Shown here: positions 1 to 64,000 of the stretch, piece after piece
How the letters are laid out: each line of letters begins with the position of its first letter
Numbering within the stretch: position 1 is the stretch's first letter
Notes under the pieces: generated by a model
Told to the model about the DNA's origin: nothing
Seen by the model: only the letters and a program-made list of their open reading frames with translations
Database searches by the model: none
Made by a program: the position numbers and the translations under genes
Assembly: GCA_963921275.4 (NCBI GenBank)
Contig: OZ001293.3
Coordinates: 6,784,001 to 6,848,000 of the forward strand
Direction: 5' to 3'
Length of the DNA stretch: 64,000 nt
DNA from: an uncultured Hormoscilla sp.
Lineage (GTDB): Bacteria > Cyanobacteriota > Cyanobacteriia > Cyanobacteriales > Desertifilaceae

Positions 1-367
1 GGAAAAATGGGCCAAGGATAGCCTCAGCGGTGAAGAATTGATCGGTGCGACGATCGTCGCCCGGGCCCTACCTTCTCCCCTGAAGCGGATCGCGGAAAAC
101 GCAGGTCAAAATGGTGCGGTGATCGCCGAACGGGTGAAGGAAAAAGAATTCGACGTGGGCTACAACGCGGCGAGCAATGATTTCGTGAATCTGTTCGATG
201 CGGGTATTGTTGACCCCGCTAAGGTGACTCGTTCCGCCCTGCAAAATGCGGCTTCGATCGCGGGGATGGTGCTGACGACCGAGTGTATCGTGGTTGACAA
301 GCCCGAACCCAAGGAAGGAGCTAGTGCTGGTGCTGGCGCTGGCATGGGCGGCGACTTCGATTACTAA
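1..367 (+). CDS. groEL: Chaperonin GroEL, 3' end (gene starts before the window)
   Basis: [27 protein letters not shown] motif; the GMGGDFDY tail is typical of cyanobacterial GroEL1. Confidence 0.97.
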
Positions 368-373
368 TATTCT

Positions 374-427
374 GTAGGGTGGGCATCGCTCACCTGGTAG
401 CCGGTAGAGTGGGCATCGCCCACCTAC
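374..427. repeat. Two REP-like palindromes GTAGGGTGGGCANNGCCCACC
   Basis: The same palindrome recurs near 6174, 25672, 62520 and 63826, in each case just past a stop codon. Confidence 0.8.
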
Positions 428-432
428 TGATT

Positions 433-469
433 AAAACAGCAGCTTTCTGGTCAAGGCTGCTGTTTTTTT
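433..469 (+). terminator. Intrinsic terminator of groEL
   Basis: AAAACAGCAGC...GCTGCTGTTTTTTT hairpin with a U tract. Confidence 0.85.
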
Positions 470-779
470 GCTTGCACAATATCAAAAAAATAGTAATATT
501 ACGGAAGACATTTTCTGCTGAAGTGTGTGCAAATATATAAACAATATTCAAACTGCGCACATCTAACCCTTCACGTCTTTGGCAACTTGCTCAAAAGGCA
601 CTCAACAACGATTAGTTCAGCGCCAGTAATTTTCCTTGCCACAGGGATGCATCTCACTTTGGCATCTGAAATTTACCATAGATTATTTTCTATAGCAATA
701 AAAATTATATCTAATATAATTCTGTGGTTTTTTCAGAAAAAAAACATTTTCTGTGATAGGATGACAAGAAACAGGGTGA

Positions 780-1825
780 ACAGCGACTTTGAAGGAAAAG
801 TGGAGTTGAAGCCAGCCCTCAAAGTCTGGAACTTGTACTCCTACAATCTGCACAAAGCCACCTACGAAGGACTCAATAAACTGCTCGGACGGGAGAACAC
901 ACGCAACTTTATCATCGGACGGGGCAGCTATGTTGGTTCTCACCGATATGCAGGCTTGTGGACTGGGGATAACTCTTCGGACTGGGATTTCCTCCAGATG
1001 AATATTTCCCAAGTCCTGTCTCTAGGTATGCACGCCTTGGCAATCACGGGTCAAGATATCGGCGGCTTTGAAGAGGCAGCTTATGATGGCGGCAAGTGGG
1101 CGAGTCCAGAACTGGTGATTCGCTGGACTGCGGCAGGGGCTTTCTTACCCTGGTTCCGCAATCACTACGTTCGCAAAGGGCGCAAAGAGTTCCAAGAACC
1201 CTTCCAGTATGTAGAGTGGTTTAATAACTATAAGGGCGGCAATATCCCAGAACCCCAAGACTTGTACCGCATGGTTCCCGACATTTGCAGGCATTACATT
1301 ACATTGCGCTACCGACTGATGCAGTTGTTCTATGATGCCTTGTTTGAGAACACCCTGGATGGGATGCCCATCTGTCGTCCTTTATTCCTCAACGATCCCC
1401 AAGACGAATCCCTCTACAATGATAAAGACCAATTCCTGAACGACGAATTCTTTGTCCGCAAGGATCTACTGATTGCTCCAGTGTTGCGCCCTCAATCTGA
1501 AGACAACAACAATGGCCGGCGGGATGTCTATGTGCCCAAAGGTAGCAACTGGTATTGCTTTGTGGACAACGTTATGCCTCTTGGTGCTGCGGTAGAAGGG
1601 GGCACAACGATACGGGATTTTGATGCCAATCTGAATACCAATGGCGATCACATTCACTTTATCGTTCCGATCCACGTCCGGGCAGGGGCAATCATTCCCA
1701 CAATTGAGATCGAACAATATGTGGGACAATTGAATGCAGAAGGTAAGCCCAATCCCATTACCCTGAATGTCTATCCAGGGAAGGAAGGGGAATACCACAT
1801 GTATTTGGACGATGGGGAGCGCTAA
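780..1825 (+). pseudogene. GH31 glycoside hydrolase / alpha-1,4-glucan lyase-like fragment, truncated at both ends
   Basis: WTGDNSSDW, GQDIGGF and WFRNHY motifs; no N-terminal or nucleophile region; the stop codon is supplied by a MITE end. Confidence 0.8.
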
Positions 1826-1916
1826 GTACCTAGGCAAAATTAATTTTATATGAGATCGCCGCCGAGCAAGCGTTACAGTCTGATTCGATATAAAAATAAT
1901 TTTGTACGACTACTTA
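1823..1916. mobile_element. MITE with TAAGTA..CAAAATTAATTTTA / TAAAAATAATTTTG..TACTTA ends
   Basis: Imperfect terminal inverted repeats bounded by TA; a related element lies at 47659-47790. Confidence 0.65.
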
Positions 1917-1944
1917 CTCGCACTACCCACGAGATGTAGCGCGC

Positions 1945-2100
1945 TAATCGTCTCCACAACCCAGGTCAACGGCTAACCGTGAAGTTCCCTCCAGCTTTTC
2001 GGCATCAAAACTATTCAATGCTAACAGCAGGGTCTTTCTCGGCGGACGGCCACCGCCTGATAATAGGCTACCCAATCTCGGTCTAAAAATTGGCTTTGAT
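1945..2100 (-). pseudogene. Class I SAM-dependent methyltransferase, N-terminal fragment
   Basis: Reads DWVAYYQAV, frameshift, GRPPRKTLLLAL...LAVDLGCGD, then runs into a repeat. Confidence 0.6.
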
Positions 2101-2490
2101 TTCGACCTTCTTTATCTTTTGCTATAATTAGCATAGTAACAATTTACCTTCAGGACCAGATTATGATTCTTAGCGATCGTAATTCTTTCACTGCGAAACC
2201 GGTTGTCACCGGTGCAGTTAACATCTATGAGCGATCGACCGGGAAGGAAACCGCTACGATCGTAAGTAATATCAAGTTCTAGGCGATTACTGTTCCAGTC
2301 CCTGTTATACCATTTTGTCAAGATTTGCTACAAATGAAAGTCTGTAATCGGCGATTTTATCAAGAGATCTAACAGCGCTAGATCCCCGCAAACCCCCCTT
2401 CCCAAGGGGAGCAATCAGGCGCCCCCCCAATTGCCACGGGGGGGTTTGGAGGCTTTCAAGGGTATGTTTTTTATTTTTACCATATCCAAC

Positions 2491-2525
2491 TGAGTGGGGG
2501 AGTGGGGAGTGGGGAGTGGGGGAGT
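2491..2525. repeat. Heptamer tandem repeat (GGGGAGT)n, STRR-type
   Basis: Tandem copies visible directly. Confidence 0.8.
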
Positions 2526-3345
2526 TTGAACCGATAAAAGTGATTAATTGTCTAGATAATTATCCCGAAAGTCTCAAGGTTTACCCCCTAACCGCCTCTC
2601 CCCAACACCGCCTCTCTCTCTCAGACAAACCGAAATGTAAAAAACATACCCCTGTAAGGAGTTTGGGGGGGATCGGAGGTGCCGCCGTTGAGGTCTCTAC
2701 TAACTGTATCATCATTTTTTCAAAATGGTATTATTAATTATTATCATCACCCCAAAGACAATGCTTAACTGTTAATAATCATTACCGAAACCAAAATCTT
2801 TTGGGGTTAATATAATTAAAGTCAGGTTAATCGGGGACCGGAGGCGATCTCCGTAGCAGTGGTAGCAGTTTTCAGAGAAATAAAAACCGGGGATAGGTCT
2901 AAGTTCACGATCGTTTTAGCTGGCTAGAGGACAATACTTCACCTCCTGCATCACTTGACACACATGAGACAATATAGTTACGCCATCGGAGCGATCGCCT
3001 ACTTTATAAGTACCGAAGTTACTAAGGACGGCCCGATCGTAGTAAAGATTCGGTTGCACTCCGGACGGGATGATAAGTACCGTGCCCGTACCATGCCCGT
3101 ACCATGCTAGTGTTTCCGGCGAGCGATATAGATTAATATCTATATATTGATTAGTAATTTTAAATTAGCAACCATCATCCACATCCGTGCAAGGCCATTA
3201 AATAAATATTAAATTGCCACGATCAAACAGAATTGTCAGTTAAGGTGCAAAGAAGATAAAATGTTAAGCAGTTGTTAAGTATAGTGAGGGCCAGAGGAGC
3301 GATCGTAGCAAGATAGAATCGTCCGGCTAGAATAGGCAGTAAGGT

Positions 3346-4398
3346 ATGGAAAAGGACAAGCAAAAAGAAAAGGTTCCCAGTTCACTGCTAACCCTAACGG
3401 CGGGGGTGGTAATCACCCTGGTCAGCCTTTGGTATGGTCAAAATCACGGTCTCATGCCAGAGCAAGTATCGAAACAAGCAGTGCTAGTAGACAATTTCTT
3501 CGACATCATGATGACGATCGGCACCGCCCTGTTTTTGGTAGTGGAGGGGGCCATCTTGATAGCGGTAATTAGGTTTCGTCACCGTAAAGGAGATGACACT
3601 GACGCAGTGCCGATCAAAGGGAACTTGCCCTTAGAAGCATTTTGGACGGCAATTCCGGCTATCTTAGTCATTGGCCTGGGAATCTACAGCGTGCAAGTTT
3701 ACGAAGACATGGGAGGATTTGAGGTCAGCGGTCATCACATGATGGCTGCGGGCGATCGGTCCGCGGACGGCCCGAAAAATCGCGCGATCGCGGCCCCAAT
3801 AGCTGCGGACACAGAAGGAATGATAGCAGAAGCGACAGGGTTGCGTGCCGAACTTGGGTATAAAACCGAGAGCGAGTATGGCTTTGGAGCCAGCCCAGAA
3901 CGGGCAGGCAAAGCGGCGGATGTAGTAGTAAATGTTACAGGCATGCAGTTTTCTTGGGAGTTTGAGTATGAAGATACGGAGGTAGACTCAGCGGACAAAC
4001 TGCACGTGCCATTGGGGAAAGACATACTGCTGAACATCTCCGCAGGTGACGTGATCCACTCCTTCTGGGTACCGCAGTTGCGCCTCAAGCAAGATGCAAT
4101 TCCCGGCAGCGACGCGCAGCTGCGGTTCGTAGCTACCAAGACAGGAACCTACCCCATAGTCTGTGCGGAACTCTGCGGCAGCTATCACGGTATGATGCGG
4201 ACGGAAATGGTGGTAGAAACAGAGGAAGAATACTTAGATTGGTTAGCCGAAGAAAGCATTGCCCTCCAGCAAGATAGTCTTCAAACAGTTGCTGTGAACC
4301 CAGCAGATGCAACCCCATCAGAATTTCTGGCTCCTTACGCGGAAGAAATGGGGATTGATCCCAATATACGAGCAATAATCCACCAGCACAATTCCTGA
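3346..4398 (+). CDS. ctaC: Cytochrome c oxidase subunit II
   Basis: DVIHSFWVPQ and the CuA motif CAELCGSYHGMM; first gene of ctaCDE. Confidence 0.97.
   Translation: MEKDKQKEKVPSSLLTLTAGVVITLVSLWYGQNHGLMPEQVSKQAVLVDNFFDIMMTIGTALFLVVEGAILIAVIRFRHRKGDDTDAVPIKGNLPLEAFWTAIPAILVIGLGIYSVQVYEDMGGFEVSGHHMMAAGDRSADGPKNRAIAAPIAADTEGMIAEATGLRAELGYKTESEYGFGASPERAGKAADVVVNVTGMQFSWEFEYEDTEVDSADKLHVPLGKDILLNISAGDVIHSFWVPQLRLKQDAIPGSDAQLRFVATKTGTYPIVCAELCGSYHGMMRTEMVVETEEEYLDWLAEESIALQQDSLQTVAVNPADATPSEFLAPYAEEMGIDPNIRAIIHQHNS
3755..3778 (+). mobile_element. 24-nt micro-insertion (type C), in frame in ctaC
   Basis: ATCGGTCCGCGGACGGCCCGAAAA, identical to 54507-54530; removing it restores HIP1 GCGATCGC. Confidence 0.8.
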
Positions 4399-4423
4399 GA
4401 AATATTAGCAGTCAAAAAAAGAT

Positions 4424-6118
4424 ATGACAGAAGCGCAGATCAAACCAGAAATTCCCGAAAAGCAGCTTCTTGCTGCCCATTCTGGGCAGCAAGAAGCATG
4501 GAAGTGGTATGACTACTTCACATTCAACACGGACCACAAAGTCATAGGCATCCAATATCTGGTCACCGCCTTCATGTTCTATCTGATCGGCGGTTTGATG
4601 GCGATGGCTATGCGTACCGAACTGTATACTCCCGATTCAGATTTTCTAGATCCGTCACTATACAATGCCTTCCTCACCAACCACGGGACGATCATGATCT
4701 TTCTGTGGATTATCCCTAGTTCTATTGGTGGCTTTGGCAACTTCCTGGTGCCCCTGATGATCGGTGCCAAAGATATGGCCTTTCCTAAGCTGAACGCGAT
4801 CGCCTTTTGGCTAAACCCCCCAGCAGGGACGCTGCTATTGGGCAGTTTCTTCTTCGGGGGCGCCCAAAGTGGGTGGACCTCTTATCCTCCCCTCAGCCTG
4901 ATTACCGCTTCCACGGCGCAGTCGATGTGGATACTCAGCATCGTCCTGGTGGGAACATCCTCGATTTTGGGGTCCCTGAACTTTATCATTACCATTTGGA
5001 AAATGCGGGTTCCGACCATGAATTGGGACCAGCTACCCTTGTTCTGCTGGGCGATATTGGCGACCTCCATGTTGGCATTGGTTTCCACGCCAGTGTTGGC
5101 AGTAGGCATGATTCTGCTGTTGTTCGATATCAACTTCGGTACGAGTTTCTTTCAACCCGACGCGGGAGGTAATGTAGTAGTTTACCAGCATCTGTTCTGG
5201 TTCTATTCCCACCCAGCCGTCTATCTGATGATTCTGCCGATCTTCGGCATCATGTCGGAAGTGATTCCCGTTCACGCCCGCAAGCCGATCTTTGGTTATA
5301 AGGCGATCGCCTATTCGAGTATGGCCATTTGCCTTGTAGGTATGGTAGTCTGGGTTCACCACATGTTTACCAGCGGCACCCCGGCATGGATGCGGATGTT
5401 CTTCACCATCTCCACCCTAATCGTCGCAGTACCCACGGGGGTAAAGATCTTTAGCTGGGTAACTACCCTCTGGGGCGGCAAAATCCGTCTTAACAGTGCC
5501 ATGCTATTCGCCATTGGCTTATTGGCGATGTTCGTCCTGGGGGGACTCAGCGGCGTCACCTTAGGAAATGCGCCCTTCGACATTCACGTCCACGACACCT
5601 ACTATGTCGTTGCCCACTTCCACTACGTTCTGTTTGGCGGATCGGTATTTGGCATTTACGCTGGCATTTACCACTGGTTTCCCAAAATTACGGGGCGGAT
5701 GATGAACGAAACTTGGGGTCGGATTCACTTTGTCCTCACCTTCATCGGCACGAATCTGACCTTCTTGCCCATGCACGAACTGGGTTTGAAAGGAATGCCT
5801 CGGCGGGTAGCGATGTATGACCCCCAATTTGTCAGTCTGAATCAGATTTGTACCTACGGAGCTATTTTACTGGGCTTGTCGGTGATTCCCTTCTTCGTCA
5901 ACGCGATCTGGAGTTGGAGTCAAGGTCCAGTTGCAGGTGACAATCCTTGGCGGGCTTTGACCTTAGAGTGGCAAACCACTTCGCCCCCTGCCATTGAAAA
6001 CTTTGAGGGCATCCCGGTGATATCCTGGGGTCCATACGATTACGGCATGAACCATCTGAACGGCAAGAAACTAACTGGCGAAGTCATAGCCCAAGCAAGT
6101 GCCGCTAGCAAGAATTGA
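4424..6118 (+). CDS. ctaD: Cytochrome c oxidase subunit I
   Basis: WFYSHPAVY, VWVHHMF and VAHFHYV heme/CuB ligand motifs. Confidence 0.99.
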   Translation: MTEAQIKPEIPEKQLLAAHSGQQEAWKWYDYFTFNTDHKVIGIQYLVTAFMFYLIGGLMAMAMRTELYTPDSDFLDPSLYNAFLTNHGTIMIFLWIIPSSIGGFGNFLVPLMIGAKDMAFPKLNAIAFWLNPPAGTLLLGSFFFGGAQSGWTSYPPLSLITASTAQSMWILSIVLVGTSSILGSLNFIITIWKMRVPTMNWDQLPLFCWAILATSMLALVSTPVLAVGMILLLFDINFGTSFFQPDAGGNVVVYQHLFWFYSHPAVYLMILPIFGIMSEVIPVHARKPIFGYKAIAYSSMAICLVGMVVWVHHMFTSGTPAWMRMFFTISTLIVAVPTGVKIFSWVTTLWGGKIRLNSAMLFAIGLLAMFVLGGLSGVTLGNAPFDIHVHDTYYVVAHFHYVLFGGSVFGIYAGIYHWFPKITGRMMNETWGRIHFVLTFIGTNLTFLPMHELGLKGMPRRVAMYDPQFVSLNQICTYGAILLGLSVIPFFVNAIWSWSQGPVAGDNPWRALTLEWQTTSPPAIENFEGIPVISWGPYDYGMNHLNGKKLTGEVIAQASAASKN

Positions 6119-6237
6119 TCTAAGAAACCAGGTAATTCCGGCAACACCTGGTTTCTGGGCTACTGGTTCAGTTGTAGGGTGGGCACCGCCCACCTGACGC
6201 TAGAAATAGCTTAATATTGGAGGAAAGACAAGAAATT

Positions 6238-6867
6238 ATGCAAGGTTCAACGGTAGATCATCCTCAAACACTGCTAGACTCAACGGCCCCTAATCCGGTG
6301 TCAACCCATCACGAGGAACATCCAGATTACCGGGTTTTAGGGTTGCTAGTGTTCCTGATTTCCGAATCTCTCATGTTCGGCGGACTGTTTGCCTCCTATT
6401 TGATTTACAGAGGCGGTGCCGCAACTTGGCCTCCTGAAGGCACGGAGGTAGAACTATTACTGCCTACTATTAACACCATCATTCTGGTTTCCAGCAGTTT
6501 TGTCATTCATAATGGCGATACGGCAATCAAGCAGAATGATGTTTCTCGCATGCGGCTTTGGTATGTTGCTACAGCAATTATGGGCATCATTTTCCTAGGC
6601 GGTCAGGCTTACGAGTATCTAACTCTCGGTTATGGTTTGACTGAAAATGTATTCTCCAACTGCTTCTACCTGATGACTGGCTTCCACGGGTTGCACGTAA
6701 CGGTGGGGGTTTTGCTGATTCTGGGAGTCTTGTGGCGATCGCGCCGTGATGGTCACTATAGCGACACCAAGCATGTGGGGATAGAAATGGCTGAAATCTA
6801 CTGGCACTTCGTAGATATCATCTGGATTATCCTGTTCGCACTCCTGTACATTCTCACCATGTTTTAG
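6238..6867 (+). CDS. ctaE: Cytochrome c oxidase subunit III
   Basis: FLISESLMF, TGFHGLHV and YWHFVD motifs; alternative start at 6217. Confidence 0.97.
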   Translation: MQGSTVDHPQTLLDSTAPNPVSTHHEEHPDYRVLGLLVFLISESLMFGGLFASYLIYRGGAATWPPEGTEVELLLPTINTIILVSSSFVIHNGDTAIKQNDVSRMRLWYVATAIMGIIFLGGQAYEYLTLGYGLTENVFSNCFYLMTGFHGLHVTVGVLLILGVLWRSRRDGHYSDTKHVGIEMAEIYWHFVDIIWIILFALLYILTMF

Positions 6868-7144
6868 AATTAAGAAACCAGGTTTTTATCGAAAACCTGG
6901 TTTCTGGGCTACCATTCGATCGCGCTATACTCCCAAAGAGATTGCGCTGCGCGCACACGGCTACGCCTGCGCTAACGGGGGGACTTCCGGTGTTCCCGAC
7001 AATGGCAGTCAGGGATTCCCCCCTCGATATCTCTGGGGTAGTGCGATTAGCGCGTCCCCTCTGGGGGATATCGAAGCAATGACAATTACAGGAGGCCCCG
7101 AAGCAATTATATACCTCTTTATCTATGCAGCCAGACAAGAGACC

Positions 7145-7714
7145 ATGATAAAAACAGTCCCCAAACCAATGACCCTAGAAGAGTTTCTGGAACAGCCAGA
7201 AACCAAGCCTGCCAGGGAATATCTCGACGATCGCATTATTCAGAAACCAATGCCTCAAGGAAAGCATAGCTTCATTCAATCGGAACTCTTGACAACCATT
7301 AACAGTCTGGCCAAACCCCAGAGTCGGGCTTATGCGTTCCCAGAACTGCGCTGCACCTTTGGAGGACGATCGATCGTTCCCGATGTAGTTGTATTGCGTT
7401 GGGAGAGAATTCCCTCCGACAATCGCGGTGAGGTGGCGAACTCGTTTGAAAGCCATCCCGATTGGACGATTGAAATTTTGTCTCCCGGGCAAAGCCAAAC
7501 TCAGGTCATTAATAAGATTGGACATTGCATAGAATATGGCTGTCAACTCGGGTGGTTAATCGATCCAGAAGAACGATGCGTCTTAGTTTTTTCCCCGGGA
7601 CTAAGCCTAGGAATCTTCTCCAACGACCAAGAGGTTCTGCCAACACCAGACTTTTTAGCAGAACTCGCTCTCACGAGCGATCGCCTGTTCGCTTGGCTGA
7701 AATTGTCGGGTTGA
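7145..7714 (+). CDS. Uma2 family endonuclease
   Basis: MTLEEFL, PMPQGKHS, PDWTIEILSP and GWLIDP motifs. Confidence 0.92.
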   Translation: MIKTVPKPMTLEEFLEQPETKPAREYLDDRIIQKPMPQGKHSFIQSELLTTINSLAKPQSRAYAFPELRCTFGGRSIVPDVVVLRWERIPSDNRGEVANSFESHPDWTIEILSPGQSQTQVINKIGHCIEYGCQLGWLIDPEERCVLVFSPGLSLGIFSNDQEVLPTPDFLAELALTSDRLFAWLKLSG

Positions 7715-7894
7715 GGTGCTGGCCAAATATCGGACAGCCGCTGCGCTAACGGCAGTCCCGAACTTAAGAGCGATCGCCTTTGGGAAGGAACTCCAGCAAT
7801 TCTCTTAGCAATTCCCGTCAATCTGTGCTAGAAGGAAATAAATCCGCTCTCTATTCCTGTCAATCTGGTTAAGTCGTGCCAAATGGGAGGCGGG

Positions 7895-8152
7895 TTACCA
7901 CTTCAGAAACGCTGCACCCGCCACTCCCCGATCGCGCCTAATTTTCCCATCTTTTTCAAACCAGTCAATCACCTGCTGATGGGTGAGATCTTCGACCAGG
8001 ACAGTATCGGCAGCGATCTGCTTCAATAGTCTTAGAGATGAAATCGTCAATCTAGTCAAAAACTTCTCAGAACTAGATAGTAGGGCTTTGTCTACATCTG
8101 CTGACTCTTCTGGGGTTAAAAATTGCGCTGATGGTTGTGGTCCTGCTTCCAT
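7895..8152 (-). CDS. Conserved hypothetical protein (85 aa), copy 1
   Basis: Near-identical to 16889-17146. Confidence 0.8.
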   Translation of the reverse strand: MEAGPQPSAQFLTPEESADVDKALLSSSEKFLTRLTISSLRLLKQIAADTVLVEDLTHQQVIDWFEKDGKIRRDRGVAGAAFLKW

Positions 8153-8205
8153 GAAATTTATACTATTGATATATTTACATTAGCTAGCTTTTAAGTAGCC
8201 GTAGT

Positions 8206-8612
8206 TTATTTACTTTTCCCTACCTGCAATACCTGCATTGCTGTCAAAGGTGACTCTTGACCCAATTCTGACAGCAGCGCCGACGCGATCGCATCATCTC
8301 CGGCAAACACTGCTTCTTCATAAAGTCCTGACACCAGAGTCAATACTGTAATCTGCTCCTGTATCGGGTCAACGATCCAATATTCGGCAATTCGGAGGGC
8401 TTGATATTGCGATCGCTTGTAGCGATAATCTCGGGAAGCATTTTCCTGTCCGGGGCTGACTACCTCTACCACTAACTGCGGCCGTGGCATATCGGGCATC
8501 ACGATCAAACGACTCGCCCCTTCCAATGCTTGCGCTAATTCCTCTGTCAGCACCGCAAAATCTGGGAGTCGCACTGACGATCGCGTCCCACTCACCGCCA
8601 CTTCTATCCCAT
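8206..8612 (-). pseudogene. Uma2 endonuclease C-terminal part, fused out of frame to a DJ-1 fragment
   Basis: Near-identical to the 3' parts of 17618-18238 and 18340-18960; 5' part missing. Confidence 0.85.
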
Positions 8613-8752
8613 TCTCCCCACATATTAGTGAGAAAATCCACACTGGCACCGAGAACCTTAAAGCCAATTTCGTAATAGTCCAGTTCGTGGGTAATGAACT
8701 CTGTTTCAGTCAGCACCGCGACCTTTTTTCCTTGTAGTGCTTTATAGGACAT
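8613..8752 (-). pseudogene. DJ-1/PfpI family protein, N-terminal fragment
   Basis: LQGKKVAVLTETEFITHELDYY...LGASVDF; breaks into Uma2 sequence. Confidence 0.7.
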
Positions 8753-8898
8753 TTTTTTCTTTGACAATTGAGTTTGAGTATCAGCCAGAAACCCGGTTTC
8801 TGGTTACCCTATCAAGCATATATCAATACTCTGACAAGAGAAACCCGGTTTCTTGGCCGACAGTTGCTAAGGTTGCAACTAGAGCTTGGCTTTAGGGT

Positions 8899-10491
8899 TT
8901 ACCGAACATCAGTAAACATGACTTTTTGTTGCTTGAAACCCGGAATGGGTTGAACCTTCCGACCATTGTCATAACAAGGTTCTATGAGCGAGTGAACCTT
9001 GGCCGCAAACAGGTAAGGACGAATTTGAGTCTTCTCGGGAATTTCTTTAAAGGCAAAGTACAAGGTGGTGGGCAAGTTGTGAATTGCTTGTCCGGTTATA
9101 TAGCCAACGAGATCGTGCTCGAAGCTGTGGAAGGCATTTTTCCAAGAATGTTGCTTGGGGAAGCGAATATCGGGAAGATTGTCCCGCGCATTCACCCAGT
9201 GCCAAATGCCACCATGTTTGTGGTCTACCATATGCTCGAACCAGTAAGCATAGGTGGTGGGCAGATATTTTGCGTAGGAGGGGATCCCGCAAGCTGAAGG
9301 TGGCGGCTGTTTGATCTAGTTCCGCTAAAATCCACCACTCTTTATCCGTTTCCAGTTGGCCGTATTGATTGATGCGCCGTCCCCAAGTCCCATCTTCTAG
9401 AAATGCTTCTTCAAAGATTAAAGGTACTTTTTCTTGGGCAAAGGCCGTGAGTTCGTAATGCCCGGTTAACTTGCCGATTTCATAGATCAACCACAAGGTT
9501 TTAATGGAGTGACCGAAGTCCGTATGGTCGGTTCCCAACCTTTGCTCGATCGGGTCGGTAATCGCACCGAAGAAAATATTGTTGTCTGGGGTGTAGAACT
9601 GCTCGGCCATAATTGTGGCCAGATGCACCAAGTCATCTTCCCATTTTGACCGCAGGGGTTTGCCGTTAAAGGTTTCTGGCAAGGTGGGAGTCAACAACAA
9701 CATATAACCGTAGACTTGGTCTAGTTGAGCGACTAATTCCCGTTGTTCGGTGCTAACTTTTTCTTCCGTACCGTCTGGATTGACGTAATCTACGTAATCC
9801 TCATGGGCCCAAGCGAGCAAATCCCATTCTTCGTCGTAATAGGTGTCAAAAATGTAATCTTTGAGAGCGACTATATCTGCCAATACATCGGTATCGCGGG
9901 TGAGATAGTAGTAAAATCCCAAGCCAGCAACAGCATAAGCCATGTCTTGACTGATGCGTCGAGCTTCACTCGGTAGGCCGACCCCATCTTCAAAGTAGGT
10001 GTAGGCTCCACCTTCTGGGGCTAAAGCGTGTGCGTGCAAATAGTCTACTCCAGCTTTAGCCAGTTTCAGGTATTTGCTCTCTCCGGTGAGATTGTAAGCA
10101 ACACCGTAGGCAAAGATTTGTCGGGACTTGGCGCGGACGTACTCCCGTTCGGGCTTGACGATACCGGGAACGGGATTTTCCAATTCCGGGCAGGGCTCTA
10201 CCATGTTGTACAAAGACCCGTCATTGCAGCGATAGGTGGGGTAGTTGCCAACGGGACTGCCCCATGCTGTCTGCATTTCCCAGAAGGGCAGCAAGTCTTC
10301 TTCCAGTGCTGAAGCCAACGACCGCCGGTGGGAACATCGCTAATAATTCCGTCGATATTATCGACAGGATATTGACGAGCCTCCGAAACGAATGCGGAAG
10401 CCGGTGTAACGCCATATACGCACAGAAGTGCCAAACTCAGCAATAGGCTGGCTGCCATCTTGAATAGACGATGGCGAGTTATGTCGAACAT
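8899..10491 (-). pseudogene. Secreted AGE-family (N-acylglucosamine 2-epimerase-like) protein with two frameshifts
   Basis: Signal-peptide-like start; LLPFW, KSRQIFAYG, DFGHSIK, KEWWILAE and WKNAFHSFEH motifs; frameshifts near 10310 and 9280. Confidence 0.8.
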
Positions 10492-10716
10492 GAAAACTCT
10501 TCTTTTCTTTTGAGGTTGCCAAAAAAACACAAAGCCTTTTCTCTGGGCTTGGTTCTTCTCCACTATATCCCCCTTATTTTTCAATGTCAAGCCCCAATAT
10601 CTACTTTTTTTTAGTCCCTTTATCCACCTTTTGGGGCCTACATGCACAAACTAAATAAGAGGCGAGAATATCTCAGAACCACAACCACCGGCGATCGCAC
10701 TGCAGGAGAATCCCCA

Positions 10717-10755
10717 AAAAAGAGCGATCGCCCAGGAAAGAGGCGATCGCTCTTA
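10717..10755 (-). terminator. Intrinsic terminator downstream of the lodB-like gene
   Basis: Hairpin built from two HIP1 sites with a minus-strand T tract; homologous to 15353-15390. Confidence 0.6.
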
Positions 10756-11070
10756 TGCTATTTTTAATTTTTGCTGACAATTGGAGCTGGGTTTCCAAAG
10801 CTTTAGCCCCGGGCTCCCAAGATGTCAACTAAGGAGCCTATTTATAGCAATTTTCATGAAAGTTGAATCATGTCCTAATTTATGTTTGCTATTCCCAAGG
10901 GCCCGTTCCCAAAAAGCCTAAAGCCAATAGCATGTATTCAATCAACCTGAAAACCGCTGTAATTGAGGAATCGTACAACGCTCCCAAAAATCTGCCGATA
11001 CAACACCCCTGCTTGCCACAGATCAGTTCCAAACTGAACAGAGATCGCTCTCCTGGGAGAAACTAACAAA

Positions 11071-12465
11071 CTACCGAATAATTTCCTGCCCCAACAGATA
11101 TTGAAGCCCCTCAATCGCTCGATAAGCAGAAACTTTGCCCTCGGTGCGAGCCAGAAATTCCGCTGCTACATCGCTCGCTTGTTTGCCACCGACGCATAAC
11201 TCGCACAGCGTCAGCAAGTCTCGAAGAGGTAAATACATCTTCAGTCGCGGCAAAAATTTCGCATTGTCAGGCGATCGCTCGAAATAGAGAATTTTCGACG
11301 GATCGAGGGAGATTTGAAATCGACGCCGCTGCCAAAACTCAGAATTCGCCCAGCGCTTTTCTAAAGTATAATACTGGCGTCGGTCTTCTAAATACAGTTC
11401 AAACTGACGCCGAGTTTGCGATTCGTACTCGACAAGGGCTTCTCCATCCCCGGTGAAATAGCTGGCGATCGCCTCTGCCGCCCGAATGCCCGAGCGCAAT
11501 GCCTTGTAAATACCTGCCGAAGAAAGCGGATCGAAAGTGCAAGCCGCATCCCCAACTGCCAGCCAACCATCCCCCGCCATCATATCTAAATACTGGGAAA
11601 AAGCTGGTTGAATCTGAAGCTCGGACTTCCGCCGAGGTTGTTTTGCTGCAGGCGGTGAAAAAATAGGAATAGCAGTGGCGCCTGCAACCAGTTCGAGAAC
11701 GTGACGGGTTTTCGCCAGATTTGCCTGCCAACTTTCCCAACGAGAGAATTGATGCTCTCGCCACCGTTCGCGATCGCTCATCAAAGTGACAATGGCGCGA
11801 TTGTCGGGCAAGCGAGCCGCATACCACCAACCCAACTCCGCCGCTTCTACCAAGGTGTAACAATCTTTCTTTGCTTTCTCCTCAAACTCAAACACTGCGG
11901 CAATTCCCAACAGGCTATCCATCCGCACGGGATTGGCGCCTTGTTTTGTCGCAAATACGCACCGACGCCCGGTGGCATCGACGACGAAAGAGGTTTTTAA
12001 CTGGAATCGCAAACCATTTCCATCCAGAAGCACTAAACTCCATTTACCGTTGTTAAGGCGATCGCACCCCACCAGCCGCACGCCTCGCCTTAAAATCGCG
12101 CCCCTTTCTGCCGCCGCCTCTGCCAGGGAGGCATCGAACCGAGCTCGGTTCAAATGCCAACCGTTTCCCTCCAGAGAGAAAAAGAAATCCTGATAACCTA
12201 ACTCCGAGCTACCCCATGCCGAGCGGTTGCCCACAGAGGGGAGATGTTCTCCTGGCTCCAGGATATCTAGGACTCCTAATTGCGTCAGAGGCGATCGGAT
12301 ATTCGGCGGAACCGTTTCGCCGATGCGAAAGCGATTCTGGCAAGACTTTTCCAAAATCGCTACTCGCTTGTCTCCTTGCTGTTGGAGGGCGATCGCAGTA
12401 GCAGCCCCAGCAGGGCCGCCACCGATAATCGCCACATCGATCTCCAATGGGAAGCAATTAGCCAT
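11071..12465 (-). CDS. lodB: LodB/GoxB-like FAD-dependent maturase (tryptophan halogenase-like fold)
   Basis: IIGGGPAG, RIGETVPP, VVDATGR and AVGDAACTFDPLSSAG motifs; overlaps the lodA stop. Confidence 0.85.
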   Translation of the reverse strand: MANCFPLEIDVAIIGGGPAGAATAIALQQQGDKRVAILEKSCQNRFRIGETVPPNIRSPLTQLGVLDILEPGEHLPSVGNRSAWGSSELGYQDFFFSLEGNGWHLNRARFDASLAEAAAERGAILRRGVRLVGCDRLNNGKWSLVLLDGNGLRFQLKTSFVVDATGRRCVFATKQGANPVRMDSLLGIAAVFEFEEKAKKDCYTLVEAAELGWWYAARLPDNRAIVTLMSDRERWREHQFSRWESWQANLAKTRHVLELVAGATAIPIFSPPAAKQPRRKSELQIQPAFSQYLDMMAGDGWLAVGDAACTFDPLSSAGIYKALRSGIRAAEAIASYFTGDGEALVEYESQTRRQFELYLEDRRQYYTLEKRWANSEFWQRRRFQISLDPSKILYFERSPDNAKFLPRLKMYLPLRDLLTLCELCVGGKQASDVAAEFLARTEGKVSAYRAIEGLQYLLGQEIIR

Positions 12466-14282
12466 GAGGCAATTCTGACGATCGGGCAACTTCAGCAAAA
12501 TATTGCTTTAGTCCGTCTTTCGGGCCGACATCAAAAACGAATCCCAGTTGATACCATTTTTCCACCATCTCTATATCCTCAGGAAATATCATGTAATCGG
12601 GGCGGTTTTGATCGTAATCCGTTCCCACCCAAGGTACTTGCCGGCCTTTAATCATTTCATCAGTCCTGGCAGGATCTTCCTCCAAATACACGAATAACGG
12701 GCGTTGAGCCGGCCACCACCAAACAATTCGGTCGAGGAGTTGAGCAGAACATTCATTGAAGTCCGCTTGCCAAGGTAAAGCCATAAACTTGGTAACATCC
12801 CCTGGTTCCAGACCCGCGTCCAAGTCCATCCCTAAACTAAGTTCATTTGAAGTCATTGACCTGTGTTTGAGACGGAAAGGTTCCGAGTATATCTTGGGAT
12901 TGCGGCAAATCCAGGTCATTTCAATCCCCGGCGAAAAAGCTCCTCCCACGCAGTTCTCCAGCGATGCAATCGTTAGTTTCTCTGCTGCATCTGGCTCGTT
13001 ATTACTAGAACCATTACTAAATTTGCCCTCTGCCCATTGCTGTAGCAAGAAATACTGAGTATCGGTTAAAGTCAGATATTTAGACGACTTCTGGCTCGAA
13101 CCTGTAGCATCGTCCCCCGCCAAATAGGGCATCATCGGGTAGCCGGTGGTTTTGGACTTCAAAGTGTTTTTCTGATTGGGCGGTCGAATCTGGCTGAAAA
13201 AGTATTGCCGCAAACCGTTGTATTTTGCTTCGGGGTTCCCTAGTAAATTGTAGTCAAAGGTATGGGGTTTAGGCGGCATAGCAGTCACCCAGGGAAACAT
13301 GGAAGCCCGTTCTAGTATCGGTTTAATTTCCTGAGCGAAGTTGGGATGGTAATTATATTGCCAAAAACCATCCTTGTAAATATCTTTCCGATATTTCATG
13401 TTGCGAACTGCGACATCCAGCATCGTGTCGTAAAGCGTCACCAGATTCAGAATCTGGGGAGCATAGGCCGGTGGAGCCACCAATACCCAAGCCGGAGAAT
13501 TTACTTTGACGGAAGATCCGGCGTCATTTAGAAACACTTCTGCTGAAACCGTGCCGTCGGAGGTGTCATCCCACCAACCGTCACTATTTGCATAATCCTG
13601 CATCTCGGGCGGGTCGTTTTTGGAACCGGAGCGACCAAATCCACCAGCAAAAATCAGGTGTCCTTTTACATCCAGGTACATTTCTCCAAGCCGGTCAATG
13701 GTCTTATTATTAATGCTAATGTCGGGAACTTGAGGATATAGCTGTGTCTGCTGCGGCCAGGTTCCTCCGCAATGGCGATCGAAAAGGACCAGTTTTTGCA
13801 CAACCGTCATTTGTGTCTATAGTCTTGCTGCCTGGATCGATGATTAGTCTATGCCTTTCTTCATCACCCTTTACGTCGCTGTTTCGTAAAGGATGGTTGG
13901 GGGCGTATCCATCTTCTCCGTTTTTGGTCTGGAACTGATACCAGCTTGCCTTTTTATTGGCAATCCAAACTGTCCACTTAATCCTAGTAACAGCTTTTCC
14001 ATTGATCTGTGAGTTCAGTTCGACTTCTATGGGATTTGTATCATTTTCGCTTTTGTAGTGGTAAATCCGAAACCGCACGGCTTGTCGGCGCATTTTGCCG
14101 TTGCTATCTCGGAAGTCATTGCGACTGAATTGGCCTGCTTCCTGGATGGGAAGTTTTACTGTTCCATTTTCGGTGGTTAAGGGAGTGGGAAGACCTCCTG
14201 CGGTTTCTGGAGCTAGATAAAACTCCTCACTGTTGCCTACTCGGGCAACGCCGATAGCCGGGAAAATTTTATAAATTCCCAT
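12458..14282 (-). pseudogene. lodA: LodA/GoxA family CTQ-dependent amino acid oxidase with one frameshift
   Basis: IFPAIGVARVGNS, WWDDTSDG, LENCVGGAFSPGIE, MALPWQADFNEC and WWPAQRP motifs; frame change near an A5 run at about 13795. Confidence 0.88.
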
Positions 14283-14460
14283 TGTTGTTTCCTCCTTTTA
14301 TTAGGATTCCGGTCAATTGATTGCTGTTGGGAAAGATAGCTGTTGGGTTATAATGGACTTGTAGTTTAATAACATACCGGGAAAGTTGGGTTTCCTTGCA
14401 CGGAACCCTACCTAGGATTTGTTTTCGCTGGTACTTTATTTTTGAGCAAGTCCCTAATTA

Positions 14461-14945
14461 TCAACTCCGGCGGTCTTTAAGGATATCGACAATGTTTTCA
14501 AGGGCATCCTGAATGCCGTGTAAGACCCTCTCCGTCTCCGTCGATTCCGAAAGTTCCTTGATTTTGATTTCGAGTTCGCCTTCCTTGATGTCGATCTCGG
14601 CCATCGGGGCAGCCATCTGGGGAATAGCATTGTCAATGGCATTCCTAACTGTCTTTAAGGTGGCGATCGTCGATGAATACGAAAGATTTGTTCCAGCCAG
14701 GATTGACTCGATCTTTTCCTTGAGTCCTTGTAAAGCCTCGCTGATATTGCTCGAACCAGTTGCGCTGTACTCATAACTCGGGCCAGCAGTAGGACCGAGA
14801 GTTGCATCGCCGTCTGCCATCGCTGGCGTTTGCATCAACTGAGTGGAGAGGGTGGGAAATACGCTATGCATGAGGGTGACAACTACGGTGAAGTATGAAT
14901 CTTCGTCGTTACTGAATATTGCTTCTAGTGCTTCAACCAAAATAC
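14461..14945 (-). pseudogene. C-terminal fragment of a ferritin-like (VioB-type) domain protein
   Basis: LMQTP...TAGPSYEY resembles the C-terminal signature of this family; no plausible start; abuts a repeat. Confidence 0.5.
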
Positions 14946-15055
14946 TGTCTGGAGAGCGCTATTCGCACTACTCCTCTAGACATTGAGCGCTAGATTACAA
15001 AAGTGATCTGCTGCCTGCACATTACTTGCGACTCACTATAGTTCCCTCATAATTA

Positions 15056-15247
15056 ACCTTTTTCTCAACGACAATCAACCTTTATCCACCTTTTTCACTG
15101 AAAACATCCACCTATTTTTGCCTACCTGCACAAAATGGTAATTTGTCAATCCTCCTCGAATCAACCTATTTTTGCCTACCTGCACAAAATGGCAATTTGT
15201 CTATCCCCCAAAATTAACCTATTTGGGCATCTAAAATCAACCTTTTT
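15056..15247. promoter_or_regulatory. Phased ACCT(A/T)TTT direct-repeat array with a 54-bp tandem duplication; candidate operator region
   Basis: ACCT cores at 15056, 15078, 15088, 15110, 15164, 15217 and 15240. Confidence 0.5.
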
Positions 15248-15352
15248 GGCATGAGATTCGCCGGTTGGGGGCGCGAGCCCTTTCCATCCTCGAAGGAGGC
15301 GAGAAGATCTCAGAACCACAACCACCGGCGATCGCACTTCAGCAGAATCCAC

Positions 15353-15390
15353 AAAAAAAAGCGCTCACACCGAAAGAAGCGTGAGCGCTT
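15353..15390 (-). terminator. Intrinsic terminator of the AAA gene
   Basis: AAGCGCTCAC...GTGAGCGCTT hairpin with a minus-strand T8 tract. Confidence 0.7.
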
Positions 15391-15412
15391 AGTTTCCTTG
15401 TAGAATGCCAGA

Positions 15413-16732
15413 TTACAACTGGTCCCGAAAATACTGCCGATACAACTGGCAGCTAGCCATCACTTGATTGTGCTCCTTGCGGACCAGTCCCAAACAAATG
15501 AGCCCAAATGTCTGTTTTTGCTCTAATACTATCGGGGTTTCTGCTGTCACCACCTGCCGATAAGCCCCCAGAAGATAGGGGAAGTCTTGAAGAACCTGTA
15601 AGAGCGCGTGCAAATGGTCGCTAAAAATTCCCGTATCGGTGGCGGCACTTGCTCGCAACTGGTTCCAGTCCAGCTCGTAACGGGCCGCTTGGTAAAAGAG
15701 CTTGCGCGTTAGATAGGGAAAGCCCCCGACGAAAGACTGTAACTGAGTCAACTCCTGAGATGATAGGGGCAATTGGTGTCGTTGGGCCAAATCCTGTACC
15801 TGCAACGGGGTAAATGGTGGCAATTCTCGAACTAATCCGACATTCAAGGGCGACTTATTGAGTTCTGAATGAATATAAGTATTGGTAGAGTGGCAGGCAA
15901 CGATCCGGAGCTGTTGGCAGACGGGGCAATCTTTGGCCTCTTCGTGCCAGAATTGCAGTAGGGCCAAAAAATCGCGGGCAATGGCTGGATGCGACTCCAA
16001 CAACCGATTCACCTCATCCAGCCCTAAGACTATGGGATGGGAGATTTGCGCTAGGAGATACTTCTGGAAATAGAGATAACAGTTGGTCAAAGTCCCGATA
16101 TCCTCATTCCAATAGGAGCCTAACTCTTCGATATGAGCTTCGAGTCCCAACTGTAGAGTCATGTTGGCGCAGAACCACCGGAAAAACCGAACTGGCGATC
16201 GCAAAACAGTGCTACCGGCGCGATTCAGATTCAAACGGACGGTATGGTAGTGCTGTGTTTCGGCATGGGCCAGTATTCGGGTCAGAAGAGTAGTTTTGCC
16301 GATTTTACCTGGCCCTTTGAGGCTAATTACAGCCCCCGGTTCCAGGATTTCCTCGTACAAGCTCTGCTCCAATACCGGGCGCTCGATATAAAAAGGAGAC
16401 CCTAGGGACACTGGTCCCTCTGGCGATTCTAGCTTTACTGGCCTCACTTTTGTCTTGGAGATGGATTCTCGGCGTTCTTTGAGAATCAAGCCACAGTTGG
16501 CTTTGGTCACTTTTTTCCCAAAGGTCTGTGAAAGCAGGTGCCATAACTGGGGGATGACTTTCTTTTTCAGGTAGTTGGCAGAGTAGCCGCATTCAGAGGC
16601 AATGCGATCGTAGGTTTTTTTTTGGTCTTGGCAACATTCTCGCAAAACGAACTGTTGCATGTCGTTCAGAGATACGCCCATTTGGCGGGATATGGCAGCC
16701 TCGGCAAAGTTTACTAGTTCCTCTGTATTCAT
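15413..16732 (-). CDS. AAA-like (AAA_35/STAND-type) ATPase with an N-terminal HTH-like domain; putative regulator
   Basis: TYDRIASECGYSANYLK HTH-like segment; SPFYIERP, Walker A GPGKIGKT, LGLDEVN, PLNVG. Confidence 0.85.
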   Translation of the reverse strand: MNTEELVNFAEAAISRQMGVSLNDMQQFVLRECCQDQKKTYDRIASECGYSANYLKKKVIPQLWHLLSQTFGKKVTKANCGLILKERRESISKTKVRPVKLESPEGPVSLGSPFYIERPVLEQSLYEEILEPGAVISLKGPGKIGKTTLLTRILAHAETQHYHTVRLNLNRAGSTVLRSPVRFFRWFCANMTLQLGLEAHIEELGSYWNEDIGTLTNCYLYFQKYLLAQISHPIVLGLDEVNRLLESHPAIARDFLALLQFWHEEAKDCPVCQQLRIVACHSTNTYIHSELNKSPLNVGLVRELPPFTPLQVQDLAQRHQLPLSSQELTQLQSFVGGFPYLTRKLFYQAARYELDWNQLRASAATDTGIFSDHLHALLQVLQDFPYLLGAYRQVVTAETPIVLEQKQTFGLICLGLVRKEHNQVMASCQLYRQYFRDQL

Positions 16733-16888
16733 TGCGCGATCGGTCTCTATTCTGTATCATCACTTATAAATTATCCCTGAGATATATGTCAAGTGTCATA
16801 AATAAGTAATCCGCCTGTACTATACTATAAGGAAAGAAATCGGCTGATAATTCCGATTTGGGTTAAGTCGTGCCAATGGGAAGAGGGC

Positions 16889-17146
16889 TTACCACTTCAG
16901 GAATGCTGCCTCCACTCCCCGATCGCGCCTAATTTTCCCATCTTTTTCAAACCAGTCAATCACCTGCTGATGGGTGAGTTCTTCGACCGGGACGCCCGTA
17001 TCGGCAGCGATCTGCTTCAATAGTCTTAGTGATGAAATCGTCAATCTAGTCAAAAACTTCTCAGAACTAGATAGTAAAGCTTTGTCTACATCTGCTGACT
17101 CTTCTGGGGTTAAAAATTGCGCTGATGATTCTGGTCCTGCTTCCAT
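16889..17146 (-). CDS. Conserved hypothetical protein (85 aa), copy 2
   Basis: Paralog of 7895-8152. Confidence 0.8.
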   Translation of the reverse strand: MEAGPESSAQFLTPEESADVDKALLSSSEKFLTRLTISSLRLLKQIAADTGVPVEELTHQQVIDWFEKDGKIRRDRGVEAAFLKW

Positions 17147-17189
17147 GCAATTTATCCTACTGATATATTTACTTTAGCTAGCTTTTAAG

Positions 17190-17555
17190 TCTCATGGCCC
17201 CCCGGGGGTTGCAAACCCACGCTATCCCCCGGGAGCTTGATGTCCCCCCTCCAGGGGACGCGCTAATCGCACTACCCCCAAGACATCATAATCGCACTAC
17301 CCGGGGGATAGCGCCGGCTAATAGCTAAAGTCGGTTACCACTTTCGATCTTGCACCATTCTCGATAAGCCTCATGGCCCGCCGTGGGTTCAAACCCACGG
17401 CTAATAGCTTAAGTGGGTTAAAACCCACTGGAAGCCTTGTCGCTGAAAGGATTTCCCCTCGTTCCCCTCGTTCCCAGGCGGAGCCTAGGAACGAGTTCTA
17501 GAGGCGTCCCCTCTAGTTGACAATGGTGCAAGATATGAGTTAAAACCGACTAAGA
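17190..17555. repeat. Nested cluster of palindromic repeats and a MITE
   Basis: Two CTCATGGCCC..GGTT(G)CAAACCCAC units; ATCTTGCACCATT/AATGGTGCAAGAT inverted ends; GTTCCCAGG palindrome. Confidence 0.7.
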
Positions 17556-17617
17556 GGATAATCCTGAGAATAATTGTAGCATTTTTTTCTAAGATGGTAT
17601 AACTCAATAGCCGTAAT

Positions 17618-18238
17618 TTATTTACTTGTCCCTACCTGCAATACCTGCTTTGCTGTCAAAGGTGACTCTTGACCCAATTCTGACAGTAGAACAGAGGCGA
17701 TCGCATCATCTCCCGCAAACACTGCCTCGCAATATTGTCCCGCCACCAGACTCAATACTGTAATCTGCTTCTGGATCGGGTCAATTATCCAATATTCGGC
17801 AATTTGGAGGGCTTGGTATTGCGATCGCTTGTAGCGATAATCTCGGTCTGCATTTTCCCGTCCGGGACTGACTACCTCCACCATTAACTGCGGCGGCGGC
17901 ATATCGGGCATCACAATTGAACGACTTGCCCCTTCCAATGCTTGCGCTAATTCCTCTGTCAGCACCGTAAAATCTGGGAGTCGCACTGATGAGCGCGTTC
18001 CACTCACCGCCACTTCTATCCCAATCCTCAACCGATAAAACTCAATCCCTAGTTGCAGAAAATAGGCAAACAAAAAAGAAGCAATTCGTTGATTTACGTC
18101 GCTCTCACTTGACATAAACAGTAGTCTCCCATCCTCTAGCTCATAACGAGCATCTGTACCATCATCATAGTTGAGGAAGTCTTCCAAGGACATGATTGAG
18201 GATGTCACCTCGTCCCTTGTAGTCAGTGCATTCGTCAT
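17618..18238 (-). CDS. Uma2 family endonuclease
   Basis: RYELEDG, VEVVSPG, DYRYKRSQY and EYWIIDP motifs. Confidence 0.93.
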   Translation of the reverse strand: MTNALTTRDEVTSSIMSLEDFLNYDDGTDARYELEDGRLLFMSSESDVNQRIASFLFAYFLQLGIEFYRLRIGIEVAVSGTRSSVRLPDFTVLTEELAQALEGASRSIVMPDMPPPQLMVEVVSPGRENADRDYRYKRSQYQALQIAEYWIIDPIQKQITVLSLVAGQYCEAVFAGDDAIASVLLSELGQESPLTAKQVLQVGTSK

Positions 18239-18339
18239 GCTATCATTCCTCCCATAACCTCAGTTTGGCGATCTTTATAAATCCTAGCAATTATCGTGCC
18301 CGCGATCGCAGACATATTTCTGGCATTAGTAGCCGGAGT

Positions 18340-18960
18340 TTATTTACTTGTCCCTACTTGCAATACCTGCATTGCTGTCAAAGGTGATTCTTGACCCAAT
18401 TTTGACAGCAGCGCCGACGCGATCGCATCATCCCCGGCAAACACTGCTTCTTCATAAAGTCCCTCCACCAGAGTCAATACCGTAATCTGCTCCTGTATCG
18501 GGTCAACTATCCAATATTCGGCAATTTGGAGGGCTTGGTATTGCGATCGCTTGTAGCGATAATCTCTATCTGCATTTTCCCGTCCGGGGCTGACTACTTC
18601 CACCACTAACTGCGGCGGCGGCATATCAGGCTTCACCATGGAACGACTTGCCCCTTCCAATGCTTGCACTAATTCCTCTGTCAGCACCATCAAATCTGGG
18701 AGTCGCACTGATGAGCGCGTCCCACTCACCGCCACTTCTGTCTTCACGGTCAACCGAGAAAAGGAAATCCCCAGTCCGATAAAATATACCAACAAAAACA
18801 TTGCAATACGTCGATTTACCTCGCTCTCGCAAGGCATAAACAGCAGTCTCCCATCCTCTAACTCATAAAGAGCATCTGTACCATCATCGTAGTTGAGAAA
18901 TTCCGACAAGGACATGACAGAGGATGTCACATCTTCCCCGATCCTGACTGCATTCGTCAT
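18340..18960 (-). CDS. Uma2 family endonuclease (tandem paralog)
   Basis: Same motifs; shares about 40 bp of upstream sequence with its neighbour. Confidence 0.93.
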   Translation of the reverse strand: MTNAVRIGEDVTSSVMSLSEFLNYDDGTDALYELEDGRLLFMPCESEVNRRIAMFLLVYFIGLGISFSRLTVKTEVAVSGTRSSVRLPDLMVLTEELVQALEGASRSMVKPDMPPPQLVVEVVSPGRENADRDYRYKRSQYQALQIAEYWIVDPIQEQITVLTLVEGLYEEAVFAGDDAIASALLSKLGQESPLTAMQVLQVGTSK

Positions 18961-19341
18961 GCTATCATTCCTCCCATAACCTCAGTTTGGCGATCTTTAT
19001 CAATCATAACCTGCCTCCCGTAGCGCAGCGATCGCCACCAACAATTGCTTGGTAGCGGATATTTCTTGTTCTGCTTCCCTGAAATTTATACTACCGATAC
19101 ATTTACGCCAGCCAAATCCTAACCCGAGTCAGCTTGCTCTTCTGACCGCGCCGAGATCGAATAACCGCACCTATGTTCGCCATCAATAATCCACTGGGTG
19201 CGTTCCACAAGGCAATCTGGCAGCACGGCAGCAAACATCTCCAACTCGTGGCCGCAGACCGTGGGAAAGGAGGAGGCCACGTCGGCAATGGCACAATTAT
19301 GCTCTACCAAGATGAACCGGCTGCTAGGAGCCTTTTCCGAT

Positions 19342-19356
19342 TTTTCCGGAACGGTG
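19342..19356 (-). mobile_element. 15-nt micro-insertion (type A) in sufR
   Basis: CACCGTTCCGGAAAA immediately before ATCGG. Confidence 0.75.
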
Positions 19357-19682
19357 CCATCTGTTTGCACGGGGTGCCACTCGGCCATGTAGCCTTCCGC
19401 TTTTCTCAGTTCGACTAAAGTGGCCACTCGCTCCCGCAATGAACCGGTGCTGAGGCGATCGCGATAGACCTTCGCCTTCCGTTCCCACTGCTTGCGCAGG
19501 ATCGAACTTACCTGGTCTTGTCCTACCGTCTCCGCCAGGGTATCCAGCAGGGACACCGCAAATTCGGCGTGGCTATTGCCGAAGCGATCGCGTCCCTGGC
19601 GACTGAGTTGATAGAGGTACTGGGGGCGTCCCATGGTCTGACCAGTCTCTCCTGGCCACCCCTTCGCTACTTGCTGGTCGAT

Positions 19683-19706
19683 TTTTCGGACCGTCCTCGG
19701 TGCGAT
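19683..19706 (-). mobile_element. 24-nt micro-insertion (type C variant) in sufR
   Basis: ATCGCACCGAGGACGGTCCGAAAA inside a CGATCG target. Confidence 0.75.
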
Positions 19707-19908
19707 CGATCCGGCAGCCTGCAAGTCCTTGAGGTGACGACGGATAGCTTGGGGGCTAATCCCAGATATTGGGCCATTTCCTGAGCCGTTGCTTGACCTT
19801 GCTTGAGCAAATATTGTAGAATGCCTTGTTTGGTGGAGGATTGCTGGGTGGTTGTCATCGTCTTCACAAAACTTTACTTGGCGAACGGCAAAAAAAACTT
19901 GACTTAAA

Positions 19909-19963
19909 CAACACATATGTTACTAAACTATCCTAAGATAGGAGTTAAGCAACAAATAGGTTG
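19909..19963. promoter_or_regulatory. Paired SufR operators
   Basis: CAAC-N6-GTTA at 19909 and CAAC-N6-GTTG at 19950, in the sufR/ftrC-suf divergent intergenic region. Confidence 0.8.
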
Positions 19964-20003
19964 TTTAACCTATTATACCCAGTTTCTTAGATAGGTCACC
20001 TGA

Positions 20004-20363
20004 ATGAACTCAGCAAACGGCACCAAACAAGCAACAGAGAAGAGCCTGGAAGCGATGCGGCACTTCTCGGAGAAATACGCTCAACGAACCAGCACCTACT
20101 TCTGCTCGGATCTCAGCGTCACCGCTGTGGTTGTAGAAGGACTAGCGAAGCACAAGGATGAGTTGGGTGCGCCCCTATGTCCTTGCCGTCACTACGAGGA
20201 CAAACAGGCAGAAGTGGCAGCGGCCTACTGGAATTGCCCCTGCGTGCCCATGCGGGAACGCAAAGAATGCCACTGCATGCTATTCCTGACACCAGACAAC
20301 GACTTTGCTGGCGATATGCAAAAGATTACGGCTGACGAAATTCGATCCCATACCAGTCATTGA
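20004..20363 (+). CDS. ftrC: Ferredoxin-thioredoxin reductase catalytic subunit
   Basis: CPCRHY, WNCPC and ECHCMLF motifs. Confidence 0.97.
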   Translation: MNSANGTKQATEKSLEAMRHFSEKYAQRTSTYFCSDLSVTAVVVEGLAKHKDELGAPLCPCRHYEDKQAEVAAAYWNCPCVPMRERKECHCMLFLTPDNDFAGDMQKITADEIRSHTSH

Positions 20364-20453
20364 GACAGTAGGGGAAATTTAGCCAGTAACTGGCAGCCCC
20401 CGATTGTGCTTTACCCCATTCCCACTCCCTGGCAATATTGAGAGAACACCAAG

Positions 20454-21893
20454 ATGGCTACCAGCGTTAAAACCTTAGTAAATCAACCCTACAAGTACGG
20501 CTTCGTCACTGATATTGAAACGGATACCATCCCTCGCGGCTTGAGTGAGGATATGGTGCGCCTGATATCGGCTAAAAAAGAGGAACCGGAATTTATGCTG
20601 GAATTTCGCCTCAAAGCTTACCGCAAGTGGCTGACGATGACAGAACCTACTTGGCCCCATGTCAGCTATCCCCCGATCGACTATCAGGACATTATCTATT
20701 ATTCAGCGCCGAAACAGAAAAAGGAAAAGCTGAATTCTCTCGATGAAGTGGATCCGGCCCTGCTAGAAACCTTCGAGAAGCTGGGTATCCCTTTATCCGA
20801 GCAAAAGCGTCTCTCTAATGTCGCCGTAGATGCCGTCTTCGATAGCGTCTCGATCGCCACCACCTTCAGAGAGAAACTGGCGAAGGAGGGAGTAATCTTT
20901 TGCTCGATCTCGGAAGCGGTAAAGGAATATCCCGAATTGGTCGAGAAGTATCTAGGCAGCGTGGTGCCAGCGGGCGATAATTACTTTGCAGCTCTCAACT
21001 CAGCCGTGTTCAGCGATGGTTCCTTTGTATATATTCCCAAAAATACGAAATGCCCGATGGAGTTGTCCACCTACTTTCGGATCAACAGCGGCGACACGGG
21101 ACAGTTCGAGCGTACACTGATTATCGCTTCCGAAGGCAGTAAAGTTTCCTATCTAGAAGGCTGCACCGCCCCGATGTACGACACCAACCAGTTGCACGCA
21201 GCAGTAGTAGAACTGGTCGCCCTGGATAATGCGGAAATCAAATATTCTACAGTGCAAAACTGGTACGCTGGGGATGCCAACGGCAAGGGTGGGATTTACA
21301 ACTTTGTCACCAAGCGGGGATTGTGTAAAGGGGTCAATTCCAAGATTTCCTGGACCCAGGTAGAAACGGGTTCGGCGATCACCTGGAAATATCCCAGCTG
21401 CGTATTAGTGGGGGATAACTCCGTGGGCGAGTTTTACTCCGTGGCCCTGACCAATAATAAGCAGCAAGCTGACACGGGCACTAAGATGGTGCATATCGGT
21501 AAAAACACTCGCAGCACGATTATTTCCAAGGGCATATCTGCTGGCAACTCCAAGAATAGCTATCGGGGTTTGGTGAAAGTTGGTCCGCAGGCAAAGGGGG
21601 CACGTAACTATTCTCAGTGCGACTCGATGCTAATTGGGGATAACGCCGAGGCGAACACTTTTCCCTATATCCAGGTGCAAGAGAATACTGGTAAGGTAGA
21701 ACACGAAGCTTCAACCTCCAAGATTGGAGAAGACCAACTGTTCTATTTTGCTCAACGGGGCATTTCGGCAGAAGACGCTGTTTCGATGATGATTAGTGGT
21801 TTCTGTAAGGATGTATTCAATCAGTTGCCGATGGAATTTGCTGTGGAAGCTGACCGGTTGTTGAGCCTGAAGTTAGAAGGTTCGGTTGGGTAA
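20454..21893 (+). CDS. sufB: Fe-S assembly scaffold SufB
   Basis: [14 protein letters not shown] and EHEASTS motifs. Confidence 0.99.
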
Positions 21894-21909
21894 AGATTAA
21901 CTTTAATCT

Positions 21910-22070
21910 GGTTCCCAGGCAGATCCTGGGAACCAAGTATGAGGCTCCCACCTCTAGTCACTCTCTGGTTTTCTGTCAGCATATGTGGGGAGGCAGAGCC
22001 TCAAAAAGAACGTTCCCAGGCGGGAGCCTGGGAACGAGAAAAATGATGGCTCCCGCCAGGGAACGAGAAA
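21910..22070. repeat. GTTCCCAGG/CCTGGGAAC palindromic repeat cluster
   Basis: Repeated palindromes between sufB and sufC; also near 17460-17500. Confidence 0.7.
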
Positions 22071-22091
22071 ATATATCAGAAGAGGTAAGGA

Positions 22092-22895
22092 ATGATCGTT
22101 GAAAACAGCGAAGTTATTTTGTCTGTCCGGAATTTAAAGGCGGATGTGGATGGTACCCAGATTCTTAAGGGTTTGAATCTGGAAATTAAGGCTGGAGAAA
22201 TCCATGCTATTATGGGACCGAATGGATCGGGAAAGAGTACCTTTTCTAAGGTGTTAGCAGGTCATCCAGCTTACGAGGTAACTGGCGGAGAGGTACTCTT
22301 CAAAGGAGAAAATCTGCTGGAGATGGAACCGGAAGACAGGGCTGTGGCAGGAGTGTTTCTGGCTTTTCAGTATCCGATGGAAATTCCAGGGGTTAGCAAT
22401 CTAGATTTCTTGCGGGTGGCTTACAATTCCCGCCGCAAGCAACAGGGACTGGAAGAGTTAGATGCTTTTGATTTCCAAGATTTGGTAGAAGAAAAGCTAG
22501 AGGTAGTGAAGATGAATCCGGCTTTTTTGAACCGGAGTCTTAATGAGGGCTTTTCTGGTGGAGAGAAGAAGCGGAATGAAATTCTGCAAATGGCTTTACT
22601 GGAACCGACATTGGCAATTCTGGATGAGACAGATTCTGGTTTGGATATTGATGCTTTGAAGATTGTCGCTTTCGGGGTGAACCAGTTGGCAAAACCAGAA
22701 AATGCTACTCTCATGATTACCCACTATCAAAGGTTACTCAATTATATTGTCCCCGACTACGTTCACGTGATGGTAGGTGGACGGATTCTGACTACTGGCG
22801 GGAAGGAATTGGCCCTGGAATTGGAGTCCCGTGGTTATGATTGGGCGATCGCTCCAGATGCAGAAGATGCAGTAAAGGTAGGTGCAGCAGTATGA
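22092..22895 (+). CDS. sufC: Fe-S assembly ATPase SufC
   Basis: [18 protein letters not shown] and DETDSGLD motifs. Confidence 0.99.
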
Positions 22896-24274
22896 GTATA
22901 GCTTCTGTTGAAAGGATTGTGGATGACTCAAAGCGCGATCGCTATCTGATAGAGTTGCTGCAAGAACGTCGCTCACTGAATACGCAAGCAATGAACGCGG
23001 AAATGACGGCGTGGTTGCAAGCAATTCGAGAACATGCGGCGGTGTTAGTGACGGAAAGTATTTTTCCGACTAAGCGGGATGAAGAATGGCGGTTTACGGA
23101 CTTGTCGCCCTTGTTGGCGGTGGAGTTTGCAGGGGTTAGTGGCGATAAGGTATCCTCTGTCAGGGAATTGAGTCTCGCCGAAGCGGATAGTAGTTGCTTG
23201 GTATTTGTCAATGGCATTTATGCACCGCAGTTGTCGGATGTAAGTGGGTTGCCAGAAAATGTGTTTGTGGGTAATTTGCTGGCAGGCAAGATCCCACAAG
23301 CAGAGTTGAAAAAATATCTGGCCAAGCAACAGGGGGCTGAGGAGGTATTTACATTACTTAACACGGCGAGTCTGACGGATGCGGCTATAGTTTGGGTGCC
23401 GAAAAATCAGGTAGTTTCGCAACCTATTCATTTGCTGTTTATCTCAACTAGGGGCGAGGTGGCGACTATTTCTCAGCCTCGCTGTCTGGTGGTAGCGGAA
23501 GCGGGTAGTAGTTTAACCATAGTTGAAGATTACACCGCAGCGGCGAATTGCCCGGATGCCCTGCTTCAGAACCCCTATTTCACTAATACAGTGACGGAAA
23601 TTTGGGTGGGGGAAAATGCTGAGGTCAACCACACGAGAGTGCAACGAGAAGCTGGCGTGGCTTTTCATATTGGTAAAAGCGCGATCGCCCAAGCCCGGGA
23701 TAGCCGCTATACTTGTAATGCCATTAGCTTGGGGGCCAGGTTATCTCGGCATAATCTGGAAGTATGGCAAAATGGTGAGGGTACTCAGACAACTCTCAAT
23801 GGCTTGACCCAGATTTCGGGCCAACAGCTGGCAGATACCCATAACGCGATCAGCTACAATCATGCCAATGGAACTAGCAAGCAGCTGCATAAGTGCATTG
23901 TAGATGGCAAAGCCCATGCAGTCTTTAACGGCAAAATCTTTGTCCCCAAACCCGCCCAGCTAACAGATGCGGCACAGTTAAATCGTAACTTATTACTGTC
24001 GCCTCAAGCCCGGGTGGATACTAAGCCTCAGCTAGAGATTACTGCTGATAATGTCAAATGCGCTCACGGTGCCACTGTCGGTCAGCTAGACCCAGAGGAG
24101 GTATTTTATCTGCAAAGTCGCGGTTTAAACCGGGAAACTAGCCGCAATTTGCTAGTTGATGCATTTGCTGGAGAAATTCTCGATCGCATTCCCGTGGCTT
24201 CCTTAAAGATAAGCCCCCACGCCCGAACCCTAAAGGGTCCGGCTACACGAACAAATCCCGCCTGCGCGGGCTAA
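22892..24274 (+). CDS. sufD: Fe-S assembly protein SufD
   Basis: EEWRFTDL and [18 protein letters not shown] motifs; ATGA overlap with sufC; last ~20 codons look repeat-derived. Confidence 0.96.
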
Positions 24275-24300
24275 TAGGTATCTCCAACATGCCAAGGATG

Positions 24301-24392
24301 AGCCATTCGCAATCAGCCATTCACAATTTTCAATTAGCCATTAGCGATTAGCCATTAGCCATTCACAATTAGCCATTCCCAATTCACCATTT
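24301..24392. repeat. Degenerate heptamer tandem repeat (AGCCATT/CACAATT)
   Basis: STRR-type array between sufD and sufS; a similar (CAATTAA/CAATTGA) array lies at 32174-32215. Confidence 0.75.
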
Positions 24393-24401
24393 GCAAAGAT
24401 T

Positions 24402-25667
24402 ATGATGACTCTCACTCAGGAAATAACTATTGCTGCATTAACTCGCGGTGACTTCCCTATTTTGCAGCAGGAAGTTAATGGTAAACCTCTGGTTTATCTG
24501 GATAATGCTGCTACTTCCCAAAAGCCGATCGCTGTTTTAAATACTTTGCGGGATTATTACTCGGAGTATAATTCTAACGTGCATCGAGGCGTTCATACCC
24601 TCAGCGCCAAGGCAACAGATGCTTATGAGGGGACGCGGGATAAAATTGCCAATTTTATCCATGCTGCGGTGCCGGAAGAAATTGTTTACACCCGCAATGC
24701 TAGTGAAGCGATTAATTTAGTCGCCTACAGTTGGGGCTTGAATAATTTACAAAAGGGAGATGAAATTATCCTCTCGCTGATGGAACATCACAGTAATTTG
24801 ATTCCCTGGCAGATGATTGCTCAAAAAACTGGTGCAGTGCTCAAGTTTGTGGAACTGACTGCTAATGAGGAATTAGATTTAGATCATTTTAAGTCTCTGG
24901 TTTCCGATAAGACAAAACTGGTGGCTGTGGTTCATGTTTCTAATACGCTCGGTTGTATTAATCCCGTACATAAAATTTGTGCGATCGCTCATCAATATGG
25001 GGCAAAAGTGTTAATTGATGCTTGCCAAAGTATCCCCCATATGGTAGTTGACGTGCAGGCGATTGACTGTGACTGGCTGGTGGCTTCCGGACATAAGATG
25101 TGCGCCCCCACGGGCATTGGGTTCCTGTATGGAAAACGGGAATTACTGCGATCTATGCCGCCATTTTTGGGCGGTGGCGAGATGATTGCCGACGTGTTTC
25201 TGGAACATGCTACCTATGCAGATGTGCCCCATAAGTTTGAGGCGGGAACTCCGGCCATTGGAGAGACGATCGCCTTGGGTGCAGCGGTAGATTACCTGAC
25301 AAACATTGGCATGGAGAAAATTCACACCTACGAAGCCGAATTGACAGCTTATTTATTCGAGCAATTGGGTAAAATACCGGAAGTGCAAGTTTACGGACCG
25401 CAACCGAAAGCTAATGGGGAAGGAAGGGCTGCATTAGCATCATTTACAGCTGGAGACGTTCACCCCCACGACCTGTCTACAATTTTAGACCAAGCTGGGG
25501 TAGCAATTCGGGCAGGACATCATTGCACGCAGCCATTACATCGGGCCTTGGGGGTGCAGTCAACTGCCAGGGCGAGTTTGTATTTCTACAACACCCGGGA
25601 AGAAATTGACCTCTTCATCGCCGCATTGCAGGAAGCTGTAGAGTTTTTTGGCAGCATTTTCGGTTAA
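24402..25667 (+). CDS. sufS: Cysteine desulfurase SufS
   Basis: [16 protein letters not shown] and RAGHHC motifs. Confidence 0.99.
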
Positions 25668-25719
25668 AATGGTAGGGTGGGCAATGCCCACCTTCCTGTC
25701 GCTATATGGTGAAAAATTA

Positions 25720-26557
25720 ATGCAAAAATTACCTCAAGAGATGAAATTGCTAACCTACGTGCTGTGGGGATATGTTCTTCTTGCAAGCATACTCGTCAAT
25801 TTGAAATTGATTAAAGAGGAATTGGTTGCAGTAGGATTTTTGACTATTACACCGCTAGCAATAATCCTAGCATGGATGTTTACTAGTAAAAATAGTATCT
25901 TCTATGCAGTACGCGACGGAAATATTGATACAGTTAGAAAATATCTAGAACGGAGATGTTAATGCAGCAAAAGATACAGATGGCTATACTATGCTGCACT
26001 TAGCAGCGCAAGACGGGCATCAGGAAATAGTAGCACTACTGATAGCTAACAGTGCCGATGTGAATGCCAAAAGAAATGATGGCGCTACTCCACTGCATTG
26101 GGCAGTAGGTAATGGTCACTCAGAGGTAGTAAATTTGCTAATCCAGCAAGGGGCAGATGTTAACGAAAAAGATGATAATGGCTGTATTTCACTGCATTTA
26201 GTACCAGTTAAAGGGATAACAGATATGGCACTGTTGCTGATTGAAAACGGTGCCGAAGTTAATGCGAAAACAAATAACAACTATACCCCACTTCACTTAA
26301 CTGTAGCCTGTAACGCCGATCAAATAGCAGCTTTATTAATCGATAATGGCGCAGAGGTAGATGCCCAGGATAAAAATGAAAACACGCCACTACATTGGGC
26401 AGCAAGCAGAGGTCTAACAGATATAGCAACGCTGCTACTCGATCGTGGCGCAGATGTTAATGCTAGGACTAATAATGGTAAAACTCCACTGCAACTAGCG
26501 TTAGACGCCAACCACTCGCAGCTGGCAGAACTACTCAGAAGTTATGGCGAAACCTAG
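25720..26557 (+). pseudogene. Membrane-anchored ankyrin-repeat protein, frameshifted near 25955
   Basis: Two hydrophobic segments, then about 6-7 TPLH ankyrin repeats split across two frames. Confidence 0.8.
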
Positions 26558-26613
26558 GGTTGGCAATTTCAGATGTAGTTAAAATGACTCTGTGTTACAA
26601 TTAAGGTAAATCA

Positions 26614-26895
26614 ATGGAAATTTAGAGCGAGTCTCATACCCGGGAACGGGCGGAAGAACGCGGTACTACTGAAGACGAAATTAGAGATGCGATCCTCACA
26701 GGGTTTTCTATCCTGGGTAAGCGTGGGCGATTGCGCAGCGCGCACGCTTCGCGATTGGGCAAGGGCAAAATCTATGAATTTAACCAAACGAGAAACGGCA
26801 AATACTACGAGGAAAAGCGGGTGGAGGTTTTCTATGTGATCGAGGACAATGTCATAATAACTGTGACAGTATACGTATTTTATGGAAAGTGGTAA
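26614..26895 (+). pseudogene. DUF4258-like toxin with an early stop and a 24-nt insertion
   Basis: MEI*SESHTRERAEERGTTEDEI...VIITVTVY. Confidence 0.7.
26730..26753 (+). mobile_element. 24-nt micro-insertion at GCG^ATTG
   Basis: ATTGCGCAGCGCGCACGCTTCGCG with GCGATTG repeated at both ends; related sequence near 6941. Confidence 0.6.
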
Positions 26896-26896
26896 A

Positions 26897-27240
26897 ATGC
26901 AGATTATCTACAACACCAAGTCAGATTGACTTTACCTGCAGATGAGCGCAAGCAGCAGGTGACTAACCAGGGAAGAAGTTGTGGCGTTGCACAATCACGG
27001 GATGATGGGTCTCTTTGCATAAGTCTTAAACGTAGACTATAAGCCACTTTCAGTTATGTGCAAACAATGACATCATCCCCAAAATGTGCAACAGTTGTCT
27101 TAGATATTGGGGAAAATGATAAGATTGTAGGCATTGAGATTCTGGATGCTTCCCAGAATGTGAATTTGTCAAGTCTGTTGCTGGTGAACCAGGAAGTTGT
27201 TTATCAGAGGATAGATACTCCTGCGATCCAATTAACTTAA
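26897..27240 (+). pseudogene. DUF2283-like antitoxin interrupted by a MITE
   Basis: MQIIYNTKSD... at the 5' end and VVLDIGENDKIVGIEILDAS at the 3' end. Confidence 0.75.
26983..27092. mobile_element. IS1-derived MITE
   Basis: GGCGTTGCACAATCACGGGATGAT...ATCATCCCCAAAATGTGCAAC; AGTTGT repeated on both sides. Confidence 0.8.
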
Positions 27241-27484
27241 CTGCTGTATCCTCGTCCGGTGTCTCTCGGGTAGTGCGAATACGATATCTCCGGAGTAGTG
27301 CGAATGGCGCTTTCCGGAGACATCGAGATCCCGAGAGACACCGCCCGCCTGTCCTACTTCTAGGGGCGATCGCATCCGGGAGATCGATCTGCTTGAATTA
27401 AAAAACCTGTTTTCTGGCCTGGGTTTCCGAGTTTTGTCCTGGGAAACCGGTTTCAGAAATCGCTATCGAGCAACGGGAGCCCTG

Positions 27485-27942
27485 GTGACTACCTACTTCT
27501 TGGATACCAGCGCGATATTCAAACACTATGTTACGGAAATCAGCACTTCCTGGATCCGATCGCTGACTGCCCCGGATACTGGCAACATAATATATATTGC
27601 CGAAATCACCAGAGTAGAAATAATTAGCGCCCTAGCACACGCTACGCTGTTATCGGGAAGGAAGTCAGTCTGCTGCTTAGGTGAACCGGATTATCTCAAT
27701 CCTTCGCATTCACCTCGCTAACCAGTATGATCGAGCCCTGCGAAATGCTCCTAGAATTAGCAGGATTACTGCTATTAGTACATCCGCTGCGTGCCTATGA
27801 TGCCGTACAATTGGCATCGGCAATGTTAGCCCAATTCCGTCTGGAAACGGCATCTCTGGTATTTCTGACGGCGGACGATCGCCTGCTGACGGCGGCGGCG
27901 GCGGAAGGCTTGCTGACGGATAATCACAATCTCCACCCCTAA
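27485..27942 (+). pseudogene. PIN-domain (VapC-like) toxin, disrupted
   Basis: YFLDTSAIFKHY and HPLRAYDAVQLASA...FLTADDRL in separate ORFs. Confidence 0.78.
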
Positions 27943-28019
27943 ACCCGATCGCAAATCAGCCCGCGTGGCTGTACCGGTGGCGGCCTCGGGTCAGGAAAAA
28001 AAATTTTTTGCTCTAGGGG

Positions 28020-28048
28020 TTGACGAATCAGAAAAAATGCGTCATGAT
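28020..28048 (+). promoter_or_regulatory. Sigma70-type promoter for tRNA-Leu
   Basis: TTGACG-17 bp-CATGAT. Confidence 0.65.
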
Positions 28049-28079
28049 GGTTAGGGGCAGTGAAAACTGCACTAGATAA

Positions 28080-28163
28080 GCGGAACTGGCGGAATTGGTA
28101 GACGCGCTAGATTCAGGTTCTAGTGTCCGCAAGGACTTCGGGGTTCAAGTCCCCGGTTCCGCA
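28080..28163 (+). tRNA. trnL: tRNA-Leu(CAG)
   Basis: GCGGAAC/GTTCCGC acceptor stem, CTAGA-TTCAGGT-TCTAG anticodon arm, long variable arm, GGTTCAAGTCC T arm; CCA not encoded. Confidence 0.97.
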
Positions 28164-28164
28164 T

Positions 28165-28980
28165 ATGATATTGACCAGTCTGAAAAACCCCCTGGTAAAG
28201 CAACTCAGAAAGCTGCACCAGGCTAAAGGGCGTCGCGAACAGCAGTTGTTTCTGCTGGAAGGCACCCATTTGCTGGAAGTCGCCTGTGCTGTGGATTATC
28301 CCCTAGTGACGGTTTGTTGCACGACCGATTGGTTGGCACGTCATGGCCCCCTCTGGGAAAATGCCTGCCGACAGTGCCAGCGCACCGAGTTAGTCTCTCC
28401 TGAGGTGATGCAGGCGATCGCCACCACCGTCCATCCCGATGGGGTGGTGGCCACGGCCCAGCCGCGATCGCAATCGGTGACGCTGCCGACCAGATTGGGG
28501 TTAGCATTGGAAAAAGTCCAAGACCCTGGCAACTTAGGTACAACGATCAGAACTGCGGTAGCTGCCGGTGCAGAGGGTTTGTGGCTGAGTGCCGACAGCG
28601 TGGATATTCACCATCCCAAGCTATTGCGGGCCTCAGCAGGTGAATTGTTCCGGTTGCCAGTCGCCGTCAGTCCCGACTTAAAAGATATCGTCGAAAGCTG
28701 CCAACGGCAGGGAATACAGGTGGTGGCAACATCTTCCCTAGCTGATAATATTTACTGGGAAATAGACTTGAGCTGTCCGACGCTGATTTTGCTGGGCAAT
28801 GAAGGTGCCGGTTTATCCCCTGATTTGGCAGCTTTGGCAGATCGGCAAGCGAAAATTCCCCTAGCTGGTGGGGTAGAGTCCTTAAATGTGGCGATCGCCG
28901 CTGCCTTAGTTCTGTACGAGGCCCAACGCCAAGGCCGGATAATCGGCAACTCGGTCTGGAAAAACAATCACGGAATTTGA
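28165..28980 (+). CDS. TrmH/SpoU family RNA methyltransferase
   Basis: QDPGNLGT, LGNEGAGL and ESLNVAIA motifs. Confidence 0.95.
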   Translation: MILTSLKNPLVKQLRKLHQAKGRREQQLFLLEGTHLLEVACAVDYPLVTVCCTTDWLARHGPLWENACRQCQRTELVSPEVMQAIATTVHPDGVVATAQPRSQSVTLPTRLGLALEKVQDPGNLGTTIRTAVAAGAEGLWLSADSVDIHHPKLLRASAGELFRLPVAVSPDLKDIVESCQRQGIQVVATSSLADNIYWEIDLSCPTLILLGNEGAGLSPDLAALADRQAKIPLAGGVESLNVAIAAALVLYEAQRQGRIIGNSVWKNNHGI

Positions 28981-29442
28981 AGAATTTTATAGCCCAAGGC
29001 AGATGAGGGCTGTCGCCCTCACAGGGAATTGACTCGCGATGTATTAGTATTAAGGGGTTGTAGAGGAAAAAAGATGAAAACAGCTAACTCAAGTTGCTAC
29101 CTATTAAAATTTATACGTCCCAGACAGCCATTTTTTGCAAATATATCAGAAAAAATGCCATTTTAGGGTAAGTCACAAGGCAATTTTTGCTGATTTTTGC
29201 TGATTTTGGTGTTGAGGTTCTATAGGTAGCAACTTAGGTAAACAGCTACAGCAGGAAAAATAAAATCTCTGACTAGAGGAACAGCAGTGCGGCTGCTGGG
29301 GATCTTCGTCGCCAGTGGAGAGGCGATCGCCTTAAGCTTTGAAGCTCAATTCGCTAAGGAATTGGGGTACAGTGGAGAGCAAGTGGGGTCTAATGGATTG
29401 GAGGTATAAATCAAGCCGCTGTTAACAACAGCGGGAGATCCA

Positions 29443-29761
29443 TCAGGGCGACTCAGGAGGACCAACCTTCATTGATGGAGCGATCGCTGGGATTACTTCC
29501 TTTGGTAACCGGTTGGAATATAGTGATGATAGTGCTTCCTCTGACATTGACAATATCTTGAATTATTCTTTCGGAGAGTTTACTTTTGATACCCGCGTGT
29601 TATCCTACGCTGATTGGATCGACAATATTCTCAATGAGTGGTACAGTAATAACAACCCAGGAGATGGCAGTCCAGGAGATGGGGGCACTCCAGTTAGCGT
29701 ACCAGAACCCAGTACGCTAGCTGGACCCAGACCTGCCCACTTGGCGCAGGTCTCCTGCTAA
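29443..29761 (+). pseudogene. C-terminal remnant of a trypsin-like protease with a PEP-CTERM signal
   Basis: GDSGGPTFIDGAIAGITSFG...YADWID...VPEPSTLAG; no N-terminus and no TM tail. Confidence 0.7.
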
Positions 29762-29866
29762 GAGGGAAAAGCGTCGGTCTGATCAAAACAGATCGGAAGG
29801 CTAGAGGCCTGATGTCAATTGCAAATTGTTAATCACGAATAGATTCAGGGAATTAACAATCAACAA

Positions 29867-30130
29867 TTAAAAATCCTCATGGCCTGACTCGGAGTGCTGG
29901 GAATTGATAAATTCCTCAATGTCTGCTACAGCTGCTTCTAAGGCACCAGCATCGATCAGTGCTGGTGCTGGAGTTTAGTGGGGGCGATCGCCAGTTCGGT
30001 CGCGAGGCCAGGTAGTTTTTGCTTTCGGCATTTCTTTTTCATCAGCAAGCAGTGTTTCCTGCAATTGGTCCAGGGAGTTAAGAAACTATTTTTGGGCAGA
30101 AACACGCAGATGTTGTTCTTCTTGATTCAT
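29867..30130 (-). pseudogene. Small hypothetical protein with two in-frame stops
   Basis: 88-codon frame MNQEEQHLR...ALEAAVADIEEFI with internal TAG and TAA. Confidence 0.55.
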
Positions 30131-30162
30131 AATGGATTGACTCCAGTATAATAAAAAACATT

Positions 30163-30332
30163 GGCGTTGCACATTTTTGGGATGATAGCAGCCAATTGTT
30201 GAAAATTTCACTTTGGCTAATTGCTAATTGAAAAAAGTAAATACATCTATTCATGACCCAAAATGACTATCGAGATTAACCTTTGAGTATTAGCAATTAG
30301 CAAGCATTATCATCCCGGAGTTGTGCAACGTC
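30163..30332. mobile_element. IS1-derived MITE
   Basis: GGCGTTGCACATTTTTGGGATGAT / ATCATCCCGGAGTTGTGCAACG ends. Confidence 0.85.
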
Positions 30333-30427
30333 ACATTAAAGTTGGCCTAAGTTGCATGGATATAGCAGCACCGATAGATTTTGCGATCGCTTGAGCACAC
30401 AGGTATGGTAACGTACCCAGAAAAAAA

Positions 30428-30569
30428 CGTTGCACATTTTTGGGATGATAGCAGTCATGGTTGAAAATTGAAAAGCGGTTATTTGTCTATTCATGAACAT
30501 CTATAACTATTTAAATTGACCATTGACAATTAATAATTTTCAACCCTTATCATCCCGGAGTTGTGCAAC
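30428..30569. mobile_element. IS1-derived MITE
   Basis: Same terminal inverted repeats; internal sequence resembles 51215-51375. Confidence 0.8.
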
Positions 30570-30681
30570 ACGCTACGCTAAAAACAATTGCAGGTGACTG
30601 GTAGAATAACCTCATGCCTGGTATGCGGGAGGGATTACCTTCGGCTAAGATAAAAGGCGATCGGGCTTGGTGGAGTTGAAG

Positions 30682-32130
30682 ATGTCTCAAGATTTTGATT
30701 ACGATTTGGCGATTATCGGTGCAGGGGTGGGCGGACATGGTGCTGCGATACATGCTGTCAGCTGCGGACTGCACGTGGCAATAATGGAAGCAGGAGAGAT
30801 GGGAGGAACCTGTATTAATCGCGGTTGCATTCCCTCAAAAGCCCTGCTGGCAGCAGCAGGACGGGTGCGAGAACTGCATGATGCCCACCATCTCAAAACT
30901 TTGGGCATACAAATAGCCGGTGTGGAGTTCGACCGCCAGGCGATCGCGGACCATGCGGGTAACATCGTTAGCAAAATACGGGGGGACATGACTAATAGTC
31001 TCAAACGCCTGGGGGTAGATACGATCAAAGGTTGGGGTAAGCTAGCGGGTCCGCAAAAGGTAACAGTGGCCACGGATGCAGGGGAGAAAACCATTACGGC
31101 CAAAGATATCATCCTGGCACCGGGTTCGGTCCCCTGGGTACCTCCAGGGATTGAAATAGATGGCAAAACAGTCTTTACTAGCGATGATGCCTTGAAGCTA
31201 GACTGGCTACCACCTTGGGTGGCGATTATCGGCAGCGGCTATATTGGCTTGGAGTTTTCCGACATCTACACCGCCTTAGGCTGCGAAATTACCATGATCG
31301 AAGCCCTAGACCAGCTGATGCCAGCTTTTGACCCGGATATTGCTAAGTTGGCCAAGCGCGTGCTGATCGATCCTCGTGATATAGAAACTAAGGTGGGCAT
31401 GCTGGCGAAAAAGGTGACTCCGGGTTCGCCAGTAGTAATTGAACTGGCAGATGCGAAAACGGAAGAAGTGGTAGAGGTTCTAGAAGTAGATGCTTGTCTG
31501 GTGGCGACGGGACGCATCCCCGTGGCTAAAAACATGGGGTTGGAATTATTAGGTGTGGAACTGGACCGCAAAGGCTTTATTCCCGTTAATGGCAAAATGG
31601 CAGTGTTGGCGGACGGCGAACCCGTACCCCATTTGTGGGCCATTGGCGACGCAACTGGTAAGATGATGCTGGCCCACGCGGCATCGGCCCAAGGCATTAC
31701 GGTGGTGGAAAATGTTTGCAGGCGCGAACGCTGCGCGAAAAATCAGGAAGTAGACTATAGCAGTATCCCCGCAGCAGCCTTTACTCATCCAGAAATTAGC
31801 TATGTGGGTATGACTGAACCTCAAGCCAAGGAATTGGGTGCAGTCGTGGGATTTGAAGTGGCCTCAGTACGGACCTACTTTAAGGGTAACTCTAAGGCGA
31901 TCGCCTCTGGGGAAACGGACGGGATAGCCAAAGTTATCTATCGTCAAGATACGGGAAAACTGCTGGGAGTCCACATTCTGGGCGCCCACGCCTCGGATCT
32001 GATCCACGAAGCAGCAGCGGCGATCGCCTCACGTCAGTCAGTTAACACCTTGGGCTATCTAGTTCACGCCCATCCCACCCTCTCAGAAGTCCTGGACGAT
32101 GCCTATAAACGGGCCATGTCTCATGCGTAA
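30682..32130 (+). CDS. lpdA: Dihydrolipoamide dehydrogenase
   Basis: GGTCINRGC redox disulfide and HAHPTLSE motifs. Confidence 0.98.
31727..31741 (+). mobile_element. 15-nt micro-insertion (type B), in frame in lpdA
   Basis: AACGCTGCGCGAAAA at GCG^ATC; same 15-mer on the minus strand at 54894-54908. Confidence 0.78.
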
Positions 32131-32223
32131 GACGGGCATCTCGCCTGTTCTACGTCAACAGCATCCCCCTTTTAGCAATTGACAATTAACAATTAGCAAT
32201 TGACAATTAACAATGAGTAATTT

Positions 32224-33159
32224 ATGCAAATCCGTCGCCGTCCCCCCAGCCCGCCTGTAGATCTACTCAACCTGCGCTATGAGGTAACCTTGCCTGATAG
32301 CGCCCCCCAGAATATCTTGGAGGAAATTGTCTGGCACAAAGAAAAGGAAATTGACCAGAGGCGCTCAAAGTTACCTTTGAGTGACCTGAAGCGTCAGGTA
32401 GAGAAAGCGCCAGCATCCCGAGACTTTGTCGGGGCCCTGGGTCGAGGCAAAACTTCCCTTCGGCGTCTTCCGCACGCTCTTGTCCTGAAGGACGCGGCGT
32501 GCTACAGACACCCCGCCCTCATCGCTGAGGTGAAAAAGGCTTCTCCTTCTAAAGGGGTGATCCGTGAGGACTTCGATCCAGTGGCGATCGCCCGTTCCTA
32601 TCAGCAAGGGGGTGCAACTTGCCTGTCGGTGCTCACGGATGCAAAATACTTTCAAGGCACCTGGGAAAACCTGGGTCAGGTCAGAAATGCTGTAGACTTG
32701 CCCTTGTTATGTAAGGAGTTTATCATCTATCCTTACCAAATATATCTAGCCCGGATCTATGGCGCGGATGCGGTACTGTTAATAGCGGCCATTCTGGGCG
32801 ATCGGGATCTGCAATACTTTGTGAAGATCGCGAGGGTATTGCAGATGACTCCCTTGATAGAAGTTCACTCTCTAGCAGAACTAGACCGGGTTTTAGCTCT
32901 GAAAGACGTTACCATAGTCGGGATTAATAATCGCAACTTGGAAGATTTTTCCGTAGACTTGCAAACAACTTGCCAGTTGCTAGAGGCCCGGGGGCAGATT
33001 TTGCAAGCACGGGGTATATTAGTAGTGAGTGAGTCGGGACTCCATACTCCAGCTGACCTGAAACTGGTTGGCGATGCGGGTGCTGCTGCTGTATTGATTG
33101 GCGAATCTCTGGTGAAACAGCCCGAACCAGGACAGGCGATCGGGCATTTGTTTGACTAA
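32224..33159 (+). CDS. trpC: Indole-3-glycerol phosphate synthase
   Basis: [20 protein letters not shown] and VSESG motifs; carries an approximately 18-aa insertion. Confidence 0.97.
32455..32508 (+). mobile_element. About 54-nt hairpin element (type D), in frame in trpC
   Basis: Homologous to the intergenic element at 54946-55000. Confidence 0.75.
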
Positions 33160-33242
33160 GGGAAAGGACAGGCAAGATGTCTGTCCGACAAAATAACAGG
33201 CATCTAGTCTATCAACCGCAAATTTTTAGGAGATTTACATCT

Positions 33243-33482
33243 ATGGAGCCTCTTCCCCTTCCTTCTCACATTCACTACGAACTGCTACTGCGACTTTTAG
33301 AACGGCAGACATGGTTAGCTGTTAGTAACCAGTCTCCGCAGCAGGAACAAGTCCATCAGTTGATTATTACCCTGCGAAAAGCCCTGGCCCAACAGAGACA
33401 ACTGGAAGCAAGTTGCCACCAGGCTAACTTGCCCATTGACTATCGCTGGTCTTTGAATGAAGTTACCACAGTTCCTGGTTGA
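33243..33482 (+). CDS. Conserved cyanobacterial hypothetical protein (DUF5340-like)
   Basis: PLPSHIHYELLLRLLERQT and YRWSLN motifs. Confidence 0.8.
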   Translation: MEPLPLPSHIHYELLLRLLERQTWLAVSNQSPQQEQVHQLIITLRKALAQQRQLEASCHQANLPIDYRWSLNEVTTVPG

Positions 33483-33556
33483 TGTTATCTGATATTTTTG
33501 GAAATCTGATAACTGCAAACTGCGTATACGCAGTTCGCAGTTATGGATCTACTGAG

Positions 33557-33605
33557 GTTTGTAGTGAGGACGGAAGTCCTCACTACAAACCACGCTGCGC
33601 GAAAA
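33557..33605. repeat. REP-like palindrome followed by a 15-nt type B element
   Basis: GTTTGTAGTGAGGAC-GGAA-GTCCTCACTACAAAC, then CACGCTGCGCGAAAA^ATC. Confidence 0.75.
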
Positions 33606-33827
33606 ATCAGAAAAATCAGAACGTAATTCATTTGGGTTTGAGGCAATTTGTTGACTAGAAATCAGAGAGGAGCACCTGTCGAACTCACGTCCATCAGGCG
33701 ATTCCCCGCAGGGGAAGTCCGCAGCCAAAGGTTTGCCCATTTGCAGCACTAGGGATGTCCCAAAAGCAGCACATCAGCATAAAGCAGAGAAATGAAAAAC
33801 AACAATCGTCAACAAATTAGTCGCATT

Positions 33828-34406
33828 ATGATCGCAGCAAAAGAGATTCCCCCAAAGTTAACCCCTGAAGAGTATTTCGTTTGGGAAGAAAAACAATTGG
33901 AAAAACATGAATATATAGATGGACAAGTCTATGCCATGAGCGGCGGCAGCGTTAATCATGGCCGCATTGCCATCCGATTTACCGCCATGTTCGACGCTCA
34001 TTTAGAGGGTAGCGGTTGTATGACTGGCAACTCTGACATCAAGGTTAATATTGTTGAAACCAATAACTATACCTATCCAGATGCTAGTGTAACTTGCGAC
34101 GGACGCGATAAAATCACCCCCAACTATTTTACCTATCCATGTTTAATTGTTGAGGTTTTGTCAGATAGCACTGAAGCCTATGACAGGGGCGGTAAGTTTA
34201 GAATGTATCGCCAAAACCCGGTTTTACAAGACTATTTATTAGTGAGCGCTACCCGTATTGAAATTGATTTGGATCACAAAAATGATGTGGGTGAATGGAC
34301 GATCGTTAATTACCAAGAAGGTGACATCATAGAACTCAGAAGTATTAACCTGAGTTTCCCCGTCGAGCAAGTCTATCGCGGCCTCACCCTCACGCCAGAA
34401 TCATGA
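33828..34406 (+). CDS. Uma2 family endonuclease
   Basis: YAMSGGS, YPDASV and VEVLSDSTEAYDRGGKF motifs. Confidence 0.93.
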   Translation: MIAAKEIPPKLTPEEYFVWEEKQLEKHEYIDGQVYAMSGGSVNHGRIAIRFTAMFDAHLEGSGCMTGNSDIKVNIVETNNYTYPDASVTCDGRDKITPNYFTYPCLIVEVLSDSTEAYDRGGKFRMYRQNPVLQDYLLVSATRIEIDLDHKNDVGEWTIVNYQEGDIIELRSINLSFPVEQVYRGLTLTPES

Positions 34407-34759
34407 TTGGCTTTCATCTCAATCAACTTAATCCCATTTCTTCTTTAATTATGCAATGGCGGTAAACTGTGTACAATCTGCTGGGTTTCCAGGCTCACCC
34501 GTACAATACGCTTCACTAGATCCAAGATATAGCGGGGGTCAGAAGACCAGTCGTTGGGGTCGTTGGTGATGCCACTCTTCTTGTCTTTGGTAACTTGGTA
34601 GCGATCCATAATCCACTCAAGGGCAGATCTGTCGCAAACCTTATACTCGTAAGCTTCTAAAGGGATATTCTGAATCTGGATCTTGCTGTTATAGATGATG
34701 GTGGTTTTATCAACCTGACGGTTATGCTTACCAAAGGTCATCTTACTGACTCGATAATC

Positions 34760-34774
34760 TACCGTTCCGGAAAA
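34760..34774 (+). mobile_element. 15-nt micro-insertion (type A)
   Basis: TACCGTTCCGGAAAA^ATCGG; reads DFSGTV in the host frame. Confidence 0.75.
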
Positions 34775-36954
34775 ATCGGTGTACTCCTTCACGGGGTAAG
34801 GTTCGATGGTTTCATAGTTCAGATGCCAGTGGGCTAAGTCTCGTCCCGCTTTACTGAATGTCCAGAAGTCAGCAGCATAGGGGATGCGGGGTAACATTTT
34901 CTTTAAGTCAGCAGCAAAGCGGGTTTTGTATTCAGGACTGTGGAGAATGCCGTAGACGTAATAGAAAATGTCTTCTTTGGTGATGTCCGTGTCGCTGTAA
35001 GTGGTTTGGAAGTCGGTCAGTATTGCATTATGGATGTTCTCGTTGCGGAGGTATTCATCCTGTTTTGCTGTTGCGTTGCCCGGGTCGCGGTAGCGAAAGA
35101 GGTCGCCCAAGTCTGATTGTTGGGTGTAGGTGTAAAGGGGAAAACATTGAGAAGGTGTAAGACAATTAATGTCGAGTAATGTATCCGATACCAAAGCTGA
35201 AAAGTCTTTAGTTGCCCCCAGTCCAGTTACACAAATTGCTAAGTTTTCCTGATTCTCTTTCGGGAAAATCTTAGGCATTTGGGAAGTCCTGTGATTCCAA
35301 TGGTTATTGAAATAAACCCACTGCCGACAATAAGGGCGATATATCCCTTTAACTAAAGAACTAGTTCTAATTGATATGTTATGAATTTTTCTAAATCCTG
35401 CTTAATTCCGCTTGACCAGTTGATTTTTTTCGGATCATTATCAACAAAGTTATCAATACTTGGCTTATCCCCCTTAATGGACTGATACCGTTTAACCTGC
35501 TGATTATAAAAATCAATCATCCTGCCCATGTTAGCGGAAACTGCCTCACGGGAGAAGTTGTAACACCAGGCATCACGACTTGTTTCAAGCCCTCTTGAAT
35601 ATAAATCAAATATCGTCTTAGCTGTTGTATTTGTCTTATCCCCCAGTGAAGTGAATGCTTCAAATGCCGGATCGCGCTGGTTTATCCAGTCATGGTTGTT
35701 GTTGGGATCGATCACCCTCCACTCTATTCCTGTAATACCACCAGACTGAGCAATGATGCTTAACTTCTCCTCACGGCTGAGATAATCTCCAATATCATGG
35801 TAAAGCAATTCACAAGCTCGGGTGTGTTCTGGATTTTTCACCAGTAGGGTGATGGCGATAGTAGCACGGCTTCCAGAGCAAAAAATCTGCCCACCTTCCC
35901 GTCGAGATGTCTCACCGGAGGTGCGCTGATTCCCCCGTAAGTTGAAGCAATAGATCCGGCTAAACTCGTCTACAAAGCATTTTCGCAAGCCATCCATTGC
36001 GTTATTGTCAATAAATGAACCGTTGGTGACGAAACAGATGATGCCTTTGCCCTGGATGCGATCGCTTGCCCAGCGTATTGCCCGAATATAGGAATCATAA
36101 AGGCTGTTTTTGTTGGTAGCAGTCGAGTATTTAGCATAGGTTTCCCTAATGCGGTCATCCAACTGGGGGTATTTCAAATTCTTATTATTGTCATTCTCGC
36201 TACTTTACCCCGCCGAATAGGGAGGATTACCAATAATTACCCGAATCTCTTGCTGTTTCTGACTGACTACCCGTTGGTTATTCTCAGGAAACATCCGATC
36301 CAGTAACGTCCCCTCATTCTCAAACATTTGGAAGGTATCCGTGAGCACAATCCCCTCAAAGGGTTGATATTCCCCGCCATGTAACCCGTGGTAAGTTTCC
36401 TCAATATTGATGGCCGCGATGTAGTAGGCGAGTAGAACAATCTCGTTGGCGTACAACTCCTGCTTAAACTTCCGTTCTAAGTCCTCCGGTTTGATTAACC
36501 CACTTTGCAGTAACCGCGCTATAAACGTCCCCGTTCCCGTGAAGGGGTCAAGGATATGAACGCCTTCATCGCTTAACCCCACTCCCAACTCTTGCCGCAG
36601 GGCCTGGTCAGCACTATTGACAATAAAGTCCACCACCTCAACGGGAGTGTAAACGATTCCCAAGCGATCGGTTAATCGAGGGAATGCCCCCCGGAAAAAC
36701 TTATCATACAGTTCGGTGATAATCTTCTGCTTCCCTTCGGCATTGTCTACCCCGGTGGCCCGTTCTCGGACAGAGTCGTAAAACTTCTCTAACTTGGCGG
36801 TGTCTTTATTTAAGGATTTTCCTTCCAAGACCTCCAGCATGTTCTGCATAGCTTGAGAAACGGGGTTAAGTTCGGTGAAGGCATACCCTTCAAATAAAGC
36901 ATCAAAGACGGGTTTGGTAATCAGATGCTGGGATAACATCTCAATGGCATCATC

Positions 36955-36969
36955 TACCGTTCCGGAAAA
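36955..36969 (+). mobile_element. 15-nt micro-insertion (type A)
   Basis: TACCGTTCCGGAAAA^ATCGG; removal gives NPNVTDDDAIE. Confidence 0.78.
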
Positions 36970-38233
36970 ATCGGTAACGTTGGGGTTGATGTTGCTGTGC
37001 AATCCCGCGAGAAACTCGTCAAAGGCAGCGCGGGGTTTGGCATCTGCACCTGCAAGTAATGCCTGAATGCGGGAGATGTGACCCTCAGCAATTTTCGCTA
37101 CATCTTGGGCCCAATCTTCCCAGTAGCGGCGATCGCCACATTTCTGCACGAGCTTGGCATAAATCGCATCCCGCCATTCTTCCAGTTCCGGAAAATGCAG
37201 TTTCAGTTGCCTGACTTCGGGTAAGTCGGAAGGGCGATCGCCTACGGTTTCTGTATCATCTCTGGGAGTCCCCCCAACACCAATGACATCAATTTCCGGT
37301 GGCCGATTTTTATTAAACTCAATCTTATTGACCATCGCCTTGAAGCGATCGTCATGGGCGCGAAGGGCCTGCAATACTTGCCAGATTACCTTGTATTTCT
37401 GATGATCCTTGAGAGCCTGTTCTGGAGGGATATCAGCCGGAATACCCACTGGTAAAATGATATAACCGTATTTCTTTCCTTCCGATTTTCGCATCACTCG
37501 CCCCACAGATTGCACCACATCCACTACCGAGTTACGGGGGGTGAGGAACATCACCGCATCTAACGCGGGCACATCCACCCCTTCCGAGAGACATCGAGCA
37601 TTAGAAAGAATGCGGCAGGTATTACCACTGGTTTCAGCTTTCAGCCAATCCAGTTTAGCATTGCGTTCTAGGGAGTTCTGGGTTCCATCTACATGATCAA
37701 GCTCACAGTTAAGGATTTCTTCATCAGGATGGGCGGTTTGGTACTGCTCAATGATTTGGGTGAACAGTTGGGTAATGCGTTCAGAGTCTTTAATGGAGCG
37801 AGAAAAGGCAACAGCACGGCGCATGGGAGCATTATCGCCATCTAAAGTTGTGTCCCCTCTACTGGGGGTACCCATCCGCTTGGATAGTCCATTCCAGCAG
37901 CCAGTAATCTTAACCGCATCTTCTAGATTAAGTTCATTATTACGATCCGCTAACTGATGCTGGAATGTGGTACTGACATCCTTTTCATCAACTGCTAACA
38001 CCATCACCCGATAATCAGTGAGTAGTCCTTTACTAACCGCTTCCCCAAATCCCAGATAGTGAAACTCGGGTCCATACAACTGCTCATCATCCATGGAGCA
38101 AATCACAATCTCATTCTCCTGGGCCGTTTTTTTGGCATTATCCCCATACAGTCGGGGAGTAGCAGTCATGTATAGGCGCTTCTTACCCTTGATAAATTCT
38201 TGGTTATGTACCCGCACAAAATAGGATTCTTCT

Positions 38234-39068
<835 letters not shown>

Positions 39069-40605
39069 TCCCCAGATATAGTTGCGCCGGTGGTGCGGTG
39101 GGCTTCATCACAGATAATCAAATCAAACTCAGGTAAACCTTTTGCTTGCGCATCGGCGATCGCCTGAATGGATTGATAGGTGGAGTAAATTACCGTGAGG
39201 TCGCGTTTCCCAGAGAAGTTTTGCACCACATCAGCGATTTTTTGTCCATCAGTGGTGACTGGAATGGGTAAATCTTGGGTAGTGAGATCGCTATTATCAT
39301 CGTTGTTGCGCTTGCGTTTGGCGACCTTAGTATCTGAACATACCGCAATATTGTGAAGACTGACCCCAGCTTCTGCTGTCCATTCTCTGAGGGTTTGAGA
39401 CAGTAAAGAAATTGAAGGCACTAACAACAACACTTGAGCATTTGGTGCAAATTCTTCGGCAATTTTTAACGAAGTAAAAGTTTTCCCCGTTCCACAAGCC
39501 ATCAACAGTTTACCGCGATCGCTTTTCTCAAACCCGGCCATTACATCCTTCAGGGCTTCTCTTTGATGGTCTCGTAGAGTTTTCTTGGGCTTGAGTTGCA
39601 GTTGTTGCGGGTGCTGGAAACTAAAACTACTCCAGTCTATGGTACTCTCTGCTAAATCTTCTACTCGTAGTCGCTGAACTGGAATCTGTTGGTTTTCTAA
39701 TGCCTTTTCAGCATGTTTATTCCAGCGATCGGTAGTGGAGACAATGATTCGACTACTAAACCAAGAAGTTCCGGAAGCTGTAAAGAAGGAATCAATGTGG
39801 TGTTTATCTAGTACAGTATTTGGGGAGTAGAACTTACATTGAATCGCGCAATACTTCCCAGTAGCAGCTTCTGCTGCCACAATGTCAATACCCGTATCAG
39901 ATTGCGTTCCTCGTTTGGGCCAGTCCATCCACAACCAGACATTACTAAAACGACTTTTATATAGAGGATCGTTCGGGAAATAAGTGACCATTAACCGTTC
40001 AAAGCGATCGCCCAAATCACGGTTAGAACTAGCGGCCTCTCTAAATTCCTCTAAAAGATCATGAATTGTGGTAGTCATAGTTAAGATGTAACGTAAGTTG
40101 TTGTGCTGCACTTGAGCCAGCAGCCCCAGGTGATGTTAGTGGAATCAATTGTGACCACAGGGATATGCCAGTGGCTATCATCCAGGAAGGGAACCCCAGG
40201 CTGGATGCCCTCTATTATTGCTGGTAGTCTTCTAAGAAAGCGTCTACCACTACGATTTCGTTTTGGAGATGTTTCATTTTCTGATTTTAGAGATAAATTG
40301 CTTGATGTCAAGTCGGCCTGGCAGTAATGGCCAAAGCGGCTCGCGAAGCACAGGTCGATTACAATTAGCACTAACTGCTTGTCCTTTTGGACCCGGTGTA
40401 GAGCGCATTGTTTCACCGGTTAATGTTCATGTCGCAATGGTGCCATCCACCTCGCTGCCGCTGTCGTCTGGCTTAATTGATGACATGCCCTACTTACCTC
40501 ATCTGTTATTCTATCAGCACGACCTCCAATCTGGAATTGCGCGACTGAGGAAAAGTCGAGTAATTTGGGCCAGTTGTGCTACTTTCCCGAACTCCGGTCG
40601 TTACT

Positions 40606-40833
40606 CAACCCGCACAGTCCACGATCCAACCCGCACAGTCCACGACCCAACCCGCACAGTCCACGATCCAACCCGCACAGTCCACGATCCAACCCGCACA
40701 GTCCACGATCCAACCCGCACAGTCCACGATCCAACCCGCACAGTCCACGATCCAACCCGCACAGTCCACGATCCAACCCGCACTCGTTCCACTCCCCCAG
40801 CACTCGTTCCACTCCCCCAGCACTCGTTCCACT
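40606..40833. repeat. 21-bp tandem repeat (CAACCCGCACAGTCCACGATC) x8.5, then a 20-bp unit x2.6
   Basis: Direct inspection; no spacers between units. Confidence 0.95.
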
Positions 40834-41035
40834 ATTATGGCCTGACATCCGTTAGCTGAACAAATTTGATTGGTGCAGTATATAGCCAGTGGTAAAAAAA
40901 CCGGTCTCTCAGAGAACCAGGGTTTGCAGATACCGCAAATTGTTTCTATCCCCGTCTGTGGAGAGCAGACTTAGGGCTGATACCGGTCATATCCAGATTT
41001 TATCGTCAATAGTCGATGTGAATTATCGGTACAAT

Positions 41036-41050
41036 TTTTCCGGAACGGTA
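41036..41050 (-). mobile_element. 15-nt micro-insertion (type A), intergenic
   Basis: TACCGTTCCGGAAAA followed by ATTG. Confidence 0.65.
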
Positions 41051-41119
41051 AACGCGATGATACTTGTCCCATCCTGCATGAAACACTTGATAGTGGTCTC
41101 CTTTCTTCTTCCGGCAGAA

Positions 41120-41448
41120 TTAATTAACAGCAAACTCAGTCATTTGGCGTCTTTGGGGACGATAAAAACCTAAAACAATGTCTTCTTTGGGAACTCCTAA
41201 CTCAAGCAGTTCTTGAGTCACGCCCTCTTCGATACCATCCCACTCAATCCAAATCTTACCATCCCGGAGCCGCAAGTGCAGGGCAATATCGTGAACTCGA
41301 CCAGTTCGATCCCATCCTACATCCAATAAAATATAGTTGTCATTAGTTGCATCGCAGATTGACAAAGCTTCAATATGTTCTTGACTGGCGCTATTTGGTG
41401 TGTCACAATCTGTTGAACGACTTGTCGGTAAATGTTTAGCTTATCCAT
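41120..41448 (-). pseudogene. xisI: XisI family protein, frameshifted
   Basis: MDKLNIYRQ start out of frame with GKIWIEWDGIEEG...LGVPKEDIVLGF. Confidence 0.85.
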
Positions 41449-41453
41449 TTCGG

Positions 41454-41876
41454 TTATAACTCTGATGGCATAATCACATCGATCGCCTCTGTCCGATTTT
41501 TTCGGTAAATGCGAAAATCCCTATCTAATGTTAACATAGTACTGCCCGCGATCGACTCACTCATCTTCACCAAACAAGCATCCGCAAAAGACATGGGGAC
41601 AGATTTATATTTTTGCATCAAGTTTCCAACTGCTTCCAACTCTTCACTCAAGCTAAATGAAATTTGGATAACGCCTGTTTTCAGTAAAGAGATTACCGCC
41701 TCCTGTCCGCCATAAGTTCTTCGCAGTAAAAAAAATGTTTCTGAAATTACTGCTTCACAGGTAAACAAGGGGATAGCAATAGTTTTCCAAATCTCTTCCG
41801 TCCAGTGGTGAAAGCGATCGCTTTTATCGATCAGCGCCACCAATGGACTCGCATCTAAAATCACTCTTGATTTCAT
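41454..41876 (-). CDS. PIN-domain VapC toxin
   Basis: VILDASPLVAL, MSFADACL and TLDRDFRIYR motifs. Confidence 0.9.
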   Translation of the reverse strand: MKSRVILDASPLVALIDKSDRFHHWTEEIWKTIAIPLFTCEAVISETFFLLRRTYGGQEAVISLLKTGVIQISFSLSEELEAVGNLMQKYKSVPMSFADACLVKMSESIAGSTMLTLDRDFRIYRKNRTEAIDVIMPSEL

Positions 41877-42124
41877 TGTGCTGAATATCCCTGAAGATAC
41901 TTTTTGTTATAAGACAGATCGCCAATGCCACTATCGACACATCCCACCCACTCTTTAGCTGCTTCATAAGCAGATATCGGTTTATCCTCAACAGTCGGAT
42001 ATTTTATTTTTTGATTTTGACTCTGCAAAAAATTAATAAAATCCAGAACCGACTGCTGCTGTTGAGGGCTTAAGGTTTGCAGGCGTTCTAAAATTGTTTG
42101 TTCCTTGCTAACTGCTTGTATCAT
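41873..42124 (-). CDS. Putative antitoxin (DUF2281-like)
   Basis: QSVLDFINFL and GDLSYNKKYLQGY motifs; 4-nt overlap with the toxin start. Confidence 0.8.
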   Translation of the reverse strand: MIQAVSKEQTILERLQTLSPQQQQSVLDFINFLQSQNQKIKYPTVEDKPISAYEAAKEWVGCVDSGIGDLSYNKKYLQGYSAQ

Positions 42125-42224
42125 CTTTTTCCTCCAGTCACACTCTTACTCCCACTCCAATATCTTAGCATACTTTCGAGTTGCTTATTTATCTTTTCAC
42201 TGCCAACCACAATTATTAAAAAAT

Positions 42225-42822
42225 ATTTAATTTGTTAATCTTATTACTGAAGATTGCTAAAATTTTGGCAATATTTATATCTTTGGCATCGGAGATCGTC
42301 AATTTCTCGCGCTCGATCGCGACAGTGCGATCGTCAAGCTGAAGGAAGCGCTAGACACGACCATTAGTAACAGCACCATAGATGCGTACCGTTCCCGAAA
42401 AATCGGTAATCTTGTCCCTAGCTTGGTTAAACCGCTGTGCTGCTACCATCTCAGCAATACATTGTCCCAAACCTGAATTTGTACTATCATTTTTTGCTTC
42501 TACAATTGCTATCACTGGTGCCTCGATTTCCAGGATAAACTCAGAGGCACTCACAATATAATCACAATAGCCATTTAGTCCTTGAGTCACATCTACATTA
42601 AAATCCCTGCCAGAAAATAAGCTAATTTTGCCATTAAATATCTCTCTTATCTCCATTAGCATCGGCGCAATAATCAACTCAGAACGTGCTTTTTCTGTAT
42701 CGTTATCAAAGGCAAGTCGCTTGGTTCAACTAGATCTATCTGAGGAAACAGATTAACCAGATTAATACTAAGATCGAAGCTGGCTTTGACTTGACTGACA
42801 GTCTTAAAATCGCTGTAAGTTA
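42225..42822 (-). pseudogene. Degraded tandem paralog of 43642-44283
   Basis: Near-identical DNA with an internal deletion, TGG>TAG and no start; carries a type A element at 42387-42401. Confidence 0.85.
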
Positions 42823-43039
42823 TTGCTGAACACTCCTTGAATACCAAATAGGGTTTTTAATCGCTCCTCACCCAACGCGGGTTTTCTTTGTTGATTCCCC
42901 TCATCCGCTAAGATAGTATTATCTCATAATCATGGTATAAATCTAGTCTTGGCATATTCTGATTAACGACAAACTGATGATTCTCGGTCCAACTCCGGTG
43001 CTTTAACCGGTATTACAGACGATCGCCTTCCACCCGATC

Positions 43040-43591
43040 CTATTCAAACTCAGGTGCCCATACATCAACAATCGATAATTCCCACCCTGGCAGCAACTCT
43101 GGCACTTCTAAAACATCTGCATCTCCCAACACTATTTTCTCGGCATTAGGGCGATAAACTTCCATCGTCCGAGTTCGCGGATCTACTAAAACACCCACTT
43201 CAGTTCCCAACTCTATAAACTCCTGTATCTTCTGACGAAGTTTATTCATGCTGTCTCTCTTAGATTTTACTTCAAACATCAGGTCGGGCACCAATTCAGC
43301 ATAATCTTCTGTCGGGCGAGGTAATCTTTCTGCACGGATAAACGCAGCATCTGGTGCCCGCACATCTCCATCTGCATTCGGCAAGCGAAAACCTCCACTA
43401 GAAGCTATTACCCTGCCTAACTTACGAGGTCGTACCCAATTGCGTAATTGAGCAACAATTTCTGCTGCTACTTCATCTGATTCCAATCCTGAAGGACTCA
43501 TAACAATAATTTCTCCACTTACTAACTCCATCTTCAGTTCTGGATAATCTTTTTGCAGATTATCTAAATCTTTAACTGTCAAAACAGACAT
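43040..43591 (-). CDS. Uma2 family endonuclease
   Basis: ELVSGEIIVMSP, RAPDAAF and VPDLMFEVKS motifs. Confidence 0.93.
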   Translation of the reverse strand: MSVLTVKDLDNLQKDYPELKMELVSGEIIVMSPSGLESDEVAAEIVAQLRNWVRPRKLGRVIASSGGFRLPNADGDVRAPDAAFIRAERLPRPTEDYAELVPDLMFEVKSKRDSMNKLRQKIQEFIELGTEVGVLVDPRTRTMEVYRPNAEKIVLGDADVLEVPELLPGWELSIVDVWAPEFE

Positions 43592-43641
43592 GGCGATCGC
43601 CTCCTTTATCTTTATTTTAGTCTAGCATACAACCAAGATAA

Positions 43642-44283
43642 TCAACCAAAATTTATTTTTTCTATCTGGTTACTGAAAATCGATAAAATCTTAGCAACAT
43701 TTATATCTTTGGCATCCTTGATCGTCAATTCCTCGCGATCGATCGCGACAGTGCGATCGTCAAGCTGAAGGAAGCGCCAGACACGACCATTAGTAACAGC
43801 ACCATAGATGCGTACCGTTCCGGAAAAATCGGTAATCTTGTCCCTAGCTTGGTTAAACCGCTGTGCTGCTACCATCTCAGCAATACATTGTCCCAAACCT
43901 GAATTTGTACTACCATTTTTGGCTTCTACAATTGCGATCGCTGGTGCCTCGATTTCCAGGGTAAACTCAGAGGCACTCACAATATAGTCACAATAGCCAT
44001 TTAGTCCTCGATTCACATCTACGTTAAAATCCCTGCCAAAAAATAAGCTAATTTTGCCATTAAATATCTCTCTTATCTCTATTAGCATTGGCGCAATAAT
44101 CAACTCAGAACGGGCTTTTTCTGTATCGTTATCAAAGGCAACTTGCAAATTACGCTTCAGGGTAATTTTCAGGTAGTCGCTTGGTTCAACTAGATCTATC
44201 TGAGGAAACAGATTAACCAGATTAATACTAAGATCGAAGCTGGCTTTGACTTGACTGACGGTTTTAAAATCCCTGTAAGTCAT
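43642..44283 (-). CDS. Cyanobacterial PD-(D/E)XK nuclease-like hypothetical protein
   Basis: EKARSELIIAP, GYCDY, IVEAKN, GLGQCIAEMVAAQ and IYGAVT motifs; type A element at 43813-43827. Confidence 0.85.
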   Translation of the reverse strand: MTYRDFKTVSQVKASFDLSINLVNLFPQIDLVEPSDYLKITLKRNLQVAFDNDTEKARSELIIAPMLIEIREIFNGKISLFFGRDFNVDVNRGLNGYCDYIVSASEFTLEIEAPAIAIVEAKNGSTNSGLGQCIAEMVAAQRFNQARDKITDFSGTVRIYGAVTNGRVWRFLQLDDRTVAIDREELTIKDAKDINVAKILSIFSNQIEKINFG

Positions 44284-44398
44284 ACATTCCATACCAAACC
44301 CAATGGGAGTTTTATTCCCCCTCATCCGCTAAGATAGCATTATCTCATATGATGTTTTGGTAGAATAGCAAACCCGTTATCCCCGAGGAGGAAATCTG

Positions 44399-45601
44399 AT
44401 GGACAACAAGCTGATGCTAATGATTCCCGGACCGACGCCAGTGCCTTCCCAGGTGCTACAGGCGATCGCCAAGCACCCGATCGGTCACCGCAGTGGCGAT
44501 TTTAGCAAGATTATCGGCGAATGTAATGAAGGTCTCAAATGGCTGCACCAAACCAGCAATGACGTGCTGACTTTAGCAGCTAGTGGGACGGGGGCGATGG
44601 AAGCGGGGATAATTAATTTCCTCAGTCCGGGCGATCGGGTGCTAGTGGGAAGCAACGGTAAATTTGGCCAACGCTGGGCAGAAGTAGCCCAAGCATACAA
44701 CCTGAATGTGGAAATCATCACGGCGGAGTGGGGCCAACCCCTGGATCCAGAGAAATTCCGGGAAAAACTCGAAGCGGATACGAAAAAGCAAATCAAAGCT
44801 GCGATTCTGACCCATTCTGAGACTTCGACAGCTGTACTCAATGACTTGGAAACGATCAATCGCCATGTCAAAGCCCACGGTGAAGCCTTAATTATAGTAG
44901 ATGCCGTTACCAGTTTAGGGGCTACTAAGGTGTCTGTAGATGAGTGGGGTTTGGATATAGTGGGTTCTGGTTCTCAAAAGGGTTACATGATGCCCCCAGG
45001 TTTGGGTTTTGTTGCGGTCAGCCCCAAAGCTTGGCAAGCCTATGAGATGGCAAAACTGCCCCGCTTCTATTTTGATTTGGGTAAATACCGTCAGGTCGCG
45101 GCCAAGAATAGCACCCCCTTTACACCACCAGTGAATTTGTATTTCGGCCTGCAAGTGGTCCTGAAGATGTTAAAGGATGAAGGGTTGGAAAATATTTTCG
45201 CCCGCCATTTGCGCCTGACCAATGCCACTCGTGCGGCGGTGAAAGCCTTGGGGTTAGGGCTGTTAGCTGCTGACGATGTTGCCAGTCCGGCGGCGACAGC
45301 AGTGGCACCTACCCAGGTGGAAGCAGAACAAATTCGGGCCGTGATCAAGAAGCGGTTTGATATTGCTTTAGCTGGCGGACAAGACCACCTTAAGGGCAAG
45401 ATATTCCGCATCGGTCATTTGGGTTTTGTCAGCGATCGGGACATACTCACCTGCATAGCTGCTTTAGAAGCAACCCTACAAGAACTGGGATATGAAAGTT
45501 TTACTCCTGGTGCGGGGGTGACAGCTGCGGCTAAAGTCTTTGCCCAATCTAAACCTGTCTTCACCAGTATCCCAGAAACCAGGTTTCTTAATCAGGGATG
45601 A
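44399..45601 (+). CDS. Class V PLP aminotransferase (alanine/serine-glyoxylate aminotransferase family)
   Basis: MIPGPTP, HSETST, GSQKG and FRIGHLG motifs. Confidence 0.96.
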   Translation: MDNKLMLMIPGPTPVPSQVLQAIAKHPIGHRSGDFSKIIGECNEGLKWLHQTSNDVLTLAASGTGAMEAGIINFLSPGDRVLVGSNGKFGQRWAEVAQAYNLNVEIITAEWGQPLDPEKFREKLEADTKKQIKAAILTHSETSTAVLNDLETINRHVKAHGEALIIVDAVTSLGATKVSVDEWGLDIVGSGSQKGYMMPPGLGFVAVSPKAWQAYEMAKLPRFYFDLGKYRQVAAKNSTPFTPPVNLYFGLQVVLKMLKDEGLENIFARHLRLTNATRAAVKALGLGLLAADDVASPAATAVAPTQVEAEQIRAVIKKRFDIALAGGQDHLKGKIFRIGHLGFVSDRDILTCIAALEATLQELGYESFTPGAGVTAAAKVFAQSKPVFTSIPETRFLNQG

Positions 45602-45611
45602 GTTTGAACTG

Positions 45612-45640
45612 AAAAAGCGGGTGACCTGCACCCGCTTTTT
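45612..45640. terminator. Bidirectional terminator
   Basis: AAAAAGCGGGTG-ACCTG-CACCCGCTTTTT between convergent genes. Confidence 0.88.
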
Positions 45641-45734
45641 ATCATCTTTCTCCGAATAGTTAGACCCGGTCCCAGGCTAGGGGGATGCTCGTGCATCAAC
45701 ATATCATATGCTCCTATAGCGTTTTGGTTAGGTT

Positions 45735-45926
45735 TCAGGTAGTTTCCAGCCAGTCAAAGATTCTATCTAGCTGTTCTAGGGTCACCAAACCATATTGCCA
45801 CAGAACCATCGGTAATGGACCAGGATCTTGCTCGCAGCGCTTCATGGCCACGGAGATCGAGGAAAACGGAATTACCAATTCTTCTTGTAAAAACCCAATT
45901 AATGGAGAGTAGCTTGCTGGTGCCAT
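45735..45926 (-). CDS. DUF2949 family protein
   Basis: FLQEEL...PLPMVLWQYGLVTLEQLDRIFDWLE. Confidence 0.88.
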   Translation of the reverse strand: MAPASYSPLIGFLQEELVIPFSSISVAMKRCEQDPGPLPMVLWQYGLVTLEQLDRIFDWLETT

Positions 45927-46519
45927 GATTTTTTTGTCTCTGCTATTCAAAACTATTTTCTAAATAATCCACTTTACTTTCAGTCCACGAGTAGCCAGTT
46001 TTCGATCTGTCCGCCTAATGTTACAATAGTAAGTCAGTTATCTATGGGGTTGAAGTGATCTCTTGTGAGATCGAAATGCGACCTCGATCACATCCCTTCG
46101 TCGATCCCCGCTGGGACTTATCTTTACTACAACAGACTCTGACCTGATTCGGAATCTTCCAAAAAAATTTTTCACATCCGTACATCCGCCCGATCGCTCC
46201 TGCCCTAACAAATCCTACAACGCTTACTATATCTACTCTGTAGCCGATCCCAACTGCCAGTTTACTCCGGGATCGCTGTCTTCAGCCTCAACGATCGACC
46301 CCTCTGGTAACCATGCCTTACTGCTTAATCAAGCATCAGACAGCAGATTCCGGAACTTAAGTGTTTTTACTATTTTTGTGTATATATCGTCACAATTATA
46401 CTCCCATAGACTCTAGTCAGTTGACGCGGCTGCCGATTCAAAACGAGCCTTCTATCCAGAACATATGTTAACTATTGTAAAGAATCTTAACATATTTGTT
46501 ACTTGCGGGCGAAAAATAA

Positions 46520-46705
46520 TTGGGCAGGTCGCGGTCGGAGAAAAAAATCGGACACCGGATGTTGGTCTTGATATGTAGTGCGGATTGCTAGCGCTCCTGC
46601 GTCGCGCCGCTACGCTAACATACCTCGCAACACAGGCGACCGAGCCCTAGCGACTGCGCAGCAGTCGGATCCACCTTAAGACCGAGTTCTGCGACGCGGT
46701 AAACC
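46520..46705 (-). ncRNA. ssrS: Probable 6S RNA (ends approximate)
   Basis: Long imperfect rod (GGTCTT..AAGACC pairing, terminal pairing) resembling cyanobacterial 6S as I recall it; TAGACA-18-TATAAT directly upstream. Confidence 0.7.
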
Positions 46706-46738
46706 CAACATTATAACAATTTAAAGACAAGACTGTCT

Positions 46739-47612
46739 AGGGCGTGTCATCAATTAAGCCATATTACAGCTGCCGCGAGGTAGATGGCACCCAAGAAATT
46801 GCGAGCCGTTTTATCGTAGCGTGTCGCCAGAGCCCTGTATTGCTTGAGTTTTTGGAATAGATTTTCAATTAGATGCCGCCACTTGTACATTTCTTCATCG
46901 TATTCTCTGTGTTCTGTGCGGTTACTTTTTGGAGGAATGACAGCCATCCAATCCGCCTCTTTCAGCGCTCGAGCACACGTTGTTCCGCATCATAGGCTTT
47001 ATCTGCAAGCAGCGCGCCAATCTCACCGATTTTATCCAATAGCACGTCAGCGCCTTTCCCGTCGTGGGCTTGGCCAGGGGTAAGATGAAATCCTGTGGGA
47101 TTGCCTTGGGCAATCGCAAGTGGCATGAATCTTTGTCGATAGTCCCCCTTTACTACGGCCTATGGCTTGGGTTTCGCACGTATCTGAGGGTGTTTTTTTT
47201 TGCACCCGCACGCTCGTTGATGGGCACGCAGGATGGTGGCATCAATCGCGGCGTATTCGTTATCGGCGTCTGAGGCCAAGACATCGAATACCTGCTTCCA
47301 AACTCCCTTTTCAGACCAACGGGTATGGCGGGTATGAACAACCCGAAAATCCCCAAAACACTCCGGTAAATCCCGCCAGGGAATGCCAGCACGATATCGA
47401 TATAACACGGCAGAACACGAATAATCTATTGTTCTTGGCTGTAGCGCCTGGGTCACCCTCTTTACCAGGTAAAAGGTGTTCGATCCGTTCCCACTGGTCG
47501 TCTCGCAAGCCATAGCGTCTCATATCATGCCCTCTTGATTGTTATTGCTGGATAAGGACTCCATACCGTATCCATCTATTTCTGTCAAGCAATTTGATTG
47601 ATGACACACCCT
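46739..47612 (-). mobile_element. IS5-family (IS427-group-like) element with a frameshifted transposase
   Basis: GGG(C/T)GTGTCATCAAT inverted ends bounded by [21 protein letters not shown] and RALATRYDK motifs. Confidence 0.92.
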
Positions 47613-47658
47613 AGTAAATCGGTTAATTATTCCCAAAAATCGGGTTTCACGCGCGTGT

Positions 47659-47790
47659 TAAGTTGGCGTGCATAATTAAACTTAATGGAAGTAAAGTTTT
47701 GTTAAGTTGGCGATCGAGCCCCTCCCAGAAAGAGATTCAGCTATTTTACATTTTTTAACATAGGCTGGTTTATTTGTGCCTACCTACTTA
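47659..47790. mobile_element. MITE (TAAGT..GCATAATTAAAC / GTTTATTTGTGCCTACCTACTTA)
   Basis: Terminal inverted repeats related to 1823-1916. Confidence 0.6.
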
Positions 47791-47811
47791 TCAGCCCACG
47801 GCCCCCAAATT

Positions 47812-47953
47812 ATAAGATGCTGTGGGCGAATTACCAAAACAGGCGCGTGAGGGAGCACCCGAGCAGGGAGAGGGGAGAAAATCATTGATTTCTGGCGGTT
47901 TCGGGCTCTGAGGGGCGTCGCCCCCCAGTCTATTACCCCACAGTATCTTATAA
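47812..47953. mobile_element. Candidate MITE
   Basis: TTATAAGATGCTGTGGG / CCCACAGTATCTTATAA inverted ends. Confidence 0.55.
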
Positions 47954-48067
47954 CGGTCTAGCCGAATATTACAACCGGTTAATATATAATTTATCGCCGG
48001 TAGTTACCCTGTTGGAATCTGATTTTTAGCTAATGAGGGGTGATACCCTATAACTAAAATCCTTGCC

Positions 48068-48416
48068 GGCGTTGCACAACTCCGGGATGATAAGGATTGC
48101 TAATTGCTAATACTCAAAGGTTAATCTTGATGGTCATTTTTGGTCATGAATAGATGTATTTACTTTTTTCAATTAGCCAAAGTGCCAAAGTGCAATTTTC
48201 AACGGGGTTGCACAATTACGGGATGATAAGGGTTGCTAATTGCTAATACTCAAAGGTTAATCTTGATGGTCATTTTTGGTCATGAAAGATGTATTTACTC
48301 TTTTCAATTAGCCAAAGTGCCAAAGTGCAATTTTCAACCATTGGCTGCTATCATCCCAAAAATGTGCAACGCCTTTTCAATAATTGGCTGCTATCATCCC
48401 AAAAATGTGCAACGCC
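48068..48416. mobile_element. IS1-derived MITE containing a second copy of itself (48204-48373)
   Basis: Outer target duplication TCCTTGCC; inner TTTTCAA(C/T). Confidence 0.9.
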
Positions 48417-48592
48417 TCCTTGCCAATTATCTGGGGCCACGGCGCCCCCAGGGCATACCATTTAAAATCCGCTAAGGTCGGTCAAGAAACCGGGAATATA
48501 CGGAAAAAATACAGAAATTCGGTCTTGACCTTAGTGTCGGTCAAGCTACAGGAGACTCTAATATGCCATAGAAGCGTTTTAGCCGATCGACT

Positions 48593-48925
48593 TTATCCCG
48601 ATCGATCCGATGGAAAACAGTCATCAAAGGTGACAGCATCGGGGTCGAGAAAACTGGCGATCGCCATTTCCATCACTGCTTCGGGAGGATATTCAATTTC
48701 AGCAGCATGAGAATGAATCCCCTTCTGGAGATAGTAACTAAAGGCAGATCCGGACCTCTCTTCTATTCCTGAAGGCAAATGAGCGATGCCAACAAAACAG
48801 GCGATCGCATATTCAATGACATCTTGAGGATCAAATAATGTGGCCCTAGCATAGAATTCTATTACTTTTTGAACGGGCTCGGAATAAGCATTCCATATCG
48901 GCCTTTGGACATATAAATCTTTCAA
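48593..48925 (-). CDS. Hypothetical protein
   Basis: 110-aa ORF with an internal repeat (PQDVIEYAIACF / PEAVMEMAIASF). Confidence 0.6.
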   Translation of the reverse strand: MKDLYVQRPIWNAYSEPVQKVIEFYARATLFDPQDVIEYAIACFVGIAHLPSGIEERSGSAFSYYLQKGIHSHAAEIEYPPEAVMEMAIASFLDPDAVTFDDCFPSDRSG

Positions 48926-49328
48926 CAGTTATCTCTTCCTTACGAATGCGCAAATCGCCCGATCGCCCGCAAAGAACACAGTTAAGGAGGGCGTATCCTC
49001 TTGTTGGGGGAACGGGGAACGGGGAACGGGAAACAGGAAACTCGCGCGCAGGGGGCGGCGAGGGGATCACCAGCGAACCTGGAAACATCTCAGTCGTGCC
49101 TTATTTTTGGTACTCCCCCAAAGCTACCGATGCGCCCAGTTAAGGAGTCTGGTGGGGGCTACGATTTTCCATAGAGCCCACCACTTTTTAGAGGGCGATC
49201 GACCTTTACAATTGCTATGCAATCAAAAGGGGCAAGCTGCTAAAATTAGGGATTGCTCTTAAAGCTAAACTCACCTTCTTTGAGTTCGTTAATCTTATGC
49301 CATTGCTTGATGGAGGATTCAAGATGGA

Positions 49329-51056
49329 TTATTTTCTGGGAGTACCGTCGCCGCTAGCATCAGCATGCCGAAAGGTTGCGGTCCAAATTCCGTGAAGAGT
49401 GCAGAGGTCGTTAGTTTTGAGAGCACGACCTTGGTAGGGGATAAAGCTACTGGCGTTGCACAACTCCGGGATGATGAGTTATTGCAGATTATAATAATCT
49501 GCAATAACTCATCATAAATTTATAATTAGCATAGGCTGATTTTACACAGGAGTACCAATTAGTGGTATAATGGATATTAAAGCTAATTTAGAATGTCAAG
49601 GAGTTGAATATGAAATGTCCACTCCGGTGCTTCGAAAAAAGTCAATAAAAATGGTCATCTACGTGGCAAACAAAATTTTCTTTGCAAGAATTGTGGCCGC
49701 CAGTTTATTGAACATTATTCTCCACGAGTATATCCGAAAAAAGTGAAAGAAAATTGTTTAAAAATGTACGTTAATGGCAAGGGCTTTCGAGGGATTGAAA
49801 GAATCACTGACGTCAATCATAATACTGTCATCAATTGGGTAAAACAAGTAGCTCAACAAGAGCCTATTCTCCCCGAAAACTATGAGATCCGGTTTCAGAG
49901 ATTGACGAGTTACATACTTATGTAGGTGAAAAAAAGAATAAAAAGTGGTTATGGACAGTTGTTAATCATTTTCAACCTGGAATTATAGCATGGACTTTAG
50001 GAGACCGCCCGGCAGAAACATTTAAGCCATTGTGGGAAATAATAAAAGGCATCATTTTTTTGACGGATGGTTGGCCAGTATATTCAAAGTTTATTGAAGA
50101 TATTGACCAGATAGTGAGTAAAACTTACATGACTCGTGTTGAAGGTGAAAACTGTCGATTAAGACATGATCTCGCTCGATTAAAAAGAAAAACATTGTGT
50201 TCCTCAAAATCCGAAGAAATGTTAATGCTTTCAATTAAGTTACTTTGACAGTATTTACGTTATGATTTCATACCTGTCTATAGTTAAATCATCCCGTAAT
50301 TGTGCAACGCCAAGCTACTCTGTTGGAGGCCATCGGTGTAGTGGGCGATCGCGTTAGCAATAGTGCGCCTAGGGCTACGGGTGTAGGTGCGGATCTGGTC
50401 GAGACTGAGGCCCTTTTGGTGAAGAGCGATAATGGTGTGGATCTTAGGCGATCGTGAGGTCAGTCAAAAAACGGTAGCGGCGCATGATATAGCGTGGCAT
50501 CTCGGGGTAGCTAGCCATAGGTTTGAGAGTTAGTCCAACGCGGGCGGTGGCGATGACGTTGCGGTGGTCGGTGAAGGGGAGAGGACGCAGGTGAAGGGGG
50601 CTGGTGGTGTCGGTGACTGCGGGTACCGATAGTCCAGTCGAGGTCGGCGATCGTGGTGTAACCGGTGTGGCTCTGGATGCGATCTACGCAAAGGGAGCAG
50701 CCATTAACTAGGCTATCGTTAGGTCGGGAGAAGGTGCGGATCAGGATGCCACCAAAAGCACTGGGGTCAGCGCCGAAAGTGATATCCAGACCCTTGAAAC
50801 TGCCGCTTCGGTAGTTGCTACCGTCACGGTGAAAGTACCAGCACCCAGTGGTTTGTTGCATCGGGTCGTGGTGGGCAAACGGGTCGGGATGCTCGGCGCT
50901 GTGATAATAGCATTCAACCTAGACGAGCCTGTGCGCATCACCGTTGATGACTAGCTCCGTCTTGTTAAGTAAGTGCTCTGCGAGATTGGCAAACCAGGAT
51001 TGGCCTATAGACAGGCTAGAGTCTGGGCGATCGAGGCGTGCAAGGGCGGTTTTCAT
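49329..51056 (-). pseudogene. Methylpurine-DNA glycosylase-like hypothetical protein, disrupted by a stop, frameshifts and IS1
   Basis: HRLV*VECYY..HPDPFAH..WYFH..KGLDITFG..GGILIR; reading resumes beyond the IS1. Confidence 0.65.
49452..50311 (+). mobile_element. IS1-family element with degraded insA/insB
   Basis: GGCGTTGCACAA..GGGATGAT inverted ends; 8-bp duplication AAGCTACT; KQNFLCKNCGRQF, TDGWPVY and RVEGENCRLRH motifs. Confidence 0.95.
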
Positions 51057-51123
51057 GGTCACACTGTTCCCTTCCATATTACAAAACGAAGTGCCGAATG
51101 TGGGTTACATTAATTCAACGGCG

Positions 51124-51392
51124 GGCGTTGCACAATCACACCGATGATGGGCATAGTTGGCAGTTGTTTTCAACTTAGACTACAAGCCATTTTCAGTTAT
51201 GCGCAAAAAATGGTGGCGTTGCACAACTCCGGGATGATAAGGGTTGAAAATTGTTAATTGTCAATGGTCAATTGAAATAGTTATAGATGTTCATGAATAG
51301 ACAAATAATGATTTTCAATTTTCAATTTTCAATTTTCAACCATTGACTGCTATCATCCCAAAAATGTGCAACGCCAAAATGGTATCATCCCC
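51124..51392. mobile_element. Older IS1-derived MITE with a younger MITE (51215-51375) inserted
   Basis: Inner duplication AAAATGGT; the outer copy resembles 26983-27092. Confidence 0.85.
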
Positions 51393-51522
51393 CGTGCTAT
51401 GCCTAATTTTGCACAACCACTTAACTACGGCTATGCGATCGGGTAATCGTCCACCGTCATATCCGAGTGCCACCCGTGCCCCCCGAGACCAGATAGCAGA
51501 TCCAACTACTTTCAAATTTCAA

Positions 51523-52239
51523 TTAACAATTTTCAACAACTCCTAGTTCTCGCAAAACATATCCGACTCCTCGGACAGTTTGAATCAAGCGCTGATTCCC
51601 CTGGTCTTCAATTTTGATGCGCAAATAGCGAATATAGACCTCAATCACATTTGATTCTCCCAAAAAGTCGTAACCCCAGACCTGTTCCAAAATCTGTTCC
51701 CGGGTTAATACCTCGCGGGGGGAGGACATCAAGCATTTGAGCAATTCAAATTCCTTCATAGTCAGGTCGATCGCCCGTCCGGCGCGGATAGCTTTGCGGG
51801 TAGTCAAGTCTAGGACCAGGTCGCTAAAGCGTAACTGTTCCGTCTCACTCTTGTCAGGCTGTAAGTAAAGGCGCAGCAGCCTTAAAAGTTCGGAAGTGCG
51901 ATAGGGTTTGAGGAAATAGTCATCAGCGCCTGCTTCCAGACAAGCTACCCGATCGTCCACCCGATCGCGAGCCATCAAAATCAGCATCGGTGTCACATCT
52001 CCCGCCTGACGCAGTTGGCGGCAGAGGTCTAACCCCGAATCTCCTGCCAGCATCCGGTCGATTACAATCAAAGCTGGCTGGAGTTTTCGGGCCAGTTGCA
52101 TACCCGCGATCGCATCAGAGCCCACCACTGGATCGTAACCCGATTCTTTTAAATCCCGACTTATTTCCTCAGCTAGAGTAGGATCGGTTTCAATCAGTAA
52201 AATCGAGGGGGGATGGGAATGGTAGGCAAGGTTCATCAT
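51523..52239 (-). CDS. nblR: OmpR-type response regulator NblR
   Basis: Atypical receiver N-terminus plus SNVIEVYIRYLR wHTH; position downstream of NAD kinase. Confidence 0.82.
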   Translation of the reverse strand: MMNLAYHSHPPSILLIETDPTLAEEISRDLKESGYDPVVGSDAIAGMQLARKLQPALIVIDRMLAGDSGLDLCRQLRQAGDVTPMLILMARDRVDDRVACLEAGADDYFLKPYRTSELLRLLRLYLQPDKSETEQLRFSDLVLDLTTRKAIRAGRAIDLTMKEFELLKCLMSSPREVLTREQILEQVWGYDFLGESNVIEVYIRYLRIKIEDQGNQRLIQTVRGVGYVLRELGVVENC

Positions 52240-52242
52240 CCT

Positions 52243-53169
52243 TTAGGGTAGTTCGACAGAAGTTGGTTTAGCAATATGGGGCAGACCCCAACCTAATTTT
52301 TCTCGGAGAATGCGGAAAAACTCCGGCGATTTTAACCGGATGAAGCGAGCTGTGTAAGGCGATCGCTCTACTAGCACCTCATCTGAGGGCAAAACATAAC
52401 ATCCTGCATTCCCATCTACTACCATCACCAGACGATTAGGAATGACTGGAAAAATTCTCACTGGATCGTTTTGACTAAACACCAAAGCTCGGGAGGCTAG
52501 AGAATGAGGGCAGATCGGCATCAATTGTAGCACCGGCACTCCTGGGGTGACCACTGCTCCTCCCGCGCTCAAAGAATAGGCCGTTGAGCCCGTTGGAGTC
52601 GATACAATCACCCCATCTGCCGCCATATCTACCGGTGTATGATGTCCCACTTGGATTTCAAAATGGCACATACTGGTCAACGGTTCCCGGTGCAGCACCA
52701 TTTCATTCAGGCACAGGGCCTCCCAGATGCAGGTCGAGCCGCGCGACACCTGTACTGTGAGCATCATCCTTTCTTCTATTTCATAATCACCTGCCATAAC
52801 TTTTTCCATGGTGATGGGCAGTTGATTGACATAGGTTTCTGTCAGGAAACCCATGTGACCAGTATTTACCGTTAGCAGCGGGATGTCGCAGGGGGCCACC
52901 TGACGAAAAGCCGACAGCACCGTGCCATCTCCCCCCAGCACCACCCCAAAACTCATCTCCTTACCGAAACCTGGGGGAATTAGCTGCTCTATGGGTGTAT
53001 GGCACACGGCTGCGCCTGGGCGATCGGGTTGAGAATAGCCAAGAATTCCTCCCACACCCGTCGTCACGCAGATATCCCAGCCCAAAGATGTCAGCTGAGC
53101 TTGTAACTCCCTGGCGACGCGACAAGCTACTGGTTTGATTTCGTTATATATTATCCCAGCTTTGGGCAC
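52243..53169 (-). CDS. nadK: NAD(+) kinase
   Basis: LGGDGT, LNE and [14 protein letters not shown] motifs. Confidence 0.97.
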
Positions 53170-53199
53170 GCTACCTACTACTCCTTGGGTTAAATCTGA

Positions 53200-54177
53200 C
53201 TAAAAACGAGATTTTAACGGCGTCTTTTTTGGCTTTTTGTTTTTCTGGCGCTGGTAATCTAATTCCTTCAGTTTCTGCAAAATGCGGCTGAAGTATTCTT
53301 GCATATAGGATTTGGTGGTTGTCGTTTCCGACGGGTCTAGTCCAAAGGTGCTGTATACTTCTTCCATAGAAGCACTCAGGGGTTTACCAGAACAGAGCAC
53401 TTCAGCAAAGGCCAATCGGTCAGCTACATTCCACGTCCACTGGAAAAACCGGGCCATTTGGCGCATCACACGCAAGAATGAAAGCGGCATCCGCGCTATC
53501 TTTGCCTCCCGATCGCTCAGTTTTTCGCATAAACGGATGATCTCATACCCGCTCATCGCCTGGGGACCTACAACTGGGAATGTTTTGCCTGCCGTTTCTG
53601 GAACCGTAAGGGCATGTACTGCGAACTTAGCGATGTCGATCGCATCCATAAAGGCAATTGGCGAAGCCTCACCGGTTACCCAAACCGTCTGATTCTCCAG
53701 GATGGGAATAGCGTATTGACTGACCAAGCCTTGCATAAAGCCTGCCAGCCGCAGCACCGTGTAATTCAGACCTGATTGTGCCAACAATATTTCCGTACAC
53801 CGTTTAATCTCCATTAATGGTACCTGTCGATACTTTTCGGCGTCCAGAATCGAGAAAAATATAAACCGGTCCACCCCCGCTGCTTTGGCTGCTTGAATTA
53901 GCGCCACCTTTCCTTCCCAGTCTACTTGTTTCACGCTCAGGGAATCTGTCGGTCGGGCCGTAGCTGCATCAATCACAGCCGTAATCTCCTCCAAGGCCGG
54001 AGGTAGACTTTTAGGGTCGCACAAGTTCCCCCGGACCAGTTCTGCTCCCCATTCTTTCAAAAATGCTGCCTTTCGGGGACTCCGCACTAGACAGTGGACT
54101 TGATAGCCCTCGTCTAGGGCCCTACGAGTCACCTGTCTTCCTAAGGTTCCAGTGGCACCTACAACCAATAAGCTCAT
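53200..54177 (-). CDS. ycf39: Ycf39 NAD(P)-binding PSII assembly factor (atypical SDR)
   Basis: GATGTLGRQ, AFLKEWGAEL and WNVADRLAF motifs. Confidence 0.93.
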   Translation of the reverse strand: MSLLVVGATGTLGRQVTRRALDEGYQVHCLVRSPRKAAFLKEWGAELVRGNLCDPKSLPPALEEITAVIDAATARPTDSLSVKQVDWEGKVALIQAAKAAGVDRFIFFSILDAEKYRQVPLMEIKRCTEILLAQSGLNYTVLRLAGFMQGLVSQYAIPILENQTVWVTGEASPIAFMDAIDIAKFAVHALTVPETAGKTFPVVGPQAMSGYEIIRLCEKLSDREAKIARMPLSFLRVMRQMARFFQWTWNVADRLAFAEVLCSGKPLSASMEEVYSTFGLDPSETTTTKSYMQEYFSRILQKLKELDYQRQKNKKPKKTPLKSRF

Positions 54178-54295
54178 GAGGTAATTTATTACAAATCGTT
54201 AACTTTTGATAAGATTTTATCATAAATCTTTACATTACGGAGATCGATCTCCAGGAGCCTACTTGCCACCAGCAGTATAAAGATACCAATATAAT

Positions 54296-54328
54296 CCTAG
54301 GGCAGCGGTTTAAATCACTGCCCCTAGG
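54296..54328. terminator. Hairpin, possible terminator
   Basis: CCTAGGGCAG...CTGCCCCTAGG. Confidence 0.45.
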
Positions 54329-54452
54329 CCCTAATTTACTTTAGCTGCGCATCTTTTCTCTGAGCAATGCTTAATGCCCTATATACATGGAGTATGCTGC
54401 GGTAATTAATCTCATATCTGTAGTTTATCAAAATATAACTAGTGATTAAATT

Positions 54453-54926
54453 ATGTCCGATTTTTCCGGAACGGTGCCTGAAGTAATTAAGTATCGACAG
54501 CTGCCGATCGGTCCGCGGACGGCCCGAAAAATCGCGTCGTCAGGTGGTGAGGCCCCTAACTGTGAGGTGCAGCATCCGGTGGATCTCGCGAACGTCCGCC
54601 AGCTACACTCCAAGCTGCTGCCGGTGGAAAAAGCCCAGCGGATGGCTGAGTTTTTCAGCTTGATGGGAGATGCCAACCGTTTGCGCATTCTATCGGTGTT
54701 GGCAATACGGGAACTCTGTGTCTGCGATTTGGCAGGATTGATTAAAATGAGTGAATCGGCGGTCTCCCATCAACTGCGAGTTTTGCGCTCAATGGGCCTG
54801 GTTAACTATCGCAAGCAGGGACGGAATGTTTTTTACTCTCTCTCGGACAGCCACGCGCTCAATATTTACCGGGAACTGCTTTCCCATCTCGATTTTTCGC
54901 GCAGCGTTCGACTGCCAGACACTTAG
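54453..54926 (+). CDS. ArsR/SmtB family metal-sensing repressor carrying three micro-insertions
   Basis: ELCVCDLA and SESAVSHQLR motifs; insertions at 54462-54476 (A), 54507-54530 (C) and 54894-54908 (B). Confidence 0.92.
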   Translation: MSDFSGTVPEVIKYRQLPIGPRTARKIASSGGEAPNCEVQHPVDLANVRQLHSKLLPVEKAQRMAEFFSLMGDANRLRILSVLAIRELCVCDLAGLIKMSESAVSHQLRVLRSMGLVNYRKQGRNVFYSLSDSHALNIYRELLSHLDFSRSVRLPDT

Positions 54927-54945
54927 GGGCGATGGCGGGCACGGC

Positions 54946-55000
54946 TTCCGGCGTCTTCCGCGTGCTCTTGTCCTGAAGGACTCGGCACGCGGAAGACACC
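54946..55000. repeat. Type D hairpin element, intergenic copy
   Basis: GTCTTCCGCGTGC..GTCC-TGAA-GGAC..GCACGCGGAAGAC. Confidence 0.8.
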
Positions 55001-55262
55001 GCGCCATCACGGGCTATTCGGTTTCTTCGGGACCCTGAATTTTGACCAACAAAAAGCCTAAGCCTAAACCTACCAGAATTAGGGTAGAGGAGAGAACTGC
55101 CGCATTAAAAATTTCACCGCCCATTGTTTGCTTTTTCCTTTAGAATGATGGTTTTGACAGCCTGAGATCTGCCCAGCTAGGGGAGAGTGCTGGCGCAGTT
55201 GCGGGGCTTACGGATGTATTGTAGAACAGTTTGACAGTCAAGGTAAGGAATAAAAAGAAAGT

Positions 55263-56297
55263 ATGCGCCCTAGTTTAGCTATAACTATGGGAGACCCGGC
55301 GGGTATTGGACCAGAGGTGATTCTCAAAGCCTTGGCCGACCCGAGAGTGACTGATAATTGCCAGGTGACGGTGGTAGGATCGGCCTCGGTGTTGCAGGAG
55401 ACTTACAACCGCCTGGCAGATCTGGGAGCACCCCTGGCCTCGCCAGACCAGTTTGCCCTCTTAGATCTGCCTGCTGATGGGAAAATCACTCCTGGCCTCG
55501 GAAATGCTGCCAGTGGGGCGGCTAGTTTTGCTTATCTGGAGACGGCGATCGCCCGGACTCTGGCTGGCCAGTTCCAAGCGATCGTGACGGGCCCGATCGC
55601 CAAGTCAGCTTGGAAAGCAGCTGGACATGATTATCCGGGTCAAACGGAACTGCTAGCGGACCGCGCGGGGGTGGATAATTTTGCCATGCTGTTCGCGGCC
55701 CGATCGCCCTACAATGGCTGGACTCCGATCGTGCTGCTAGCCACTACCCACATTCCCCTGCGCCAGGTGCCTGACGCCTTGACTCCGGCCTTGCTGAGTA
55801 GTAAGCTGGACTTGCTGGTTGATTGTTTGCGCTTTGATTTTGGGATCGATCGTCCCCGCATTGCTATTGCCGGTTTGAACCCCCACAGCGGCGAACAGGG
55901 ACAGTTAGGACTCGAAGAGCAAGATTGGTTAATTCCCTGGATCGAACAGCAGCGTCAGAACTGGCAAATAGTCATAGAAGGACCGGTGCCACCGGATACT
56001 CTCTGGGTTAAACCCGCCCAGGCGTGGTATCGCACCGTTCCGGAAAAATCGGACCGAAATTTTTCTGTTCCCGATGCCTATTTAGCACTGTACCACGATC
56101 AAGGTTTGATACCAGTGAAAATGCTGGCCTTCGATCGGGCAGTCAACACATCTATTGGTTTGCCGTTTGTGAGAACATCTCCCGACCACGGTACTGCCTT
56201 CGATATTGCGGGTAAAGGAGTAGCAAATGCTACTAGTATGAAAGCAGCTCTACAAGTAGCTACTGAGTTGGCATACCAGAAAAATGTCAAAATTTAA
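55263..56297 (+). CDS. pdxA: 4-hydroxythreonine-4-phosphate dehydrogenase
   Basis: [22 protein letters not shown] and [14 protein letters not shown] motifs; type A element at 56033-56047. Confidence 0.98.
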
Positions 56298-56454
56298 TGA
56301 GTTTTTTAATGATTATTAACAAAAATTGAGGGTAGATAGGGTCACAATGGAAAAAGTTCCGTATAGCTGGATACCAAATCCTGGCCACATTAACTGGTTC
56401 TAATCGGGCCATCTAACTCAAGCAGCGTCAGAAGAGAAAATCATGAGGGTGAAT

Positions 56455-56676
56455 ATGCTACAGTCTATCCAATACTCCCTGTCCGTCATCCAAGACGAAT
56501 CTCGCGAACTGGTACAACGGGGGGAAATCTCTCGTCAGCAGCCTATTTACGTGCTGTGTAAATACATTCCGGCTCGTGAATGGAGTTATGTCGAGCTTGA
56601 ACTAGAAAGCAACGAATATCTACTCAGAGATCGCATAGGCGACTTGCTGGGACGAGAAAAATGGGAAAATGACTAA
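56455..56676 (+). CDS. DUF4327 family protein
   Basis: RQQPIYVLCKYIPAREW and LLRDRIGDL motifs. Confidence 0.88.
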   Translation: MLQSIQYSLSVIQDESRELVQRGEISRQQPIYVLCKYIPAREWSYVELELESNEYLLRDRIGDLLGREKWEND

Positions 56677-56775
56677 AATATGGACAGCGGTTGGGCTCCG
56701 CCAGAGGGGTGAGGTAGGTAAGAAAGATCGCCTTACGCTCTGTGGCGGAGCCTCTGCTTGTTTACTATAGATTGT

Positions 56776-56806
56776 AACAGGCAAGGGGTCTGACCCCTTG
56801 CCTGTT
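56776..56806. terminator. Palindromic hairpin between convergent genes
   Basis: AACAGGCAAGGGGTC-T-GACCCCTTGCCTGTT. Confidence 0.6.
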
Positions 56807-56810
56807 CGGG

Positions 56811-57206
56811 CTATGGGGAAGAATCTGATTCGGACTCCCGCAGTTTCTCTAACTCCTCCCGCAGAGCGATGATGTGAGCTGTTAGTTCCTGTAACTCCTG
56901 TTGGATGTCTGCCTCAGCAGTTGGGGTCGCTGTGGTGGTGGCACTGCTGGGGTCGGAGGTACTTGAAGTTGACTGTGTGTCTTGTCTGGAGATCAGATTA
57001 TCAACGAAGCTGCGGGCTTCTTGTTCGGTGACTTCTCCTTTTTCGGCCCACTCCTCGGTCAGCTGACCGAAATCAGTTTGCATTTTTGTCCAGTTCTCGT
57101 CTCTCTTCTGGGGGTCTTGCAAGGACTCCACCAGGGCCGTGGTCGCGCCTAGGGAGACGCGGAAGCTTTTTTGCATTAGGTCAAACAGGTTGTTATCGGA
57201 ACTCAT
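56811..57206 (-). CDS. Conserved cyanobacterial coiled-coil hypothetical protein
   Basis: FRVSLGAT and KGEVTEQEARSFVD motifs. Confidence 0.85.
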   Translation of the reverse strand: MSSDNNLFDLMQKSFRVSLGATTALVESLQDPQKRDENWTKMQTDFGQLTEEWAEKGEVTEQEARSFVDNLISRQDTQSTSSTSDPSSATTTATPTAEADIQQELQELTAHIIALREELEKLRESESDSSP

Positions 57207-57283
57207 CTTTTGCGCTTAATCCGTCCATCGCCCTGATTGTACTCTAATAATCATTTGCTCGCTACCGCAGCGACGACAACACC

Positions 57284-57409
57284 ATGAATGATCAGTCAAA
57301 TTTGCTCGACATTGAAGAATTCACCATGAATAGTCAGCAAAATTTGCTCGGCCTTGAGGAATTCATCATGAATAGTCAGTAAAATTTGCTCAAGCTTGAG
57401 GGAAAAAAC
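57284..57409 (+). repeat. 42-bp imperfect tandem repeat x3
   Basis: Units start ATGAAT at 57284, 57326 and 57368. Confidence 0.85.
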
Positions 57410-57667
57410 ATGCCTCAACCCAACCTACATTTTAGGAATTTAAGAAGTCTAAATGCTGGCCGGGAATCTGACGGAATTCCTCCGGACAACCAGTTGAATA
57501 AAGTATCGGTAGGTTGGGTGGAGTGAAACGGAACCCAACTACAATTTTATTTAACTGGTACTCGATTTTTGTGCATGTTCCTAAGTGTTTGGCTCGCAAA
57601 TGCAGGTAAAAATTTATATTCCGTTAGGTATAGGTATATAACTTGACTGAACTAGGGAGCTAATCTG

Positions 57668-60600
57668 ATGTTATCTATTGATTTTGATAGTTATCTCAAG
57701 TCGATTCAAAAAAATCTAGAAAAAGGAAGCGAACGCACCCACTATCCGGCGTTAAAGGATTTGCTGGACGCAGGGGCGTCGGGGATTGATGCGGCGATCG
57801 AGGAAAAGGGCAATAAGGCAGGGATTCCCGATTTTACAGTGAAGCGGCGGGAGTTGCTGGTGGGTTATGTGGAGGCGAAGGATGTGGGATTGGATTTGGA
57901 TGTGGTGGAGAAGACGGAACAGCTTAAACGCTATCGGGAGGCTTTCTCTAATTTGGTTTTGACTAATTATTTGGAGTTTCGCTGGTATGTGGATGGTAAG
58001 TGCAGACTTAAGGAGGTTTTGGCCGATCGCCACGGGAATAAGTTAGAACTTTTAGAGGTAGATAAGGTTGCGGTGCTGTTAGAGCAGTTTCTCAATTTCA
58101 CGGGGGAGGTGGTGAGAAACCCTCTTGAGTTGGCGCGGCAGATGGCGAGGTTAACAAAAGCGATCCGGTTGGCAACGGTGCCTTGGAAGAGGAGTCCTCC
58201 GATGGGGAGTTGCGTCAACTCAAGCAGGGTTTTAGCGAGGTGTTGCTGCCGGATATCGCCGATGGGGAGTTTGCGGATATGTACGCTCAGACTATTTCTT
58301 ATGGGTTGTTTGCGGCGAGGGTGGGTCACGCGCAAGCTGCGGGGGGCGATCGCTTTACTCGGCGGACGGCGGGGACTTATATTCCGGCGACTAATCCTTT
58401 TTTGCGGCGGTTGTTTAATACGATTGTGGAAACTGACGCGATTAGTCAAATTGATTGGGCGGTTGATGACTTGGTGCAGTTGCTTTCCCAGGTGGATATG
58501 GGGGGCATCTTGGAGAACTTTGGACAGCGGACTCGCCAGGAAGATCCGGTAGTGCATTTTTACGAGACGTTTTTGGGGGCTTATAATGCGGCTTTGCGCA
58601 AGAGTCGGGGGGTTTATTATACGCCGGAACCGGTGGTGTCCTTTATCGTGCGATCGGTGGATGCTATTTTAAGGGAGCGTTTCGACCTGCCGTTGGGTTT
58701 GGCGGATAATGCTAAGGACTCTACTACCCAAAAGCCAAGGGTACAAATTCTGGATCCGGCCACGGGAACGGGGACTTTTCTTTATGAAGTGGTTAAGCAG
58801 ATTTATGGTAATTTGGAAAAGATGGGTTTGGCGAATCAGTGGGATAGTTATGTCGAGGAGCATTTGTTGGGGCGGTTGTTTGGTTTTGAGTTGTTGATGG
58901 CTCCTTATGCGATCGCTCATTTGAAATTAGGTCTCCAGTTGCAGGAGTTGGGCTATCGGTTTAAGGGGAAGCAGCGTTTGGAAGTATATCTGACTAATAC
59001 TCTGGATGAGGCGATGAAAAAGTCGGAGGTTTTGTTCGGTCAGTTTGTGGCCCAGGAGGCTAACGAGGCGGCGGCAATAAAACGTGATGTGCCAGTGATG
59101 GTGGTTTTGGGTAATCCTCCTTATTCGGTGAGTTCTTTAAATGCCAGCAAACGCAAGCGTAAAGCGAGTAAAGGAGAACAATATTTGGCGGATGTTAAGT
59201 TTACGGGGAAGGAGTGGAATCTAATTTTTAAGACGGCGAGTAAGGATATGACGGTTACGGAGTTGACCCATATCGGAGAGTTGTTAGAACGATATAAGGG
59301 GCGGGTGCGTTTGGAGGGTGAAAAAAATATTCAGCCTTTGGACGATGACTATATTAAATTTATTCGTTTCGCTCACTACCAAATCGAACGGACGGGGTAT
59401 GGTGTTATTGGATTTATTACTAACCATTCTTATTTAAACGGTCTCATCCACCGGGGAATGCGAGAAGAGTTAATTAAAACTTTCGATAAGATTTATGTTA
59501 TGGATTTGCACGGCAATTCTTTATTAAAGGAGACTTGTCCTGATGGTTCCCCGGATAAAAATGTTTTTGATATTCAACAGGGGGTGGCGATTTTAATAGC
59601 TGTTAAGGAGAAAAATTTAGGGAAAAACGGTTCGCCTGCCGAGGTTTTTTATTACGATTTGTGGGGAAGTCGTCGCGATAAATACGAGTTTTTAAATCAA
59701 GTAGATATCGAAAGCGTAGCTTGAAATAAATTAAAGCCTGTAGAGCCTAACTTTTTTTTCCCTCTCGAAAACAATTCAAAAAATATTAAAGAGTACGAAC
59801 AATGGTCGTCTGTTGCTCAGATTTTTATAAGTTATTCTACGGGGTTTGAGACTGGATGCGATCGCCATTTAATTGCATTTGAAAGAGACAAAGTTGACGA
59901 ATTTATTAAAGTTTTGTTAGATGCTAAAGTTCCCGACGATAAAATTGAGAGTTTGTACGGTATGAAAAGCACTAGCGGTTGGCCTCTTGCCCGAAGACGT
60001 TTACAGCTTATAAAGGATGGATTTCAAGAAGACTGCTTGCTACTAATCAGCTATCGACCTTTTGATAATCGCTACAGTTACTACAACAATTTTATTCGAC
60101 GGGCGCAATTAAAAAATCTAAGGCATTTATGTCAACCAAACTTAGCTTTAATTACTTCCAGAATTATTAAGGGAGAAACACCAAATCACTGTTTTTTGAC
60201 GACAACCCCTACAGACAGAGTTTTGCTATCTCCCACAACATCTAATAACGCTTTTGTTTTTCCCCTTTACCTTTACCCCGACACGCAAAACCAACAAGGT
60301 AATCTATTTGTTGAAAGATATCCTAACCTCTCTTCAGATTTCCTGACAGCCATTCGAGAAAAACTCGGCTACATTCCCACTCCAGAAGCAATCTTCTATT
60401 ATATCTATGCCATTTTCCACAGTCCCACCTACCGCCAACGTTACGCCGAATTTCTCAAAATAGACTTTCCCCGCGTACCCCTAACCGCTAACAACAAACT
60501 ATTTAACGCCTTGGGAGCAAAAGGCGAGGAATTAGTAGAGTTACACTTGATGAAATCGAAAAAACTCAACAAACTAATTACCAAAATCAGCGGGGAGAGC

Positions 60601-60876
60601 GATAATGCCGTTACTAAGATCACTTATCAACCAAAAGAACAGCGAGTTTACATCAACAAAACCCGCTATTTTGAAGGCATCGCCCCGGAAGTTTGGGAAT
60701 TTAAAATTGGTGGTTATCAGGTTTTATCCAAATGGTTTACAGACCGCAAAAAAGCTCAACGCACTTTATCATTTGACGATGTGTTACACTATCAAAGGGT
60801 TGTAGTCGCCCTTAAGGAAACTAGGGAATTGATGTTAGAAATAGATGGACTGATTCCCGGTTTTCCTCTTGAGTAG
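57668..60876 (+). pseudogene. Type ISP-like/IIG restriction-modification enzyme (nuclease, m6A MTase, TRD; no helicase)
   Basis: PDF..GYVEAK, GVYYTP, DPATGTG, GNPPY and DFPRVP motifs; frameshift near 58180 and TGA at 59722-59724. Confidence 0.92.
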
Positions 60877-61088
60877 GATTTCTCTAGCAATCCTAAATGA
60901 TTTGTGGTAAGTTTCAGAGAACACCAGGTTCTACCTGGTAACGAGGGTGATTTACATTTTAGGGATTTAAAAAGTCTAAATGCGGCCCGGGAAGTTGACG
61001 TAATTCCTCTGTCCAACCAGTTAGTTGCAATTGCCCTTTCTCCAGCATGATAATAAAATCTGCTCGCCCGATCGCCCGGTAACGGTGG

Positions 61089-61442
61089 CTAATTATAATT
61101 GTGGTTTGGGATTTTCTGTGGGATAATATTATCTAATACTTCTGCTTCTATGATGGGGTCGAGGGCAGCGGTGGATTCATCTAAGATCAGGATGGCCCCT
61201 AAGACTATTTGGGCCCGGGTTTTCTGCTGCAAGGTGGGCAGAAATAGTAAGTTGACTGCGGCGATCAGCAAAAAGGCCATCAGAAAGGCGATGGTGAGTT
61301 GCAAACTGTAGAATATCATGACTCCGAGTGAGGCGATCGCGATAAAAAATTGGCTGGGGACGCCGAGGACAATTGGGGTCACGAAGGCGTTGATGGCATT
61401 AACATCGGCGATGCGGGAAACTACTTCGCCACTGCGACGGGC
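61089..61442 (-). pseudogene. Internally deleted peptidase-domain ABC exporter remnant
   Basis: SRRSGEVVSRIADV TM-domain piece joined directly to Walker B ILILDESTAALD. Confidence 0.75.
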
Positions 61443-61613
61443 TTAATCCTAATTTTAATCTTTGCCCAAAGTGACCGATGAGGTGCGATTGGACGATGGC
61501 GATCGCACTTTGAAAGAGGTTCATGATTCAGAAGCATTTTGAAGAAAACCCTTACATGAGGTTTTGAGCAACTGTTATCGAAGCATCTGCGTCAAAGTCA
61601 CATGACCAGTATA

Positions 61614-61880
61614 TTTAGTTGCGTGACTCTGCGTTTTAGTTGCGTGACTCTGCGTTTTAGTTGCGTGACTCTGCGTTTTAGTTGCGTGACTCTGCGTTTT
61701 AGTTGCGTGACTCTGCGTTTTAGTTGCGTGACTCTGCGTTTTAGTTGCGTGACTCTGCGTTTTAGTTGCGTGACTTTGCCATAGAGTCACAATACTTTAT
61801 TATAGAGTCACGTGACGAACCCCTCACTTAATATTACTTTGCCATAGAGTCCCGCTACTTTGTCATAGAGTCACGTGACT
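61614..61880. repeat. 21-bp tandem repeat (TTTAGTTGCGTGACTCTGCGT) x7.7, plus four ACTTTGCCATAGAGTCAC-type units
   Basis: Direct inspection; no spacers between units. Confidence 0.93.
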
Positions 61881-62252
61881 AATGCCCATTTCTGAGGCGA
61901 TCGCAGATGCTTTACTATCTTAAGTAGGAAAATCTAGGTTTGTAGTAAGCGCAGTTGACCCTGTTCCCTTGGCTGCTGTCGCCACAGCATAATTAGCCCC
62001 GGTTTTCTGCACCATTTTTTGATTATCACAAACCCATGTTGGCTTTTGTCAACAGAATTTAACAATACTTAATATTTTTCCATGGGAGCGTCTATGCTAT
62101 ATTGGTTTTTGCGGCCATTTACCTCTTGCTGAAAACGAGTTCAACCATCCCCGACAATAACCTAGGCCGCAGATAAATCCAATAGTTTCTCTTTCGATCG
62201 TAATTTTATCACTTGTAACAAGCAAATTGGGCGATCGCCACCCGATATTAGC

Positions 62253-62481
62253 TTACATTTGTCGAGACTGCAACCAAGTCACCAAATCAGCTACAGAAGA
62301 GATATACAAAAATGCCTCTCCCAAATCCTCCAACTGAGTAATCGATAGCTGTTCAATGCGCTGTTGCAAATTCTCCTCAAGGGTACCGAAGCGGTGATTT
62401 AGTAGGCTCGTAACTATCGCTAGTGTTTCTTGCTGCATTCCTTTTTGGATGATGTCGGGAGTAAATCACTGATTCGAGCAT
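62253..62481 (-). pseudogene. Standalone DUF4351 (Rpn C-terminal) module; frameshift after MLESVIY; a 61-aa ORF from 62438 is intact
   Basis: LNHRFG..QLEDLGEAFL motifs. Confidence 0.75.
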
Positions 62482-62553
62482 AATTACCTCACTTGTAGCA
62501 TTGTAGCTTGTAGCAAGCAAGGTGGGCAATGCCCACCCGTTTCTAGCTTTAGC

Positions 62554-63414
62554 TTACATCTGCCGTTCCCGTAACCAATTCACCAAATTAGTCACCGAAG
62601 AGAAATCCAACAATGCCTCTCCCAAATCCTCCAACTGAGTAGTGGGTAGCTGTTCAATTCGCTGTTGCAAATTCTCGTCAATGGTACCGAAACGCCGAGT
62701 CAGTTGGCGCGTAACCATCCCTAGTACCCCTTCCTGCTTTCCTTTCTGCATTTTTTTTTGGATGATGTCCTGGTAAATCACTGATTCCTGCATAATTTCC
62801 TCCCGGAAAAAATTACGAATTACATCTTTCTTAAACCTCAATCCTGCTAGAATCTGAGTACAAGCTGAAATTTCGTCTCGTTCCGCAGGTTCTTCTATCT
62901 TACTCACCTACTCGGCTACCTGACTGAGCCTCACCTGCTCGGCTACCTGACTGAGCAATGCGGAACTATTCTCCGTCGCGGCCAATGTCGCCAGTGGTAA
63001 TAACGCCGGCTCTTGCAACAAGAGTTCAGGTGATTCCTCCCAAATGCGGATTACCTTATACTCGTGTTGAGTCGATTCTAGCTTAAACTGATTCTCAAAA
63101 ACCGCCGGATTGGTTGTTGGTTTCAGCCAAATTACCACCTGGGTAATGGGCAGCTCGTAGTCCCAATACAGCCGTACCCAATAGTTTAGCATCCGCAGTG
63201 GCATGGGTTTCCTTTTGGGCAACTGTATCTGAAATTCCAGATGAAATATCCGGTCGGCGGTGCGTAAAAATGTCACCGAGTCGGCCCGAATTGGCTCCAT
63301 GGTTAATTCGGTTTTCAATACTTCTACATTCCTTGTCCGTTGTCCGTATATCCAAGTGGAAAAGGCGTCCGGGTATTTCTCGCACAGATATTTACATAAA
63401 TTGTCATAGGGCAT
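62554..63414 (-). pseudogene. Rpn family (recombination-promoting nuclease) protein with DUF4351 and a nonsense codon
   Basis: YDNLCKYL, EPIRADS and HLEFQ motifs; 27-bp duplication with CAG>TAG at 62908-62910. Confidence 0.88.
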
Positions 63415-63579
63415 GGGAGTTTTTTGTTTTTTATCTTGTTCCGCTATATTAATATTATCACAAATAATTTGTTGTAAATAAACTATGTTCGACGAATTTC
63501 ATCCAGAATTTATTCCCTCGGCTACTCCAGAGTAATTATTCCCCCTCATTAACAACTGGACTACTCTCGAAGGTCACCA

Positions 63580-63787
63580 TCAAGTCACCAAATCAGCTAC
63601 AGAATATCAATTCAAAAATGCCTCTCCCAAATCCTCCAACTGAGTAATCGATAGCTGTTCAATGCGCTGTTGCAAATTCTCGTCAAGGGTACCGAAGCGG
63701 TGATTCAGTAGGCTCGTAACTATCGCTAGTGCCTCTTGCTGCATTCCTTTTTGGATGATGTCAGGAGTAAATCACTGATTCGAGCAT
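63580..63787 (-). pseudogene. Second standalone DUF4351 module, degraded
   Basis: Near-identical to 62253-62481. Confidence 0.75.
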
Positions 63788-63859
63788 ACTTACCTCACTT
63801 GTAGCATTGTAGCTTGTAGCAAGCAAGGTGGGCAATGCCCACCCGTTCCTAGCTTTAGC

Positions 63860-64000
63860 TTACATCTGCCGTTCCCGTAACCAATTCACCAAATTAGTCA
63901 CCGAAGAGAAATCCAACAATGCCTCTCCCAAATCCTCCAACTGAGTAGTCGGTAGCTGTTGAATACGCTGTTGCAAATTCTCCTCAAGCGTACCTAATCG
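63860..64000 (-). CDS. 3' end of another Rpn/DUF4351 gene (extends beyond the window)
   Basis: Near-identical to 62554-62700. Confidence 0.75.
   Translation of the reverse strand, partial: RLGTLEENLQQRIQQLPTTQLEDLGEALLDFSSVTNLVNWLRERQM

Follow-up and report, generated by a model that had tools for sequence, protein, structure and literature searches.

Mobile 24-nucleotide hairpin elements inserted precisely and in frame in genes of one cyanobacterial genus

Elements and Host Genes

The window analyzed here, a 64-kb stretch of DNA from an uncultured Hormoscilla sp., contains three genes interrupted by short hairpin elements: ctaC/coxB (3346..4398, + strand; TIGR02866), sufR (listed as an ORF at 19119..19916, − strand, with the start common to orthologs at 19858; TIGR02702), and an ArsR/SmtB regulator gene, here smtB (54453..54926, + strand; NF033788). 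The identities CoxB/CtaC, SufR_cyano, and ArsR/SmtB were all upheld. Homopolymer errors are probable in the assembly, and sufR has an apparent frameshift in the assembly sequence.

The ctaC element (3756..3779, + strand) is a 24-nt hairpin in its T-start form that lies in frame and adds eight amino acids; its register is taken from non-palindromic sites (cut CGA^TCG). An identical copy is in frame at the N-terminus of smtB (54508..54531, + strand), and a variant occupies the target TCGA^TCGA in sufR (19682..19705, − strand). The fourth 24-mer (26731..26754, + strand) belongs to a second family, 24C, that ends in CGCGA, obeys the same cut rule, and has relatives across cyanobacteria. Ten 15-nt sisters are also present in the window, including 15A copies at the start of smtB (54461..54475, − strand) and at a Y^TCGG site (34761..34775, + strand). 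The original prediction gave the sequences and coordinates of the 24-mers correctly (identical copies at 3755 and 54507, a minus-strand variant at 19683-19706, and another 24-mer at 26730), whereas the element at 26730 is of the other sequence family and lacks the GAAAA end given there for the ctaC, sufR, and smtB elements. A degenerate pattern of the element matches three times in the window, compared with a shuffle mean of 0.00, and 0 of 100 shuffles reached three.

Each 24-mer carries a single imperfect hairpin with a conserved stem mismatch, while the stem of the 15-mers is 3 bp. The predicted fold TCG..CCG-NGGA-CGG..CGA has the structure first described, but it beats shuffles on the bottom strand only (z −2.4; top strand z −0.9). 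One stem position varies among T.C, C.T, and A-T in a few haplotypes, and variants of the A·pyrimidine type keep the hairpin.

The genome holds 88 copies of the 24-mer within five mismatches and 33 independent sites. Copies of the family were detected in five of 301 genomes, which belong to a single genus, and the occupied sites differ from one genome to the next. Its sisters comprise 15-, 22-, and 23-nt families as well as 24C, which also occurs in Nostocales, Moorena, and Arthrospira. A search of viral contigs for the elements gave 0 matches.

Filled and Empty Alleles

All four window sites (ctaC, sufR, smtB, and 26730) are insertions relative to same-genus genomes that lack them, and the insert is 24 nt at every site compared. 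The relatives were covered over 2.4 of the ~6.4 Mb of G002 and at up to 30 loci per pattern search in G001, G003, and G004. The ctaC site is empty in three of the four relatives (G001, G002, and G004) and the sufR site at all five orthologous loci, drawn from four genomes. At smtB the outgroup G001 lacks the element and the other three relatives carry it, with another hairpin of 69 nt nested inside it in G002 and G004. At 26730, G003 and G004 carry the insert and G002 does not. Filled junctions are present in the independent sequencing runs X1 and X4, and one X7 contig runs across the stretch and includes 24 gap letters. The 24-mers are true mobile insertions, precise and in frame in genes of this genus.

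Cut Position and Reading Frame

Six families of 15-24 nt share the cut N^TCG(G) without target duplication. Sites without GATC fix this cut at X^TCGG, as derived de novo from indels, and there the net insert equals the element length; 97 filled/empty pairs, retained solely if the alignment was ungapped, support the position. On the bottom strand, insertion occurs 3′ of a short fixed target, YCGA^. It was proposed that the 24-mers use the insertion machinery of the 15-mers; the right junction and cut position are indeed common to both, and the shared machinery is plausible because this duplication-free cut unites the 24-mers with their sisters.

Elements whose length is a multiple of three persist inside long open frames at 94 of 344 sites, whereas the 22/23-mers do so at 3 of 69 (p = 8 × 10−6). 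This part of the original reading is supported, and non-triplet lengths are purged from genes.

Junction Bases

The first base of the 24-mer follows the left flank: after GA it is T (81 of 83 sites), and after Y it is A (23 of 25; p = 5 × 10−20). Both junction bases swap between A and T, which likely reflects a single-stranded copy carrying flank bases. In the CGCGA-ending families, A frequently follows the element (in family 22A, 19 of 101). Eight such filled alleles have an aligned empty ortholog, which reads T in six cases, G in one, and is poorly aligned in one; the insertion therefore overwrites a target base, unlike a clean cut-and-join reaction. One 24C junction haplotype (last base G, next base A) shows a T start at 0 of 15 GA-left sites, versus 38 of 71 in A-ending copies (p = 7 × 10−5). 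Because this linked haplotype never pairs with a T start, the junction bases are suggested to be inherited from donors. Differences near the junction that can be polarized run toward the consensus in the filled allele in three of three cases. A general overwriting of the right flank was also considered, but the case for it is weak once motif-matched controls are applied: the mismatch excess in empty alleles is 8/27 versus ~15% (p = 0.04) and 16/49 versus ~24% (p = 0.11).

Target Choice

Insertion of the T-start 24-mer rebuilds CGATCG at 66 of 82 independent sites. Among these 66 targets, CGATCGG accounts for 36 (p = 2 × 10−10) and HIP1 (GCGATCGC) for 16, against 22.9 expected; the T-start form prefers CGA^TCGG over the full HIP1 palindrome. 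The A-start form of the same 24-mer uses Y^TCGG, as do most 15-mers, whose left base is C or T at 207 of 223 sites. GA-left sites make up 83 of 113 for the 24-mer versus 15 of 223 for 15A. Targets are element-specific.

Two models of target choice were set aside. A target hairpin, in which the left flank pairs with the right, has no consistent covariation in any family. A "HIP1 ratchet", in which the first base changes from A to T after insertion, misfits 24C, where T starts are common yet create no site.

Mechanism of Insertion

The explanation favored here, with slightly less than even confidence, is that these are non-autonomous micro-elements that insert without target duplication before TCG(G), likely as annealed short single strands with flank bases, by means of an enzyme encoded elsewhere. 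The intermediate would be a single-stranded hairpin of DNA or cDNA with donor flank arms, and the flank bases of the copied strand would anneal at the target, aided by the trans-encoded enzyme. The T-start form in its donor context begins with CGATCGG, its preferred target, and a left arm identical to that sequence would anneal there, which would explain why T-start copies concentrate at CGATCGG rather than at HIP1. The leading candidates for the strand maker are the abundant group II intron reverse transcriptases (RTs). The genome has 93 RT-domain matches and more than 300 group II intron 5′ ends, and enzymes of this type are described as template-switching on one base pair (10.1101/792986). 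Neither an intermediate nor a transcript nor a helper gene was found in this analysis, in which the contigs of RNA run X9 did not reach the insertion point. Against the annealing explanation stand the weak right-flank mismatch excess noted above and the A-start forms, whose target is strict and strand-specific but has hardly any fixed homology on the left, a pattern more suggestive of recognition by a protein than of annealing. In addition, the group II introns of this genome go to different targets, and that they are abundant is no evidence by itself; the A/T swaps, too, could arise after insertion at the base of a cruciform, as one orthologous site reads A in G003 and T in G004.

A broader reading, which we regard as rather unlikely, is that the families form a cyanobacteria-wide class of transposase-less 15-25-nt "oligonucleotide transposons" for which the target is set by the terminal bases and by the flank arms they inherit. 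If so, replacing the initial A with T would suffice to redirect a given hairpin from Y^TCGG sites to CGA^TCGG sites, and sister families would create new CGATCG and HIP1 sites on landing. Junctions of sister families account for 122 of the 13721 CGATCG sites in the genome and 28 of the 4754 HIP1 sites, less than 1% of each.

Single-strand "peel and paste" by an HUH enzyme (Y1/RAYT) acting in trans is an unlikely alternative, but the one that survives best. The ends of IS200/IS605 elements have an imperfect hairpin and a terminal tetranucleotide similar to the target, as in IS608 chemistry. The bottom-strand element resembles them in lying 3′ of YCGA, in its imperfect hairpin, and in ending in a similar tetranucleotide; the conserved stem mismatch, a fold stronger on one strand, and a short target fixed on one side without duplication also agree with HUH chemistry. 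The genome has two Y1 genes, and an IS200-like mechanism is proposed for REPINs (PMC3116915). However, the two Y1 genes have other REP families next to them rather than these elements, the hairpin is single and in the 15-mers has the 3-bp stem, and overwriting of a target base is unexpected. Nor did 437 sites reveal a replication-strand bias in their orientation along the chromosome (permutation p = 0.9), but rearrangements might mask it and the GC skew is weak. A search for an autonomous partner was negative: the RAYT genes carry other REPs, and no large insert with these ends is present among the indels listed (of 250). An ISKra4-like element carries five inserts and has 8-nt duplications; it is a vehicle and not a partner, with no copy empty of inserts in G000 or in 2.4 Mb of G002. 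MITE-like inserts among the indels have duplications of 8-9 nt.

Strict target-primed reverse transcription, in which the 3′ end at a CCGA nick would be extended along a short RNA with an A tail and the A/T junctions would come from added non-templated bases, is quite improbable. A5 ends adjoin the target in three families, RT genes are very abundant, and group II intron RTs reportedly switch templates and append non-templated bases (10.1101/792986). However, the A tail hardly varies in length, the CGCGA-ending families lack one, and elements occur in both orientations relative to host genes. We know of no endonuclease for a CCGA target site, which also counts against this route.

Very improbable is the model of the original prediction, in which the insertion machinery recognizes HIP1, or the methylated core of HIP1, as its dedicated landing pad. 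It draws on the frequent rebuilding of CGATCG by T-start copies, on the 18 C5-methylase matches in the genome, on the reported presence of SDR5 in HIP1 (PMC4390886), and on 24C in other genera, where 12 of 15 CGATCG-type sites rebuild HIP1, a count without a background rate and with the junction base set to T. HIP1 is used above random TCG (16 of 82 T-start sites versus 4.9% of TCG sites) because it contains CGATCG, nothing more. Relative to CGATCG it is under-used, both by the T-start form and in two sister families (3 of 31 CGATCG targets each, p = 0.002 each), and it is hit by none of 212 15-mer sites; moreover, most sisters and the A-start form avoid GATC, and no methylase in the genome is assigned to CGATCG. 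Excision restores a perfect HIP1 in ctaC on paper, but the real empty alleles in G002 and G004 read GCGATAGC, and the outgroup likewise has A at the base that differs from HIP1; judged from these alleles, the ancestral ctaC site is GCGATAGC and not HIP1. In the other two genes, excision gives TCGATCGA in sufR and CCGATCGC in smtB, neither of them HIP1. Genome-wide counts of GCG-Nx-ATCGC by length, proposed as a check, have no peak at 15 or 24, being swamped by background and codon periodicity. The full-octamer landing pad is largely refuted, and HIP1 is an incidental bystander target through its CGATCG. Nothing here bears directly on HIP1 function, as had been suggested, and the elements leave its purpose unexplained.

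A non-mobile origin by local duplication, quasi-palindrome mutation, or assembly artifact, for which one could cite the ATCG(G) that T-start copies have at either junction and the probable homopolymer errors, is practically excluded, being refuted by the filled/empty pairs, by dozens of copies of this 24-mer at unrelated locations that vary from genome to genome, and by the junctions seen in runs X1 and X4.

Comparison with Known Systems

Literature searches, with most subscription papers outside their coverage, found no paper on these families. Like bacterial MITEs, the elements are non-autonomous, dispersed, and structured; unlike MITEs, given as 70-300 bp with terminal inverted repeats (PMC3733652), they are 24 nt long and make no target-site duplication. 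They share with REP/REPIN-RAYT systems and non-autonomous IS200/IS605 derivatives a short imperfect hairpin, the lack of coding capacity and of target duplication, and occasional in-frame gene insertion (PMC3116915; PMC3733652). In contrast to REP/REPIN, they have no GTAG or CGTC tag, are single copies rather than doublets, adjoin neither Y1 gene, and swap junction bases. Insertion 3′ of the bottom-strand target recalls IS200/IS605 derivatives, which differ in having two subterminal hairpins that match the ends of the autonomous element.

A HIP1-associated small repeat of Nostoc, SDR5, has been in print since 2008 but is little studied. The SDR class consists of dispersed repeats of ~21-27 nt with conserved secondary structure and a covarying stem. 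SDR5 and the small dispersed repeats SDR1-8 of Nostocaceae (Elhai et al. 2008) are the closest known system. The likeness lies in the 21-24-nt size class, the dispersal, and the mobility seen in filled/empty orthologous sites. SDR5, reported as inserted in HIP1 (PMC4390886), also enters precisely at the center of the HIP1 core, and its cut at nt 3/4 equals GCGA^ within the one-base ambiguity here. The sister family 24C, moreover, occurs in records of Nostoc, Nodularia, Anabaena, Calothrix, and Scytonema. Compared by description rather than by the SDR5 consensus sequence, the 24-mer differs from SDR5 in length (SDR5 is 21 nt; PMC13756078) and in preferring CGATCGG or Y^TCGG, with HIP1 not favored over other CGATCG. 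The elements also occur outside Nostocaceae, where no SDR-like repeat had been found according to PMC5861425, and so extend SDR-like elements beyond that family, with insertions that add 5-8 residues to core proteins. How repeats of ~20 bases move, a question dating back to the description of SDRs, becomes testable with the present families: their young insertions, for which empty alleles exist, number in the hundreds, their cut follows an exact rule, and their junction swaps discriminate among candidate mechanisms.

Identity and distribution of the 24-nt elements

The 24-mer is a real, well-documented mobile micro-element. The four 24-nt stretches of the original prediction are all present as described, namely those in ctaC (window position 3755), sufR (19683-19706, minus strand), and an ArsR/SmtB regulator gene (54507), together with a fourth at 26730 that belongs to a separate family (24C, ending in CGCGA). 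The degenerate 24-mer pattern has three matches in the window, versus a mean of 0.00 over 100 shuffles, and in the ortholog alignments proposed as a check every element is a 24-nt insertion relative to at least one same-genus genome. Among 60 ortholog comparisons of 24-mer sites, 39 are empty, 8 filled, and 13 unresolved. The studied genome (G000) holds 88 copies (≤5 mismatches), which reduce to 33 independent sites because most reside within an ISKra4-like element that is itself present about a dozen times and carries up to five in-frame 24-mer inserts. Of 301 genomes from the order, 5 contain the exact degenerate pattern; these belong without exception to this genus and have 76, 141, 12, 56, and 30 matches. 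A search of viral contigs gave 0 matches. NCBI taxonomy assigns Hormoscilla to Gomontiellales, not Nostocales. A weak pointer to that genus is that, among 80 of 122 named loci compared, a Hormoscilla record gave the longest match to the genome (76% over 262 nt).

The ISKra4-like element with five in-frame 24-mers (G000:C1:5040371-5041740, plus about a dozen copies that are 98.8-100% identical) has continued to spread, and some copies have gained another insert, about 930 bp long. The window stretch is also found in sponge metagenomes.

Insertion position and target preference

At CGATCG the insertion boundary is ambiguous because ATCG is present at both junctions. It was resolved by a de novo indel catalogue of G000 against 2.0 Mb of its congener G002 and by 97 ungapped filled/empty pairs, drawn from 2.4 Mb of G002 and from individual loci in G001, G003, and G004. 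Elements of 15, 22, 23, and 24 nt, as well as rarer ones of 27-43 nt, all lie directly before TCG(G) without duplication. The predicted kinship of 24-mers and 15-mers thus holds as far as the anatomy of their junctions goes, while a shared insertion enzyme is an inference. Long open frames hold triplet-length elements at 94 of 344 sites, versus 3 of 69 for 22/23-mers (controls, about 40%).

The proposal that HIP1, the palindromic octamer with core CGATCG, serves as the landing pad does not hold. The 24-mers starting with T rebuild CGATCG at 66 of 82 independent sites; of these 66 targets, HIP1 (GCGATCGC) accounts for 16 (22.9 expected, p 0.09) and the favored CGATCGG for 36 (19% expected, p 2e-10). 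HIP1 makes up 3 of 31 CGATCG sites in each of two sister families (p 0.002), and [CG][CT]^TCGG is the main target of the 15A, 22A, and 23A families (named by length) and of the A-start 24-mer. The empty ctaC alleles read GCGATAGC, the A being common to the outgroup. In favor of the original prediction, HIP1 is struck four times as often as random TCG, the T-start form requires CGA on its left, and, in raw counts, HIP1 is rebuilt at 12 of 15 CGATCG-type 24C sites in other genera. The suggested genome-wide tally of interrupted HIP1 sites by insert length was uninformative.

Junction bases and mobility

The first base of the 24-mer is T at 81 of 83 sites with GA left of the cut and A at 23 of 25 sites with a pyrimidine there, and T starts in 15A, 15B, and 24C are likewise confined almost wholly to GA-left sites. 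In families ending in CGCGA, an A often follows the element at a position that is T in the empty allele (6 of 8 informative pairs), and the G-A junction haplotype of 24C has a T start in 0 of 15 cases at GA-left sites. Together, these patterns suggest that the bases at the junctions are brought along from the donor and can replace those of the target. Two observations speak against this reading: mismatch over the right flank as a whole exceeds that of matched controls only slightly, and the first base at one orthologous site differs between genomes.

In the tentatively favored mechanism, the hairpin would be copied in as a single strand bearing short arms from its donor and would be annealed at TCG(G) by a borrowed enzyme; neither a helper enzyme nor an intermediate was found in this analysis. 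HUH peel-and-paste, a less likely route, agrees with the one-sided target and the lack of duplication but not with the base swaps at junctions, the tiny stems, or the RAYT neighborhoods. No strand bias was seen among 437 sites, in a genome with weak GC skew. Strict target-primed reverse transcription, for which the genome has abundant reverse transcriptases (RTs), is less probable still. The junction rule and the mobility mechanism are where the remaining interest lies.

Other repeats and host loci

Two RAYT-like Y1 genes (G000:C1:241795 and 1348544) each have their own REP array alongside, and the genome bears an unusually heavy load of 93 RT-domain matches and >300 group II intron 5′ ends. 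Long-stem hairpins of 36-48 nt, many with an ATCGAA end, form a second superfamily that is polymorphic between G000 and G002 and uses other targets. The window further contains a MITE-like repeat, about 120 nt long and with inverted ends (26973-27092, 30153-30569, 48058-48416, and 51205-51377), of which polymorphic copies elsewhere show 8-nt duplications, two 21-nt tandem arrays (40564-40815 and 61572-61823), and a type ISP restriction-modification gene that is broken into several ORFs (34445-38217) and holds two 15-nt elements, at 34761 and 36956. The small gene containing the 24C element (26613-26896) seems frameshifted, here and in relatives.

In sufR, a G run (19820-19825, minus strand) is one base short relative to 5 of 5 orthologous loci, which may be an assembly error; it puts the sequence downstream of the common start (19858) out of frame, and an upstream ATG at 19916 opens a frame across the remainder of the gene. 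Near the insert (19560-19916), sufR is closer to the outgroup G001 than to the otherwise nearer G003, a likeness in sequence hinting at possible recombination among these genomes. The smtB 24-mer of G002 and G004 (loci L035 and L036) has a 69-nt long-stem hairpin nested within it, and similar 63-69-nt hairpins are polymorphic at other places.

Relation to known small dispersed repeats

Earlier reports describe SDR5, a small dispersed repeat (SDR) of Nostocaceae, as a 21-nt HIP1-associated repeat of heterocystous cyanobacteria with unknown function (PMC13756078) that inserts between nucleotides 3 and 4 of HIP1 (PMC4390886); another reports no SDR-like repeat outside Nostocaceae (PMC5861425). 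The tables or supplements of the original SDR paper may already include some of the present families. The 24C family is a bridge to the Nostoc SDRs: a related pattern (≤2 mismatches) is found in 26 of 201 genomes from 17 genera, and the matches listed for its exact degenerate form include Nostoc, Nodularia, Anabaena, Calothrix, and Scytonema as well as Moorena, Symploca, Coleofasciculus, and Arthrospira records, with the A/T junction variation also seen in those other genera. The 24-mer is of a known, SDR-like but neglected kind. It behaves like an SDR, a likeness drawn from SDR descriptions rather than sequence, but is unlike SDR5 in its length (24 versus 21 nt) and in showing no preference for HIP1.

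Follow-up and report, generated by a model that had tools for sequence, protein, structure and literature searches.

Two families of non-coding 15-nt inserts, A and B, found in the window (the whole 64,000-nt stretch of DNA analyzed) and throughout its source genome, a cyanobacterial one that likely belongs to the sponge symbiont Hormoscilla, are likely non-autonomous mobile elements, and such a 15-nt hairpin element is likely among the smallest mobile DNAs known. The copies are present or absent between relatives at the target (A/C/T)^TC(G/A)G, i.e., H^TCRG, and the mechanism that we tentatively favor, at slightly less than an even chance, is that a site-specific strand-transfer enzyme cuts and joins them as single strands.

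Structure and Abundance of the Elements

All 11 copies listed in a preliminary description of the window were located in both orientations and proved real, namely, seven exact A copies, one A copy with one mismatch, and three B copies. The architecture A-stem3-TNC-stem3-AAAAA occurred 10 times in the window, versus a mean of 0.12 (maximum 2) in 150 Markov simulations. The genome-wide count against a control suggested in that description gave 185 A and 102 B cores in the source genome (about 300 sites together), whereas 0.57 and 0.62 cores, respectively, were expected by chance.

According to the register of empty alleles, the unit of both families is A-stem-TNC-stem-AAAAA, 15 nt in size, with a single hairpin of 9 nt (3-bp stem), a TNC loop in which only the middle base varies, and five A residues. 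The A run was five residues long in all A-tailed copies (286/286 in the source genome and 249/249 in relatives), and runs of 3, 4, or 6 were absent among them; consequently, the tail is templated. The stems were paired as CCG/CGG, CGC/GCG, and CGG/CCG, each unpaired combination being found at most three times, in agreement with the compensatory conservation of structure proposed earlier. The opposite strand of the element reads CYGA^TTTTT-hairpin-T, with four conserved letters 5′ of the cut and a GNA loop. In the B, D, and E hairpins (D and E being sister inserts), this strand is exactly GCGNAGC, a hairpin whose DNA form is far more stable than its RNA form, as stated in an excerpt of PMC13037366, whereas the A hairpin has a loop with G-C closure, described as the less stable form in an excerpt of PMC3201870. 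Viral contigs contained 23 single matches to the element.

The hairpin inserts form a family with a common target and sizes of 15, 22, 24, and 50 nt, in which A and B are the smallest members. The sisters C, D, and E are 22–24 nt in size, the A tail is absent in D and E, and the stems of the sister hairpins covary; the hairpin above the C-G foot comes in lengths of 9, 18, or 44 nt. The GNA loop is on the other strand in some sister hairpins and in either orientation in the 50-nt member. A related hairpin end was found in 180 of the 201 genomes of the order, and longer two-hairpin repeats across the order have the B hairpin as their terminal module, which makes kinship of B with the described small dispersed repeats (SDRs) likely. 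It should be noted that B is an independent 15-nt insertion unit rather than a fragment of a longer repeat. Among 75 indels of 30–6000 nt in 1.39 Mb, none was a larger autonomous element sharing these ends.

Insertion Sites and Target

Among the 126 non-identical anchored comparisons of A and B, 100 had a difference of exactly 15 nt, and these corresponded, after collapsing, to 62 independent empty sites for A and 8 for B, none of which had a target duplication. The 15-nt gaps anticipated in orthologs were thus found as clean insertions relative to empty sites, including those in sufR, lpdA, and pdxA, and the presence/absence of copies between relatives bears out the proposal of a recently mobile family. 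The conservation of target positions +1 to +4 was T89, C94, G65/A27, and G90, whereas the left side was weak. The base 5′ of the element was kept in 55 of the 62 empty A sites; it therefore belongs to the target, contrary to the earlier boundary (C/T)A...AAAA.

The preliminary description had the elements targeting GATC/HIP1, which would involve HIP1 methylation or recombination machinery, as for SDR5; we regard this as highly improbable. GA^TC was indeed found in most empty sites of B (5/8), C (8/10), and D (4/5), T-starting variants were found almost solely after A, and the empty lpdA site contains full HIP1. However, the empty A sites had GA^TC in 8/62 and HIP1 in 0/62 cases, the empty E sites had GA^TC in 0/17, and even in B, which prefers GA^TC, HIP1 was found in 1/8. 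About 15,480 CGATCGC words hold four B and no A copies, whereas CCT^TCGGA words hold A in 8 of 126 cases; nine genomes with 5,400–6,800 HIP1 have 0–1 modules, and one genome with 518 HIP1 has 46. These counts refute GATC/HIP1 as the target of A. The restoration of GATC in 7 of 11 copies held in the register used previously. However, the latter is shifted by one base, and in the empty-allele register GATC is restored in 2 of 11 (31728 and 54893).

Copies in the Window

The gene names sufR, lpdA, smtB-like (ArsR/SmtB family), and pdxA given previously were confirmed with NCBIfam. In sufR, type A (19341–19355, minus strand) lies at GGC^TCGG, adds TVPEK, and is empty in relative G001 and filled in relatives G002–G004; a second insert in this gene, of 24-nt type C (19682–19705, minus strand), is absent in G001, the empty site being CGA^TCGA. 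Type B in lpdA (31728–31742, plus strand) lies at GCGA^TC, and this site is empty in G002–G004, in one of them with full HIP1; the structure search for lpdA gave no match at the strict cut-off used. Another B copy (33592–33606, plus strand) is intergenic, between ORFs, at ACC^TCAG. Two A copies, each adding DFSGT at TCT^TCGG, lie on the plus strand at 34761–34775 in ORF 34445–35278 and at 36956–36970 in ORF 36205–38217, both ORFs being on the minus strand. The designation of a restriction–modification gene drew one NCBIfam match, below the cut-off, for 36205–38217 and none for 34445–35278. The A copy at 41035–41049 (minus strand) is probably intergenic and has the atypical site TTT^TTGT. On the plus strand, the A copy at 43814–43828 adds DFSGT to ORF 43642–44325 (minus strand), and its empty site in G002–G004, GCT T^TCAG, is not GATC; the A copy with one stem mismatch (42388–42402, plus strand) lies in a duplicated copy of the same gene and represents the same event.

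The ArsR/SmtB-family ORF has type A at its start (54461–54475, minus strand; site TTCC^TCGG), 24-nt type C (54508–54531, plus strand), and type B near its end (54893–54907, minus strand; site CGA^TCGA). At the first of these, G002–G004 are 18 nt shorter (15 nt plus a neighboring 3 nt), and in the alignments the relatives read MSEEVIK instead of the predicted MSDPE; the B site is filled in G002–G004, whereas run X6 is 15 letters shorter there. In pdxA, type A (56034–56048, plus strand) adds TVPEK within a 14-residue stretch missing from the best-matching solved structure. This site is empty in G001 and in run X5, with the C kept (CGC^TCGG); although run X5 is close to the source genome, its flanking differences are mosaic, which is compatible with loss as well as with repeated gain or recombination. 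A further type C insert (3756–3779, plus strand; site CGA^TCGC) lies outside the range covered earlier, and all three type C sister inserts in the window had been overlooked.

Elements within Genes

About half of the copies lie in genes, often adding five amino acids to intact genes. Single-copy A sites were genic in 89 of 155 cases, compared with 12 of 50 for the 22/23-nt sister, which is consistent with the earlier suggestion that a codon-multiple length is tolerated in genes. Genic copies have two dominant reading phases, giving TVPEK and DFSGT, and the recurring peptides TVPEKS and DFSGTV are present in ORFs as described previously. The dominance of two phases points to selection, and we infer purifying selection as the cause of the bias. 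No transcription bias was found in genic A copies (42 sense versus 47 antisense). In-frame acquisition of the same five residues by core genes, with the reading phase acting as a filter, represents a route of protein evolution.

Clustering and Routes of Spread

The copies are clustered, with a median neighbor distance of 3.5 kb versus 15 kb in simulations, which may partly reflect tolerant regions. In G001, five of six TGC-loop copies had a TGC neighbor within 10 kb (p = 0.0003), and in a distant genome three TAC-loop copies lie within 4.3 kb, whereas loop-variant clustering within the source genome was not significant (p = 0.067). The copies of the cluster in genome G258 lie in chemotaxis-like genes; no enzyme gene was found beside this cluster among ORFs of at least 100 aa in the first 20 kb.

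Such local clustering, together with the predominance of the same strand in same-family pairs closer than 1 kb (30/42), would also be expected if the hairpin were copied without a dedicated enzyme, through template switching of host replication or repair between sites near each other, with the common TCRG as primer. The presence of related modules across the order regardless of Y1 content and a six-unit tandem array at C1 4116598–4116673 agree with this explanation as well. However, flank sharing in 48 A pairs closer than 1 kb did not exceed that of random pairs (1.15 versus 1.09 of 3 on the left and 2.71 versus 2.75 of 6 on the right), i.e., homology carried over from neighboring copies was not seen, which indicates that the target is recognized, not inherited. 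Four-letter homology also hardly accounts for the exact ends or for the spread of only this grammar, and template switching is considered improbable.

Copying of a short structured RNA onto a CYGA nick by a reverse transcriptase (RT), most likely of expanded group II introns, with ligation without duplication, is somewhat less improbable but still unlikely. An RNA route was reportedly proposed for SDRs by Elhai et al. in 2008. In the source genome, about 411 intron 5′ ends and at least 57 matches to RTs were counted, and each of the five genomes of the genus contains RTs. The A tail is directed toward the conserved target, as it would be in target-primed copying, and C-to-T stem variants that preserve G-T pairing on the A-tail strand are more numerous than those of the reverse type (15 versus 4, although most are not independent). 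On the other hand, the tail is invariantly five A and missing in D and E, no series of truncated copies was found in the indel catalogue, and the local variant clusters speak against a diffusing template; genome G028, with at least 57 RT matches, has none of the element patterns. A poly(A)-type tail or target-primed retroposon was rejected because the run is always five A and target duplication is absent. For group II introns, neither a shared target nor physical linkage was seen: CYGA stands at the end of just one of the 323 distinct intron 5′ exons, none of the intron ends adjoins an element (the smallest distance is about 25 nt), and the distance of the elements to introns (8.0 kb) was no shorter than that of the background (6.8 kb). 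No Rfam match was found at the inserts.

Single-strand cut-and-join, the mechanism favored here, would begin with existing A and B copies being cut out or copied as single-stranded DNA and acting as local donors; a site-specific strand-transfer enzyme would then join the unit into nearby H^TCRG targets. This enzyme is predicted to work like HUH transposases of the IS200/IS605 type, and its recognition features would be the flanks and the C-G hairpin foot. The 15-nt exactness of most differences, the one-sided target without duplication, the lack of transcription bias, and the local spread are consistent with this mechanism, and, according to excerpts on IS200/IS605 (PMC3333891, PMC6006769), these elements cause no duplication, use a tetranucleotide on the 5′ side, and recognize hairpins strand-specifically. 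Against it, no candidate enzyme fits, the A loop is G-C closed, the strand of the GNA loop varies in sisters, and 15 nt leave no room for guide tetranucleotides or two 20–25-nt hairpins. Replication-strand bias was not seen in the source genome, which has no clear replichores, and 20 stretches of genome G427 gave no replichore.

Among 24 Y1 loci of five genomes, none had A, B, or C within 1.5 kb. The Y1 copies of the source genome are degenerate, frameshifted, or fragmentary, except for one RAYT flanked by other repeats, and no Y1 subclass intact in all five carrier genomes was found. Candidates were compared between the 22 module-richest and 21 module-free genomes, a profile based on the hairpin end of the sisters rather than on the 15-mer. 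The Y1 subclass 1.2-like (13/22 versus 1/21) was rejected because genome size and kinship confound its distribution, the two richest genomes lack it, and it is degenerate in the source genome; the Y1 2.1-like protein (11/22 versus 3/21) and the intact RAYT (5/22 versus 1/21; not found in G002 or G004) fitted worse. The IS91 family had no match in five genomes, and its control likewise matched nowhere. These three Y1/RAYT candidates and intron targeting failed to fit, so that, in agreement with the earlier description, no mobilizing enzyme was identified. A broader proposal, which is possible but rather doubtful, is that an undescribed order-wide cyanobacterial enzyme scarlessly moves any CYGA^T...T-framed hairpin as single-stranded DNA, with A, B, and the 22–50-nt sisters as substrates; the 15-mer would then be the minimal cargo and the smallest autonomous-in-cis mobile DNA known, steadily writing the same five-residue linkers into host proteins.

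Comparison with Known Systems

The mode of movement of cyanobacterial small dispersed repeats has been an open question since 2008, and a 2026 paper still calls the function of SDR5 unknown. Here the size of the unit is reduced to 15 nt and its ends are base-exact; the target rule comprises four letters, the hairpin cargo is interchangeable, and about 100 sites occur naturally in both the empty and the filled state. The unit thus offers ready substrates for an enzyme search, and an enzyme that inserts short hairpins scarlessly and site-specifically could serve as a tool.

Rickettsia palindromic elements, about 150 nt long, are much longer than A and B and have neither a common sequence with them nor a comparable target rule. 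They are similar in being palindromic repeats in frame in protein-coding genes (PMC3733652, excerpt). REP/REPIN sequences mobilized with RAYT/TnpA-REP are, as excerpted from PMC8266576, PMC3333891, and PMC3733652, likewise short hairpins with hundreds of copies, local clusters, and some copies within ORFs; however, A and B have no GTAG tag 5′ of the hairpin, their junctions are not C|T, about half are genic, and no RAYT is flanked by them, the intact one being flanked by another repeat. Non-autonomous IS200/IS605 derivatives (PMC6006769, PMC3333891, excerpts) share with A and B the lack of duplication, a tetranucleotide located 5′ to the cut (in A and B, CYGA^ of the strand with the GNA loop), a hairpin, and fixed polarity, whereas A and B are far shorter, have one 9-nt hairpin instead of two 20–25-nt subterminal hairpins with guide tetranucleotides, and lack a linked or consistently present TnpA.

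The closest likeness is to SDR1–8 of Nostoc, dispersed repeats of 21–27 nt (PMC4390886, PMC5861425, PMC13756078, excerpts): both are tiny non-coding cyanobacterial inserts with precise insertion, a compensatory-stem hairpin, nesting, and an unidentified enzyme. Empty orthologous sites, the mark of recent mobility in SDRs, were found for A (62) and B (8). In size, A and B are below the SDR range, whereas the sisters C, D, and E (22–24 nt) are within it. According to an excerpt of PMC5861425, no SDRs were found outside Nostocaceae, whereas A and B are present outside this family. SDR5 is confined to HIP1, between the third and fourth base of which it is inserted (PMC4390886, excerpt), whereas A and B cut H^TCRG, with HIP1 in 0/62 A and 1/8 B empty sites. 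No description of these 15-mers was found in the literature searched, including passages of two Hormoscilla genome papers (PMC6520454, PMC7313196), although supplements or Elhai 2008 could hold such sequences. Judged by the published descriptions of SDRs, as excerpted, A and B would be a new and smaller form of these Nostoc repeats, with the target H^TCRG rather than HIP1 only.

Copy number and distribution of the 15-nt inserts

All 11 copies reported in the preliminary description were present in the window. For hairpin insert A these comprised seven exact copies and an eighth with a mismatch in the stem; the remaining three were copies of insert B. The window held 10 occurrences of the A/B hairpin architecture, against an average of 0.12 over 150 simulations. 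In the genome under study, G000 (7.03 Mb, HIP1-rich), the cores numbered 185 for A and 102 for B, every one on the main contig C1, versus 0.57 and 0.62 expected under a fifth-order model. Contig C3 of this assembly (31 kb, 17.6% G+C) was unlike the rest and is likely of non-cyanobacterial origin.

Exact A and B patterns were found in all four genomes of the same genus, G001–G004 (25–148 copies of A and 21–51 of B), and in none of 36 other relatives. Searching 350 other genomes of the phylum with a degenerate 15-mer pattern gave 1–3 matches in each of six; in two of the six the copies looked genuine, with a different loop middle and the correct target. At least 108 records contained the 15-mer pattern, and 67 of the 80 listed were named Hormoscilla. 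In a genome of another family (G258), the only A copies were three with a TAC loop, lying within 4.3 kb of one another in chemotaxis-like genes (L233:9900-14500).

Empty sites and boundaries

Alignment of the window sites with orthologues from relatives that were about 90–95% identical revealed the anticipated 15-nt gaps in sufR, lpdA and pdxA. The sufR and pdxA sites were empty in G001, and the lpdA site and that of the gene at 43814 were empty in G002–G004; the 54461 site was 18 nt shorter in G002–G004, the insert at 54893 was present in all three of these genomes, and the loci compared contained no orthologue of four window sites. Of the gene names proposed earlier, sufR, lpdA, the ArsR/SmtB regulator and pdxA were supported by NCBIfam, whereas the restriction-modification label was weakly supported. 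Sequencing run X5 lacked exactly 56034–56048 (pdxA), with the C before the insert retained, and run X6 lacked 15 letters at 54894. Across the relatives, ancestry in the pdxA region (55720–56330) was mosaic, and a breakpoint fell close to the insert.

Within G000, a paralogous site differing in length existed for 56 of 322 copies, and for 32 of them it was 15 nt shorter. In about 1.4 Mb of relatives, a non-random sample picked largely around their own copies, the length difference was exactly 15 nt in 100 of 126 anchored non-identical A/B comparisons, and these differences reduced to 62 A sites and 8 B sites. The inserted unit was A-CCG-TNC-CGG-AAAAA (A) or (A/T)-CGC-TRC-GCG-AAAAA (B), with no target duplication; filled and empty alleles were letter-identical from −4 to +5 in 27 of the 62 A sites. 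A and B represent a real, recently mobile 15-nt element.

Target site

The empty A sites had the consensus (C/G)(C/T)^TC(G/A)GA (^, insertion point). Their −1 base was retained in 55 of 62 and was A in just 10, so the register used previously was one base off; GATC, restored by removal in 7 of the 11 window copies in that register, is restored in 2 of 11 in the corrected one. The supposed targeting of GATC/HIP1 was not borne out for A (GA^TC in 8 and HIP1 in 0 of 62 empty sites) and held in part for B, which preferred GA^TC (5 of 8 empty sites). Among about 15,480 CGATCGC words, 4 held B and none held A, and A was present in 8 of 126 CCT^TCGGA words. Two sites contained different inserts in different genomes, indicating that good targets are reused. 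Filled and empty alleles differed at +3 in 14 of 62 A sites (the filled allele mostly having G), and A replaced T at +1 in 4 of 22 events of the sister inserts D and E, which counts against perfect precision; these differences may reflect overwriting, wobble-position drift or ascertainment. The target of the 15-nt element is H^TCRG, not GATC/HIP1.

Inserts within genes

By our own rough gene calls (5,422 genes), A lay in a gene at 89 of 155 single-copy sites and B at 31 of 68 sites; the corresponding figures were about 68% for background targets and 12 of 50 for the 22/23-nt E. The orientation of A in genes was even (42 sense, 47 antisense). The dominant reading phases added the peptides TVPEK (30) and DFSGT (42), in excess of the target-preference prediction (p = 4e-7), and this bias probably reflects selection against other peptides. 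The pdxA insert lay within a stretch absent from the best-matching solved structure. A helicase/methylase-like gene at 34445–38217 (minus strand), possibly decaying, was split over three ORFs, with two A inserts and an intron upstream. A group II intron copy at 38235–39068 (minus strand) belonged to an expanded set on C1 of G000, with about 411 5′ ends, mostly of about 850 nt without an ORF, and at least 57 reverse transcriptase (RT) matches.

Related hairpin inserts

Of the 184 catalogued indels, 47 were 15 nt long, and 43 of these 47 were A or B. The same target was shared by sister inserts C (24 nt, 74 copies), D (24 nt, 113 copies) and E (22–23 nt, 110 copies); in addition, a 50-nt form, in which A and AAAAA enclosed a 44-nt hairpin, was present in 8 copies. 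C, D, E and the 50-nt form all began and ended with A, and in D and E the A run was replaced by a second hairpin, which was that of B. With the three C copies of the window included, the number of inserts was two in sufR and three in the SmtB-like ORF. Of 201 genomes of the order, 180 contained the B-type hairpin end, with up to 426 copies (0–5 in reversed controls), and its abundance did not track HIP1; in five genomes, which represented four families, loci showed the two-hairpin build with varied first stems. The 15-nt element is the smallest member of a widespread hairpin family resembling the small dispersed repeats (SDRs).

Other hairpin arrangements were also observed. On C1 of G000, six units of a T-starting B variant formed a tandem array (4116598–4116673), via slippage or re-insertion at a regenerated target; hairpins of roughly 41–45 nt with a 3-bp top stem, ANG loop and AAAA (e.g., 220789, 231349 and 235544) numbered about 40, and A and B were nested inside hairpins related to this type. 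A GA^TC site near 5732112 of the same contig carried a 13-nt hairpin insertion that is missing from G002 and is perhaps a shortened 22-nt palindrome. In a further genome (G307, C1), hairpin ends formed long same-strand runs (1.42–2.37 Mb, plus; 2.45–3.01 Mb, minus), a possible replication bias. When strand bias was examined in G000 and G427, neither genome gave a replichore signal.

Insertion mechanism

The element ends were exact, the target was one-sided, the A run was invariantly A5 and the loop middle was variable. Insertion via RT, for which the enzyme supply in G000 is ample, is unlikely given the lack of a matching target, of tail variation and of co-occurrence. A/B copies were clustered along the genome, loop variants clustered locally in G001 (p = 0.0003), and same-family pairs under 1 kb favoured the same strand. 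No flank sharing was seen between neighbouring copies; host template switching, from which such sharing is expected, appears quite improbable.

On the opposite strand, the cut was preceded 5′ by the target CYGA and the loop sequence was GNA, the hairpin of B, D and E being GCGNAGC. This hairpin is very stable as DNA and far weaker as RNA (PMC13037366). The G-C loop closure of A is of the weaker type (PMC3201870). By analogy with HUH-enzyme transposition, as outlined in PMC6006769, PMC3333891 and PMC8266576, these traits would fit single-strand transposition by an HUH-type enzyme, a tentative reading with somewhat less than an even chance. Against it count the GNA loops of some sisters on either strand and the Y1 proteins tested: none had the elements at its flanks, and none was intact in every carrier. 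Two transposase-like genes were observed on C1 of G000: a Y1-like gene with a degenerate HUH motif (241782–242700), flanked by arrays of GTAG-tagged repeats, and an intact RAYT-like gene unseen by Pfam search (2007193–2007724, L330), bordered by a palindromic repeat family of its own.

Comparison with known systems

No account of the A and B 15-mers was found in the literature searched, supplements aside. The features defining REP/RAYT elements, group II intron derivatives and retroposons, as well as the end features defining IS200/IS605, were not found in A and B. Nostoc SDRs are 21–27 nt in size. As described in papers that cite the original study, SDR5 is 21 nt long and without known function (PMC4390886, PMC5861425, PMC13756078), inserts between HIP1 bases 3 and 4 (PMC4390886) and was not found outside Nostocaceae (PMC5861425). 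Compared by such descriptions rather than by sequence, A and B are alike to SDRs in working but differ in their 15-nt size and in not following HIP1; the nearest known kind is the small dispersed repeats of Nostoc.
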